Below are positions 1 through 64,000 of a stretch of 64,000 nt of DNA, one piece after another; the first letter of the stretch is position 1; each line of letters opens with the position of its first letter. A program made the translations under genes and the position numbers. Source of the stretch: Takakia lepidozioides (lineage: Eukaryota > Plantae > Bryophyta); contig CM060733.1 of assembly GCA_030704615.1 (NCBI GenBank), positions 67,642,001-67,706,000 on the forward strand, read 5' to 3'. The notes under the pieces were generated by a model, which ran no database searches, had not been told where the DNA came from, and was given only the letters and a program-made list of their open reading frames with translations.

Positions 1-1126
1 CTTCAGTAGCGATGCTGGAGATTGTTGATTTGGCACTATATCAACCTGACACTAAGAAAGAGTGAAACAATAACTTAGTGAAGTAAGATTAGAGAAAACT
101 GAAGACAAAGATGAAAAGAAACCTCGCGCGATCGCCCGCAGTTAAGGTGATAATGATTTAGAAATTGTAAATAAAATTCCGACTCTCGGATTATGTAATA
201 GAATGTAGAATGTAGGTCTGTATTGGTCGATATAAATATTTGTACCAAATAAAATGATCTACGAAAGTTTCGACCCGAATGTACAACATTGTCTACGACT
301 CCATAACAGAACTAAAACTAAATCCACGGGCGATCGCGCGTGGTTCAGATGGATGAAATGCAGGACAGATGAATAATGGTAAACGAGTTTTGGATGAAAA
401 CAAAGAAAATGGATAAATAAATGAAAACATGGATGAATGAAACAGCTGTAGTGCGAGTGATCATTCGAAGTACATAAAACGGTCGGGGCTGTAGGTAAGA
501 TTTTTGGGGACAGTGGATGGGAACAGAGGAGCAGAGAGACAAAAGAGAAACCCAGATAAAGTGGAGAGGCTCTCAATATTGATAGGAGAACAAAGGGAAG
601 AATGAACGTAAGACAGACAGCCATGAAGATCAGCTAGCCAAAGCAACTGTGAGGTAAAAAGTGGCATGCGTGCACACGGCAGGCTCTTATACGGATTGTC
701 AAACAGTCTCTGGTCGACGTGTTCACATTACAGATGAGCGTTTGGAGTGTCATGGATCGACGCATGTCGCCCTTGATATGCTCTTTCGTGTAATCTAGCG
801 GCTAATATGTCCTCCAGAGCATAAATTCAGGTAGGAGACTGAAATCCTCCGAACATTATGGGGTACATAAGTTATTGCGGCCACTAGGAATAACGAACTG
901 ATTCGAGATCTGGAAGCTGACAGGTCTGTATTTTCCATGAGTGATGAGCAGACGAGCCACGAGCCATGAGCAGAGTTTTTGAACCTACACCGAAGCAAAC
1001 CCGAAGCCAGATTCCAGGTTCGGAATAGGCTCGGGATATGAGCAAAGCTGAAGGACCAAAGTTATATTCCTAAATAGAAGGTGTACCACCTATACCCGTG
1101 CGGGCCAAACGGAAAATGTACAGCCG

Positions 1127-1259
1127 GAAGTCTGTGCCGACTTCTCATATAATATAATATAATATAATATTTAAAAGTCTGTGCCAACTTCTCAAAATAT
1201 AATATAATATAATTAAAAAACTGAAAATTAGGAAGCCGGAAGCATGTGCCGACTTCTCA

Positions 1260-1292
<33 letters not shown>

Positions 1293-1330
1293 CCGGAAAA
1301 TAGGCAGCCGGAAGTCTGTGCCAACTTCTC
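1127..1330. repeat. Four copies of an ~18-20 bp imperfect palindrome (GAAGTC-TGTGCC-GACTTC) separated by (AATAT)n/(AAT)n microsatellite spacers
   Basis: Copies at ~1127, 1175, 1239 and 1311; GAAGTC and GACTTC are complementary arms. Confidence 0.75.
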
Positions 1331-3619
1331 AAAAAAAATGTACCAACGCCCAAATAAGGGGAATTCCTGAACCTAGCTTTGCATCCGAACCTAACTTGAT
1401 TGTTCTATAATGAGGGAAAATCGTGCACTTGTAACACTGAAAAACAGGTTTGGATTGTCGGAAACCTGGGAATATTCGTAGAAATATGCGAAAAATATTC
1501 TTTTTTGGGGTTCTGCTCATGTTTTTTTGTGCGCACTGCTCATAGAAAAACAACCCCCGAAGCGGACATCCAGCACACCTGAGAAGCAGCAAATCCAATG
1601 ATGAATTAATGATGCAAGAGAAGGAATAGTCGGCGGCAAAAGTGGCCGCCTCTTAATGCTACTGTGAGCCGGCGGCCATCTATGGCTGCGTGACAATAAG
1701 TAGCCGCAATGAACGTGGGGCTGTAGATGAGCTGTAGGTAGAGAAAACGGCATACCGATCAATTACCAGATGCATCTCCCGACACGTCATTATTGAACCT
1801 ATGAATATTTATTCAACATTGGATAGCCTGTGCGGATGAAACAGACGTTTACTGGATGAGATGACTGCCCTAGTGGATGATTCATGTCCCCTCATGGATG
1901 AGCGCCGTCACGGGAACCCGCAATCATTCCAGGGAGGTCACTTTATATCGTGCCGTAACGCTCTGGACGAACTAGTGGAGTCATTTCATTACTGATAGTC
2001 ATGTCGCATCATTGATTGTACCTGCATAAATTTAGGGGTCCTCAGCGAAACGGTGAGACAAACATCCCACCTTTCATCCATCCATGCATCGAGGACAAAC
2101 CGTCGGATGCGACGGACCGCCGACGGTTGAGATCACTTATGGCATATAAGGAGGAGTGACCGAAAGGAGACTCCTTTTGCATTCATTTGAGACACGCTCA
2201 ATTTTGGACTCAGGGAAGTGCGAGAGAGAGCGAGAGAGCGAGGGAGGCAGAGAGGTGGAGAGCGAGGAAGCGAGAAACTGAGAGATCGAGGGAGTGTGAG
2301 TGCGAGTGAGTGTGAGTGGGTGCAAGCGATTCAGCGGGTGTGGGGGAGTGTGACAAAGTGAAAGCAGGCCGACATAGCAAGAGAGTACACTATCCCGGAA
2401 AATTACTCTAAATCTAATTATCCGAGAATTATCCATTTGTTGGTTATTGAAGATAATCAGGAATCTAAACAATAGAGTAATATATTAAAATAAAATAATA
2501 GTATTATTTATTTATTTTAAATCTAAATACTAGTATTAAGTTATCATATTATAAATTAAGTGATCGTTGATTAAATACAACATACATTAATTTTTTTTAA
2601 TGTTATTTAAGAATACCAACCAACCTGTAGATCGGGTAAATTAAAGAGGTTGAAAGGTGGTTAGAACATGTATAGATATCAGTTTGGTGGTTTTTTCTCT
2701 CTCAGGTTTCTTTTTTGCAAATTAGAACATTAGCATTGCTCTTTTCGCCTGTTTATTAACTAATAGTTGTGTATGGATACATCAGCCAATAATCTATAGT
2801 ACATGATTGTTGTGTGCTTTGTCCCAACTCATGCCTAAAACAATCACAAAAGGAACAAAGCTAGTCAATGATCAATTTTTAAAATACTAATTAATGTTGT
2901 TGCTCAAAACAATCTCATCTTCTATATACTTGTTATTTTATGAACATTTCTTTGCATTGTTTGTGAGTTCCTCAAATTCTACATTGAGCAAGATATTGAA
3001 CTTCTAGCTATAATTGATAATTTGTTTAGCTCGCAAGATCCACGTCAAAAAGAATATTAAAACAGTTGATAAATGTTTTTGGCTATTATCTATTGTGATT
3101 ATTAGATTATTGACCATCGACATGAATCTTTCACATGCATTATTCAGGTGTGTATAAATCCATTCAAATACAATCTTATACAATCTTTATCTTTAAATTA
3201 TATGTCATTATGTACATATAATATGTTAGTACTTATACTTTATATAATTTAAAAAAGTTAATAAAATGATTTTTTAACTCACTTTGCTATAGATTAAAAT
3301 AAATATTGTTAGTGTAGAACATTGTAAATCCATAAGGTCAAAATTTCATATGGTTTAAGAAGCTGTTAATTATACGTTAGTGAGTTGTTCACGACTATTG
3401 TGTGCTATATATAGGTCTATGTTATTTAGTGTGAACATCATCTCAGTATATCTCTCAAAACTTGCAAGAATATGTGTTGATTGTAGAATGACTATTTCAC
3501 ACAACAAAATGGCACCAACAAGCTTATCCTTATATATTGTTGCAATGAAAAAAGGGTAAAAATTAGGAAAACACAACGTATTGAAGGAGGGGTGAGGGAT
3601 TTATATAAAGTGTGTAGAG

Positions 3620-5611
3620 ATGGCGGTACGACCATTACCACTTCAAGCATGCATTGGATATGGAGGAACCATAGGCAATGGTTTGATATTACATCCTGAC
3701 AAAAAGACAATTATTTATCCATTGGGCACGACTATTGTTCTACGTGATAGGAAAGATATGACAAAACAAGAATTTTTGCAAGGACACAACAATCGTGTGT
3801 CTTGTGTAACATTATCAAAGAGTGGAAAATACTTGGCTAGTGGACAAGTATCACCTATGGGATTTTCTGCTCCCATAATTGTATGGGATTATGCTGGTCG
3901 TAAGCTTATGCACAAATTAATACTTCACAAAGTGAAAATTCAAGGACTTTGTTTTTCTTTTGATGACGAGTTGCTTGCATCATGTGGAGGCCAAGACGAT
4001 TGTAAGTTAGTAATTTGGAGAACAAGAACCGGTGAAGCTGTGTGTGGAAGTCCTACACCACTGGATTGTGCCATAGCATTGAAATTCGCCAATAGAACTC
4101 GTACCAAACTTGTGACGACTGGAGTATTAAAGATCAATGTATGGACTGTGGATGATGTAAATCGTAAGCTTATACCCGAAGATTGTGATGTGGGACGCAA
4201 AAAACGTACAAATCAATGTTTGATGATTGACGATGCCGATGAATTTATGTTTGTTGGAACTCTCACTGGTGATATCATGCAGGTTAGCCTAGGCCCAATG
4301 TTGTATAGGGCTGGAGGACCCAAAAAATTGATAGGGAAGGGTTGTTTGTGCATCATGCCCACGCCGTTCAATGATTTTCTTGTGGGAGGTGGTGATGGCT
4401 CTGTTAATCTAGTAAGGTTAGGACATGAATGTTTGAAGTTGGTTAATAGTATAAATTTATTTGGGAGTGTAACTGCGGTCGCCGTCGCCGAATCAGGTTT
4501 GAAAGGCTCATTTGATTTCTATATTGGTACGTCATCTGGCCATTTATATTCCATTAAGTACGACGGAGGAAAGAATGTGATGACGCCAACACTTTTGCAA
4601 AAGTGCCATTTTAATAAAATCAATGACGTTGCTTTTCCTAACAATTATAGTGACGCTTTTGCAACAGCTTCAAGTAATGACATCCGTGTTTGGAATCTTA
4701 AAGAAATGAAGGAACTAGTTCGCATACAAATTCCAAATACCTTGTGTGAAGAAAAAGATTCTATCAACCAAGAATGTTTTTGCTTGCAATTTATGCCCGA
4801 TGGAAGGTCTTTGATTAGTGGATGGAGTGATGGGAGAATCCGAGCTTATGGTCCACAAACTGGAAAATATTTGTATACTATTATTAATGCACACTCATTT
4901 GCTGGTGCACGTAAGGGTGCAGTTGATACAAAAGCTTTTCAAGGAGTAACATCTATTGCGTCAACTTGGGATAGCATGCGCATTGTTAGTGGCGGTATTG
5001 AGGGCAATGTTCGAGTATGGAGAATAGGTAACCAAAGTCACAACATGCTGGCATCAATGAAAGCTCATGTTGCTGCTGTTACGGCTATTGCAATTCGCAA
5101 GAATGATAGTGAGTGTGTGACCTGCAGCAATGATGGCTCGTGCATGATTTGGGACCTCACGAGGTACGTGAGAAACAACAGTATGAGTGCCTCAAATTTC
5201 TTCAAGGGGATAAGTTATCATCCCGATGAAAGCCAAATACTTTCTACTGGCACCGATCGGAAGATTACATTTTGGGATGCATATGATTGTCAAGCAATTC
5301 GGCTAATAGATGGATCTTTGTCATCAGAAATGTATTGTCTTGATATTAGCCCGGATGGTGCAGGATTTGCAAGCGGTGGTGTTGATAGAGAGGTCAAATT
5401 ATGGAACTATGATGAAGGTCATTGTTATTTTGTAGGGCTAGGCCATAGTGGTGCAATTGCCAAGGTCAAAATCAGCCCAAATCAGCATAAGGTTGTGTCT
5501 GTGGGAGAAGAAGGAGCTATCCTTATTTGGGACTACCGCAAACCAATCTCTAATTCACCTCCGGAAGCTAGCAAGGACGTGAAAGTTGTGGCCCCTGAAT
5601 CACCAAAATGA
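3620..5611 (+). CDS. CFAP52: Cilia- and flagella-associated protein 52 (WDR16/FAP52), WD40 microtubule inner-junction protein; single exon
   Basis: Uninterrupted 663-aa ORF. Recognisable N-terminus (IGYGG..GLILHPD..IIYPLG..QEFLQGH..LASGQ..LHKVKIQ..LASCGGQDD), many WD repeats, C-terminal YHPDESQILSTGTDRKITFWD and VKLWNYDEG..GHSG..ISP. Confidence 0.95.
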   Translation: MAVRPLPLQACIGYGGTIGNGLILHPDKKTIIYPLGTTIVLRDRKDMTKQEFLQGHNNRVSCVTLSKSGKYLASGQVSPMGFSAPIIVWDYAGRKLMHKLILHKVKIQGLCFSFDDELLASCGGQDDCKLVIWRTRTGEAVCGSPTPLDCAIALKFANRTRTKLVTTGVLKINVWTVDDVNRKLIPEDCDVGRKKRTNQCLMIDDADEFMFVGTLTGDIMQVSLGPMLYRAGGPKKLIGKGCLCIMPTPFNDFLVGGGDGSVNLVRLGHECLKLVNSINLFGSVTAVAVAESGLKGSFDFYIGTSSGHLYSIKYDGGKNVMTPTLLQKCHFNKINDVAFPNNYSDAFATASSNDIRVWNLKEMKELVRIQIPNTLCEEKDSINQECFCLQFMPDGRSLISGWSDGRIRAYGPQTGKYLYTIINAHSFAGARKGAVDTKAFQGVTSIASTWDSMRIVSGGIEGNVRVWRIGNQSHNMLASMKAHVAAVTAIAIRKNDSECVTCSNDGSCMIWDLTRYVRNNSMSASNFFKGISYHPDESQILSTGTDRKITFWDAYDCQAIRLIDGSLSSEMYCLDISPDGAGFASGGVDREVKLWNYDEGHCYFVGLGHSGAIAKVKISPNQHKVVSVGEEGAILIWDYRKPISNSPPEASKDVKVVAPESPK

Positions 5612-6391
5612 GAGAGAATTTGAAATAAGAATAAAAAGACTGCGAATAGACTAGTTATATTTATTAAATAAGTTAACTAATTAAGAGTTCATCTAGTATT
5701 TTGATTGCTTAATGGTGGTGGAGAGAATACTTAGAGAATGGGAGAGGGCGGGCTCTGCGGTTTGCGGAACTATGCCCAACGGTCGCTTCGTCTCTCTCCT
5801 CTCGTTCCCCCTCCATTCCTCATAGTTTGCCCACCCCTTTGGGCTGTCACTCGTCATTTCCAAGTTCTACTCACCCTCACCTCTCCATACATAGGCTTTA
5901 CTGATTCTTCCTATCATTTTTTACTTTTTCAGCTCATTTCATATCCCAGTAGACTCCCCGTTACATTAGCATTCCACGAAGCAGCCTTCTCCACCTTATT
6001 GCTTGGTTTCCTACGTTGCTCAGTTCATCTCTTCTTCATCCGACTTGCACTAATTCCTGCAATCATTCAATAGCATGGTCAGCATCACAAATCTAGTGGC
6101 TGCCTTTATTTATGACCTTTCACTTCAAGCGGCTGTCACTATAGTCGGGTCGGCTCCATGAAGAAGCTTCACAGAAGAAACTAATTATCTAAGGGCCCCA
6201 GGCCAACTCCTGCGCTCCCAGCCTGCCCAGCCTCAAGCTCACTTCCACACTCTACTCCCTGCCTCCCTGCCTGATTGTGATCCGTCTCTCCTGTTGCTAC
6301 TCTAGCCTCAGGAATTTCTAAGTTGTCACCTGTACCAGTCTCCTCACTATGTATCCTCCTAACAACGCGCAATTCAGATCGAGAGGTTAGA

Positions 6392-7087
6392 TGTCGCGGC
6401 CCTTTGCCTTGAGGGCGGGGGGTCAGGACACAAGAGGGGCTGCCCTTGTGGTGGGGGCAATGGCAGCAAATAGGAAAGGGGGCTGAAGCACCCTTCAGCA
6501 CTCAAGGAGGCGGTGGCGCTCACTGGAGCCCCGGGGGGGTGGGGTGGGGGGGTCGATAGTAGCATAGGGAGTCGTAGTGGGGTGGCATAGGACTCACCAT
6601 GAGGCTGAGGCCTTGTGGTGGGAGTCGTGGGGAGTCTTGGGACTCACCACGGTCCATTGGGGGCGTGGTGGGTGGGCCAAGACTCACCGCGGCTCACCAC
6701 TGGGACGATCGAGGGTCTAAGTGTTGGTGCACCATATTTGGACTTGGCTACTTGTGGAACCCCCGCGGACACCTACAGAAGTATATATAGGGAGTAGTAA
6801 CCCCGAGAACGGTGCAAGCCTGTTGGTGACCAAAAAGTAGTGAGTAAGCGTGCGAGCCGGAAAGCGACCAAGGTGTGGGGAGCTGTTCCGGACTGCCATG
6901 TACCAAAGGGAATTTCCACTGAGCCCAACAGATTGAGGGTCAAGTAGGAGTGTGAGGGGGACCGTTATGCCCCGGTGAGCAGCCGAAGCTCTGAGTTGGC
7001 CCGGCGTCCAGTTTGGGAGTTAGGCACGCGCATCAAAGCGAGTAACTATGACTTGAAGGGGAGCTTACCGAAGTGAGGTGCGCGACA
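6392..7087 (+). mobile_element. Solo LTR of the Ty3/gypsy family that starts at 10143
   Basis: TGTCGCG...CGCGACA termini; colinear with 10143-10886; flanked by near-TSD TTAGA/TCAGA; no PBS or internal domain follows. Confidence 0.9.
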
Positions 7088-7199
7088 TCAGAGTTGGACT
7101 CGTGTTAGGGGGCCACACAGAGGGCCCACCCGCTCCCACTATGCACCAAGACCTCACCCAACCTCTGGAACTGGCTACTTCCTCGCTCACCAAGCCCAA

Positions 7200-8123
7200 T
7201 CCATCGGCAGGGAGATGCTGATGCAGATGCAGTCAATGGAGCCCACCGCAACTCCCCTTGCGCCCGCATTCCCAACTACTTAGCGTGGCCCACCACCATC
7301 GCAGCCAATTTGTATCGCACAGGAGCCCCTGCCCATGTCTCCACCTGCAAGACAACAGACAGAGGCAATCGAGCTTTAGAAACTGTTGGAAGATGACTTC
7401 GTGGTGGATGAGCTCATTACCTCGCAGGAAGCTCTTAGCGGTGACCACTAGATGATAGCTATGGACATTGCAGACCTCACCAACAGAGTGTCATGCATGG
7501 AAGAGAGTGGAATCCTTGTCCACTTCCTTTCCCTGGTAAGAAGGTGAGTAGATTATTCTGAGGAACTGGGTAATCAGACACCTGGGAGGTGCAGGAGAAC
7601 TCAAGCACCATTTATGCCATGCTAAAGGTAGGGGTTTCTTCTCCATTGTTTTTGAATCGCAGGAGGCAGCCACACAAGCTCTCCAGATTAACCCACATTT
7701 GCTTGGTTTCAATGTAAACATCTTTCCATGGTCGGCAAAGATGGGCCATAAAAACGGGAAGTTGTGGGGGCCCAGAATAGTATAGCTTCCGTTTATTCCG
7801 GACCAATTGTGTTCAACATCCAGGCTGACATTGCCAATCATTTCGGATCCTATCTGGGGTGCTTGGGAGTGTTTGACCTGCTCTTGTGCATGGAAAGCAT
7901 TAGGAAGTACCCTGCATGGAAACATGTTACCATAGCATCAAAGCTAAATGACAATGGATTCGCAAAAATGGTGCTCATGATGCCAGAGGAAGACACCCTG
8001 CCAGATTTTGTCAGGCTTCCCATAGATGAAGAAGGTAATTACTTCACAATCAGAGTAAGGGGCAGGGAAGCAGACTTGCAGACCTGGGAGTATGGGGATG
8101 ATAAAGTGCGGCCTGCTGTCTAA
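7200..8123 (+). pseudogene. Degenerate L1-type ORF1 (DUF4283-like) fragment
   Basis: Translation with stops and frameshifts includes NWV..HLG..AKGRGFFSIVFES..ALQINPHLLG..IFPWS, resembling the plant L1 ORF1 RRM-like region. Confidence 0.4.
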
Positions 8124-8193
8124 TTCTCCTTCCGATCCGATTTTATGGAGCCGACCACGAAGTAAAGCGACGCCGAATTCCCGGATAAGGGGA

Positions 8194-8371
8194 AGTATGA
8201 CGCCTCTCAAAGGGAGCGTAACTTATGGAGTCACTTCACCCCCAAGGGCTACTGCCTTCCGCTAGGAAGGTGGACACCTTCATGACACACCAGACTGTGG
8301 TTTGAACTTTGAACCCACAACCACATCCAACGTGGTATGTGCCCATTACCACTGGGCTACATGTTGATTGT
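8194..8371 (-). mobile_element. tRNA-derived SINE, copy 1
   Basis: Minus strand has A box TAGCCCAGTGG, B box GGTTCAAA and the structured 3' module; TSD CCGGATAAGGGGA/CCGGGTAAGGGGA. Confidence 0.9.
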
Positions 8372-8890
8372 CCGGGTAAGGGGATATTAAATGCTGTTTT
8401 TTTGTTTGCCACTTGTCCAAATTTCCCCCTACACCCACTCCATTTCAAATCTGGCCAGCATGACCAGTTCCTCTCCTCTCTGGCTGTAAATGCGGCGCCG
8501 CGTTTCCATCCAACATGGATGGAAATCCGGCGCCGAATTTCCATCCACTGGGGTTGAATGAAACCACATCGGGACCAAACAGTGAACTTGGAATGGTGGA
8601 TGGGGTGAGGAGGTATATAGCAATGATTTTTCATATTCCATATTGACAGGGACCTCCCAATCAATTTGGAATGGTAGATGGGGTGAAAAGAACCACCTTG
8701 TTGAAGGTTGAGCAATGATTTTTCAAATTCCATATTGAAACCCCGAAGTTTAAATTCATTGTCATGGTTCCGGATGTCGACATCAGAGAGGCACATCTTT
8801 ACATGCACATCCTACACACTAAATCTCAAATAGTGATGGTATTGCAGAGATCTAAAACATGTTGATGCACAATGTATTCTCTGTAATAGA

Positions 8891-9430
8891 CTAGGTATTC
8901 ACAGTAACCATCTTGTCCTCACGACCTTCTTCCAACAACCTCGTGAAAACATAGTGCACTTGGTGGTGGATCTGATCGAAATGCACCACCACCTCGTCTT
9001 CCTCCAAGTCGTCGCATCCATTATAGAAATGGATCGATACGGCAGCCTCGAAATGGTTCATTTCCTCATCCCTGATCCAAACATCCCCAAATGATGTTGG
9101 GTTTGGATAGCACTCCCGGTTGTACTGCATGTAGATCTGATCAACAAACCACCACTCACAGTTCACTTCCACTCGTGTAACATTGCTGAGCTGAATCTAT
9201 CCGTGTCCTTGGAAAGCGGGAAACCCGTGTCCCCGATCCGCACGTTCCAGAGTCACCAAATACCACTACGCAGCTGGTCTCCCCACCTGTCCAACAGATC
9301 CCGTGTCCACTCGTGGACATGTATGGACACTTGGTGTTCAGGCGGGCCATCGCTAGAGGACCTGGACATAGCAAGACTGCAATATCGCCAAACCGGGCAG
9401 AATAACCTCCGTCCTCTTCAACCCTAGGGC
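8891..9430 (-). pseudogene. Disrupted member of an unrecognised Trp/Cys-rich protein family (homologous to 38621-39110 and 39585-40154)
   Basis: Translation across a frameshift: LWNVRIGDTGFPLSKDTDRFSSAMLHEWK/NCEWW...SFGDVWI, matching the DR..(S/T)AML..W..C.W...GD(V/I).I pattern. Confidence 0.5.
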
Positions 9431-9596
9431 AACCTACTTGACCACACCCCATAGAAACGACAAAGGGATTGAGGAAAGAAGCGGCGGAAGGGGAATTATA
9501 AGGGAGGGTGAAGAAAAGCCGGACACTAGGAATGAACTATATAGAGTCCAGGGGGAGGATGATAGCCAATCACGAGAGATCGCCAAACGAGCCCCT

Positions 9597-10142
9597 GGAT
9601 GGAAATTCGGTGCCGAATTTCCATCCATTGGGAGTTGGATGAAACCTTCTCGGGGGGAGAGGAGCACAGCTGGCACCCCACTTATACCCCCGGATGGAAA
9701 TTTGGCGCCGAATTTCCATCCACGGGAAGTTGGATGAAGTCGTCTCAGGGGGAGGGAGCGCCAGGTAGCACACCAAGTTCATCCCATGATAGAAATACAA
9801 CACCGAATTTCCATCCACGGGAAGTTGGATGAAGTCCTTTCGGGAAGAGAGACAGTCAGCTGGAACCCATGTTCATCCTGCCGGATGGAAATATGGTGCC
9901 GAATTTCCATCCGGTGGTAGCTGGACGAAGTCGTTTCGGGAGGAGAGCCGGCCAGCTGGAACCCTAGTTCATCCTGCTAGATGGAAATACGGCGCCGAAT
10001 TTCCATCCGGGGGTAGTTGGTTCCGACGGTATCGGGGAAGACATGGCCACCTGGCACCCAACTTCATCCCCCCGGATGGAAATACGACGCCGAATTTCCA
10101 TCCACAGGAAGTTGGATGAAGTCGTCCCGGGGGCAGGAAGCG
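9597..10142. repeat. Tandem array of ~95-bp units (6 units), each with the 30-bp palindrome GGATGGAAATnCGGCGCCGnATTTCCATCC
   Basis: Palindromes at ~9597, 9692, 9788, 9883, 9979 and 10074; two more at 8484-8546; array cut by the LTR at 10143. Confidence 0.9.
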
Positions 10143-10886
10143 TGTCGCAGCCCTTTACCTTGAGGGCGGGGGGTCGCGACAGAAGAGGGGCTGCCCTTGT
10201 GGTGGAGGCAGCGGCAGTGAATAGAAAAGGGGGCTGAAGCACCCTTGAGTGCCGAAGGCACTCAAGGAGCCAGAGGCGCTTACTAGGTGGAGCCCTGCAA
10301 ACCGGGTTGCGGTGGGGGGGGGGGGGGGGGGGGGCTCCACGAGGGGTGGTGGTAGCTTAGGGAGTCGTAGTGGGGGTGGCATAGGACTCACCATGAGGCA
10401 AAGGCCTTGTGGTGGGAGTCATGGGGAGTCTTGGGACTCACCACGGTCCATTGGGGCCGTGGTGAGTGGGCCAAGACTCACCGCGACTCATCACAGGGAG
10501 TCAAGGGTCGAGGTGGTGGTGCACCAGATTTGGACTTGGCTGTTTGTGGAACCCCCGCGGACACCTATAGAAGTATATATAGGGAGTAGTAACCCCGAGA
10601 ACGGTGCAAGTCCGTTGGTGGCCAAAAGCTAGTGAGTAAGCGTGCGAGCCGGAAACTAACCAAGCTGGTATGGGGAGCTGTTCCGGACTGCCAACAACCA
10701 AAGGGAATTTCCACTAGGCCCAAAGTGTGCGTAGGGTCTCGTGGAGGAGCAAGGGGGGAACTGTTATGCCCCGGTGAGCAGCTGAAGCTCCGAGTTGGCC
10801 TGGCGGCCAGTTTTGGAATTAGGCGCGCGCACCAAAGCGAGTAACTATGACTTAAAGGAGGAGTTACCAAAATGAGGTACGCGACA
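10143..10886 (+). mobile_element. 5' LTR of a Ty3/gypsy (chromovirus-like) retrotransposon
   Basis: TG...CA ends, homologous to the solo LTR, immediately followed by a PBS. Confidence 0.9.
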
Positions 10887-10888
10887 CT

Positions 10889-10900
10889 TGGTATCAGAGC
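10889..10900 (+). promoter_or_regulatory. Primer-binding site complementary to initiator tRNA-Met
   Basis: TGGTATCAGAGC 2 bp after the LTR end. Confidence 0.9.
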
Positions 10901-10941
10901 CTAGAGTTTAGTACGCGATCGTCCTCGAGATTGGCCTCACC

Positions 10942-13900
10942 ATGGGGTTGGGCAGGGCTAAGCAAAAGCAGACTGATCCAAAAGCCGATGAACCTAGCGA
11001 GCCCGGTAGGGGCGACGCGTCACCGGAGCGGCAACTTGAGGAGACAAGTTATGCTTCTGAAGGTGAGGCCGCTCGGGAGCCAGAGGCGTCTGGGGAGTCG
11101 GAGCTTGAGGACCTTCCGAAGACTCCGATGGACCAACATATGCCTCCAATGCCAACAGGTTTTTTGGAAGGGCTTTTGGCGCAGTTTGGTGGGACACTAA
11201 AGGACCTAATGAAGGCGGCCAACGCCACTTCCACAAAGGCTAAGCTTAAGGTGAAGCCTAAGGAACCTGACACCTTCGAGGGCGTCCGAAACCGGAAGGC
11301 ACTCAATACCTGGTTCCTAGGAGCTAGAGTCATACTTCCGGGCGGCCAAGTTGAGTGACGAGGACCGGGTGGAAGTGGCACCCACCTACTTGAGGGCTAT
11401 GCTCAACAATGGTGGCAGAAACGCCTTCATGACCAAGGGCCAAACCGGGAGACCTTGAGCTGGAGTGGGTTCAAGGAACTAATGAAAAAGCAGTTTGTGC
11501 CCCTCAACGCGTTTTGGCTCGTCCGAGACAAGATGAGGAGCTTGAGGCAAACAAATGACATTCGAGGCTATGTTCAGGCTTTCAATGTGCTATTGCTCGA
11601 AGTCGCGGATATGGCGGAACCAGAAATGGTCTTCTTACTTTGTGGCGGGGCTGGCCCTATGGGCCAGGCGGAAGTTGGAGGAGAGGCCACCAAAGACTTT
11701 TAATGAGGCAATTTAAAGGGCTGAATGTTTCTTGGATGTCCCTAGGGGCGAAAGACAGAGCCGTACGAAGCTGAACCACAAGAAGGTCCGACGACAGGGT
11801 GATTCCTTCCGACCAAAAAAGAAGTGGGATAAGCCACGTGGTGACAATGGCTCATGGAAATCAAAGGGAGGGCCTTTGCATGTCGAGACGGCACCCGATG
11901 CTCCAAAAAGAAAGAAAGAAAGAAGACTCCGACCAAAGCCGGCGTAACTAAGAGTCACTTCGCCTCACGGCTACTGCCCCCTCTCGGAGGTGGGCCCTCT
12001 AAGAAAAAGGTGTCCATAGGACACCAGGAGTCTAAAGGAAAAGATAACGCAGGGTACCTAGGGTACCCTAGGTACCCCGGAGGCCAGAGGAGGGTTGGAT
12101 TCGAGTTTTCGTTTGTTGGTAATAGTGGTTGTGAGAGAGCGGAGAGCTGTGAGGTGTATTGCTTTGAAGCATTTATGAATAGAGGGGATAAAGAGTTTAA
12201 AGTTGGTGTGTAGCGCATCGATACTGGCGTTATGAATGCCACCTCTAGTGCCAGCTGTGATAACCGATAAAGGGCTAGTAACCCAGCCCCTATGTCGGAG
12301 CGCTAGGATAAGTGGAGCGTATTTCAGCCGTTTGTCTAGAGTTGAGTCAGCGGGGTAGCGGTCAAGGCAGTAGGTGAACTCAATAAAGTAAATGGTAAGG
12401 TTCGGGGTTGGGGCGGTGGGTGAGGGGGAGTTTATGGGTAGGCCATGTATAAGCAAGATGTCTGGACATAGCCTGGCGAAACAGGTGTAGGGGTAGTGAG
12501 AGCTCCAAAAGGAAAATCAAGTGCGGCGGCTTATGGCGGGCAGAAGGTGACCTTTGATGGGGCGTGTTTCAATTGCGGGTAGACCGGGCATATGGCCAAG
12601 AGGAGCCCCAAACCCCGACAGCTGAACATGACCCGGACGACCACAGAGCTGTCCGAAGACTCCATCAGCCGCTTGGTGGAGGCGGTGGTCGCCAAGACTT
12701 GCAAGGTGGGCAACTACACATGTGAGCTCTTCCAAGAAGTTGGAGCATTATGTAATGGAAGCCGATTGATGTTTGTAAGCAGGAATTTTTTTGGATCCTT
12801 CATGACACCGGCAACGGCACGGAAGCTGGGTCTCCCGACAATTGACGTGGGGACTTCCATTGAAGTGCGCTCTGCCAAAGAAGAGCCGCAACTGGCTACA
12901 AGAGTGGCGTTCAACGTCGCTCTCCAACTAGGGAGATGGGAGAGGCGTGAGGACTTCACTATTTGCGAGATCGATGGGGTTGATCTCATTTTGGGAATGT
13001 CTTTCCTGAGTAAGTCCGGAGCGGTCATAGATGACCGCATGAGATTGGTCACGCTGCCGTGTGGGAACAGTAGCAAAGTTTTAGAAGCATCGGAAACGCC
13101 CAACCGAGTGGGAGGGCGAATAAACCTGCTAACGGCAAGGGAATGGGCCGTGGAGAAGCCAAACGAGCCCGATTTTTTGTTTTACGTGAGGCAAGTAGAA
13201 GGAGAAGTCAATAGGGAGCCGAGCCCAGATTGGATCAAGGGGATCCTGGAGAAATATCAGGATGTGATGCCGGAGGATTTACCGTGCCACCGCGAAGAGG
13301 GGTTGACCACAAGATAGAGGTGATGTCGGGATCGGAGCCGCCTGCCAAGGCGCCTACCGGTTGAATCATAGAGAGTTGGTCGAGCTGTAGATGCAGCTCA
13401 AGGATCTAATGGCAAAGGGGTACATCCGGCCGAGTAAGTCACCTTACGGAGCCCCGGTACTATTTGCAGATAAGAAGGATGGGACGCTGCGGATGTGTGT
13501 CTATTACAGGGCTCTGAATAAGGTGACTATAAAAAACCAGTACCCTTTGTCAAGGATTGACACCTCTTCGACCAGTTGGCAGGAGCAAAGTATTTCAGCC
13601 GAATCGATTTGCGCTCAGGTTACCACCAGATTCGGATAGCGGAAGGAGATGAGGAAAAGACAGCATGCAGAACAAGGTATGGTTCGTACAAGTTCTTGCT
13701 GATGCCTTTTGGGCTCACCAATGTGCCGACAACCTTTAGCACCCTGATGAGCTGTCTCTTTCAGGAGTGGTTAGATGACTTCGTGATCGTGTACATCGAC
13801 GACATCTTGGTGTACTTGAAATAAAGGAAGACCACCTGGAGCACCTCAAAAGGGTGTTCCGGAAATTGCGAGAAGGGAAGCTCTATGCCAAAACTTCAGA

Positions 13901-14221
13901 GTGCAAATTCGGGGTCACAAAATTAGTGGAGTTCCTGGGGCATATGATTACACAGGATGGGATCAAAATGGATGACAAAAAGGTGAGGGCAATCTTGGAC
14001 TGGGAGCCTTCGACTTCGGTCCCGGGAGTGCGATCCTTTCTGAGACTTGTCTCCTACTACCAAAGGTATGTGAGGAATTTTGCCAAAGATCGCGGGGCCG
14101 CTGTCAGACCTCTTGTGTAAATCGAAGGTATGGGTGTGGAACACCTTTTGTGGCCAAGCTTTTGCCAAATTGAAGCGGTGGATGGTGGAAGCTCCAGTTT
14201 TGAAGATCCCGGAGTTCGACC
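10942..14221 (+). pseudogene. Degenerate gag-protease-RT of the Ty3/gypsy element, truncated before RNase H/integrase
   Basis: Gag (KPKEPDTFEG..W..FKELMKKQF), decayed zinc knuckle CFNCG*TGH, protease tail DLILGMSFL, RT ([42 protein letters not shown]); many frameshifts; interrupted by a LINE fragment and a CACTA end. Confidence 0.9.
11909..12501 (-). mobile_element. 5'-truncated Dualen/RandI-like non-LTR retrotransposon (RLE C-terminus plus structured 3' UTR) inserted in gag
   Basis: Minus-strand protein (C)PDILLIHGLP..IYFIEFTYCLDRYP..KRLKYAPL; (CTTT)n tail; 9-bp TSD GCTCCAAAA (11900-11908/12502-12510). Confidence 0.85.
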
Positions 14222-14650
14222 CACTGGAAGGAAAACGTGGAATAACCACTATGTGAACCACTGGTTTTTTAGTGGGAAAGGACACTTAACCACTCCGAGC
14301 TTACCAGTGTTATAGAACGAGTGCATTTCGTGTCCTAGTGGTCAAAGACATAACGTGTCACCAGTGGTTAAAAGACAGTGGTTACGGCCACTAGCCTCCA
14401 GGTCCACCTGTACGTTGACCTGTCAGCATTGGTAAACTAACTACTGAACAACATAGTGACTCGAACCACTGCCAACGGCTGTGACATGGACGCAACGAAT
14501 CTGTCGATGATATTGAGCAATATCATGACACGTGTCCCTTTTCCCATGGACACGTGGACGCAGAAAGATTGTCGATGAGATTGGACAGTATGTAGACACG
14601 TGGCCTTATCAACCAAGGACACGTGTCACATTTTTGGATTCCATCAAAAT
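14222..14650 (+). mobile_element. Left terminus of a CACTA/EnSpm element (CACTG type) with subterminal repeats
   Basis: CACTGGAAGGAAAAC starts exactly where gypsy pol homology stops; dense ACCACT/AGTGGT subterminal motifs; Tnp2 transposase lies downstream. Confidence 0.65.
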
Positions 14651-14795
14651 TGCAATGACTTCAAAAACAACTATGTGAGTGAGCAATAAATGACTCACAT
14701 GTTGATATAATGAGAATTAACAATATATAATACCACTGACAAAGTGGTTATGTAAAACCCATTCAGTCATTCAGTACTCATTTCATGTAGTTTTA

Positions 14796-14988
14796 ACAAC
14801 CAACATGTAGCCCAGTGGTAAGGGTGTATACCCTCTTACGAGTGGTTGTGGGTTCAAACCACCCTATTGGTTGTTATAAAGGTGTCCACCTTCATACTAG
14901 AAGGCAGTAGCCCTTCCGGGTCAAGTGACACCATACGTTACGTTTGCTTCGGCAACGCGTCCATTTTTTATTTTTTATTTTTTATTTT
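14796..14988 (+). mobile_element. tRNA-derived SINE, copy 2 (divergent subfamily)
   Basis: A and B boxes, 3' module, (T6A)n tail; 15-bp TSD TTTCATGTAGTTTTA. Confidence 0.9.
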
Positions 14989-16099
14989 TTTCATGTAGTT
15001 TTAGATAGGTCAAGATTATTATTCGCTGGTGTGAAATACAGGAACGGCTCTAGCTCTAGTAGTAGTTTGTTAGACGTCTACCAGTATTCATCCAATGGTC
15101 AGGTTGTACAATAAAACCATTGTCTCAGTCATTCTCTCTGTCCCACTGAGTAGGGACTATGTATTGGGATGATTTCTGACACAGTATTTTAGTGATTTAG
15201 AATACAACTGGAGGATACAAACCACTATTACAGGAAGTGACTAATCCTACCACTAGTGGATTTGCCTACTGTCAGAGTCTTAAAAATACCACTAGTAGAG
15301 TGGTGTGTAAGTGATTAGGAATAGGACTGGAGGAACACATACCACTACTATGGTGATATGTAAATGATTACGCATACCACTAGTGTAGTGAAAGAAGAAC
15401 CAATTGTGTTCATTTGGCTACTGTCGGTCTTCCCCCTAGCCTCTGTAAATGATGGAGCAAAGATGCATTGCCAATTTGAACAGGCCCACACATTGCAAGT
15501 GAATCTGCAATCAAAATAGTCTTGAAGATTCAAGCTTCAAAAAACACAATAGAACCCCAGAGAGTAAGTGCTGGAACAGAGTCAACAAAAATCCAGCCAT
15601 GATAAAAGGTCTCCTTCTACATCTACACGATGTCTCCATATGCATGCTAAGAACACTACACTACTTTCTTGCCTTATCCTCACTGCCAGCAATGTCTCTG
15701 CCCGGGTGAACTAAACCTCTAAGCCCTCTTCATGTGCTTCTCTGGCCAAAGACAATTCAAAACTAGGACCTGATCTGACTCTGTTTGCGGTGGGTTCTCT
15801 TCCTTGTTAGGATAAGGCAACTTGCAATCTGCAACATAGACATAAGTCACCTCAACTTGTCACTGGCCTTCAAGAATATCACGGCAGTGATATTCCAAAG
15901 TGCCTTAAATTACACGGCGTCCGATGCTGTGAATGCCTGGAACACCACACTCTGGCACCCTTGCAATGACCCACATCAGAATGAAAATTTTAAAACAAGA
16001 ACATTGCACTCCCTATCATGACCTCTCCCTCTCCCTCTCCCTATGCATCTGATTGCCACTAAGAACACCTAAAGTCTGTCACAGGTGCAGAAACCACTT

Positions 16100-16460
16100 A
16101 AATATTTTAGCCTACCTTTGGACAGCAAACTGAATCAACTGAGAGGAAAAGGGGATTGCAAATGCCCTATGTGTGGGCAACTTAAAGGCATCGGACATTT
16201 TCTGGTTCACTGTCAGGGGTTCGACCAGCGAGACACCCTCTTCAAATCCAGCCTGCAAGGGTTCGTGCCTGTACATTTGTTTAATTACCAACTAAATGAG
16301 AAACTTGAGGCTGAGCCAAAGCTTAGCCCCTTTCAAACTCTTGGCAGTAGACTGAATTTAAACTCAGTGGGGGTACTCTCTCTGAAAATCTAAATTGTCC
16401 GGGGTTTTCTCAGCAGACAGACCCTCTCGTCAAATCTACCAAGGGAATTCTGCATGTACC
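16100..16460 (+). mobile_element. Non-LTR retrotransposon C-terminal CCHC zinc-finger fragment
   Basis: CKCPMCGQLKGIGHFLVHC; same family as the repeated units at 26220-32070. Confidence 0.55.
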
Positions 16461-16963
16461 TTTGTTGACCAAACAATCTGGGCGCGGGGTCATTGGCCAC
16501 GGCAAACAACGGCAAACAGGCACAACTTCATGTTGACAGATCTGAGAAGAAGGTCTCTCTGCTTAAAAAACCCTAGACACCAAATCATGAAGCCCTAGAT
16601 TTGGTATGGAGTCAGAGAGAATGAGAGATAGAGAGGATGAGGGGGGCAGGGAAAGAGGGGGGATCCGACCTCCTTAGTTGGGGTCTTGGGGGGGCGCTTC
16701 GATGGAGTCATACGAGGACTAGGAGCTTGGGGCAAAATCTCCTGACTGGAGTCTGACTCCTCCTCGTCGGTGCTCATTGGGGCACTTTGTGTCGCTCCAC
16801 TGTCCTTATCATTGTGGCTCGAGCTCCCCTCTGTCTCCACCACACCCATGCTCCTCCTCAATTGTGAGTTTCTTCGAGGCGTCCCACTCTACACATAGCG
16901 TTTTTTTCACTCAACTGTTTGGCTCTTCTCTCTGAAATGACAAGTCTAAGAATGTCGGAGACC

Positions 16964-17240
16964 TCACTCACACACATGAAAGCCCCAACATTCAAATGCG
17001 ATGGCTACTTCACTCACACACTGGAAAGCCCAAGCATTGCGGAACGCGATGGCTACTTCACTCACACACAAGAAAGCCCTAACATTCAAACGCGATGGCT
17101 AATTCACTCACACGCAGGAAAGCCCAAGCATTCAAAATGCGGTGGCTACTTCACTCACACACAGGAAAGCCCTTGCATTCAAAACACGGTGGTTAGTTCC
17201 CTCACACACAAGCAAGCCCGAGCTTGGGGCAACGCGATGG
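16964..17240. repeat. Minisatellite, ~46-48-bp unit, about 6 copies
   Basis: Repeated TCACTCACAC..GAAAGCCC..CATTCAAA.GCG.TGGCTACT. Confidence 0.8.
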
Positions 17241-18331
17241 CACTTAGTGATAGTCGAGAGAAAGTGAGAGTGGCGCCTCCACGTCGGGGAGGTTCCACTC
17301 AGCATCGGACGGTTCAGATCCCTCCATTTCGGAGATGGGACGTGGACGCGTCACTTCAATATTTTGGGGATTATTAGGGTACAAAAAAACAACTAGCTTA
17401 GTAAGACTAACAACTGCATGCTGCTGACATGGATGTCACGTTCAACTTGTGCAAATTAGGGTATGGGTACTTGTGCAGAAAGGGTGACACTATGATAAGG
17501 GGAAGAAGGAGATGATGCACTACAGGAATGCAACATGGGAGCAAGAACGTGGAGCTTACCTCTGCAAGTTCGTGAGGTTGGGAAATTGTGAGCAATGAAG
17601 GAACCTACGGGTGGTATGCGAATAGGGATGGAGCGCACGTGGAGCTTACTCTGGATTGTTGAATTTATGCCATTGCAACAACCATTCCTTGTTTTCAGCT
17701 ATTCTCTTTGCATGAAATCGTTCGTATTCTCCCATACCATCGCTCTCTCCCGAGGTAAACCATGATTCGCTTCCATCACCATTTTCCTGCCTTTCTTCTC
17801 TTGCTACATCGTCTGATGCATTGTCATCTGTAGGCTCTTCTGGGCGCAATTCACTCTCTGCCATTCCACCACGATGCTTGAGCAGGATTGGAAAGAGGAG
17901 AATAATATGTGCCCCTGTTACAAGCACGCCAGGTCTGGATTGTCTAGATGTAACCAAATGCAGCACCATTACTTAGAATGGGCTGAAGCTGAAGGCTCAG
18001 GTTTTCTCTTTCCTCCCTTTCTATCCTTCCCACCCACAGTAGACCTTCTACCTAGAAATAGGGATGATGGAGCTAGCCCACCACGTAGCAATTAAACCCA
18101 CCAATTTATTACTTGTTAAGTGGTATGTACACTATAACAGTGAGGTGTTTTACATCTGATGGACTATCGAAGTCATATGATCCTTTGTGTAGTTGTAACT
18201 GGATAATCGCCAATGAAACAATTACTCCACAAGTGGTAGTTTACAACTACAGAGTAGTGACTTAGTCTTACTCTTAAGGACTTGGTCAAATTTTGATGCC
18301 TCCACTCATACCATGATAGGAAGAACTCAGC

Positions 18332-21200
18332 ATGGAGCAGCCGACAGCAGAAGAAAGACTTAGAAACCAGAAGTGTGATGATGCTCTCTGGGTTCGTGAG
18401 GTTGCCCGGGCTCGAGAATGTGGTGTCCAAAAATTTAGATTCCCATGCACGATGTGTAAGGGTGGACGACGACATATTCCTATAAAGGGAGTTCGCAGAC
18501 ATTTAATTGATAATGAAAGGTCCCCTGTGTTCAGATGTTGGAGAGGAGCAAGGTGGCATGATTCTGATGATGAATAGGAAGAGAACCCCATGGAAGGTGT
18601 CGACATTGGTACAACAAAACCAGGGAACCGGGGTGCTTCTGCTGCAGTCAAACGACCAGCTCATCCTACTCCTCCAGAATTGGACAGTAATGTAGAGGTA
18701 CACCGCATGATTCAAGAGACTTTTCAGATCATAGATACAATGCACGCATTAATTAATGGGGCAGAAGAGGAGTTAGAGGATGTGGATGTTCAATCCAATA
18801 CGAACATCCCACCAGAAGCCCATGACCCGGTCGCGGGTGGGGACTCTCGCTCTGATGATCCCATCTTGTTGGAAGAGCCATGTACACCTTTATATGAAGG
18901 CTATAAATCCTCTAAGCTTGCAGCCACCATGCTTATAATGAATCTATGCACAACACATGGGGTTACAAATGCCTTTGCAGATGAAATGTTCTCTTTGCTG
19001 CAGAAAACCTTGTTGCCACAACCGAACATACTACCCACATCTTTCTACCATGCAAAGACCATGGTGAGCAAGCTTGGGCTTGCTTATGAGAAGATCGATG
19101 CTTTCCCAAAGGGGTGTGTGTTGTTTAGAGGGAACTTGCAAGGTTCAGAGAGGTGCCCCAAATGTGAAAGCGCCCGATTCAAAAATGTGGGGAGATCCAA
19201 GGTATCTGTTAAGGTGCTTCGACATTTTCCATTGATACCACGCCATTTGCGTTTGTATAGATGCTCTTCTATTGCACAATTAATGACCTAGCACAGTCGG
19301 CATGCAAGCAACGATGGCCTAGTGTGCCATGCAGCTGATTCAAAGGCTTGGAAACACATTGATGCTACTTGGCCCGACTTTGCAGCAGAGCCTCGCAATG
19401 TAAGGCTTGGTTTTTCCTTGGATAGAGTGAACCCGTTTTGTGATAAGAACAATTGCTGGTCAACATGGCCAGTGTTGATGCTGGTAATACAACCTACCTC
19501 TGTGGCTCACTACAAAGTAGTTCTTTGTCATGCTTACTCTCTTGATTCCAGGAAAGTAGTCAGTTACAAGTGAGCACATTGATGTGTACTTAGCACCACT
19601 GATGGAGGAGTTACTTGTTTTGTGGAGGGGGGTTCGGGCATATGACATATGCAAACCTGTTGGTGAGAGAACCTTCATACTATGCGCCATACTATTGTGG
19701 AGCATCCATGATTTTCCTGCTTATGGCCTACTTGCAGGATGTGTCACAAAAGACTACAAAGGGTGTCCAATATGCGGTCCTCATGTAGATGCAAGACACT
19801 CTAAAGTTCTGTGCAAAACTATCTAGCGAAGCCACCTCCGTTCACACTGGTTGAACAAGAGGTCGCTGTTGTTGAGGCTGCAGGTTATGACCTTGACCCC
19901 AGTGCTTTTCCTGATACTGAAGTTCATCCAGCCAATGTTCATGGTATCAAAAGGCGGAGCTGTCAATGGGATTTCCATACAGGAAGGTACCCCTTGCACT
20001 TGTACTTGTTTGAGTTCAAGTGGTCCGGTGTCTTCAGGGTGGATATATCCCATGGAGCGTTACATGAAAGATCTCAAGGGGTACGTTAGAGTATATACAA
20101 TTATTTGATGGAACTCAACGGTGGATTTGAGATGCAAATGAGGACGAAGGTGTTGAGGATGAGGTCTTGGAAGGTGGAGGCAAAAAGCGGGACATGACTG
20201 GAGCTGAGAGAGATGCAGCACATTTATATGTGTTGAACAATACCAATGTCATGGCTCCTTGGGTGCAATGAGTACTTCTTTTCATTGCTCCTTATTCATA
20301 TCAAGTTCAATTTCAATTCTGACTGTCGCTAGTGGTTCAATCCACCCACAAAGTCACAAATGTCGGTAAGTATCAGTGGTTCATTGTGATTATAACCACT
20401 TCTGTAGTAACTTAATGTCTGACTGAGTGGATTTTTGTAAGAGCATGTGCATAATTTACAAGTGATTCTTCTCACTCGTCCAGTGGTTTTCAAAGTATCA
20501 TTCATGCTAGGTACTTGCATGCCAGTCGAAGTCACCGCAACCTTCCGGTGCAATACCCTCACTATTTGTTGGAGTTTCGACCCCTACCGGTATGGATACG
20601 CCGTGCAATCCAGGCCCATGTCTCTGAGCATAGTGCTGAGGATAGGGATCTCGTTCGTTTGTCTAGTCCACCCTCATTGAGATCAGCTTCATTTCGTGGC
20701 ATGAAGGCATATGGAAATCATTATCGAGTGGATGACACGGAGAGTCGTCTTCTTGTCTTTTTTCATTCCGAAGTTGCATCCGTCTTCCACCAACAGAGTA
20801 GAAATAGTGTGCGTGATAGAAATCTAGTCATGTCACCATTAGAGTACGTTGGGGTCATCAAAAAGATCTTGAAATTGGATTATGGACGAGTGCACCCCAT
20901 TGTATTTCGTTGTGCTTGGGTGAGGGCCAACCTCGTTGGACAAAATGCTACAACGAAGCGGGATTCGTATGGTTTTCTACTTGCGAATTTTGGGAGGATG
21001 TTACCCAAAAATGAAGAGCTGTTCATCTTTCCATCTCAAGTTGAACAGGTGTTCTTTTCGGATGAGTCCCCAAGTTCGGAGTAGAAGGTAGTCCTTCGGA
21101 AAGATCCAAGAGCAAAAAAGATTGTGGCGGACATAGATCAATGTGACATTGGAGAAAATGCAGATTTCGATGGCCTTCCCTGCAGATGTTACGGGCAATG
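18332..21200 (+). pseudogene. CACTA/EnSpm Tnp2 transposase pseudogene (transposase-associated Zn domain, Transposase_21, DUF4218/DUF4216-like)
   Basis: FPCTMCK..RHL, LYEG..SKL, KVLRHFPLIPR, HAADSKAWKHID..FAAEPRNVRLG, IHDFPAYGLLAG, WIYPMERYMKDLKGYVR, EYVGVIKKILKLDYG, FIFPSQVEQVFF; stops and deletions. Confidence 0.92.
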
Positions 21201-23204
21201 GAATGAGCAGGGGTGTGTGTAGAGGGGGACTTGGTGCATTCTACTGGTGTTTTGATTTCCCTTGATTAGCAGTAATGAAGGGATGAGGGGAGACAAGGGG
21301 GAGGCAGCTTGGTATCTTGTGCAGCTGCCAGGTGAGATGAAGCGGTGTCGCCGTTGCTTTTATGATTGTCACTTAGCAATTGCTAGAGGATAAGTTTGCG
21401 GGGGGAGCAGCTTGGTAATGTGCTGTGCTGACAGATGAGGGGGCGGTGCTATTGTTGGCTTGATGAGTGGTGACTCGGGCTCACTAGAAGATAGGGTTGT
21501 TGGGGGCAAGTCAATGTACAGAGCAGGAGGCCTTTAGCTACTGAAGCTTCTTTGTTGAGTGAATATCTTATCTTAGGGTAGATTAGCAGTAAGGGGGGGG
21601 GTGTCAATTAGCAAGCGACAGAGCTGCTGCCAGAAGATAGAGTAGTGTCGTCGGGGCTTGATGGACTTTTAACTTAGAATCCCTGGAGGATGGGCGCTAA
21701 GGCGGTGAAGGGATTTGCATGCGTGATCCTTGTTTTTAGAGAGCGCCGTTGAGTACAGGCGACAGCGGGGGTTATGGTAACTGCTGACAGGGAGGGTGAG
21801 GTGCCAATTTGGGCAGGGAGCCCCACCGCTTCATCTGGAGTATAAATCAGCTAAGTTCGTGGGTGTTTTTCTTCCTTCACTTAGGATAGTTGCGGTTGAT
21901 TTTGTTGAGATGCTCTCAAGTTAGAATGAGAGAGGAGACAACTTTTTGAAAAATGGAATGTGGTTGTTGTCTGGACTTCAAACTAGGAAGGTGTAGAGAA
22001 AATGGGAGATGATGCATGTATCTCTGGGAATGCTGATAGAGGGTAGATGTAGCTCTCCTACAATCACTGAATGTGTAATGTTGGCTTTGCTTTTGATGTT
22101 CTGGTTCCAGCACTGTGAGTCTGGAATCAATGCTGCTTTAGAGTTTTAGTGTCAATCATGTCTGCAAACCAGTAGTGTAGAGTATCACAAGGAAGATTTG
22201 ATGTCTCTTGTCATAGTATAGGAAAGAGGGTTGAGGATTTTCACTGCAAGGATTAGGGTATGCCTTTTATCAGAGGGATGTATACAGTAGAGAGATGGAT
22301 TGTAGAACTCCTGAAGTTGTTGAGTGTAGCTGCATTACTTAGGGATTACATGAGTGATACTGTCACTTCATTTTCATGGTTAGCATGAGAGGGTTCAGCT
22401 TTGGGAAATCTGGTGATTAAGAGGTGAATGCAAAAGTAAGGTCTTGGTAGAATGCAGATGTACTTAAAGGGGTTTGTAGCTATTGACTGACAACCTGAAT
22501 TGCTTCTGCAAGCAATCAGGATGGGGATCTTGGTTTGGGAAGAGAGAAAGACTAAGGGAGGATGTGGTTTGATCTTGTGATTCCAAGGATGAGTTCCGAA
22601 AGAGGTCCACACTGTCCATACCTGTCTTTGGTGCACCTGCATTGCATGTAGATAGGCTGCATTGATAGATAAAAGGAACAAGGGAACTTGTCACCAGAAA
22701 GGGCAGGGAAAATATCTGGAAAAGGGAGATCTGCATAGCAAAAATAAGAATGAAGGAGGGTCATTTGAAGTTAAAGGAAAACCCATGAGTTGCAGAGAAT
22801 TACCCATGTCTATACATTGTGGTAGATCCATGTTGCCTTCCCACATTTCAGTGATTTCATTTCAAAAGGGGCTCAACATGTACTGCTTGTAAGTGACAAC
22901 CTCATAGGCTGTCATTAACTCTAATTTTGAGCTCTTTGTGACACCGAAATCATCACAACAATTCAACTGGTGTATGCAACCCTACTTAGATTGTATCAAA
23001 TCACAAGGGAGAGTAAACTTCTCACCCCCATCCATGTCTTCCCTTCCGCTGCGGCGTGGATGAGGGCATCTGGACTCTGATCATGAACAACTTAAAGCCA
23101 CTTAATTGGTGTGTTAGTCTTAGGGTAGCAAGTACTTCTTTCACTAAGAACTAAATTAGAAGTAGAGAGAAGGGGATTTATGCCCCTTCTTTTCACACTA
23201 CAGG

Positions 23205-23940
23205 CACACCAAGTTCATCCCCTGGATGGAAATACGGCGCCACATTTCCATCCACGGGAAGCTGGATGAAGTCGTCTCGCGGGCAGGGAGCGCCAGGTGG
23301 CACACCAAGTTCATCCCGCCGATGGAAATGCGGGGCCGAATTCCATCCGGTGGGAGTTGGATGAAACCATCTTGGGGGGAGAGAGGGCCAATTGGCATCC
23401 CAATCTCATCCAGGATGGATATTTGGCGCCGAATATCCATCTTGCGCGGGCAGATGGAACTGTGTTGGACCATTTTCACCCGTTTTTTCCCGTTTTCGGA
23501 GATTTTTATCATTTTTTGTTCTTTCACATCATTTTCTATCCCTCCGACCGCCTTTTTCATCCCCAGAGAGGCCCAAATTTCATCCCCAGGATGGAAATGC
23601 GGCGCCAAATTTCCATCCTGGGGCATTTGGACGAAGTCATCTCGGGGGGAGGGGGCACCCCAAGTTCATCCCCTGGATGGAAATATGGCGCCAAATTTCC
23701 ATCCAAGGGGGTTTGGATGAAGTCGTCTCGGGGGGAAAGAGGGCCAGCTGGCACCCCAAGTTCGTCCCCTGGATGGAAATACGGCGCCGAATTTCCATCC
23801 AGGGGGGATGGGATGAAGTCGTCTCGGGGGAGGGAGGGCCAGCTGGCACCCCAAGTTCATCCCTTGGATGGAAATACGGTGCCGAATTTCCATCCATGGG
23901 GTTTGGAAGTTCATCCCCTGGATGGAGAGGCGCCGACTTT
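23205..23940. repeat. Second array of the ~95-bp unit with the 30-bp GGCGCC-centred palindrome (7-8 units)
   Basis: Same unit and orientation as 9597-10142. Confidence 0.9.
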
Positions 23941-24756
23941 TTTCCTTTGGGTTGAATGAGCGCATGTCGATTCCATTCGATTGAGCGTAATTATTGCTCG
24001 CCACCTGCCCTGCATTTATATTCCGCCATCATTTTGTCTGAACCCACATGGATCTGCACGGCTTTCCGCGGAGCTTAACGGATACGCTTGCTGCGGATGA
24101 TGTGAAGGGTGAATGAAGTTCGTTGTAGGGGCCACCTTTCACGCATTATCCGCTAGCCACGGACATTTTTGTTGGTCTCACGGATGCCGCGTCAAGAAGC
24201 CCGAGGCTCTCTTGTGGGAATCGAACGTTCTCGGAAGCGGCGAAAACTGAAACCTTTGTACTTTGGGCCGAGACCCCCGACTTGCATGGCCAAACTAAAA
24301 CTACCGCATGAGATCCCCTTGTCTTACTCACAGCCCCACCCAACTGAGTTTTCTCAAGTGAGCGCTGGTTTTTCTCGTATTATCGTTGATTCATGATTCG
24401 CTAGTGCTGTGGTGTGTAATACAACTGTTTCAAGGCGGCAGTGTGTTTCCTCTTTGTGTTTTCGTTCTGTTTCATTCTGTTTGCCGCCACTGACCATAGC
24501 GGGTGTTTGGGGGTCTTACCAGAGCACAAGGTTGAAGGTATCCCAGAGAGGGTTTCATTTTCAGACTCTCATCATTTGCGTCTGGTTCTCTTGCGTGTGA
24601 TTCGGCGTGTTTCTTTCATGGTCCATTCTTCCATGGTCCATTTGCCCTTATACTTTATTCACTAAGGCTGTGGTTTGCATGTGGGCCATTTTGTTGGGCA
24701 TGACAGAGTGACGAAGATCGCGAAGACACGGTGGTGGTCTCATCGACAACTCCAAC

Positions 24757-25340
24757 CACTAGTAGGAATCGTCGAAATAACGACTCAAGAAATGACTAGA
24801 TACCTGGTCGTTTCAGTCAAAAAATGACTGGGCGACTACGAGTCCGAAAGGACAAGACCGATCGGACAGCCTAGTCGTAACGGTCATTACGTGGTCGGAG
24901 TCGTTCCAGTCAGTCATGACGCCGACTGCGGGGTAAGCGTTGCCGTGCACGGCATTGACCAAATCTTGGACCTTGACCACAGTGGACTTTTGAACGGGGG
25001 GTTGCGACTTCCCCACCGTGCGTACGCCGGGAATACAGCTGCGTGGCTAGGTGTGAAAACTCCACGTGTTCTCTTGGAGACAGGACATGCGCCGTAGCCG
25101 CGTTGCTTCACGCACCTGAATAGTTACGATCTCGTACTACACGAGAGCTAACCACTAGTTCAAAAATAACTAGCAAGTCGTTTCAACGACTGCAAGGTCA
25201 GACGGCGAAGTTGTGAACTACATCTCGGAGTGCTGGACTCGTAGTAGCGACCGGACTAGCGGTTACCTTCAAGGACACGCGTGGCTTTCCAGGTGTCGCC
25301 TATTCTCCTGCAAGCTATTCTAACCGCCTAACTAACTAAC
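24757..25340 (-). mobile_element. CACTA terminus (CACTAGTAGGAATC) with subterminal repeats, downstream of the minus-strand CACTA ORF2
   Basis: CACTA start followed by many (C/T)GACT/AGTC(G/A) motifs; near-identical terminus at 41865. Confidence 0.7.
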
Positions 25341-26969
25341 TGTCATCCAAGACAGAACGCACGTTCGCACGTGGCGCAGTGAGTTGTCTGCTGGATGCCT
25401 TCACGATTTGCAAGTGGAGTCGACAACTGGAGTGTTGAAGTGACAGATGCAACTGGAGGTTTGAAATGCACTACCTCACTAGTGACATACATCGACTGTG
25501 GGTTGGGAACCAGGCACTCACGCTGGTTGCACTGACTTGGGGGCTGCGACTTGTAGTTCATACATGTGCAATATTGTTTCTCCTGTCTCTGAATAGCAAC
25601 ACAGATGCTACGATTGATCTACTACGGCATTGCAACCAACACAATCCCTGCAGACTCGGGATGATCATGTCATTGCGTATGTGATTCAGACTTCAAAACA
25701 TACAGACCATGCCATCAATGCACGAAATCAAATGAACTGCATGAAGAAGAGCATGTGACAATGTATTAAGACAACACCTCAAAACTGCCCCATACATAAC
25801 GACCAAGATTGGAACAAAAGTACAAGCTCTCGCATATGGTTCTCCTGCACCTAACTTAGAGTTCACTTCACGCCGTCAGCCTTTCTTAGGCTGCGGACAG
25901 GCCACAGAGTGAAATTGCCCTTCGAGTGCGAAAGATGGGTCTGTGGGGGATGATCGTTGAGGTCTGGATAAGGTAGCGCCACCTTTCCATTGGCAACATC
26001 TGTAACCTTGATCTTGTACCAGCCCGTCGGTATGTCTTTTCCATGAAACTTGCCTATACCTGCGACTCCGCACACGTGCCCTGTGGCAGCAGCCGCCTTC
26101 GCCCATTTGTCTTCAGGATTCAGTAGAAACAGTACCTCCCCCATCTGCATGCAATTGGAAGTCATAATCAGAATGCCAGAATTGAAAACCCTCAAAGCAA
26201 AGCATACCCTAGAGTTAATTTACAGTGTAGTGCCCAGAGTGGGTTTTCCCTTGCTCGGTCATCCATGAGAACCTCCCCCATGGACACAGACTGGAAACAA
26301 GTTCAGGGTTTAGGTCTGCCTAACTTCTGCGTTCATCAGACAAATTCCGGGCAACAGACAAGGCTGTGGACACTACACCCCCTAGTTGATAGATTCAGGA
26401 GAGCGTCTCTCTGGTGAGGGAACACACCGCACGGTGAATCCGATAATGAATACTGTCGCCATGTTGCCCACACAACATACAGATGCACCCTGGCTTTCCT
26501 CTTTCCTTCTTATTGCTGTTCATAGGCACAAACCAAGACGCAGAAGTGGTTACAAACCCCACCTGCCCTGACAATTTGGATTTAGAAACCCGGCAGTGAC
26601 TCAGAAAATGGAGTGCATCAAATAGTGAATCAGAAAATGACTACTGCCGCAAGGTTGCCCACACAACATACAATTGCAGTCTCCCTGGATTGTTGCCTTC
26701 TATCTGCTGTTCAAAGGCAGGCGTCCCGCCCTCCGCCTGGTGTATTTTCAGTCTAGTGCCAAGAGTGGGTAAATTCTTGGCAGGGTCATCCATGCGGCCC
26801 TCCCTCGTGTCACAGACTGGAAACAACCTAAGGGAAGTGGTCTGCCTAGCTCTGTTTTCATCAGACAATTTCCTGCCAACAGACAAGGCTGTGCACACTA
26901 CACCCCCTTCACAGATTTCAGGAGACCCTCTCTCTGCTGAGACAACACCCCGGACAGTGAATCAGAAAA

Positions 26970-27143
26970 AAAAGTATGACGCCTCCCGAAGGGAGCGTAA
27001 CTTATGGTGTCACTTGACCCTGAAGGGCTACTGCCTTCCAGCAGGAAGGTGGACACCTTCATGACACACCAGACGGTGGTTTGAACCCACAACCACATCC
27101 AACGTGGTATGTGCCCATTACCACTGGGCTACATGCTGGTTGT
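26970..27143 (-). mobile_element. tRNA-derived SINE, copy 3 (complete, ~174 bp)
   Basis: Perfect 15-bp TSD CAGTGAATCAGAAAA (26955-26969/27144-27158); A and B boxes; T tail. Confidence 0.95.
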
Positions 27144-27644
27144 CAGTGAATCAGAAAATGAGTACTGTCGCCAGGTTGCCCACACAACATACAAAATTTT
27201 GCACGACACCAAGTTCATGTTTGCTTCTATCTACTGTTCAAAGGTAGACTTACCGCCCTGAGAAACAAAACTGAGGACTGTAGCAAACCAGAACCAAACC
27301 ATGTATTCAATACCCAACAGCCAGCCCCCCAAAAAAACCCCAAACACCCAAATGTAGGAAGGAAAACGATTACCTTGAACCCGGCAGATGCAGACTCCTG
27401 GGGGGCAGTCACGGCCGCTTGATGATGCGTGCTGACCCTCTGGTACAGAATGATCTTCTTCGCAGGGGACCCACCTTCCACATTCTTTGATGCCTGCACA
27501 CATGCCGCGATGGATCATGAGCGTGGCATCGACACTTTGCTGACAGCATTGCTAAGCTGAAAGCTTCAACACAAACATGCATGGGCAGATACTTTTACCT
27601 GGCGAGCAGCTGAATTCTCCGCAAGGCCAGCGGGCTCTTTAGCA

Positions 27645-28240
27645 CTAGGCGTGCCAGTGGGTTGTTCTTTCCAGGCCACCTGTCGTGATTTGGTCAAAGA
27701 ACCGACATCTGCTGCAAAATGGCCACAGAATTTCCAGTAAGTAATCCGATCCATCTGCCTCCAAGGTGGAGGCAGTTACATCAAAAGGTACGGGATTTAT
27801 CATGTTATGAGGGGAGTTCCCCATCCCCTTGTGTGGTGAGTCATCCACAAGTAGAGTATTGGATGCATCAAACATTGGGAATGCATCCCACACTCTACTT
27901 AGACATTTCTGTAAATTGGGAACATGTGCCCCTTTTGTAGGGTGAGGACTTGACAAAGTGTCGCATTGGTCTGCTGACCGCGTGAAGAGTGGCTCTCCCT
28001 TCACCCCTTGCATCAACACTCTCACGACGTCGGCCACATTATGCTTCACAGCACAGGACCAGAAACCAACATGGAAATGCCGCAGGGCCAAATTCATAAA
28101 CTCGGCTACATGAGGTCGTGGGAAAACCCACTTCTTCAATGTCATGACACAAGACCAGCTCAGCCGAGGATTGGGCTGGAATACGGGCAAGGAGTGACAC
28201 AAAATGCCGTTCAGGTCAAGCTTGGACTTCAACATGACAT
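27645..28240 (-). other. FCP1/NIF (HAD-superfamily) phosphatase-like domain within the CACTA ORF2
   Basis: LDLNGIL, FPRPHVAEF, FHVGFWS, KCLSRVW, NTLLVDDSPHK..N.I motifs. Confidence 0.8.
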
Positions 28241-30879
28241 CATCTGGCACAGGGGAAGTCTGAATGTGGCTCACCTCTGTCTCTTTCGTGTCATCCTTAC
28301 CCACCTCCTTGGCACTTTTTGACCCTCCATTGTCAACATCCAGCTCCCTGGGCTCACCCTCGTGTATGGATGCATTCCCTTTGCCCCTGGCACTTGCAGT
28401 GACATCCCCCCTCATTGGATGTCTGTTTCCCAACTCTACCTCATTCACCTTCTCCCCATCGCCAACTGCAATTACCTTAGGGCTGCCGGGCCTGCTCTCA
28501 ATAACCGCCTCCACCGTGACCCAAGCTGAGGAGGCCGCTGTCTGGGCTTGAAGAAGTTTCAGCACGTCCGCCAATTGCTGCTCCATATGGGGAAGTTTTG
28601 ACAAAACAAACTTATGGTCCTCCTCGGACTTTGCCATTCGGACCTCCATGGCTGAGAAGTACTCTAGTGCCAACAATGGGTTGACCCTTTCAGGTCATCC
28701 ATGATGTTCTCCCCCATGTCACAGACTGGCATCAAGTTCAGGGAAGTTTTCTGCCTAACTTCATTTTCATCAGACAATTTCCTGACAACAGACATGGCTT
28801 TGGACACTACAGCCTCTTCATCCCTCTCCTCTACCGTTGAATGTCACCACTGCTTCCCCGAAAGCCAGCTTGGCATTCGTGGAAACAACCTCTACATTCC
28901 AGATCAATCTCGAGACAAGTACTTATATAACTCTGCAAAATAAAGGACGATATCCAGGGCCTCTATCACGGGATCGCAACCGTGCTTAGCGGCAAACAGA
29001 AAAGACCAACCTACCGCATCAAAAAAACAGGCCAATGGCTGGAGAGCCGGGGAAAATGAAGGATGACATGACTATTACCCGGCTCAGAAGCGTGACTTCC
29101 GAAGTGGTCCCACCATCAGCCGACGGTAGCACTTGCCCAAGTTCGGAAAGAGATGAGCTGCGCTCCTTCTTCTTCTTCTGCATTCCCCCACATTACCACG
29201 TTGCAATCCTTGGATCAAGAGGCATGCTGGTTTCAGACAGCGGGAATTGAAAAAAGGGCAATGATAGAAAAGCAAAACAGTAATATACAAGTAGGTCTGT
29301 CATTCCCCACGTACCAACTGGACAAAGCCAACACACAGGGGAGTTAAGTGAAATTGCACCTAAGAGTACCGTTCAAACCCAAAAAAAGAAACCCTGCAAA
29401 CTCATGCGCGCAACGTACTCTAACCAAACCATGCAAAACTCATGCAAATCTAAAAAAATCCTAACGAGTGACTGGTAGCCTGACTGAGACAGCTAATTAC
29501 TGACTGGTTGATTGACTGAATGACCGGCTGGGCGACTGACTGACTGGCTGACAGCGGAAGTGAGTGCTACAAATAAATGAATTCAACTGGTAACAGAGAC
29601 AGGTGGAAATTGAATTTGCGTTACCATACGGGCATGAGCCCCAGCAATCCCGCTGCGGCCTCAATGTGATAGCTTCCCCACGCGTGCCCGTGCGTCCTCC
29701 ATCGCACTCAACTTAGCTTTGCCACCGGGGGACCCCAGTACTCAACGAGGGATTTCCAAACACGGGGTTCAATAGCCAGGGGCCGTTCTCCTGTTTTCTC
29801 CCAGATATCTTTAATCTTCTGCGTTTGCCTTTCATTATCTTCCCTGTCACCTTCAGAACGTACTCCGCCTTGACGGGGATCGAAATGTACTCGTATGCAA
29901 AGTCGATGCTGTCCAAAACAGTCGTCACAGCTGACTTGTCTTGTTGGTCGATGTGTCGGACACTCGTGTCGAAGTACCTCAACGCCGTGACCGCAAATCC
30001 CACTGCCAATTGTCTTTGCCGGCGCAGGCTGCATCGATTTGCCCGTTGGGATTTACCTCCACCTTGTGCATTTTCTTCCCATCCGCCACCCTGGCAGCTC
30101 CTTCTCCTTCCCACGCCCGTTGAATTTGACGGCGTTCCTTTCTGAGCTGCGAAGGACGGTTGGTGGTGTCGTACACTTCAGGTTCGTTCACCTTTCCTGC
30201 AGGGGGGAATGACCACGTTCCGCTGGGGGGAGGGGCGTATGAAGGAGTGGGAGGCGGCACCCACTGGGTTGTGCCCTACTGGTCTGCAGCCTCGAGCCAC
30301 TGCCATTGACCTCGACGAGGTGGCGGAGCCCATGGTTGGGTTTGCAAGGACCACCCGCCAGCAGGGGGTTGCCAGGGTTGTGGATTGTACCGTGGTGCCT
30401 ATGTGCAACTGGCTGGAAACCCCTGTGTGTACGATGGGGGAGGTTGTTGGGGAGGCGGTCGAGTCTCCCAAGGTGGCAACCCAGGTGCCGCAGTTCAGTC
30501 TGCAATGGCTGGCGCTCCCGGAGCCTGCCTCTGCGAGCACGCCCAACAAAAGAGGTCCTTCAATGCTGCAAACCCAAAAAAATCCTACGAACCCCACAGA
30601 CTCCTGCTGCAAAAAATACCCTACAAACTCATGCTGCCCCAAAAACCCTACAAACAAACCCCACCTGCCTTGACAAAGCATTTACAGTCCCTGCAGTGAC
30701 AAACAAAACAAGGCCGAAAGTGGGTAAAGCGTTCACGTCATCCATGGTGCCCTCCCCTATGTCAAGACTGGAAACAAGTGTCGGGAAGTGGTCTGCCTAA
30801 CTTCATTTTCATCACACAATTTGCTGGCAGAAGACAAGGCTTTGGACCCTACACAATTGCATTCTCGGGTACTGTTTCC

Positions 30880-32400
30880 TTCCTTCCCTTCCTACACATA
30901 CCTGGGCGTTGATGCAATCCTTCAATTGTAACTGGGATGCACATATTCAGAAAGTTGTTCAAACTGGCAAGGGCAAAGCGCTGGGTCTCACTAAATTTGC
31001 CGCATGCAGAGGGATCAACTCTGAGGTCAATAAAACCTTGCTTTGTCACGTTATCAGACCTGCCTTGTAGTACGCATCTGCAATATGGGTTCATAACTCC
31101 AACCAGGCTAAGTCTGAATAATCCATTCAAGTGGGGGTGCTTAAGGAGTGTATGTCAGCATGCTCCACAGCAGCCAATGTGGCTGGCCAAACAGAGTTGG
31201 CCACCCTTCCTTGAGCCAACGACGACATGAATTCAAGGTCAGATGCTGGGGTCAGTTCCAACAGATGTCCAATACCAGACATCCTAAATTAATAGACTCT
31301 ATACCTTAGAAACAGGACCGCCCTGTCAAACAGGCTAAGTCATGGCAGAAGAGAGTAGAAGAGATTCTCAAGGATCTGAACCTGGATGCGCAAGTCTTCA
31401 CCCCGCTGGATAAATCGGACTTAGAGGCTGTAGTGTCCAAAGCCATGTCTGTTTCCAGAATATTGTCTGATGGAAATGAAGTTAGGCAGAATATTTCCCT
31501 AAACTTGTTTGCAGTCTGTGACATGGGGGAGGACATCATGGATGACCTGAAGGGTCCACCCACTCTCGGCACCAGACTAAAATTTAAACTCAGGGCTGGA
31601 AGCCTACCTTCGAACAGCAAACAGAAGCAGAGAGGAAAGGGAGAGTGCAATTGCCCGTCACAGGGTGGGCAACCCGAAGACAATATTCATTTCCTGATTC
31701 AGGGTCCGGGAATTTATAGTCTTGTGCCGAGAGTGGCCTGCCTAACTTCAAGCTTTTCAGACAATTTCGGGGCAAAAGACAAGCATTCGGACACAACACC
31801 CCCTTCACAGATTTCAGGAGAGAGTCTCCCTGGTGAGACAACCCCGGACAGTGAATCGGAAAATGAATATTGTCTGCAGGTTGGCCACACAACATACAAT
31901 TGCACTGTCCCTTTCCTCTTTCCATCTAATTCCTGTTCAAAGGTAGGCTTCCTGCCCTTCTACTTAATTTCCAGTCTAGTGCCAAGAGGGGGTAAACCCC
32001 TGAGGTCATTCATGATGTCCTCCCCGTGTCACAAACTGGAAATAAGTTCAGGGAAGTGGTCTGCCTAACTTCAGATCCTTGAAACCTCTTCCACTCTCTG
32101 CCAGGCCTTTGCCTGTTTGACATGGCGACCCTGTCAGGGAAATTTAGAGCCAATTACCTTACGATATATGATGTTGGACATACGTTGCAGCAGACCCCAC
32201 CATCTGACGTTCAATTCATCTCACAAGGAGCTTAAGGAAAGCATGCCAAACAGCCATATTGGGAGCATGCTGACATGCCCTCCTTACGCACCCCCACTTC
32301 ATTGGAATCTACATAATTTAGCCTGGTTGGAGTTGTGAATCCATACTGCAGATGCGTACTCGCAGGTACTTGGAATAATACGACAAAGCATGGTTTCTTG
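30880..32400. mobile_element. Rearranged non-LTR RT-thumb and CCHC fragments in both orientations; related pieces at 26220-27260, 28690-28820 and 30715-30860
   Basis: Plus strand YTYLGV..WDAHIQKVV..IRPAL*YASAIW; homologous copy on the minus strand at 32060-32400; CNCMLCGQPADNIHFPIHC units. Confidence 0.6.
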
Positions 32401-32929
32401 ACCTCTCAAAACCCTACTAACCCCACATTGCGAAAGAAAAGCCCACTGGGAAGGAAAGAAAGCCCACTTACCAGTGGAGGTGCATGGGCAGCCACCTTGC
32501 GCCGTTTGCCCGTATCGGGGTTCGGCATGGGAGCTGGGCCTCTCTTTTCGGCGGAGCTCTCCACCTCCTCCTTCCCCTCCCCTGCCAATGGCTGGTAGTC
32601 GTCGGTGTCCGTATCACCCGACGACTCGTGAGGCCGAGCTGCCCGCACTAAGTTTGCCGCAGGTCCTTCATGGCCAGTCGGGGGCTCCGACTTTGCAGGC
32701 GAGGGAGTTGCAACGCCAGTTTTCCGCGGGGTAGTTGCACGCTAAGGTGGACCCAAAACCCGGCAGATAATGCTTCCATGGAAGTCCATGACCAAATTTA
32801 AAATTAATGATATTTTTTTAAATAATTTTAAATGATAATAGACAATGGTATATTTAACATTTTTAATAAAGGGACTTATCTCAAACATCAAATATAATTT
32901 TTACTATAAATTTTAATCTTTAATCTGAA

Positions 32930-33011
32930 GAGAGATGGCTCCGGCCGCGGCCGGCGTAACTAAGAGCCACTTCGCCTTTCGGCTACTGCCCCTTTCGGGG
33001 GAGGGCCCTAT
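32930..33011 (-). mobile_element. 82-bp insertion made only of the Dualen-like structured 3' end
   Basis: 13-bp TSD TCTTTAATCTGAA; absent from the sister MITE at ~47460. Confidence 0.9.
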
Positions 33012-33379
33012 TCTTTAATCTGAATAAGATTTGATATATCAGAAATTAGAATTTGCATTGATTTGTCCATATACAACCAAGCCACTGTAGATTATATTTT
33101 TGTATCCTTTGCAGTAAAATATGACACCGCAAAAGCCCAAAACACAAGATGTACTAAACTAGAACAAATCCACCTATATATAACATCCATATTAGTCCTA
33201 ATAAATGACAACTGATATTGTCATTTTAAATTGAAATCTAGATTGTTCTCTAAATTGGCCCCCTTACCTCAAAAGTTCAAAACAATACACCAAAAGCACA
33301 ATGGCTTATTTTGAGTCCATATATTTCCATTTGCAGCGGTAACAGTCCACAGTTGTCGTGTTCAAAAGTCCATAGCTCT

Positions 33380-33452
33380 GAGAGAGAGAGAGAGAGAGAT
33401 GACTCCGACCGAAGCCGGCGTAACTAAGAGCCACTTCACCTTGCTGCTACTG
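33380..33452 (-). mobile_element. 73-bp insertion of the Dualen-like 3' end with a (TC)n tail
   Basis: 8-bp TSD ATAGCTCT; absent from the sister MITE at ~47830. Confidence 0.9.
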
Positions 33453-33879
33453 ATAGCTCTTCGACATTTTATTGGATATCCAGCATGAAAAATATTTCTC
33501 AGTATTATTCATTATATTAAAATTAATTCATGATATCATGCACGACAATCACTGAAAACTGTGCCGGTAACGCAATTTTTGGTCCACCTTAGCATGCATC
33601 TACCCCGCGCCTCTCTAACGACAGACATGGACACGAGAGAGAAAAGGCAAGACAGGGAGGGAAGAAAAAGCACAGGGAGGGAAGAGAAAGCAAAGAGAAA
33701 ATGCGCAACAAACCAAAAATACAAGTCGACAGGAGAAGACAAGACATGGAGGGAAGACAAACAGAGGAGAGACGCGCAAAAAACAAAAGTCCAAGGAGAC
33801 ATGGAATGAAGGTCGCTTGCGCATCCAACCGTCCATTTGAATTAAAGTACACGTGTCAATAATCCACAAACCCGGGACC

Positions 33880-36294
33880 GGATTTAAGTTGTTTCCAAGT
33901 GCGAACTGCCAGTTCAAACTAAACCAAAAATAGTGGGGCGAGTGACTACAGCAAGTTCCGAAGAACAACTTTATTAAGTCATGAAAAAACTGCACCGCAG
34001 TCCAGCACACAATTTGGAGACCAACTTCACAACTGCACAGTTGGACTACCAAGAGCTTCAAAATCTTGCCTACATTCAAAATAGAGAGTGTCAACCGTGC
34101 ATGGCAATGGCGACTTGCACCCTCTGCGAATCATTGAAGGTCAGTCGGCTGAATTTTCGGCCATTGCTCGCCGGTACATCTTACTCAGTACTACCATCAG
34201 CATGCATTACACCATGGAGTGACATCAGACAAACATAGCAATACGCTCGATTTAACTCCTCACAATCACACATGTAGCCACAACAGAAAAAACTGTTACG
34301 TCTTGCGAAAGAAGCAATGCACCTCCAACCCACATGTATTATGTCATATTGAATAAAGCAATGCAGGGTTCTAATCCCTTAAATCACCTGTCTTAGTGAT
34401 CTCCCATGCACCAAGTGGACATGGAAGGCCCAATATTTTGTACCACATTGCGTACTCGTACAACAGTGGGTACTTCTTGCCAGTCTGCAGAAGCCTCTTG
34501 GTGCAAGCGGCAAGTCGGGCGAATTCGGGAACAGCCTTGCGCCGATGCACTCCACTTTGTGTTACACGGCTGTTTGGGACTTAGACGATTTACAAGTTCT
34601 GTGGGGTACCCTTAATTTTGCACAGACATGGCTCTGCTGCCATTAGAAGTTTAATCGGCCCTTAGGAATGCTGCGAGTTTTGTTTTCTTGAATTCTCCCG
34701 TTCTTGGTTGTTGTACTAAGGAGACCTCCTACTTGCCCGATAAAAATAGTACATCGTGGCACTAGCAGTGCCACGTGCCACATCGGCGCATCGCGAGGGA
34801 CGAGAGTATACGTTTCCCTGGACCTTTCAAGTGTAAGTGCGATGTGCGATTGTCACGTAAGCTTTGCGCTTTCCCGCCATCGTTGCAAGCTTTGGGCTTT
34901 CGCGCCATCGTTCACCTTGTTGCGAGCACGCATGGCCTCTCCCTCGCGCTGGTCTGTGCGGGACTCCGCGGATCTCTTTGCAAATGCGGCATCAACTGTA
35001 AGCTCATTACTGTGCAAAGTGAGCGCTTAGGCTTCTTGAAACGCTCATCGCATCTTGCAGGGGGCACTTAGGAGGCATTGTTCGCCGCGCTTTCCAGCTT
35101 CTCCGTGCGAGGCGCCTTCCAGGTCCTTGCCGCTCTTGTTGACTTTGCTCCGTGCTTAACTTCCGCGGCTTTTTGCATTGCATCGATCCTTGATCTTGAG
35201 TGCGGCCTGTCTCCAGGAGGACAAGGTGAATACATGAACGCTGCAGTGATTGCTCTCTTATACAGCTCCTGCTCTTTCTTTACTTTTCAGCACGTTTCTT
35301 TCTCTCATGTGGCTGCGTAACTAGCTTCATTTCCATATCTTTCTTCGTCTTTCCCCATGCAACAACTACTAGCGCTCATGGTAGACTATTTTTGAAGTAA
35401 GTGAAAAGGAGAATTGTATTACAGATGTGGGTGGGGCCATTTCTGAAATACTTGGTGGCTCTGCTGCAGAAGAACTGGCCGTCTGTAGGATACGTGCTTG
35501 CGGGGGGCCTGGTATTGTCCGTCAGAAACAGAGACAGAGCCCCTAACTTCTTTTTTGATTGGCTTCTTCTGATTCGCCACAGACAATCTTTCACTATAAT
35601 TGCTTGGAATTCGCTTTGGGAAACGGATCTTATTAACCTGCTCCCCTCTTGCTGATCTCCAAGTTTGTGCTGCAAGATTGATTCATGCCTGCAGGCCTTA
35701 GGCAATTCTGTATCTGTCATCTTTTTGGTTCAGCAATAGGAAGTGTTCACTAAAAGTAAAATGGGATGGAACACAGACATTGGAAGACTATGTGACACAT
35801 TTCAGATGTGTGTATAAGGACTCCCTCTTCGCCAGGCCCGTCCCAAAAACCACCACATAAAGATGTGTGTTAGTGAGGATGCATCAGGTGAGTGGCATGA
35901 GCGTGGAGTTCACACATCAGGAGGGGGCGGGAAAAGCAGCAATGCGAATTGTTTATAGGTAAACCACAGCCAATGTTGTATGCAAAACCTGGGAAATGCG
36001 GCACCGCATTCGCACTTTGTGTTTTGGGTTGCACTATGCAAATACATTGTTCAAAACCTGTACCGACGCATGCGGAAGTATGTATGTGATTCCGCGGAAG
36101 AGAGCGATGCAGACAAGGAGGACGACGACCCAACGGAGGTCAGATGGTCAGTTCCTCAAGGGGAAGTTGGGATCTTCGAAAGCTTAGCCAACGATCAGTC
36201 TGCTGAACATAACAAAGAAGATGAGGGGGTGGAAGGGGAGCAGGACAGTCAAGGACAGGATGAGGAGAGTGATGATGATTTCCAAGATGGCTAG
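33880..36294 (+). pseudogene. Heavily decayed ORF, possibly a hAT-type transposase with an acidic tail
   Basis: Fragments SGASDYSKFRRTTLLSHEKT (like the G..F..L..HE.S..H zinc-finger tail of ZNF862-type hATs) and HERG..KSSNANCL (like the hAT CERGFS..K..RN.L dimerisation motif); weak. Confidence 0.3.
34560..35320 (+). mobile_element. LTR-like insertion whose first ~70 bp match the start of the LTR at 56082
   Basis: TGTTA..CTGTT.GGGACTTAGAC..TCTGT.GGGTACCCTTAATTTT(T)GCACAGAC is shared; right end and TSD unresolved. Confidence 0.45.
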
Positions 36295-38340
36295 AAATTT
36301 AAATAACTCTTTGTACATTTTAATTCTCTTCCTAAATATATAAAGGAATTTTTTTTTGCAGTTGAGGTCGCCTCGCCCCTATGCTTCTAAATGACACCAC
36401 CTTTGCAACCACCTCTATCCCAAAACCGGAAATGCGGTGCCGCATTTCCATCTCGGAACGAAAAAAACAGGAATGCGGCACCGCATTTCCATAAGCGGCA
36501 TTGTAAAATTTTCCATTTCCTGTGGCGGACATCGCAAATCGCAGGGCTGAACGGAAATGCGGTGCCACATTTCCATTTTAGACATGGAAATTTGTCCATT
36601 TCCTTCCCCTTGCAATGCATTCCCTTGCGAGGAACGGAAATGTGGTGCCGCAGAGAGAAGACTCCGGCCGTAGCCGAGTAACAAAGAGCCACTTCACCTT
36701 GCGGCTACTGTCCCCTTTCGGGGGTGGGCCCTATAAAAGGAAAGGTGTCATGTAGGACACCAGGTAACCGAGGAGAGAGAGAGAGAGAGGGGGGGGGGGG
36801 GGGGGGGGGGACTGCTATGAACCCCCTGGGTTCCCTAGGGGACCCAGGGTGCACTAGAAGGGCTAGCTTCGAGTTGGCGTTTGTTGGTGATAATGGTTGT
36901 AAGGGAACGGAGTGCTGTAAGGTGGATTGCTTTGAAACATTCATGGAGTGGGAGGATGGGTATTTTGAAGTTATCATGTAAATCATTGATACTGGCATTG
37001 TGTATGCCGCCTCGGGTTCTGGCAGTGACGACTATGAGTGGGCCAGTCTTCCATCCATGTCGACGAATTGCAAGAATGAGTGGGGCGTATTTTTGTCACT
37101 TTTCTAAGATTGAATCGTTGGGGTATCAATCGTGGCAGAATGTAAACTCAATAAAGTGGATGATGAACTGTGGGGATGGTGAGGTAGGTGGTGAGGCATT
37201 AATGGGTAGTCCCTGGATAATGAGTATGTCCGGGCATAGCCGGGCGGGGCATGAGCAAGGTGCTCGGGTGCATGTGCATGGTAAAAGCAATGGTGGCACA
37301 GTGTGGTCTGGTGGCCTCCCCTGGAAGGTATCGGCATTAATGAGTGTGAGCCATCGGGTTTCGGCGCGTTTTGTGAATAGTTTGTGGAGATGCCAGACTG
37401 CTTGGTTGTGTCGAGTGATATGAAGACCATGGATGACCGGATGCGTGCATTGATCAGGAGGTGCGGCCAGGTATCATGTGCATTGTGGGTTGTGGAGCAT
37501 AGCGGGCAGTAAGGTGATGGAAAAAGATGTGGCCAGAAAATGTCTTTGCGTTGGTGACCCATGTATTGGGCGAATCTGAATTTGAGTGTCTGAATTTGAG
37601 CGTCAGTGGTAGCTTTGGTTTGCCAGAAGTGGTTGGAGAGTTTGTGGTGTAGAACTTCGGATTGGGTCCATTTTTTAATATGTACTTTGGTATGATTGAT
37701 AGAGGTTGCGGCTTGTTTGTTTGCTTCACGGGTGAGGGTGGCCAAGAGATTGCGTATGGATCGTGGTGCCGTAGGGTCCGAAACTGGGTATATAAACCAG
37801 AAAGGGTGGGTGTGGGCGATGTGAATAGGGTCGTCGGTGGGGTTAGCTTTGGGTTTGGTGGCACCAAGTTGAGCGAGGAGGTCGGCCTCCTCATTCCCTT
37901 GAATGCTAGTGTGCGAGCGTACTTTAAGTAGGTGGACTGGGTGATTTTTAGAAACGACAGCATTGACAATGGCTGAAATAAGGTTACGGTCAGGATGATG
38001 GTGGTGGGAGGAGGGGCGAGCGATGTGGTTGCGGATGAGGAATAAGGAGGTAAGGCTGTCGGTGAGGATGAAGTATGGGGGGGGGGGGTGTCAAGTAGGA
38101 GGAGAGCGTCGTAGATGGCCATAAGCTCGGCCCTGAGAATGGTTGCAGGGCCAGGGAGACTGAGGGCAACCCCTCTCTCTGTTCCTACGTGGTAGATACC
38201 GTAGCCTGCATTAGATTCTGGCATTTCCGTTGTGGAGACTGGAATGCAGCGCCGCATTTCCGTTGTGACCTGCACAACGGAGTTGAAGCTACCGGACATA
38301 AATGCATGGGAACAAATGAAATGCGGTGCCGCATTTTCCA
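35992..38340. repeat. Cluster of 22-bp palindromes GGAAATGCGG(C/T)(G/A)CCGCATTTCC, split by the LINE insertion
   Basis: Copies at ~35992, 36428, 36470, 36553, 36636 (interrupted), 38241 and 38318. Confidence 0.8.
36653..38220 (-). mobile_element. 5'-truncated Dualen/RandI-like non-LTR retrotransposon: RNase H, CCHC finger, restriction-like endonuclease, structured 3' UTR
   Basis: RNase H (GYGIY..TILRAELMAI, ILTDSLTSL, KVRSHTSIQGNEEAD), CPLC..DTWPHLL, RHNQAV, LCPDILII, FIEFT, K..KY; short (TC)n tail; 3-bp GCA duplication. Confidence 0.85.
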
Positions 38341-38620
38341 ACTTGGGCATGTACATCTTTCCATTTCTGCAAAGACGCATTTCCTCGACCTGATGACTCT
38401 GATATCGCTCTTCTGGTGATTGATGTGGGAGAGACATTGTACAAATGACACCACAAATTCTAAACAGTGGGCCAAAAGAGCAGTGCATAGAATACAATGA
38501 AACTGAATATGCATAGTACACAGAAGTGAGGGCACGATGGGTTGCTTTATTGATCAAACATGGCGTTTCACATTAAGCAAGTCCAAACAAATCTAAACCC
38601 TTCCGCCTTCTACATGGGCG

Positions 38621-39110
38621 TCACCACGTCGATGGAACTTCGATAGCCCTCAAAACAAGCTCATTAGTGACGCGACACCTCCACGTAAACTGCATTGCGG
38701 TCGTTCTGGTGCCCTTGGTGGAGCTGACGACAATGTCATGCCCATCAATGATACCACCATCATACATTGACAGGGTCACTGTGGGCCTCATGTGCCCATG
38801 CAATTCGTCCTCGCAACTCAGGCGAATGTCTCCATACACTGGAAAAGCGGACTGAACTCCACGAATAAAGTTTTCCCCGGTGCAGTCCTCCCTGGTCCAT
38901 TGGCAGCACTTCCAGCGCCAAAGCATGGCCGTGCGTGATCTGTCCGGCTTCCCATTTCAGCTGGGTATATCGAGGTCAACGATTTGCAGCACCTACGAAC
39001 CGTCTGGCTCTCTGTTTTCACTGACGCTTCTGGAGTCAAGTGGGAGTCATTGCGCGCAATGGAGTATTTGGAGGACTATTGATATCTCATGATTTGGGTT
39101 TGAACATCGC
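38621..39110 (-). pseudogene. Unrecognised Trp/Cys-rich family member with in-frame stops
   Basis: VLQIVDLDIPS*NGKPDRSRTAMLWRWKCCQWT..PVYGDIRL; clear paralogue of 39585-40154. Confidence 0.65.
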
Positions 39111-39584
39111 ATAATCGTGGCCATGATAAGGGCAGTCAGCAGGATTGCGGCGGCACGTCATCCTTGCAAAAGAGCAGCGGAGGACGCTGAATGACAGCAG
39201 CTTCTAGATGGAGGAGGCAGCAGCGTGGAGGCAGGAAGTTGTGCAAGGAGATGACAATGAGTTTGCAAACGCTGCAATTCGTGACTTATACTCCAGGGCA
39301 GATTTAAATTTCCCCCCTTACAAGAACTTGCACGGATAAAGATTGGCGGCTCCATGAATGTAGCCGTTTCAGTTTCCATCCGTGCCATGCAAATTATGGG
39401 CCGTAAGTCTCACCCGGTTTGCCAGGTGGGCCTATCGCCCCTCGAAACGACTTCATCCAACTCCCCTTGGATGTAAATGCGGCACCGAATTTCCATCCGG
39501 GGGGATGACTTCGGTGCCAGGTGGCAGACGGTTCCCCGTGGATGAGAATGAGTAAGCGGCACCGCAGGATGAACACGTTACAGG

Positions 39585-40154
39585 ATGACAAGCGGGCAGG
39601 TGGGACCCAGTGCCTCTATTATCGGAGCCGACAGTGCTCTTCCACTTGTCATCAGGGGGAATTCAAAGGGCTTCGTTGATGTCTGCAAGGTCATTGTCAT
39701 CGACAACACACACGTCCTTCGGGCCTTCTTTGTAAGGATGTCATGCTTCCGGAACCACGACGACTGCCCTTATGGAGGCTTGGATTATGCAATGTATACG
39801 GCCACATCGGGAGACATCGTTATCTGGTACACAGTTTCCACAGAAGATTGTGGGGCGAAGGTGGAAACATTGTCAGCTTTTGAGTATATGTCAAGCCACT
39901 ACGCCTTCGAGTGGTGTGACGATGGCGGTCTCCGGAGTCCGTGGCTCCTGCACATCCTTGATTCCGATTTTTCGAGCTACGGCGGGCAGCCGGACAGAAA
40001 ATGCACTGCAATGCTATGGCGGTGGAACTGCTGCCAGTGGACCTGGGAGAACTCCATCGGGGAGACGTATACTCCTGAACGAGTGCGCTCCTCTTCTCCA
40101 TTGTATGGGGACATTCGCATTGGTTTTGTTGTAAAACACATGGACCAACAATGA
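39585..40154 (+). CDS. Hypothetical protein of the unrecognised Trp/Cys-rich family, divergently oriented from its paralogue
   Basis: 189-aa ORF containing PWLLHILDSDFSSYGGQPDRKCTAMLWRWNCCQWT..PLYGDIRI; protein-level similarity to two other loci. Confidence 0.55.
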   Translation: MTSGQVGPSASIIGADSALPLVIRGNSKGFVDVCKVIVIDNTHVLRAFFVRMSCFRNHDDCPYGGLDYAMYTATSGDIVIWYTVSTEDCGAKVETLSAFEYMSSHYAFEWCDDGGLRSPWLLHILDSDFSSYGGQPDRKCTAMLWRWNCCQWTWENSIGETYTPERVRSSSPLYGDIRIGFVVKHMDQQ

Positions 40155-41159
40155 CAGTCTCTGGAATGACATATAGTACAGTAATGACATATAGTACAGC
40201 ATGCCGCTTCCAGTTGACCATCTACCCATGTAGGTTTCTTGTACCTATCCTTCCACAGGGAATCATAGGTAATGTGGAGCTTGAAATCCAGCCCTCTTGG
40301 ATGAATGTGGACCCACACTCTATCCCTGCTCCTTCAGCTATCCATGCCTCTGACAACCTATAATTCTACCAGCAAACACCCCAACCATACTGATGTGGAA
40401 CTCTTCCCCAAAACACCCCAACCCTACTTATCACAATCTGAAATGCATCTGCTTCTCTCTGTAGTCCAACAGGCATTCGCCTTTTTGTCTCCATTGTCCC
40501 ACCATTGGGGTCGGAAAGTGTTCACCCCAAAGCTTCTCCTCACCTCTATTATATGTTTTTGGATACTTCCCTGCTGCCACACTGGCAGTAACTTGCCAAA
40601 GTCACTCCAAACCACCACAAATGTACCCAACGACCTAACTTACAGAATTCAATATGCATCTTGCGGCCGAGTCTGATGAGAGGGCAACACAGGCTGAAAT
40701 AGGTTGAAGAAGAAGGTGCCCTACCACATTGTCATTGACCTGTCCTGACCCATGAAGGATTTGACCGATGACCTCTTGTGTGTGCTGCTTGTGTCTGTAG
40801 TCAGGTAATGTCGGATTGGTCTGTCAGATCGAACCACTACGGCGTAGATGAGTAGTCAGAGATTGAAACACGCTTGCTAAGACCAAGCTGACTCTCCCAA
40901 GAATGGCGAGCTCGCTTGTCCTCGTCTCGTCTCCTCCTCCTCTTCTCCTTCGTGCATCATTTGCTCAACGCCTCCATCCCACGCCCCTGCATATCCTGCT
41001 ATCATCGCGTTCCATCCCTCAGCTATGTGGTGTGGCGCAGGAGACAAAAAGACGCCAAGTCCCAACCCTCCTTTCTGTTCACGATTACACTAATGGGCAA
41101 CCTTATTAGCAATTTTTTTAACTTTTTAAAACCTAATGGGCAACCTTATTTGCATTATA

Positions 41160-41487
41160 TGTGCCTTCAAAATGACACGTGTAGTGATGTAGTCGTATAA
41201 ATAGAGCTCTGAAACCATCTTCAGTCATGGAGTCATAAGATTCCATGAAACGTCGTCCACGTGTAATCAAACATATCACACTAGTCATATAAACCATCCC
41301 TGTCATCATGGTCAACAATGTTTGACCAATGCTCCCTAACTTTCCGGAGTCATGTAGTGATATCCATTACCACAAAGTCATAAAACTAAAACTGTAATGC
41401 ATTTCAGCGCTCTGTAGTCATGTACCTAGTGCAGTTTTTATGACTCCGCCAAACCCGTAGTCCTAAAAACGCTCATCTCTTGTAGTG
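41160..41487 (+). mobile_element. Right terminus of a CACTA element
   Basis: Reverse strand reads CACTACAAGAGATGAGCG; subterminal AGTCAT/GTAGTC repeats. Confidence 0.7.
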
Positions 41488-41864
41488 TATGTTGACTCCC
41501 CCCTCCGCACCCTCTCCTTGCTCTTTCGTTGGGGAATGCATGTGTTTCGCCCTCTTCTTCTTCTTCTTCTTCGTGTGGGCGGGGCCCCCTGCCTGTGCAA
41601 TGATTTCATCCATGGGCGGATTCCCTTGCTGTTTCCGTCGCCCTATACCTGCCATGCCGACTGTTGCAGCCTGCGTACCAACAAACAAATCCGGGGGAAT
41701 TCCTATTCGAGCATACTCCCGCTCCAGGGCCTCGCGTCCACCCACAAAATGAACAACTCAGAGATTAGGTGTGCCCTGCCGGCCCCACTTTGGAGACCCG
41801 AAAAATCCGAACCCCAGAGTCGAGTGACTGCAGCCGTGGGCAGAAACCTTGCTTCCGTTGAGTT

Positions 41865-42130
41865 CACTAGTAGGAATCGCTGATTTTCGCACCCGACTCG
41901 CGGTTGCAATCCTGTCCGAAACGACTGCACCTGCGACTCAAGGTTCTGAATGACGACTTGTCAGTTGTCGCAGTTGTTTTTATGCCACGCTGGCATAAAG
42001 GATGGAGTATACAAGTCACCCAGTCGACTGCGGGTTTCACGCCGATTTATAGGCCGATTTCCAAAATGAAGGGAAAAAAATATTTTTTATATTATGAAAA
42101 TTTGGAGTTGTTTTAACGACTGCTAGTTGG
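41865..42130 (+). mobile_element. CACTA terminus (CACTAGTAGGAATCG) with CGACT subterminal repeats
   Basis: Matches the terminus at 24757. Confidence 0.65.
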
Positions 42131-42284
42131 ACCCCCCGGGGACATTTTTATTAATTGTAACCCATATGACACTATTTCTTAATTAGAACTAGGGTAGCCT
42201 GTGCCGTTGGCCCAAATGTCCAGTGTCATCTAAGTCCAAGTGCAATCCCCTATGTATAAAAGTACGTCTTATATGTCAAGGCCC

Positions 42285-42461
42285 TGGACAACCAGCATGT
42301 AGCCCAGTGGTAATGGGTACATACCACGTTGGATGTGGTTGTGGGTTCAAACCACGGTCTGGTGTGTCATGAAGGTGTCCACTTTTCAGCTGGAAGGCAG
42401 TAGCCCTGTGGTGAAGTGACACCATAAGTTACGCTCCCTTCGGGAGATGTCATGCTTTTCT
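42285..42461 (+). mobile_element. tRNA-derived SINE, copy 4
   Basis: A and B boxes, 3' module, TSD TGTCAAGGCCC/TGTCGAGGCCC. Confidence 0.9.
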
Positions 42462-43272
42462 TGTCGAGGCCCAAATGCAACCTCTAGGGTAGCCTTTGCC
42501 GTTTGCCCAAGTATCCAATGTCATCTGAGTAAGTTTTTTTCCACAGAGCCTACGACCAGATTTGAACCAGAGACCTTTCCCTTGATATCTCTCTTGTCGA
42601 GGCTCCAACCATTGTCCCAGGAATGCCCACTTTGCCTTTTGCTATTTTTTGTGAATTTCCACCAAAAGTACTTGGAATTCCACATCTCTCGCATCACAGG
42701 TCCAAAAATCATGAGACCAAGCCCGTGCACCCCTCCTCGTCAAGGGCTTTCCAAGGGTACCAAGCACCAGGGTTGGGGCCTTGCGGTTTGGGACATCTCA
42801 ACGTGACAAAACAAAATAAACTGGCTTCTTTCTAGGGTAGCCTATGCCGTTGGCCCAAGTGTCCTCTGTCATCTAAGCCCAAGTGCAATCTCCTATGTAT
42901 CCAAGTGTGTCTCCTATGTATCCAATGGCATCTCCCATGTGCGTCTCCCATGTAGAGGCCCATCTAAGCCTAGTGTACAATCTCCTATGTATCCAAGTAC
43001 GTCTCCCATGTCAAGGCCCAATTAATTTTTTTCCATGAATTTATTGAGTAGTAATATATCCTATCATTATTGATATATCTCTCGTCTCTAGGGTACCATG
43101 TGCCGTTGGCCCAAGTGTTCAGTGTCATCTAAGCCCAAATGTAAGATCTTCTACGTATCCCAGCGCGTCCTCTCTGTCGAGGCCCAAGTGCGACCTCTAG
43201 GGTAGCATGTGCCTTTGGCCCATGTGTGTGAAAAATTGAAATCTAAGACCAAGTACAATTTCCTATCTATCC

Positions 43273-43331
43273 CAGTGACACCATAAGTTACGCTCCCTTC
43301 GGGAGGCGTCATATTTTATTTATTTTATTTT
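43273..43331 (+). mobile_element. 5'-truncated SINE, copy 5 (3' module and T-rich tail only)
   Basis: AGTGACACCATAAGTTACGCTCCCTTCGGGAGGCGTC plus T-rich tail; probable TSD TCTATCC. Confidence 0.8.
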
Positions 43332-44541
43332 TCTATCCAAGTGTGTCTCCTATGTTGAGGCCCAAGTGCGACCTCTAGTGTAGCCTACGCCTTTGGCCTA
43401 TGTGTGAAGAATTGAAACCTAAGACCAAGTGCAATTTCCTATGTATGCTAGTGCGTCTCCTATGTCAAGGCCCATTTAAGCCCAAGTGCAATCTTCTATT
43501 CATGTATCCAAGTGCATCTCTCTGTAGAGGCCCAAGTGTCCAGTGTCATCTAAGCCCAAGTGCAATCTCCTATGTATCCAAGTTCGTCTCCCATGTTAAG
43601 GCCCAAATTTTTTTTTAATGAATTTATTTAATAATATATCCAATCATTATTGATATTTGTCGTGTCGAGTTGTCCAAAAGAACCCACTTTGTTATTTTTC
43701 CCGAATTTCTGGGTAGCCTATGCCGTTGGCCCAAGTGTCCAATGTCATCTAAGTCCAAGTGCATCAATATATGAAGCAAGCCATATCTAATCATTTTTTT
43801 TTCCACAGAGCCTACGACCAGATTTGAACCGGAGATCTTTCCCTTGATATCTCTCCCCTCGAGGCTCCAACTATTGTCCCAGGAACACCCCACTTTGCCA
43901 TGTTTGCTATTTTTTGTGAATTTCCAACTACCAAAAGTACTTAGAATTCCACATCTCCCACACCGCAAGTCCAAAAGTCATGAGACCAAGCCCGTGCACC
44001 CCTCCTCCTCGAGGGCTTTCCAACGGTACCAAGCACGAGCGCTGGGCCTCGCGGTTTGGGACATCTCAACGCTACAAAACAAAACAAACGTCTCGATTCG
44101 TATATTGATGACACGTGTCAAATTTCGATAGAGTAAATCGCACTCCCTTATCCTTATCCCCTGTTGACATTAAAGAGGGGTCGAGGAAGTGAGAATGGCC
44201 GTTTCACAGACCTGCCAGTGCGAGGCACTAGTCTCGCGATGGCAGACAGCTCCACGATTAGATATTGAAACGAGCATGGGTGCAGACCGTCGCAACCCCG
44301 ATTTCCCAGATCGCGTGTACTTGGAGATGTGACAAGCACGGACTGTTGCGCGTCAATGCTCATATCGGTTCATCGCGCGTGTTCCTCCCATTCTTGAAGA
44401 GACTTCATGAATGCTGAAAGTTGAAAGCACTGATGGAAGACATGACTTAGCTACCGTTGGCTCTGAATTCCAGAAGAAAAGTGTGCGGAGGAATTTACAC
44501 GGGGGCATTGCTGAGATTGTTGTGGAGAAGTTTGGAGAGAG

Positions 44542-46715
44542 ATGGCGAGCAGGAATGGGCCTACACAGACGCCACCGCCATGCTCTGGAGCTGTGTCTCT
44601 AGGGTACACATTTGCATCCACTTCGGAACAGAACACATCGTGGGCAGAGCAACAGCAAGCGGCAATTATGGCCTTGGCTCATGCAGCAGCGGAGAGACCT
44701 ATGCCGACTCATCTTGGGGGAGAGGCAACTAGAAGGCTGCAAGATCAATATACGAGCACATATTCTCCGGATCCCTCACAGCAGGCTACCTTGGCAACTG
44801 ACCTCGTTGAGCTCAACAGCCAGCATAAGTGGCACACGGATGTAGAACTGCCATGAAGTCAGAGACAGAAGAGAAGTACCGCCAGTATGTCACCACAATA
44901 ATAGGACATCTCTAGACCTGTGAGATTCTGGTTCATCTGGATGGCACACTGGGTAGGTTCGATGATATGCAAGCCCAGCATCATGCCGGAGCCACCAAAA
45001 CAAGAATGCTGCATGATGCTTGCGAGCGATTGGTGATGGAGAAGGAGAGGCTGATCGAGTTTGCTGATGCCGTCCGGAGCAAGCTCAACTATTTTGATGA
45101 ACTTGAAAATATAGCGACGCAGTTTTATGCGGCAACTATGGGTGTTGGGAGTGGCCATTTCCTCCCATTGTTGAAGAGACTTGATGAATGCATCCACAGT
45201 ATGCAGATTCCAGTGTCTATCTTGTCAAGTTCAAACATACTCAATCGCGCGCACTGGCCATGGTGCGGACACATGTACTCACAGTTCTGAAGCATGCATC
45301 AGCTCAGGTCCAGGCGGCTGTCAGAAAGTTTGAGGTGGAAACAGCAGAATCTCCATCGCGGAAGGGTCAGACACGTCTGTACTCTATGTGTGCAAGTGCG
45401 CAAGTGAGCCGAAAGCACTGATGGAAGAGATCGAGAGCAGAGCCTCGCGGAAGGAGTACAGTCAAGTTCTGACAGATTGTTATTCATTGTATCGTGAGCA
45501 GCGTCTTGGTTTGGTACAAGGGGTGGTGTCGCAGCGGATTGGTGATTATGGAAAGGAGGAGCCATTGGCTGCGTTGACCAGATCGGGCTGTGCTTACCTA
45601 ATGCAGGTATGCCAGTTAGAGCATCAACTGTTTGATCACTTCTGCCCAGTCTCATCTTCTGATCCCTCTAACCTGGCCCCACTTGTTGACCCCCTGTGTA
45701 CGGTGCTCTATGACACTCTACGACAACGGTTTATCCATGAGGCAGACTTAGATTGACTTTGTGAGGTTGTAGATATTCTGAAATCAGAGGTGCTTGATGA
45801 GCATTTGGGGAGGCGGCGAGAATCGGTGGCACGGGTGCATCAGACTACCTTACGAACCCTTGCGGATGTACAAGAAAGGCTTACATGGACAGCCCAGACA
45901 CACGTGCGGGATGAGATTGCCAACTACCTGCCATCAGCTATGGATCTTGACTTTCCAGCTAAACTGGAGCAAAGTGCTGCATCAGCCTCTGGGAATGAGG
46001 AGGAGGGTAGAGATTTGTATGCAACCTGGTGGCTATCTTTGGAGAAAACTTTATCGGCTCTCTCCAAGCTGTACCGCTGTCTGGAGCCTGCAATTTTTAC
46101 TGGTCTTGCACAGGATACTATTGGTATGTGTTCTGCATCCATTCAACTTGCGAGCAAATTGATAGAGAGGCGATCTTCTCAAATGGATGGACAGTTTTTT
46201 CTCATCAAGCTTTTGCTGATACTCCGGCAACAGATCGCACCCTTTGACATAGATTTTTCTGTAACACACAAGGAGCTAGATTTCACACAGTTGCTGGAGC
46301 ATTTGCACCGCATATTGAGAGGTCGGTCGTCATTATGGAGCAGTCAGTCCCTGGCTCGCACCTTTTCACCCCGTGTTTTGGACTATCAAATAAATGCAAA
46401 GAAAGAGCTTGAAAAGAGCTTAAAGATGACATGTGAACAATTCATCATGTCCATAACCAAGCTTGCAGTTGAACCTATGCTTTCTTTCATCACCAAGGTC
46501 ACAGGAGGATAAATGGCAAAGTGGAACTGACCAGCAGATGTGGAGGCACCAAACGGCCTGAAAGAACAAGCCTGTGCGACGCCTGACATGGTTGCTGAGA
46601 TGGTGGGCAAGGACGCCGAAACTCGTAAGCAACAATTGCCAAGTTTCATGGTGTCCAAGCAGGAATTTGCATTGCAAAATCTGGCTGCTCGTTCCATTTT
46701 ATTTAGGCCCATCAG
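44542..46715 (+). pseudogene. COG3: Processed pseudogene of conserved oligomeric Golgi complex subunit 3 (Sec34)
   Basis: [117 protein letters not shown]; no introns; several frameshifts and stops. Confidence 0.93.
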
Positions 46716-47284
46716 CCTCATGCAGATTTCTGATCTGCAAATTACTCACTCGATGGCCTTTGTTAAAATCAGCCCAGGGTGTGAGTGGGTCTTGTTAGAG
46801 TGGAATTCAAAGTGAGGCTTGGGTTTGGAAACATTGGAATACTTAGTTCCATGCCAGTACCATATGCTTACTTGAGTGTGGGGTACTGGTACTTCTGCTG
46901 ATTTCAGCAACCAACCCCTGTAATGGAACAAGTTATCACTCATTTGTTTGTTTCCCTGCAACATGATACCCTCCTAAGATTTGCTTTGCTAAGAAATTGT
47001 TGGGTTTGTTTTCTTTCCCAAGTTTTGACGGGATCACTGTGCTTCTATTGAGACTTTATATGTACATGTGCTATTTCTTCCTTGCTTGATTACATTAGAT
47101 ATTTTAAATTCCACACCAACGGAGTCTAATCCCTGACTATCCATTTCTTGCTTCAGTAAGCCCCACCACCGGAGTGAGCCCCTCACATTTCATGCATGAG
47201 GCTTATGTTTAATGCAAACATTGGACTACCTTGTTCCATGCCGAAACCTTATACTTAGTTGAGTGTGTGCTACTGGTACTTCTG

Positions 47285-48020
47285 GGTAGTTGCACGCGAA
47301 GGTGGACCGACCAAATGCTTCCATGGAAGTCCATGATCAAATTTAAAATTAATGATATTTCCCCAAATAATTTAAAATAATAATAGACAATGTTATACTT
47401 AACATTTTTAGTAAAGCATCTTAGCCCAAACATCAAAGATATTTTTTACTATAAATTTTAATCTTTAATTTGAATAAGATTTGATATATCAGAAATTAGA
47501 ATTTACATCGATTTGTCCATATACAACCAAGCCATTGTAGATTGTATTTTTGTATCTTTTGCAGTAAAATATGACACCTCTAAAGCCCAAAACACAATAT
47601 ATACTAAACTAGAACAAATCCACCTAGATAGAACACTCATATTAGTCCATAGATAGTAAATGACAGCTGATATTGTCATTTTCAATTGAAATCTGGATTG
47701 TTCTCTAAATTGGCCCCCTTACCTCAAAAGTTCAAAGCAATACACCAAAGGCACAACGGCTTATTTTGAGCCCATGTAGTTCCATTTGCAGCGGTAACAG
47801 TCTACAGTCGTCGTGTTCAAAAGTCCATACCCTTTCGACATTTTATTGGATTGACAATTGGACAATTGATATAGGTAGATATTGAAGTTAGGAATCCAGA
47901 ATGGAAAATGTTTCTCAATGTTATTCATTATATTAAAATTAATTCATGATATCATGCACAACAGTCACTGAAAACTGTGCCGGTAACGCAGTTTTTGGTC
48001 CACCTTAGCATGCATCTACC
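47285..48020. mobile_element. MITE copy 2 (lacks both LINE-tail insertions)
   Basis: Same TIRs and interior as 32730-33604; flanks CTTCTG/TTTCTG. Confidence 0.9.
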
Positions 48021-48639
48021 TTTCTGGGAGAGGGGCTGGTATCTGAGTGTCATGAACCCTCATGCTCATGGACTTGAAGGTGTGATGGAACTTCACCCTG
48101 CCATGTGAAGCATAAAAGAAATCCCCCCGGAATGTTGTCTAACAGGGAGCTACTACCTTGTACATCTCACACCATGAGCACTAATGGAAAGATTCAGGCT
48201 TATAATGTTGTAGTAGTGTGATGGATGTGAAGAAACTTCCATTTAAAAACTGAAAATGGTGGACAGGCAATTCTAGAGCATAAGGATCCAATCTGGAATT
48301 CCAACTCTAAAGCATGTAAGGAACCAATCTGGAATATTAATTCTGCCACATAAGTGTACTAAAATGCAAAGGAAATAACAGACTCGTTCTTTAAACAGGC
48401 CCAAGAGATCACCCAAAAACAGCCTAACACTATGTAGGGGTGGCACTACCCGTTAGTGCTCATGTGCTTCAAGTCTCGGAGTCGCTCCACTGTCCTACAC
48501 AATTGTCCTCCACAACGGGATCAAAGCAGATTTGTGCCTGCACAACCTCTTCAGCCATCAAGGCAACAGCACCTTCCAAACACGTCGGCTATACCATATC
48601 CACCAAATTCGCTGGTTCCCTTAAACCCACAAAGTCCCC

Positions 48640-48865
48640 ATTGTCCCCAAGGTCGACCTCATTGACATCTGCGGATACTCTTCAAGCTCGAGGATCCTTG
48701 TGGAGGACAACCTTCCACCCCGGTGCAAGTGGCACATCTGAAAAAGATCTGAAAAGAACACTTGTTCTAGCTGGGAAGGAAAAATGAAAGGTTCTTCATG
48801 CTCGGGTAGCAATCTTTGGAAATCAACCAGCAGCAAACCACACTCATCTCTTTTCAATGGGTCTT
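48640..48865 (-). pseudogene. CACTA Tnp2 C-terminal (DUF4216-like) fragment
   Basis: LKRDECGLLLVDFQRLLPEHEEPFIFPSQLEQVFFSD, homologous to ~20950-21070. Confidence 0.8.
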
Positions 48866-49420
48866 GCCAGCTCCTGGGGGAAGGCGGAGCTCCGCCTTCC
48901 CGCCGCCAGCTACATAGGGAAGTAAAAATTGCGAAGAGATGGTGAAACCCTCTAGATTTAGTCATGGCCGGAATACCCCTTGCTACATGTTTAGCCCCTT
49001 CTCCTGCCATCGCTCGTTCTGTGGCTTCTCACACTGCCCCGCAGCCCCTCAACATCTCTGCTTCTTTCTCCCCTCCCAATATGACTCGCCTCTTTCTGAG
49101 CGTAGCTACGGCGTGAGCCCAGCCCCGTGAGCCTGGGAGCTGAGCTCACGTCCAAGCTAGAAAGCGTGAGCTGAGCTCACGCTTCAGGGAAGCGTGAGCG
49201 GCACCAATCTGCTGGAGAAGAAGGTCCTATAGGCGAGGATTGCAGGAAGAGGGCCTATTACCGTGGACAAAACAAAGGGGGCCAACACACACCATGTGTG
49301 CAATGCCCGCTCAAAAACAGAAATATGAAAACATGGCAGATTTGAGCTCAGAATGATTGTCACAGTTTATTTCAATTCACAGATAGACGCTTACAATGAA
49401 TTGCATGTGCTCGTATGTGT

Positions 49421-52400
49421 TCAAAGAGAAGTTGGCGGAGCTCCACGCGAGGTGTCCCGCTGTAGAAGGGTGTTCACTTCTCCATAGCCTAGTGTGGCTT
49501 GGTGGATGAATTGGTCTCTCTTACCGTCGCAACACATAATCACAAGGTATATGTAATATTGATGCTTGCAGGGGACCCACTTCCCTCTCATGCCGAGAGC
49601 GCCCTCACGCATCGTTACAAAGTCCGGACAAGTGCACGAAGGGAAATTCCCGACGGTAACCTGATATTCTTTGCCATGAAGAACTGACCCAATTGACAGC
49701 ACTGTGTAAATCCGTCCATACCCCGGAGAAGGGACTTCGGTGATACGAGACACCCGAGCCTGCAAAATTCTAGCAGATTCCATCTTGCATTCGTGATCTG
49801 CACCCGAAGCGAAACGGCGCACTGTTTTTCCATCTCTTTTTGTTGGGTGGGAGTCGGCACCGGGTGGCGGCATTGCCGGAGCATGTGGCACATCTGTGCC
49901 GACAGTGCATGAGGGCACCACCCGGGACCGTGCAAGACAGAACCCTCCCTCCTCCAGCATGCTTATCTCGGTTGATGACAGCGACGTCCCAATTTGCACA
50001 GGCCAAATTGCGGGGGAGGGGGTTTCATTATCACCGAAGGACGAACTGTTCCCTTCACGCATCGTGCCATATCGTCTGGGCAGAACCAAAATTTGTGGTC
50101 CTTTGACTCCCCACTATGATAAGGTCGGAACAACCCTGTGAATGTTGGAGCTGGAGTCCCCCTGGAGCCTTTGCATATCTTTGATTTGCATTTCTTGAAT
50201 GAGGGGGTCCGAATTGCCATGCAAGCCACTCTAGATCCTGGTGGGGTGCGTTCTATATGCCACTCACTATCAATGCAATCGGATTCCTGCACCATGGCCA
50301 CCGCCTCCTCCAATGGGATTCCCGCTGTTGTGCTTGTATGTTCTGCACCTGCTCCACTGGAGGAGGACCCACCTGGGAAGGGGCGGGCACACGACTCAGT
50401 CTGCAGTGGAGACACCTTTGGCACAGAGAAATTGACCCTGTCTGGCCGATAGGAATCTCCATCTGACCCTGGAAGAGTGTTCAATTTCCTTTTGCATGAT
50501 CCAAATCTTTCCTCGCCTTCCAAATGGGGGATCCTGGATTGTAGAGCGGACCCTTCAGTGCATCTGTTTAGAGCTCTGGCCATCTTCGACGGGACTCCGG
50601 ACCTACTCGCAGCCCTTAGCATCAACAAAGTCGTATCAGGGCCCTTGCCTCCACCCCGTCCCATCAGAAAATTGCGGTACCTGGTTTGTTGTGTAAGTGC
50701 ACGCACCATGTCATCAGCAGTGGCCACATACAAGTCACGACCTGCTTTGGTAGACTGCTGCATCCAGGCGTTGTGAACAGTCTCCGCCAAATTACAGGAT
50801 GGCATGTCGGCCAATCCTCCAAGGACATGTCCTGCAGGAGGCATTGCATGGATATGTGAGGAACGAAAACAAATGGTAGAGGTTCTTCAAGTGACAATCG
50901 AAGAACCCCAAATGAACAGGCACGATGCAAAATTTCTGTTTTTGGGATTGAAGAGGCTTACCGTCGTCATGAAAGCTCCCCACTGTCTGTACCTGAAGTG
51001 CCAGAAAACCAACCAGTCCTCCAACTCCTTTACGTGGGTACCTGTTGCAGCACCAGAGGAGAACCACCAAGCCCGGATTGCCTGGTAAGTGCTCTCAGCT
51101 TCTCCCATTGAGGTGGCATTCTTGTACTTGAGACAGAGCCTTCTGTGCTCCAACTGCAGGTCAGGGCGAATGCAGCGCTTTGTATGACGTGCCAGAGATT
51201 GAGTCCAATGGAAGAGGCATGTGCGCTCCCTATTTTCCATTGGGACCTTAGGATCCCCCGAACCAAACACGCGTCGCACTGCATTGAAATTTGCCTGTGC
51301 ACTATCAGCCATGAAGCCCGCAAAATTTGTGTTTTGTATTCCATTGCGCTGCATGACGGCCAAGAGCGAATTCCACATGAGCATTTGGGATTCAGTGTCC
51401 TCCGACTGCATATCACAAATTGCTATGGAGAGCACACGCTGGTACGCCGGATCATACACATGGCACGCCATGGTTGTCCAACCCTTCACCCGTTTGCAGT
51501 GATCAAACATTAACCAACATTTAGCCAAATCTCCTCCTGGTTGCATACGGCGGACAATGCTCACACCACTGCCTTCGCCCACAGCGGACATCTTGAACAA
51601 ATACACCTTGGACGAGCCCTGGCCAGGGAAGATACTGTTTTGAATGAATTCATAGCGACTCCTCCGTTTCAGGTCCATAATGTTGTCCATGAATCCACAG
51701 TGCCTGTGCCCATTCTGAGTGCATTCACCTGGTTTCGAATATTGGGAGAGCTCAACACGGAGAAATGGTCCATGACTGCATTAAGCGAATCTGCATCCAA
51801 CATAAGTTGTGTCGCATCCCCTTCACCCAGTATGTGTTTCTCCAGGAATGCCTTGCTAGCTGCAAGCGCTATAGCAGAAGGTGTTGCAGAAGGGGCATTG
51901 TGGAACTCCTGCTTCAGCAGATTTCTAGCGATGTCCACGCTATCCCTGCAACTTCCTTTGGACACAGGATGCTCGTGTGCACCCATATGAATGCAGGCAC
52001 GAGTCATTGTCTTGCATCGGTGTGCCACCTGATACATACGAGCGTGGCACACAGAAACACAGGACGGGGAAAGTTTGCAGAACCTGCACACGAAAGTATT
52101 GGTCCTGGGAGGGGCAAGCCCTGGGGTGAAAGGATTCAGGGGCACACCTTCCCACTCACTTTCGTTTGGTTGAGCGCTGTTTCTCAGGCGAGGGCAAGAA
52201 ATATTCTGGCACTTACAATGCCCAACGCAGACCGACCTCCAAAATTTCAAGCCAATGTCGTTATGGATGTTCGACGTTTTTGTCCTGCACCAAGGATGTC
52301 CGTCATGTTTCTTGTCCATGCCCTGTAAAAGCCCAGCCAGTCCAGTGGAAGAGGTGGGAGGGTTGAGCTCAAACAGGATGTCCCATCAAACTGTGCTGGC

Positions 52401-52993
52401 ACGTATTGAACCCGTTGCACAGGAAGGGACTCCCAATCAACAAAACGCAGCTCGCTCTTGCACCCAGGCACACCTGCGAGGGCTTTCAATTTTGGAATGA
52501 CACTCGTTATCTCTTGCAATTCGTCATCATCCAATGACGGAGTCTGCACTGGCGGAGGAATCTCAGAAACATCCTCCGAGGATGAGTCTGAAAGAGTCAC
52601 GAAGGTAGTGGATGTGCTCACCTCTTGTTTCACAGGAACTGTGCCCTTCTGTTGCACGACCGATGCTGCAGTGCCAGGGGTAACGACCGATCCTGCTGAT
52701 TGTCTTCTCTCTTTTCCAAGGACACGGTATGTGCCTGGAAGGACTCTCCATTTCCTTCCACACTTGCCAACCAATGGTTTCTCCAAGTGCCCAGAATCCA
52801 AATTCCCATCCTCGTCATACACCTCTTTTTGAACAAGGAGAGAACCCAACTCCAGCGGGAACACTGTAACCAGCTCATCCTCATGAACAACTGCAAACCC
52901 ATCGTCGTCTGCAGTGGCAGTCAGTGGAAGAGTACCTGCATTGGAATGGAATCGAGCAAGTGTATCTCGCTCCCTCGACATGTTTTCCCTCAC
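49421..52993 (-). pseudogene. Mutator-like (MULE) DDE transposase with an N-terminal Cys/His DNA-binding region (GCM/WRKY-fold-like) and a C-terminal SWIM finger; frameshifted, one intron
   Basis: WLMFDH, FMADSAQANFNAVRRVF, CLFH (CxxH), NLAETVH (catalytic Glu), SWIM SCTCPDF..CKH; intron ~50833-50961 with GTAAG..CAG. Confidence 0.75.
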
Positions 52994-53800
52994 TGAACGA
53001 AAGTTGCGGAATCCTCGAACTGATAGCCCGCAATTACCGAAAGGGGAATTAAGACAAGCAAACCGAGGTCAACAAGGGTAGCTCCAATCCAAAGGTTGCA
53101 AGTGATGCATGCAAAGGATGTAGGGATGAGATGCACCTTCACTTCGGAAACAGCAATGCCAAGAGGCACTAACCAAAAAAACTGTTTTGAAATACTACAA
53201 GAAGCCGTGCTGTTTATGGATGAAAACAAACACTGAAAACGACATGAAACCAACCATTATGAAAAGACGGCAACAACCCTGGAGAGCAGTAAACAGGAAG
53301 ACCACAAATGTCATGAGGTTGTGTTGTGCCAGAAGAGCACAACACAAACACTGACACTGCAGAAGATACCTCGCACGAATGCGTGGCAGACATGGTCGTA
53401 TCCGACAGAACCCTTTATGCCGAATGACCCCATGGCGACGGTAACGGTAAAATGCAAACCACAGGGTAGGCAGTACAACACACGTGGATGCATATGTGAA
53501 GCATAACAATTATTGCGGATCTGCAAGAACTGCTCGAAAATGAACTAGCATTAGATTTCTACGGCACATCCGAATTTGAAAGAAAGCAAGAAGGCCGCGG
53601 TGTATTGGCAGGCGGCGCAGTACATCTGACATATATCGCTAGTGCATGCAACGGATGTACTTTTTTTCTAGCGCTTTATTGCTTGGATAATACGGAGACG
53701 ACGGAATGGATGAATTCCGTTCGCACACAATAACAACACCCGCATCCAAATATGGTTGACAACGTCCAATTTCGATTTTGGTTACATGCCATAGCAGCAC

Positions 53801-54280
53801 TTGTTACAAACGTCAAACTGGAGAGCTCTAGAGGCATTCGTGGGGAGCCCTTGTTTCCAGCGGAGGAGGAAGAGAAGGAAGTCACTATACTTCACGAGCT
53901 CTAGAAACAGGAATAGAGCCAGAGATAGAATGAGGATGGAAAGAGTGGACGAAGAGGAAAAGGAGGTAGAAGAGGGAGTAGAGGAAAGTGTGGCGATGGA
54001 GGAGCAGGAATCAGCAGAAGAACAGCAGCCCGCCATAGTTCCAAGAACAGATGAAGAGGACACCGCATCTGAGGGAGAGACAGACGAGATGGAAGAGGAT
54101 GTTGAAGGTGGCCTCACGAGGAGTCTGCCTGCGGGAAAGAGGAAGGGGGAGAGGCTCACGTACACGCTCGGCGCAGAGAGCAGCCCGAAGCGAAAACGGT
54201 CCCCGGCAATTGGGGAGTCTTCTGGAGCAGCCAAGAAAAAGGTGAAATCTTTAAGACCCACATTTGTGTTTCGTTGCTGA
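53801..54280 (+). CDS. Possible acidic, low-complexity ORF with NLS-like basic clusters, divergent from the transposase
   Basis: Glu-rich region plus KRK/PKRKR/KKKVK; no recognisable domain. Confidence 0.25.
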   Translation: MLQTSNWRALEAFVGSPCFQRRRKRRKSLYFTSSRNRNRARDRMRMERVDEEEKEVEEGVEESVAMEEQESAEEQQPAIVPRTDEEDTASEGETDEMEEDVEGGLTRSLPAGKRKGERLTYTLGAESSPKRKRSPAIGESSGAAKKKVKSLRPTFVFRC

Positions 54281-54545
54281 TATGAATATAGCCCACACAG
54301 GACATCTGCACCAAGCTGAAAGCACCGCAAACTGGAAGCCCAAATAGTGTGCGGCAACGCGCACTGTTTGGGCCTACCAATTTCGTTGATTGTTCAGGTG
54401 CGAAACGCCCAAACTTGGGCACTACAGCAGGTTCAATACAACCCAAATTGCAAGCTCAATCAGAGACAATTGAGCTGAACATTTCACTTTTGTTTCCGTC
54501 TCGATATCGGTTTTCCAGGATATGTATGTCAGGACGACAGAACCC

Positions 54546-56081
54546 TTCAGTGGCAGCTCAAACAGTGTGCGTTGGCGCACACTGTTTGAGCTGAACATGT
54601 AAGTGTTTTTTCTGATTGAAATTCGGACTTCCAGGACAGGTTTATGATGATGAAATAACCATTCAGTGGCAGCTCAAACAGTGTGCGCCAACGCACACTG
54701 TTTGAGCTGAACATGTCACTGTTTTTTTGGTGTTAAATTCGGACTTCCAAGGCAGGTTTATGATGATGAAATAACCATTCAGTGGCAGCTCAAACAGTGT
54801 GCGCCAACGCACACTGTTTGAGCTGTGCATGTCACTGCTTTTTTGGTGTTAAATTCGGACTTCCAGGGCAGGTTTATGATGATGAAATAACCATTCAGTG
54901 GCAGCTCAAACAGTGTGCGTTGGCGCACACTGTTTGAGCTGTACATGTGACTGCTTTTTTGGTGTTAAATTCGGACTTCCAGGGCAGGTTTATGATGATG
55001 AAATAACCATTCAGTGGCAGCTCAAACAGTGTGCGCCAACGCACACTGTTTGAGCTGTACATGTCACTGCTTTTTTGGTGTTAAATTCGGACTTCCAGGG
55101 CACGTTTATGATGATGAAATAACCATTCAGTGGCAGCTCAAACAGTGTACGTTGGCGCACACTGTTTGAGGTGAACATGTAAGTGTTTTTTCCGATTGAA
55201 ATTCGGCATTTAGGGCACGTTTCTGAGGATGAAATAACCATTCAGTGGCAACTCAAACAGTGTGCGCCAACGCACACTGTTTGAGCTGTACATGTCACTG
55301 GTTTTTTGGTGTTAAATTCGGACTTCCAGGGCAGGTTTATGATGATGAAATAACCATTCAGTGGCAGCTCAAACAGTGTGCGTTGGCGCACACTGTTTGA
55401 GCTGAACATGTAAGTGTTTTTTTCGATTGAAATTCGGCATTTAGGGCACGTTTCTGAGGATGAAATAACCATTCAGTGGCAGCTCAAACAGTGTACGCCA
55501 ATGCACACTGTTTGAGGTGAACATGTAAGTGTTTTTTTCCGATTGAAATTCGGCATTTAGGGCACGTTTCTGAGGATGAAATAACCATTCAGTGGCAGCT
55601 CAAACAGTGTGCGCCAACGCACACTGTTTGAGCTGTACATGTCACTGCTTTTTTGGTGTTAAATTCGGACTTCTAGGGCAGGTTTATGATGATGAAATAA
55701 CCATTCAGTGGCAGCTCAAACAGTGTGCGTTGGCGCACACTGTTTGAGCTGAACATGTAAGTGTTTTTTCCGATTGAAATTCGGCATTTAGGGCACGTTT
55801 CTGAGGATGAAATAACCATTCAGTGGCAGCTCAAACAGTGTGCGCCAACGCACACTGTTTGAGGTGAACATGTAAGTGTTTTTTTCCGATTGAAATTCGA
55901 CATTTAGGGCACGTTTCTGAGGATGAAATAACCATTCAGTGGCAGCTCAAACAGTGTGCGCCAACGCACACTGTTTGAGGTGAACATGTTAGTGTTTTTT
56001 CCATTTGAAATTCGGCATTTAGGGCACGTTTCTGAGGATGAAATAACCATTCAGTGGCAGATCAAACAGTGTGCGCCAACG
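54546..56081. repeat. Tandem array of 115-116-bp units (13 complete plus 1 cut), each with a 40-bp palindrome CAGCTCAAACAGTGTGCG-[CCAA|TTGG]-CGCACACTGTTTGAGCTG
   Basis: Unit starts at 54546, 54662, 54778, 54894, 55010, 55126, 55241, 55357 and onward; degenerate copy at ~54341. Confidence 0.97.
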
Positions 56082-56987
56082 TGTTAGAGGACTGTTGGGG
56101 ACTTAGACACTTATACGGGATCTGTAGGGTACCCTTAATTTTTGCACAGACTGAGACCAACATGAGCCTTAGGGGTGACAGCAGCGCACTGTAGAGGGGG
56201 GTTACACAGCCCGTCACAGTCGTCACAGCAGACACAGCCGACACAGCCAACACAGCCCGTCACAGTCGTCACAGCCGACACAGCCCGGTCACAGCCACAC
56301 AGCCAGTCACAGCCCGTCACAGTTTCACACAGCCAGTCACAGCTTGACACAGCTGTCACGATCATAGGACGAAAGAAGAGTAGGACAGGGAACGACTGTG
56401 GGGAACAACACCTGCGAAGGGAACATGTTAGTTCACAGACGACGGTTAGTGAGGGAAACGGTTAGAACCACGGATAGGAAGATAAAGAGGAAGAAACGGG
56501 GAATTTCGGGGGACATCATTGGAGGAGGACTTCTTGGTCATGCAGGAGGAGGGGGATGGGGCAGAGATGAAGAACGGAAGTGAAGATAGAGAGATGATGA
56601 GTAGATGCTTGTTATATGCAAGGCTGTAATGATATTGTAGAGCAGATTAGAGACACAATGGCTTCGGCCTGATACCTGATAAATCATAATCGGATACTTT
56701 TACGATACAATCACACTGTGTAGAGAGATCTGAGTGAAGCTGTGGAATGAATGGATGAGTTGATGGAATCCAATAGATTGATAAAGCAAACTGATACTTA
56801 ATTATCAATGGTAAGGTAGCTAACATGAATGCCAAAAGGGAAACAAATAGGAAACACCCCCATGATACACTAGTAGGTCATGACTGATTGTTCTGCGCGG
56901 GCTGAGTACTTAGAGATTTCCAACTCTTCTATCTTGGAGTTTCCGCCTCGAATAGCGAAGGGATGGGTGAGTAAAAGCCGCGCGACA
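56082..56987 (+). mobile_element. 5' LTR of a non-chromovirus Ty3/gypsy element
   Basis: TGT...ACA ends; starts where the array is cut; followed by a PBS. Confidence 0.8.
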
Positions 56988-56989
56988 TT

Positions 56990-57007
56990 TGGCGACCATA
57001 CTGGGGA
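56990..57007 (+). promoter_or_regulatory. Primer-binding site (tRNA-Arg-like, of the type seen in non-chromovirus gypsy elements)
   Basis: TGGCGACCATACTGGGGA 2 bp after the LTR end. Confidence 0.7.
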
Positions 57008-57096
57008 CCTGAGTCATGAACAACCAGATGTGACAGGCATCTGGTGGGATCATGGTGGTTGGACCATTAAAGAATTTGAAGTGAATCAAATTCCCT

Positions 57097-57576
57097 GTGG
57101 AAACGAAGGAAGAAAGATTGTCCAAACAATTCTTTCAAAGGTTCTTGGAATTGCCAGACGGTTGTAAAGAAAATATTCTTAAGCGAGTGCATGATGCTGA
57201 TCCGGAATGGGGTCTGGAGAAAGGAGTGATAAAGATTTATCAGGTAGCCTGTAGAGGAAGAGCACGTTGGTTACCAACATTGGTTTATGTGATAGCATTG
57301 CTATCCATTAAGCGAGTAGAGTTTGAAGGCTGGGAAGAAAGAAAGGTGAATGTTTATACTCATATGCATGAAGAGCTTGTACTGGTAAAGAATTGGATTC
57401 CAAAGGATATTTTGTGGATCAAACTCACACCAAGAACAGCTTTTCAGACTTGTTTGCCATATGGTTATATGGTAACGGAGACTTCAAGTATAGCCAAGGG
57501 TGCATTGAAGCTTGAAAGAAACCCAGGCATATACGAGAGATATTACAGAAGAGAGTTTTGGTTATTGCCACATTAA
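57097..57576 (+). CDS. Extra ORF between PBS and gag, unknown function
   Basis: 159 open codons of globular-looking sequence ending 21 bp before the gag ATG; start codon uncertain. Confidence 0.5.
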   Translation: METKEERLSKQFFQRFLELPDGCKENILKRVHDADPEWGLEKGVIKIYQVACRGRARWLPTLVYVIALLSIKRVEFEGWEERKVNVYTHMHEELVLVKNWIPKDILWIKLTPRTAFQTCLPYGYMVTETSSIAKGALKLERNPGIYERYYRREFWLLPH

Positions 57577-57597
57577 AAGAAATGAAAGACATGGGAC

Positions 57598-59545
57598 ATG
57601 AGTGATGAAAGAGAAGCTAGACGACAGAGATATTCAGCAAAAAGAGAAAGCTATCTGAAAGCTAATTATCCATATCTTTGGGAGAGAGGAATAGACATAG
57701 GGGAATCATCTGGACCTCTCACACCATTAAGATCAAAGAGTACATCACCTATACCGGAAGAACTAGAGTTGGATGCCACTCCTTCTGTTTCTTTGCAAGA
57801 AAGATTAAGGGAATTGGTACAGGAAGAAGATCAATCACGAGGTGAAAGATCTGAGGTACATCCTTGGATAAAAGATTTGACAGAAATCTTTGATAAGAGT
57901 TGGCATGGAACACCAAAAGCAGGAACTCCAGTTTCTGAAGCAGAAGGTGAAGAAGGAGAAGAGGATGTGGCAGAGCCAACGGAGAGTTCAGACTCTCCAA
58001 CACCATTACAGTTGAGTTACATGAGTGAAGAAGAAACCCAAGGGCAGAACTTGGAGGATGAAAACAGAGAGAAGAAATTGGAAGAGGAAGAATATGAAGA
58101 AGTAGACCCAACAGCTGAGGTTGAGACTACAACCAGGACATCCCAACCCGTTGGACCTGGATCAAGTGGAGCACTTGGATCACAGGCCAACGAAGGTGTC
58201 GGCTCAGGGGGATCAGGCGGGCTGCCTGGATCTGGCTCTGGGGGGACAGGGAGTGTGGGAAGTAGTGCAACTGAAGCTGGGAATACTGTGAATATCGTGG
58301 GGCCAGAAGCAGGGAGTGCTCAAGGGCCACCACTTGGTGGAAGATCCACCACAAAAACAACAGGTCCAGAAGGACCAGCACCAGCAAGGGTGCCAGCACC
58401 TGTCAGTGGGCAGAAGGTAGGGCCACAGATGGCGTTACAACCAACACGGGCAAAACCACCCTTTCCAATATATTCAGGAAAAGGGGATCCCGATGTACAC
58501 ATTAGCCAATTTGAGCACATGTGTATAGTGAACAATGAGAATGGCGATGATGCCAAGATGAGACTGTTTCCTTGTTCACTTATCAAGAAAGCAAGTGAAT
58601 GGTATGCAAGATTCCCTGATAATCATTTCCTAACCTGGAATGGCTTGAATACAGCATTTCGAAATAGGTTCAGGACAAGTAAAACTGAGGATGAAGTGTA
58701 TGGAAGTTTACAACAGCTGAAGCAGAAGAAGCATGAAACTGTTGAAGAGTATATGGAGAAGATGGAATTGATGATGAAAAAGCTGGCTGCAGTACCAGCG
58801 CTGGTTTACAGAAGACTTGGTTTGTGAGTGGACTAAGACCAGAGTTGCAAAAGAAAGTGGATATGTTACCCCATAATACAGTGGAGGAGGCATTTGAAAC
58901 TGCAAACAGAATTGAGCAATTGGGAATGCTCAGGAGAGAGAAAAAGGAAGATGAGGACTCTGAGGATGAGTCAGATGAAGAAGAAGAGCAAGAACTAAAA
59001 AGAAAGAGTAAGAGAAAGGAGAAGTTGAAGAGGGATAACTATGAAAAAAATTGGAAGAAATCTTGAAGAAGTATGCCACAGAGGCTGCAACACATTGGAG
59101 GAAGGGTGTATGGTGTGCAAAGTGCCAGAATGAAGGCCATACCACCACAGAATGCCACATGAAGGAGAAACACTGTACTATCTGTAAAATGGATAACCAT
59201 TCTACTGAGAATTGTTACTACAACAGAAGGACAGCTGCAAGAGAACCTAGGCAAGTAAGGGTGCATCAGGTGCAGCCCCAGCCAAGAAGAAACAATGATC
59301 AGGACCACTATGGTAGGTCTGGTGGTTATAACAATGGCATGGAAGGGAGAGGTAATTCAAGAGGGAATTACCAAGGAAATTCCAGAGGCAACTATCAGGG
59401 TAATCCAAGGGGGAATTACCAGCCGGGAATCAGGATTATAGAAATAATCCAAGAACAGACCAAGGGCGAGGACCCAATGGTGAAGAGCTATGTTACTATT
59501 GTAATCAGCCAGGACATCGCAAGGCAGCCTGTTCATTCTGGATAA
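57598..59545 (+). pseudogene. Gag with a long acidic/Gly-rich N-terminus, capsid-like domain and two CCHC knuckles; frameshifted
   Basis: YSGKGDPDVHI..F, LFPCSL..A..WY, LKQKKHETVEEY, CAKCQNEGHTTTEC, CTICKMDNHSTENC. Confidence 0.88.
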
Positions 59546-59559
59546 GACACCAGAATGAG

Positions 59560-62500
59560 ATGAGAGCTCCTGTGAATGAGGGCCCAGTGGTGGCAGCTCA
59601 CATGGTTAGGCCATGTGTTGTACCAGAAGTAAGTACAATGATAGTAACAAGAAGTAAAGCCAAACTAATACCTCCAGTAGAAGAGGAAGAAGATGATAAT
59701 GGAAGTGGCAATGATATGCCTGAAGATGAAGAGACTTGGAAAGATGAGAAGGAACTGCACAAGGAAGTGGCAGATACTATAAGGGAAATGCAAAAGAGTA
59801 CTGATATTCCTGTGGCAGATTCCTCTGATTCGGATGGAGAAAAAGAAGGGAGTGAGGAAGAAAGGAAGAAAGAAGATGCAGACATGCAAAGTAATGAAGA
59901 GACTTTGGCTGAAGTAATATGTCAGACCAAAGCAGAAATTACCATTGGACAGCTATTAGCTGTGGCACCTTATTGTAGGCACAGGCTGTATCAAGCAATC
60001 AATCGAATTGCCCAAGAGACAGGAAACACAGACCTGAACAGCAAGGTGACCAGTTATAATGTGAAGCCGGAAGGGCGAGAAACAGTCATGGACTTTGATG
60101 ATTCTATGCCAGTAATCCAATTGAGAATTGGAAGCACAGAACTAACTGATGTACTGATAGATGGTGGTTCTGGAGTAAATATCATGACAGACCAATTAAG
60201 GAAGAAGCTTGGTCTAAGTAACATGAAACCAGCCCCATTTACAGTAACAATGGCAGATCAAAGAAGTGTACAGCCATTGGGATTAATAAGAGGAGTTAAG
60301 ATACAGATACAAAAGATGATCTTTATGATCACAGTAACTGTATTGAAAATGGATGAAGTCATGGAGGCTTACTCCTTATTATTGGGACGTCCGTGGCTGA
60401 AACAGGCCAGGGTATTCCATGACTGGAATTCTCAGTTACTAACCGTGCATAATGGGATACACGAGATACAAATTACCACAAAGAAATCTAGTAGATTACC
60501 TGCTACAAGAAGACCTCGAGGAGTCAGAGAGTATGACTGGAAAGGAGGACTGGATGAGGAGCAGGAAGCTACCCTATTTGCTGCACACCCAGAGTGGGAG
60601 CAGGTTGCAGAGATGCGGCTGGAAAGCCTAAGTTGTTTGAGAGGTATCTGCTGTGGTGTAGTGACAGCAACACCAACTGAAGAGGAAACCAGCATTTACC
60701 CATCACATTTCTATGAAGAAAGAGAAGGAGAAATAGAAATCCTAGAAGAACCAGCCACTGTGAGCTTACAGGATGAAGTGGTGACTGGTTGGACAATCAC
60801 AGCTGATGAGCAGGTGAGGGAAGTGAATGTGGGAACTAAAGAGGAACCGAGGATGGTGAAAGTAGGAGCTGATTTGGAGCCGGAATTCTTCGAAGAAGCT
60901 AAAAGCTTGTTCATCAAATACAGAGATGTATTTGCTTGGAGCTATGAGGATCTAAAAGGGATACCACCTGAAGTCTGTCAGCATAAGATTGAACTGGAAC
61001 CAGGGTCAGTACCAATCAAGCAGGCGAGGTATAGAATGAATCCCAACTACGCACAGAAGGTTGGAGAAGAGATAAAGAAGTTGGCTGAGGCTAAGTTTAT
61101 ATACCCAATAGAGTATACAACTTGGTTGTCACCCATTGTTATAGTTCCCAAGAAGAATGGCAAACTAAGAGTATGTGTGAACTATAAGAAGCTGAATGCT
61201 TGTACGAAGAAAGATCCTTTCCCTTTGCCATTCACAGAAGCAGTATTAGACACTGTGGCAGGCCATGAGATGTACTCATTCATGGATGGCTTCAGTGGTT
61301 ATAATCAAGTGCAAGTGGCAGAAGAAGACCAAGGGAAAACAGCTTTCATCACAGACTGGGGGGCTTATGCATACAAAGTCATGCCCTTTGGACTTTGTAA
61401 TGCACCAGCGACCTTTCAGAGAGTGATAAGTGAATCTTTTCATGAGTATCTGGATGATTTCATGCAGGTATTCTTGGATGATTTCAGTGTGTACAGCTCT
61501 AAGAATGAGCACTTGCATAAATTGGAGTTATGTTTGGCCAGATGCAGGATGAGAGGTCTGGGCCTGAATCCAGAGAAGTGTACTTTCTGTGTGAACTCAG
61601 GGGTGCTTCTGGGACACATTGTGTGTAAGAAGGGACTCCTTGTGGATCCCAGAAAGACAGAGTCCATTAAAGCCTCTCCACCACCAGTGAATGTTAAAAG
61701 TCTACGGAGATTCCTTGGGCAAACCAGTTATTACAGGAGATTTGTCAAAAGGTATGCACAAATAGCAGCACCATTGAGCAAACTACTGAAGAAAGATGCA
61801 GTGTTTGCCTGGACAGCTGAATGTCAACAGGCATTTGAGGAACTTACACTGTCAGTAACAACTACACCTGTGCTGATTAACCCTCACTGGCATGTAGTAT
61901 TCATGTTCACTGCGATGCATCAGGAGAAGCGTTGGGAGCGGTGTTAGCCCAGAATGTTACAGGGAATATAGATTCACCTGTGTACTATGCTAGCCGGTTG
62001 ATGAACAGTGCTGAAAGGAACTATAGCACAACGGAAAGAGAAGCATTGGCAATGATCTATGCAGTGAAGAAATTCAGGCATTACCTGTTGGGCAAGAAGT
62101 TTATGTTCTATGTGGATCACCAGGCTCTGATATACCTGGTAAACAAACCTCTGATAAGCGGAAGAATAGCAAGATTGCACGAGTTTGAGTTCGAGGTTGT
62201 TTACAAGCCTGGGAGACTGCATCTTGTGGCGGATCATTTGTCACGATTGTCAACAGGAGAACCAGCCACAGGAATAGATGATCAATTACCAGATGCGAGT
62301 CTCTTTGCAGTGGAGGTGCAGGGAAGTGCAGATGACTGGTTAGATTGGCAGTGGCCAATCAGATACTACCTTGCTCATGGTCAGTGCCCACCTAGTTATG
62401 GTAAGGAGCAGAGGAAGAGAATCGCTATCAAAGCTTTACCTTATACTATGGTAGGAAGCAGAATGTATAAGTTAGGACCTGATGGAGTACTAAAACGATG

Positions 62501-63896
62501 CTTGTACCACCATGAAGTAAATAAAGTTTTGGCGGAAGTTCATAAAGGAGTGGCTGGAGGTCATTTTGGAGAAGAGACTACCAGTAGGAAGATACTACTC
62601 GCAGGATACTGGTGGCCTACTTTGTTCAAAGATGTACACGAGTATTGTCAGAAGTGTGATGAATGTCAGAGGCTAGGACCTTTGCAGAGATCTGGAAGGA
62701 TGGCCTTGCATCCTACAATGCCTACGGAACCATTTCAGAAATGGGGACTAGACTTTGTTGGACCAATTAACCCACCATCCAAGAATACACGAAACAGGTA
62801 CATAATTACAGCCACTGATTATACTACAAAGTGGGTGGAAGCTAAAGCTTTGAGGGACAACACAGCCAAGTCCACAGCAAGGTTCCTGTACGAGAACATA
62901 CTTACACGATTTGGCTGTCCCTTAGAATTTATCAGTGATCAGGGAAGTCACTTCATGAATGAGACCATTGAGTTGTTGACTAAAGAGTTTATGATTGTGC
63001 ATAGAAAGAGTACAACATATTACCCACAGGGTAATGGGCAGGCAGAGGCTACCAACAAAATACTATGTACTATCTTGGCTAAGATAGTCAATGCAAACAG
63101 AACGGATTGGGATACAAAGCTGCTGACAGCTTTGTGGTCATACAGGACTTCATATAAAGTCACCACTAAGTATACACCATTCCAATTAGTTTATGGTATG
63201 GAAGCCTTACTTCCAGTGGAATTCCTGTTACCTACCATGAGAACGGAGTGGGGAAAGAGAATGGAATTGCAAGACTCCATCAAGGTCAGGAAACATGAAT
63301 TATACCATGTGGAAGAAGTACGTGCTGATGCAGCTGATAATATGACCAGAATTCAGATGAAGCGAAAGGAACAGTTTGATGAAGGCAAGTTAAAGACTTT
63401 TAAGACGGGGGATTTGGTTCTATGGTTGCAGAAGAAAGGAAAGATTCAAGCTTCTAAGCTTAAATCACCATGGAAAGGACCTTATGTCATACAAAAGATG
63501 TATGATAACAACACCGCCATGTTACAAACCATTAACAAAGAAATGCTGGGAAGAGTCAATGCCAATAAGTTGAAGGGGTACAGTGGTATCCATGACAAAC
63601 CCTTGCAGCATGATTTGCATGTTGAACCGCAAGAGCAGTCACGGGCTGCACCAGTGTTACGAACGGAGTATGGAGCACTTGTCGCTAGGCCCAGCATATA
63701 TGACCAGGGCGGGCAAAACAACGTGACACAGCCTATCACAGCCCATCACGACGTGACACAGCCTATCACAGCCCATTACAACGTGACACAGCCTATCACA
63801 GCCCAGCACTGCGCAACACAGCCTATCACAACCTACCACAGCGTGTCACAGCCTATCACAGCTTACCACAGTGCATCACAGCCTATCACAGCGTAA
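59560..63896 (+). mobile_element. Pol (protease, RT, RNase H, integrase) of a non-chromovirus Ty3/gypsy element (Phygy/Selgy-like); one frameshift near 61900
   Basis: LIDGGSGVN; KKNGKLRVCVNYKKLN, FMDGFSGYNQ, VFLDDF; NYSTTEREALA; HHCC finger, WGLDFVGP, SDQGSHF, PQGNGQAE, WKGPY; no additional archaeal-type RNase H seen. Confidence 0.93.
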
Positions 63897-63935
63897 CACA
63901 GTATGACACAGCCTGTCACAGCTCAACACAGCCTA
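63721..63935 (+). repeat. 27-bp tandem repeat (ACGTGACACAGCCTATCACAGCCCATC), about 7-8 copies, read in frame as VTQPITAHx
   Basis: Visible in the DNA and at the integrase ORF C-terminus. Confidence 0.9.
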
Positions 63936-64000
63936 CTAAAGTTACACGATCCATAGAATCAGTGACAGGTGGACGCATAATAACTTCAGGAAAATGGCTG

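Follow-up and report, generated by a model that had tools for sequence, protein, structure and literature searches.

In stringent-type LINEs, a hairpin at the 3' end is needed for recognition by the reverse transcriptase (RT), and such 3' stem-loops are found in the eel pair UnaL2/UnaSINE1 and in SART1 of Bombyx. The R2 protein binds the RNA of the R2 3' UTR, a multi-helix structure, to start target-primed reverse transcription. In maize, LINE1-1_ZM and ZmSINE2-3 form a LINE/SINE pair with a 3' stem-loop of the stringent type (PMC3472496), and for the plant SINEs that end in poly(T) a LINE partner has been postulated but never reported (PMC3472496). The RandI/Dualen LINEs of Chlamydomonas reinhardtii share their tails with SINEX SINEs and have T-rich repeats at their ends (PMC3747384, PMC3472496). 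For RandI/Dualen tails, neither the literature searched nor Rfam yielded a secondary-structure model. The sharing of tails between LINEs and SINEs, and the recognition of 3' structures by RTs, are already established.

Our results indicate that a LINE and a tRNA-derived SINE of Takakia lepidozioides share a multi-stem 3' module with covarying stems, as a sequence-only reading had proposed; the SINE models, a model of the LINE's relatives and pair counts all bear this out. The pair resembles RandI/SINEX, in their published descriptions, in the kind of LINE, in a 3' end common to the LINE and to SINEs of tRNA or other origin, and in ending in a T-rich microsatellite, there (ATT)n or (CTTT)n, instead of poly(A). 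It differs in occurring in a land plant, a group for which the 2012 survey had L1 and RTE LINEs only. With the stringent-type systems it has in common a conserved 3'-terminal hairpin that shows compensatory changes, precedes a short repeat and is common to a SINE. However, the tails of UnaL2, SART1 and LINE1-1_ZM are single hairpins, whereas the module described here is a three-way junction with a second hairpin, and is thus, as had been claimed, more elaborate than a simple LINE 3' stem-loop. The LINE is of the restriction-like endonuclease (RLE) type, like R2, and its C-terminal CCHC/RLE region is homologous to that of R2 (E about 3e-5). Unlike the R2 RNA, the module precedes a microsatellite, is shared with a SINE and is much shorter, it shows no similarity to the R2 element in RNA sequence or in Rfam, and the insertions observed are not site-specific. 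What is new is a land-plant pair of Dualen/RandI type, surveys of such plants having recorded L1 and RTE as their only LINEs, together with a defined multi-helix fold that covaries across lineages.

The window, that is, the whole stretch of 64,000 nucleotides analysed, contains nine retroposon 3' ends, four of them from 5'-truncated LINE copies and five from tRNA-headed SINE copies. Seven of the nine carry the whole module and two only part of it, which agrees with the earlier count; the span first given (11925-43331) was too narrow and leaves out a SINE module at 8199-8279. The LINE and SINE letters first quoted are present, with coordinates off by 1-2 nt at most. A covariance model built from the SINEs only and run over the window with filters off returned exactly the nine known copies and nothing else below E=1. 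Target-site duplications are present on most of the nine, with 8-15 bp around six copies.

LINE copy A (36652..38572, minus strand) is decayed and 5'-truncated, with an RNase H remnant, a CCHC finger and a partly deleted RLE, followed by a 3' UTR of ~375 nt and the module. This module, of subfamily A (36660..36732, minus strand), scores 34.7 bits with the SINE-only structured model and is the top match, at 17.4 bits, of a covariance model built from relatives only. It runs in the order P1, P2 (GAAA loop), CAGUA, P3 (GCAA loop), GAAGU, P1', GUUAC linker, P4 (UACG loop) and GAGUC, and is followed by a short (UC)n tail. LINE copy B (11917..12478, minus strand), also 5'-truncated, matches copy A at 67.6% identity overall and at 81.6% within the tail, the tail being conserved beyond the LINE body. 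Its module, of subfamily B (11925..11998, minus strand), has the loops GAGA, GUGA and UUUG, a single C.A mismatch in P1 and a (CUUU)n tail. A further hairpin, P0, lies just upstream of the module, in the 3' UTR of copy A (36744..36761, minus strand; GGUGUCC, a loop and GACACC) and in copy B (12009..12025, minus strand). The third LINE end is the module alone, an extreme 5' truncation (32937..33009, minus strand) with a (UC)n tail and the 13-bp duplication TTCAGATTAAAGA on its flanks. The fourth is a partial module that begins at CAGUAGC (33401..33452, minus strand) and ends in a (UC)9 tail with a target-site duplication.

The full tRNA-derived SINE copy, here called 26977 (26966..27143, minus strand; module 26978-27058), scores 110.7 bits with the SINE-only structured model, and has an A box TAGCCCAGTGG, a B box GGTTCAAACC, a T-run tail and a target-site duplication of ~15 bp. 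Both boxes are readable in the SINE head, which the Rfam tRNA model scores at 15.5 bits against a gathering score of 29, and ARAGORN called no tRNA. A second subfamily at 79% identity, here called 14772 (14772..14974, plus strand; module 14880-14961), ends in (UUUUUUA)n, and its inner P4 stem has become UUGC/GCAA under a UUCG loop. In the copy at 42287..42462 (plus strand; module 42373-42451), two C-to-U changes in P2 give U-G pairs and keep the pairing, and P3 is shortened to LINE length. The copy at 8193..8372 (minus strand; module 8199-8279) is decayed, with a U.U mismatch in P1, a broken P4 and a 7-bp duplication inside the B box. The last is a partial tail (43274..43321, plus strand; module part 43274-43310) with P1', the linker, P4 and a U/A-rich tail.

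In all nine copies the module lies at the very 3' end, with the microsatellite and the target-site duplications following it. It measures ~75 nt (about 75-108 nt in all) and comprises the three-way junction P1/P2/P3, the GUUAC linker and the hairpin P4, followed by GUC and a pyrimidine-rich microsatellite of (UC)n, (CUUU)n, U-runs or (UUUUUUA)n. A search with the core pattern gave 6 matches, against 1.4 expected by chance. Among the window copies the junction letters are fixed and the stems vary. The loops behave as the sequence-only reading had stated: each of the seven LINE loops that could be scored, three in P2 and four in P3, is GNRA, and the last hairpin mostly has a UNCG loop (six of nine; UUUG in two, CGCG in one). 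The same reading took the closing stem, AGGGCC/GGCUCU in the LINE and GGUGUC/GACACC in the SINE, as covarying. Three of these six P1 pairs do change on both sides; however, the SINE P1 letters equal the arms of P0, and the change may therefore be one segmental event instead of three compensatory substitutions.

Calling the LINE Dualen-like is reasonable in view of its RNase H remnant, its CCHC finger and an RLE of the R2 type. The RNase H remnant of the 5'-truncated window copies reaches 23.1 bits against a cut-off of 25.8, and relatives at 27-46% identity carry RVT_1 and RNase_H. The aligned C-terminal region shows the CCHC (C..C, H..C), RHN, PD and E..K motifs, in a domain partly deleted in the window copy. 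Its profile matches the RLE region of the R2 proteins 9nl3_A and 9dou_A (E 3e-5 to 6e-5), and its structure matches include PDB 8gh6, 8ibw, 9nl3 and 9dou. An APE-type endonuclease is absent from the window copies, which are 5'-truncated; in L010, one of the relatives, the ORF directly upstream of the RT-RNase H-RLE ORF gives a weak Exo_endo_phos match.

The sharing of the tail is visible at the level of letters and is strengthened by structure. A sequence-only SINE model matches the LINE tails with E=3e-7 (11926-11995), 0.0018, 0.014 and 0.04, and when structure is added the full LINE tails rise from 10.1, 26.5 and 11.6 to 34.7, 33.3 and 23.2 bits. The covariation extends beyond the window. 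LINE relatives on metagenome contigs, at 45-56% protein identity, have the same architecture with other stem letters; L006-L009 provide six copies of the P1/P2/P3/P4 arrangement, followed by CGUY and (U4-6C)n. The five best matches of a covariance model built from these relatives alone are the window modules at 36660, 11925, 26978, 32937 and 8199, all aligned over their full length at a mere 13-17 bits each, with E-values that are rough owing to a short calibration. With an nhmmer profile of the same relatives, matches in the window were limited to 27-nt pieces of three LINE tails, and none fell in a SINE copy. In a joint alignment of 11 sequences, which represents about 5-6 independent lineages and was fitted to the structure of the model, so that pair counts are biased towards pairing, 87.6% of cells pair, compared with 77.7% in shuffled alignments and 37-45% with partners slid. 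Two-sided changes occur in 18 of 34 pairs (8.6 +/- 1.9 when shuffled), with contributions from all four helices, and none of 500 shuffles reached the observed value on any measure. Once inserted, each copy decays neutrally, so that variation from copy to copy does not reflect selection. G.U cells (27) outnumber A.C cells (16) in this alignment, which fits folding of the sense RNA strand. In L011, a more distant relative (31% protein identity), the linker, P4 and tail are all that is kept, the P2 branch being absent, and in L010 the junction is another one, with four ways, and the tail is (AATT)n.

We infer the function of the module from its position, conservation and analogy, and on these grounds an RT-recruitment element, one of two roles suggested at the outset, is the best inference. 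Most probably, by analogy with the systems above, a stringent-type LINE of Dualen/RandI kind has in this module the structure by which its RT recognises the 3' terminus, and a Pol III SINE has taken it over. What is directly observed is the shared sequence and fold, the 3'-end position, the four-helix covariation across lineages and the domain make-up of the LINE. The LINE RT would bind the folded tail of its own transcript, made up of the P1/P2/P3 junction with its conserved unpaired CA, CAGUA and (G/C)AAGU, and then the GUUAC linker and P4, whose base ACGC...GCGU would stop one base short of the tail. The endonuclease would nick a T-rich target, and the pyrimidine-rich 3' microsatellite would pair with the nicked strand, where target-primed reverse transcription would begin. 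With its A and B boxes the SINE would recruit Pol III for transcription, and it would end in a T-run directly after the module. As this U-rich tail directly follows the module, a Pol III transcript with a U-run end could mimic the end of the LINE; carrying the LINE's fold, the SINE is therefore proposed to borrow the LINE enzyme. A short, well-delimited candidate RT-recruitment RNA of an RLE-type LINE could be used to test template choice by the enzyme, and the module could serve R2-like insertion tools as a compact template tag.

It has also been suggested that the junction holds a true sarcin-ricin/loop-E bulged-G motif (C-AGUA / GAA-G); stacked between P1 and P3, it would offer a specific platform for protein binding. 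The part of this claim that stands is the lettering: CAGUAGC is invariant in all eight copies that reach that part, and the consensus, flanked by a C-G pair and P3, is present in four LINE and two SINE copies, the LINE copies having AGUA/GAA with Watson-Crick flanks as in loop E. A conserved loop E does not follow from it. SINE copies 26977 and 14772, ~79% identical to each other, have CAA, which is incapable of a sheared G.A pair, and in relatives that share the architecture the strands at this place read CAUAA(N) and, opposite, (N)AAN. Since the letters are kept neither in these two SINE copies nor in the relatives, a loop-E junction is rather unlikely.

A broader proposal, in which the module is a compact, self-contained and portable RT handle (~75 nt) of an R2-like (RLE) LINE that joins a lineage-specific bulged-G protein contact to an exchange between P1 and an alternative stem timing initiation, seems quite improbable. 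If true, the LINE, as one from a plant that has a U-rich tail and a Pol III SINE as its partner, would also provide a first example of the sort of partner postulated for poly(T)-ending plant SINEs (PMC3472496).

The alternative stem was originally put forward as a hint of a switch. In such a switch, P1 and the P4 base would compete with a GUGRC/GUUAC hairpin in the LINE RNA, and the choice would gate RT binding or initiation. Both 5-mers are found in all nine window copies, and the sole variable position of GUGRC (G or A) is compatible with both folds. The minimum free energy fold of single LINE copies favours the alternative hairpin, and forcing the alternative stem is predicted to give these copies an advantage of 0.5-9 kcal/mol over forcing P1; the copies so evaluated are, however, decayed, and in the intact SINE copies P1 is predicted to win by 6-10 kcal/mol. 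GUGRC and GUUAC show no covariation, both arms being invariant. In L006-L009, UUCAUG replaces GUUAC, with no equivalent stem. GUUAC also contributes its AC to the P4 base, where it pairs with the GU of the terminal GUC, and 10 of the 11 aligned sequences retain this pairing. Lacking covariation, missing from relatives and favoured energetically only in decayed LINE copies, the switch is very improbable and was not upheld.

That the shared tail is functionless, the SINE having captured a LINE end and the likeness reflecting recent common descent only, is highly improbable. The window copies are few and related, and the match between the SINE P1 letters and the upstream LINE hairpin P0 suggests one rearrangement. 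Against this, all four helices are kept through two-sided changes in relatives at 45-56% protein identity, the tail is better conserved than the LINE body, and within the window the stems vary while the junction letters stay fixed.

Retroelement ribozymes include the HDV-like ones of R2 and L1Tc and the hammerheads of Penelope-like elements. An uncharacterised ribozyme, the other role first suggested, which would cleave itself and so process the transcripts of the LINE or the SINE, is scarcely credible: the junction is compact and three-way with conserved unpaired letters, but its strands measure 2, 5 and 5 nt, which is no fit for a hammerhead core, its letters differ in relatives, letters on both sides of the module are present in every integrated copy, the retroelement ribozymes known to us act at 5' ends, and Rfam gave no match to the module, be it to a ribozyme (hammerhead, HDV-like, twister, pistol, hatchet and others) or to another family, at gathering score (Rfam 15, whole window) and no family match at E up to 10 (SINE tail, LINE tail and one relative's tail).

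In DNA runs from the same organism, summed contig depth is very high over the LINE tail and over the SINE, and both are therefore highly repeated.

A Dualen-like LINE and a tRNA-derived SINE share a real, covarying multi-helix 3′ tail, a folded module of about 75 bases. The sequence-only reading had described nine such tails, two of them partial, and the same nine places were returned by BLAST of two examples against the window, by a regular-expression scan and by a covariance model made from four SINE tails; the letters it had quoted were found within one or two bases of where it had placed them. The LINE tails lie at 36660-36732(-), 11925-11998(-), 32937-33009(-) and, in partial form, 33401-33452(-). 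The SINE tails lie at 26978-27058(-), 8199-8279(-), which is outside the span previously delimited, 42373-42451(+), 14880-14961(+) and, again partial, 43274-43310(+). With filters off, the covariance model found no tenth place in the window at E<1, E-values being rough because of a short calibration. Direct duplications of 8-15 bp flank six copies, and two LINE copies consist of no more than the module or a portion of it, a pattern typical of insertions driven by LINEs. After GUC, every copy closes with a pyrimidine-rich repeat, namely (UC)n, (CUUU)n, a U-run or (UUUUUUA)n. Logan contigs of this organism, from two DNA runs, show over 8150-12500 that both the SINE and the LINE tail are present in very many copies; the variant table from these contigs has no rows inside the modules, and hence holds no covariation information. 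A search of the protein collection with the SINE open sense frame, seeking more copies, gave no candidate.

Read 5′ to 3′, the module comprises the closing stem P1 (six pairs), an unpaired CA, hairpin P2 (4-6 pairs), CAGUA, hairpin P3 (3-4 pairs), (G/C)AAGU, the return strand of P1, a linker ending in GUU, the last hairpin P4, one base and the tail. The base of P4 is AC(G)C...G(C/A)GU, in which AC, from the invariant GUUAC, is paired to GU, from the terminal GUC. Minimum-energy folding of single window copies was equivocal (z-scores -0.3 to -2.7): the proposed fold is the exact minimum in two intact SINE copies only, and single LINE copies prefer a GUGRC/GUUAC hairpin. On the three full LINE tails, a model of the SINE tails alone reached 34.7, 33.3 and 23.2 bits with structure, compared with 10.1, 26.5 and 11.6 bits for a sequence-only model of the same SINE alignment.

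The same architecture is found outside the window, in closer relatives of the LINE on metagenome contigs from ENA and JGI assemblies (L006, L007, L008, with three copies, and L009), the proteins of which are 45-56% identical to that of the window LINE. The module lies about 750 nt past the gene in L006, where it was located by eye and by a descriptor scan, prompted by a weak match (7.2 bits) to the SINE-only model, which detected none of the relatives at significance; in L007-L009 it sits at the matching place. In these relatives P1 (GAGCCC/GGGCUC), an unpaired A and P2 are followed by CAUAA, a long P3 (about 45 nt), AAN, the P1 return strand, a linker, P4 with the base AUGC...GCGU, U or C, and (U4-6C)n. 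RNAalifold on five of the relatives' tails gave the same fold, and four of them fold so individually. When a model was built from the relatives only, its five best matches were the window copies at 36660, 11925, 26978, 32937 and 8199, each in a full end-to-end alignment of 13-17 bits; with nhmmer, a profile from the relatives' alignment matched only 27-nt pieces, in three LINE tails, and none of the SINE copies in the window.

More distant relatives share less of this arrangement. L011 (31% identity) keeps the linker (UAAGUCACGCC), P4 and a (UUUUC)n repeat, but its long hairpin lacks the P2 branch, and in L010 a four-way junction is combined with an (AATT)n tail; the three-way junction is absent in both. 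Their tails fold far better than shuffled controls (z-scores -4.2 and -5.5). Three further contigs (L001, L002 and L005) stop short of the 3′ tail, and the partial alignment of L004 contained no module. In this LINE group, structured tails seem to be general, with the particular three-way junction common to the closer relatives only. On the 4.4-kb contig L008, the module copies are at 962-1069(+), 2492-2607(-) and 3640-3757(+), two of which have no LINE ORF nearby, and many truncated or SINE-like tail carriers are probably present in that organism too. A scan of metagenome DNA with the conserved-core pattern returned one match lacking the stems, which was judged to be chance.

Covariation was assessed in a joint alignment of 11 sequences, window copies and relatives, representing some 5-6 independent lineages. 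In this alignment, which was fitted to the structure of the model, the pairing cells are 87.6% paired, a share that falls to 77.7% on shuffling and to 37-45% when the partners are slid. Both sides change in 18 of 34 pairs (8.6 ± 1.9 in shuffled alignments), differences in single copies being partly post-insertion decay, and the covariation score is 0.263 against 0.145. None of 500 shuffles attained the observed value on any measure, and every helix contributed. There are 27 G.U cells to 16 A.C cells, an imbalance in the direction that folding of the sense RNA would give. Taken together with the architecture of the relatives, these values bear out the proposal of a multi-stem covarying module in both elements.

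The closing stem, which had been singled out as covarying between LINE and SINE, needs a more careful reading. In the two longer LINE copies an extra hairpin, P0, sits 12-40 nt 5′ of the module, at 36744-36761(-) in the copy at 36660 and at 12009-12025(-) in that at 11917. Its arms, GGUGUCC and GACACC, have the same letters as the SINE P1, a CUGGUGU remnant precedes the SINE module, and P0 is absent from the relatives. The shared letters suggest a rearrangement between both stems and, given the remnant, the change of P1 from LINE to SINE may be one segmental event rather than three separate compensatory substitutions. Better support for P1 comes from the three-way comparison, in which LINE, SINE and relatives have G-U, U-A and A-U, respectively, at pair 2; pair 4 varies between C-G and U-A, and pair 5 among C-G, U-G and A-U. 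Just upstream of P0 in the LINE copy at 11917-12478(-), there is a 28-nt near-perfect palindrome of GGTACC-like units, at 12040-12078(-).

The LINE copies in the window are 5′-truncated and decayed. The longer, at 36652-38572(-), retains an RNase H remnant, a CCHC finger and part of the C-terminal domain. Relatives at 27-46% identity, from a search of 1.84 billion representative proteins, carry RVT_1, a PCIF1_WW-like stretch, RNase_H and zf-RVT, and the aligned C-terminus has C..C, H..C, RHN, PD and E..K motifs. Solved R2 proteins, 9nl3_A and 9dou_A, were matched in their CCHC/RLE region by a profile of this C-terminus (E about 3e-5), and one relative, taken from an NCBI assembly, has directly upstream of its LINE ORF another ORF that matches Exo_endo_phos weakly. 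Because of this domain make-up, Dualen-like is a fair label, with neither the APE domain nor the RT demonstrable in the window copies. A protein search with the LINE C-terminus recovered relatives only at ≤50% identity, so that this organism's own LINE copies are not in the protein collection. In relatives P0002, P0057, P0072, P0125 and P0129, Pfam PCIF1_WW (PF12237; E 1e-6 to 1e-13), an unexpected domain for a LINE ORF2, was matched by a stretch lying between the RT and the RNase H. About 40 nt 5′ of the module, at 36770-36810(-), the LINE 3′ UTR contains some 22 consecutive C and then (UC)9, which together resemble an internal tail-like microsatellite. The A and B boxes of the SINE head are readable; its match to the Rfam tRNA model is weak (15.5 bits; gathering score 29), and ARAGORN called no tRNA for it. 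The SINE copy at 8193-8372 has a 7-bp duplication (GTTCAAA) in the B box, at 8296-8308(-), mostly missing from contigs of the same organism: 43 contigs of run X1 skip seven letters at 8301.

We consider that the module is most likely an RT recognition element. In R2, UnaL2 and SART1, the LINE RT recognises its template by a 3′ structure. From its position, and by analogy with these elements and with a maize pair, the module would be the handle for template recognition by the LINE RT; the microsatellite that follows the module would pair with the nicked T-rich target, setting the start of reverse transcription. In the SINE, the T-run directly 3′ of the module doubles as a Pol III terminator, so that a transcript stopping there would of itself imitate the LINE 3′ end. 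The maize pair is L1/ZmSINE (PMC3472496). Chlamydomonas RandI/Dualen LINEs have tails in common with SINEX SINEs, with T-rich repeat ends (PMC3747384). For land plants, a 2012 survey listed only L1 and RTE LINEs, and it noted that plants had yielded no report of a LINE with a poly(U)-type tail (PMC3472496). A structural model of RandI/Dualen tails was found neither in Rfam nor in the literature searched, and nothing specific on Dualen/RandI in non-seed plants was found in that literature.

Finer features proposed for the module fared less well. In the LINE copies AGUA/GAA, with a flanking C-G pair and P3, matches the bulged-G consensus of loop E (sarcin-ricin), but SINE copies 26977 and 14772 have CAA instead of GAA, and in the relatives CAUAA(N) faces (N)AAN. 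By these letters, the place of the internal loop is conserved and the loop E motif is not, with the possibility that loop E is a lineage-specific feature. The GUGRC/GUUAC stem, which excludes P1 and was taken to hint at a possible switch, has both arms invariant, so that covariation is uninformative on it; the relatives lack this stem, P4 with its well-kept base competes with it, and predicted energies favour it in decayed LINE copies only. A ribozyme is unlikely, as no Rfam family matched the window at gathering scores, or a SINE tail, a LINE tail and one relative's tail at E up to 10, the junction strands are not compatible with a hammerhead, and integrated copies retain the letters on either side of the module.

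Other repeats and genes occupy the same window. Units of ~90 nt recur at three places (about 9590-10133, 23207-23901 and 39420-39525), and a ~95-nt unit is present at least nine times within 42189-43763, around the SINE copies at 42287 and 43274, where TRF reported short arrays only, of 21 and 57 nt. Summed contig depth in DNA runs is extreme over 10200-11900, up to 1.6 million, which indicates a very abundant repeat family beside the LINE copy at 11917-12478(-). A Ty3/gypsy-type LTR retrotransposon, with open frames for gag, zinc knuckle, protease, RT, RNase H and integrase, lies at 57586-63893(+). Pieces of host genes are a WD40/EML-like open frame of 671 aa at 3596-5608(+), an NIF-type phosphatase exon at 27648-28694(-) and a COG3 C-terminal exon at 45757-46509(+).
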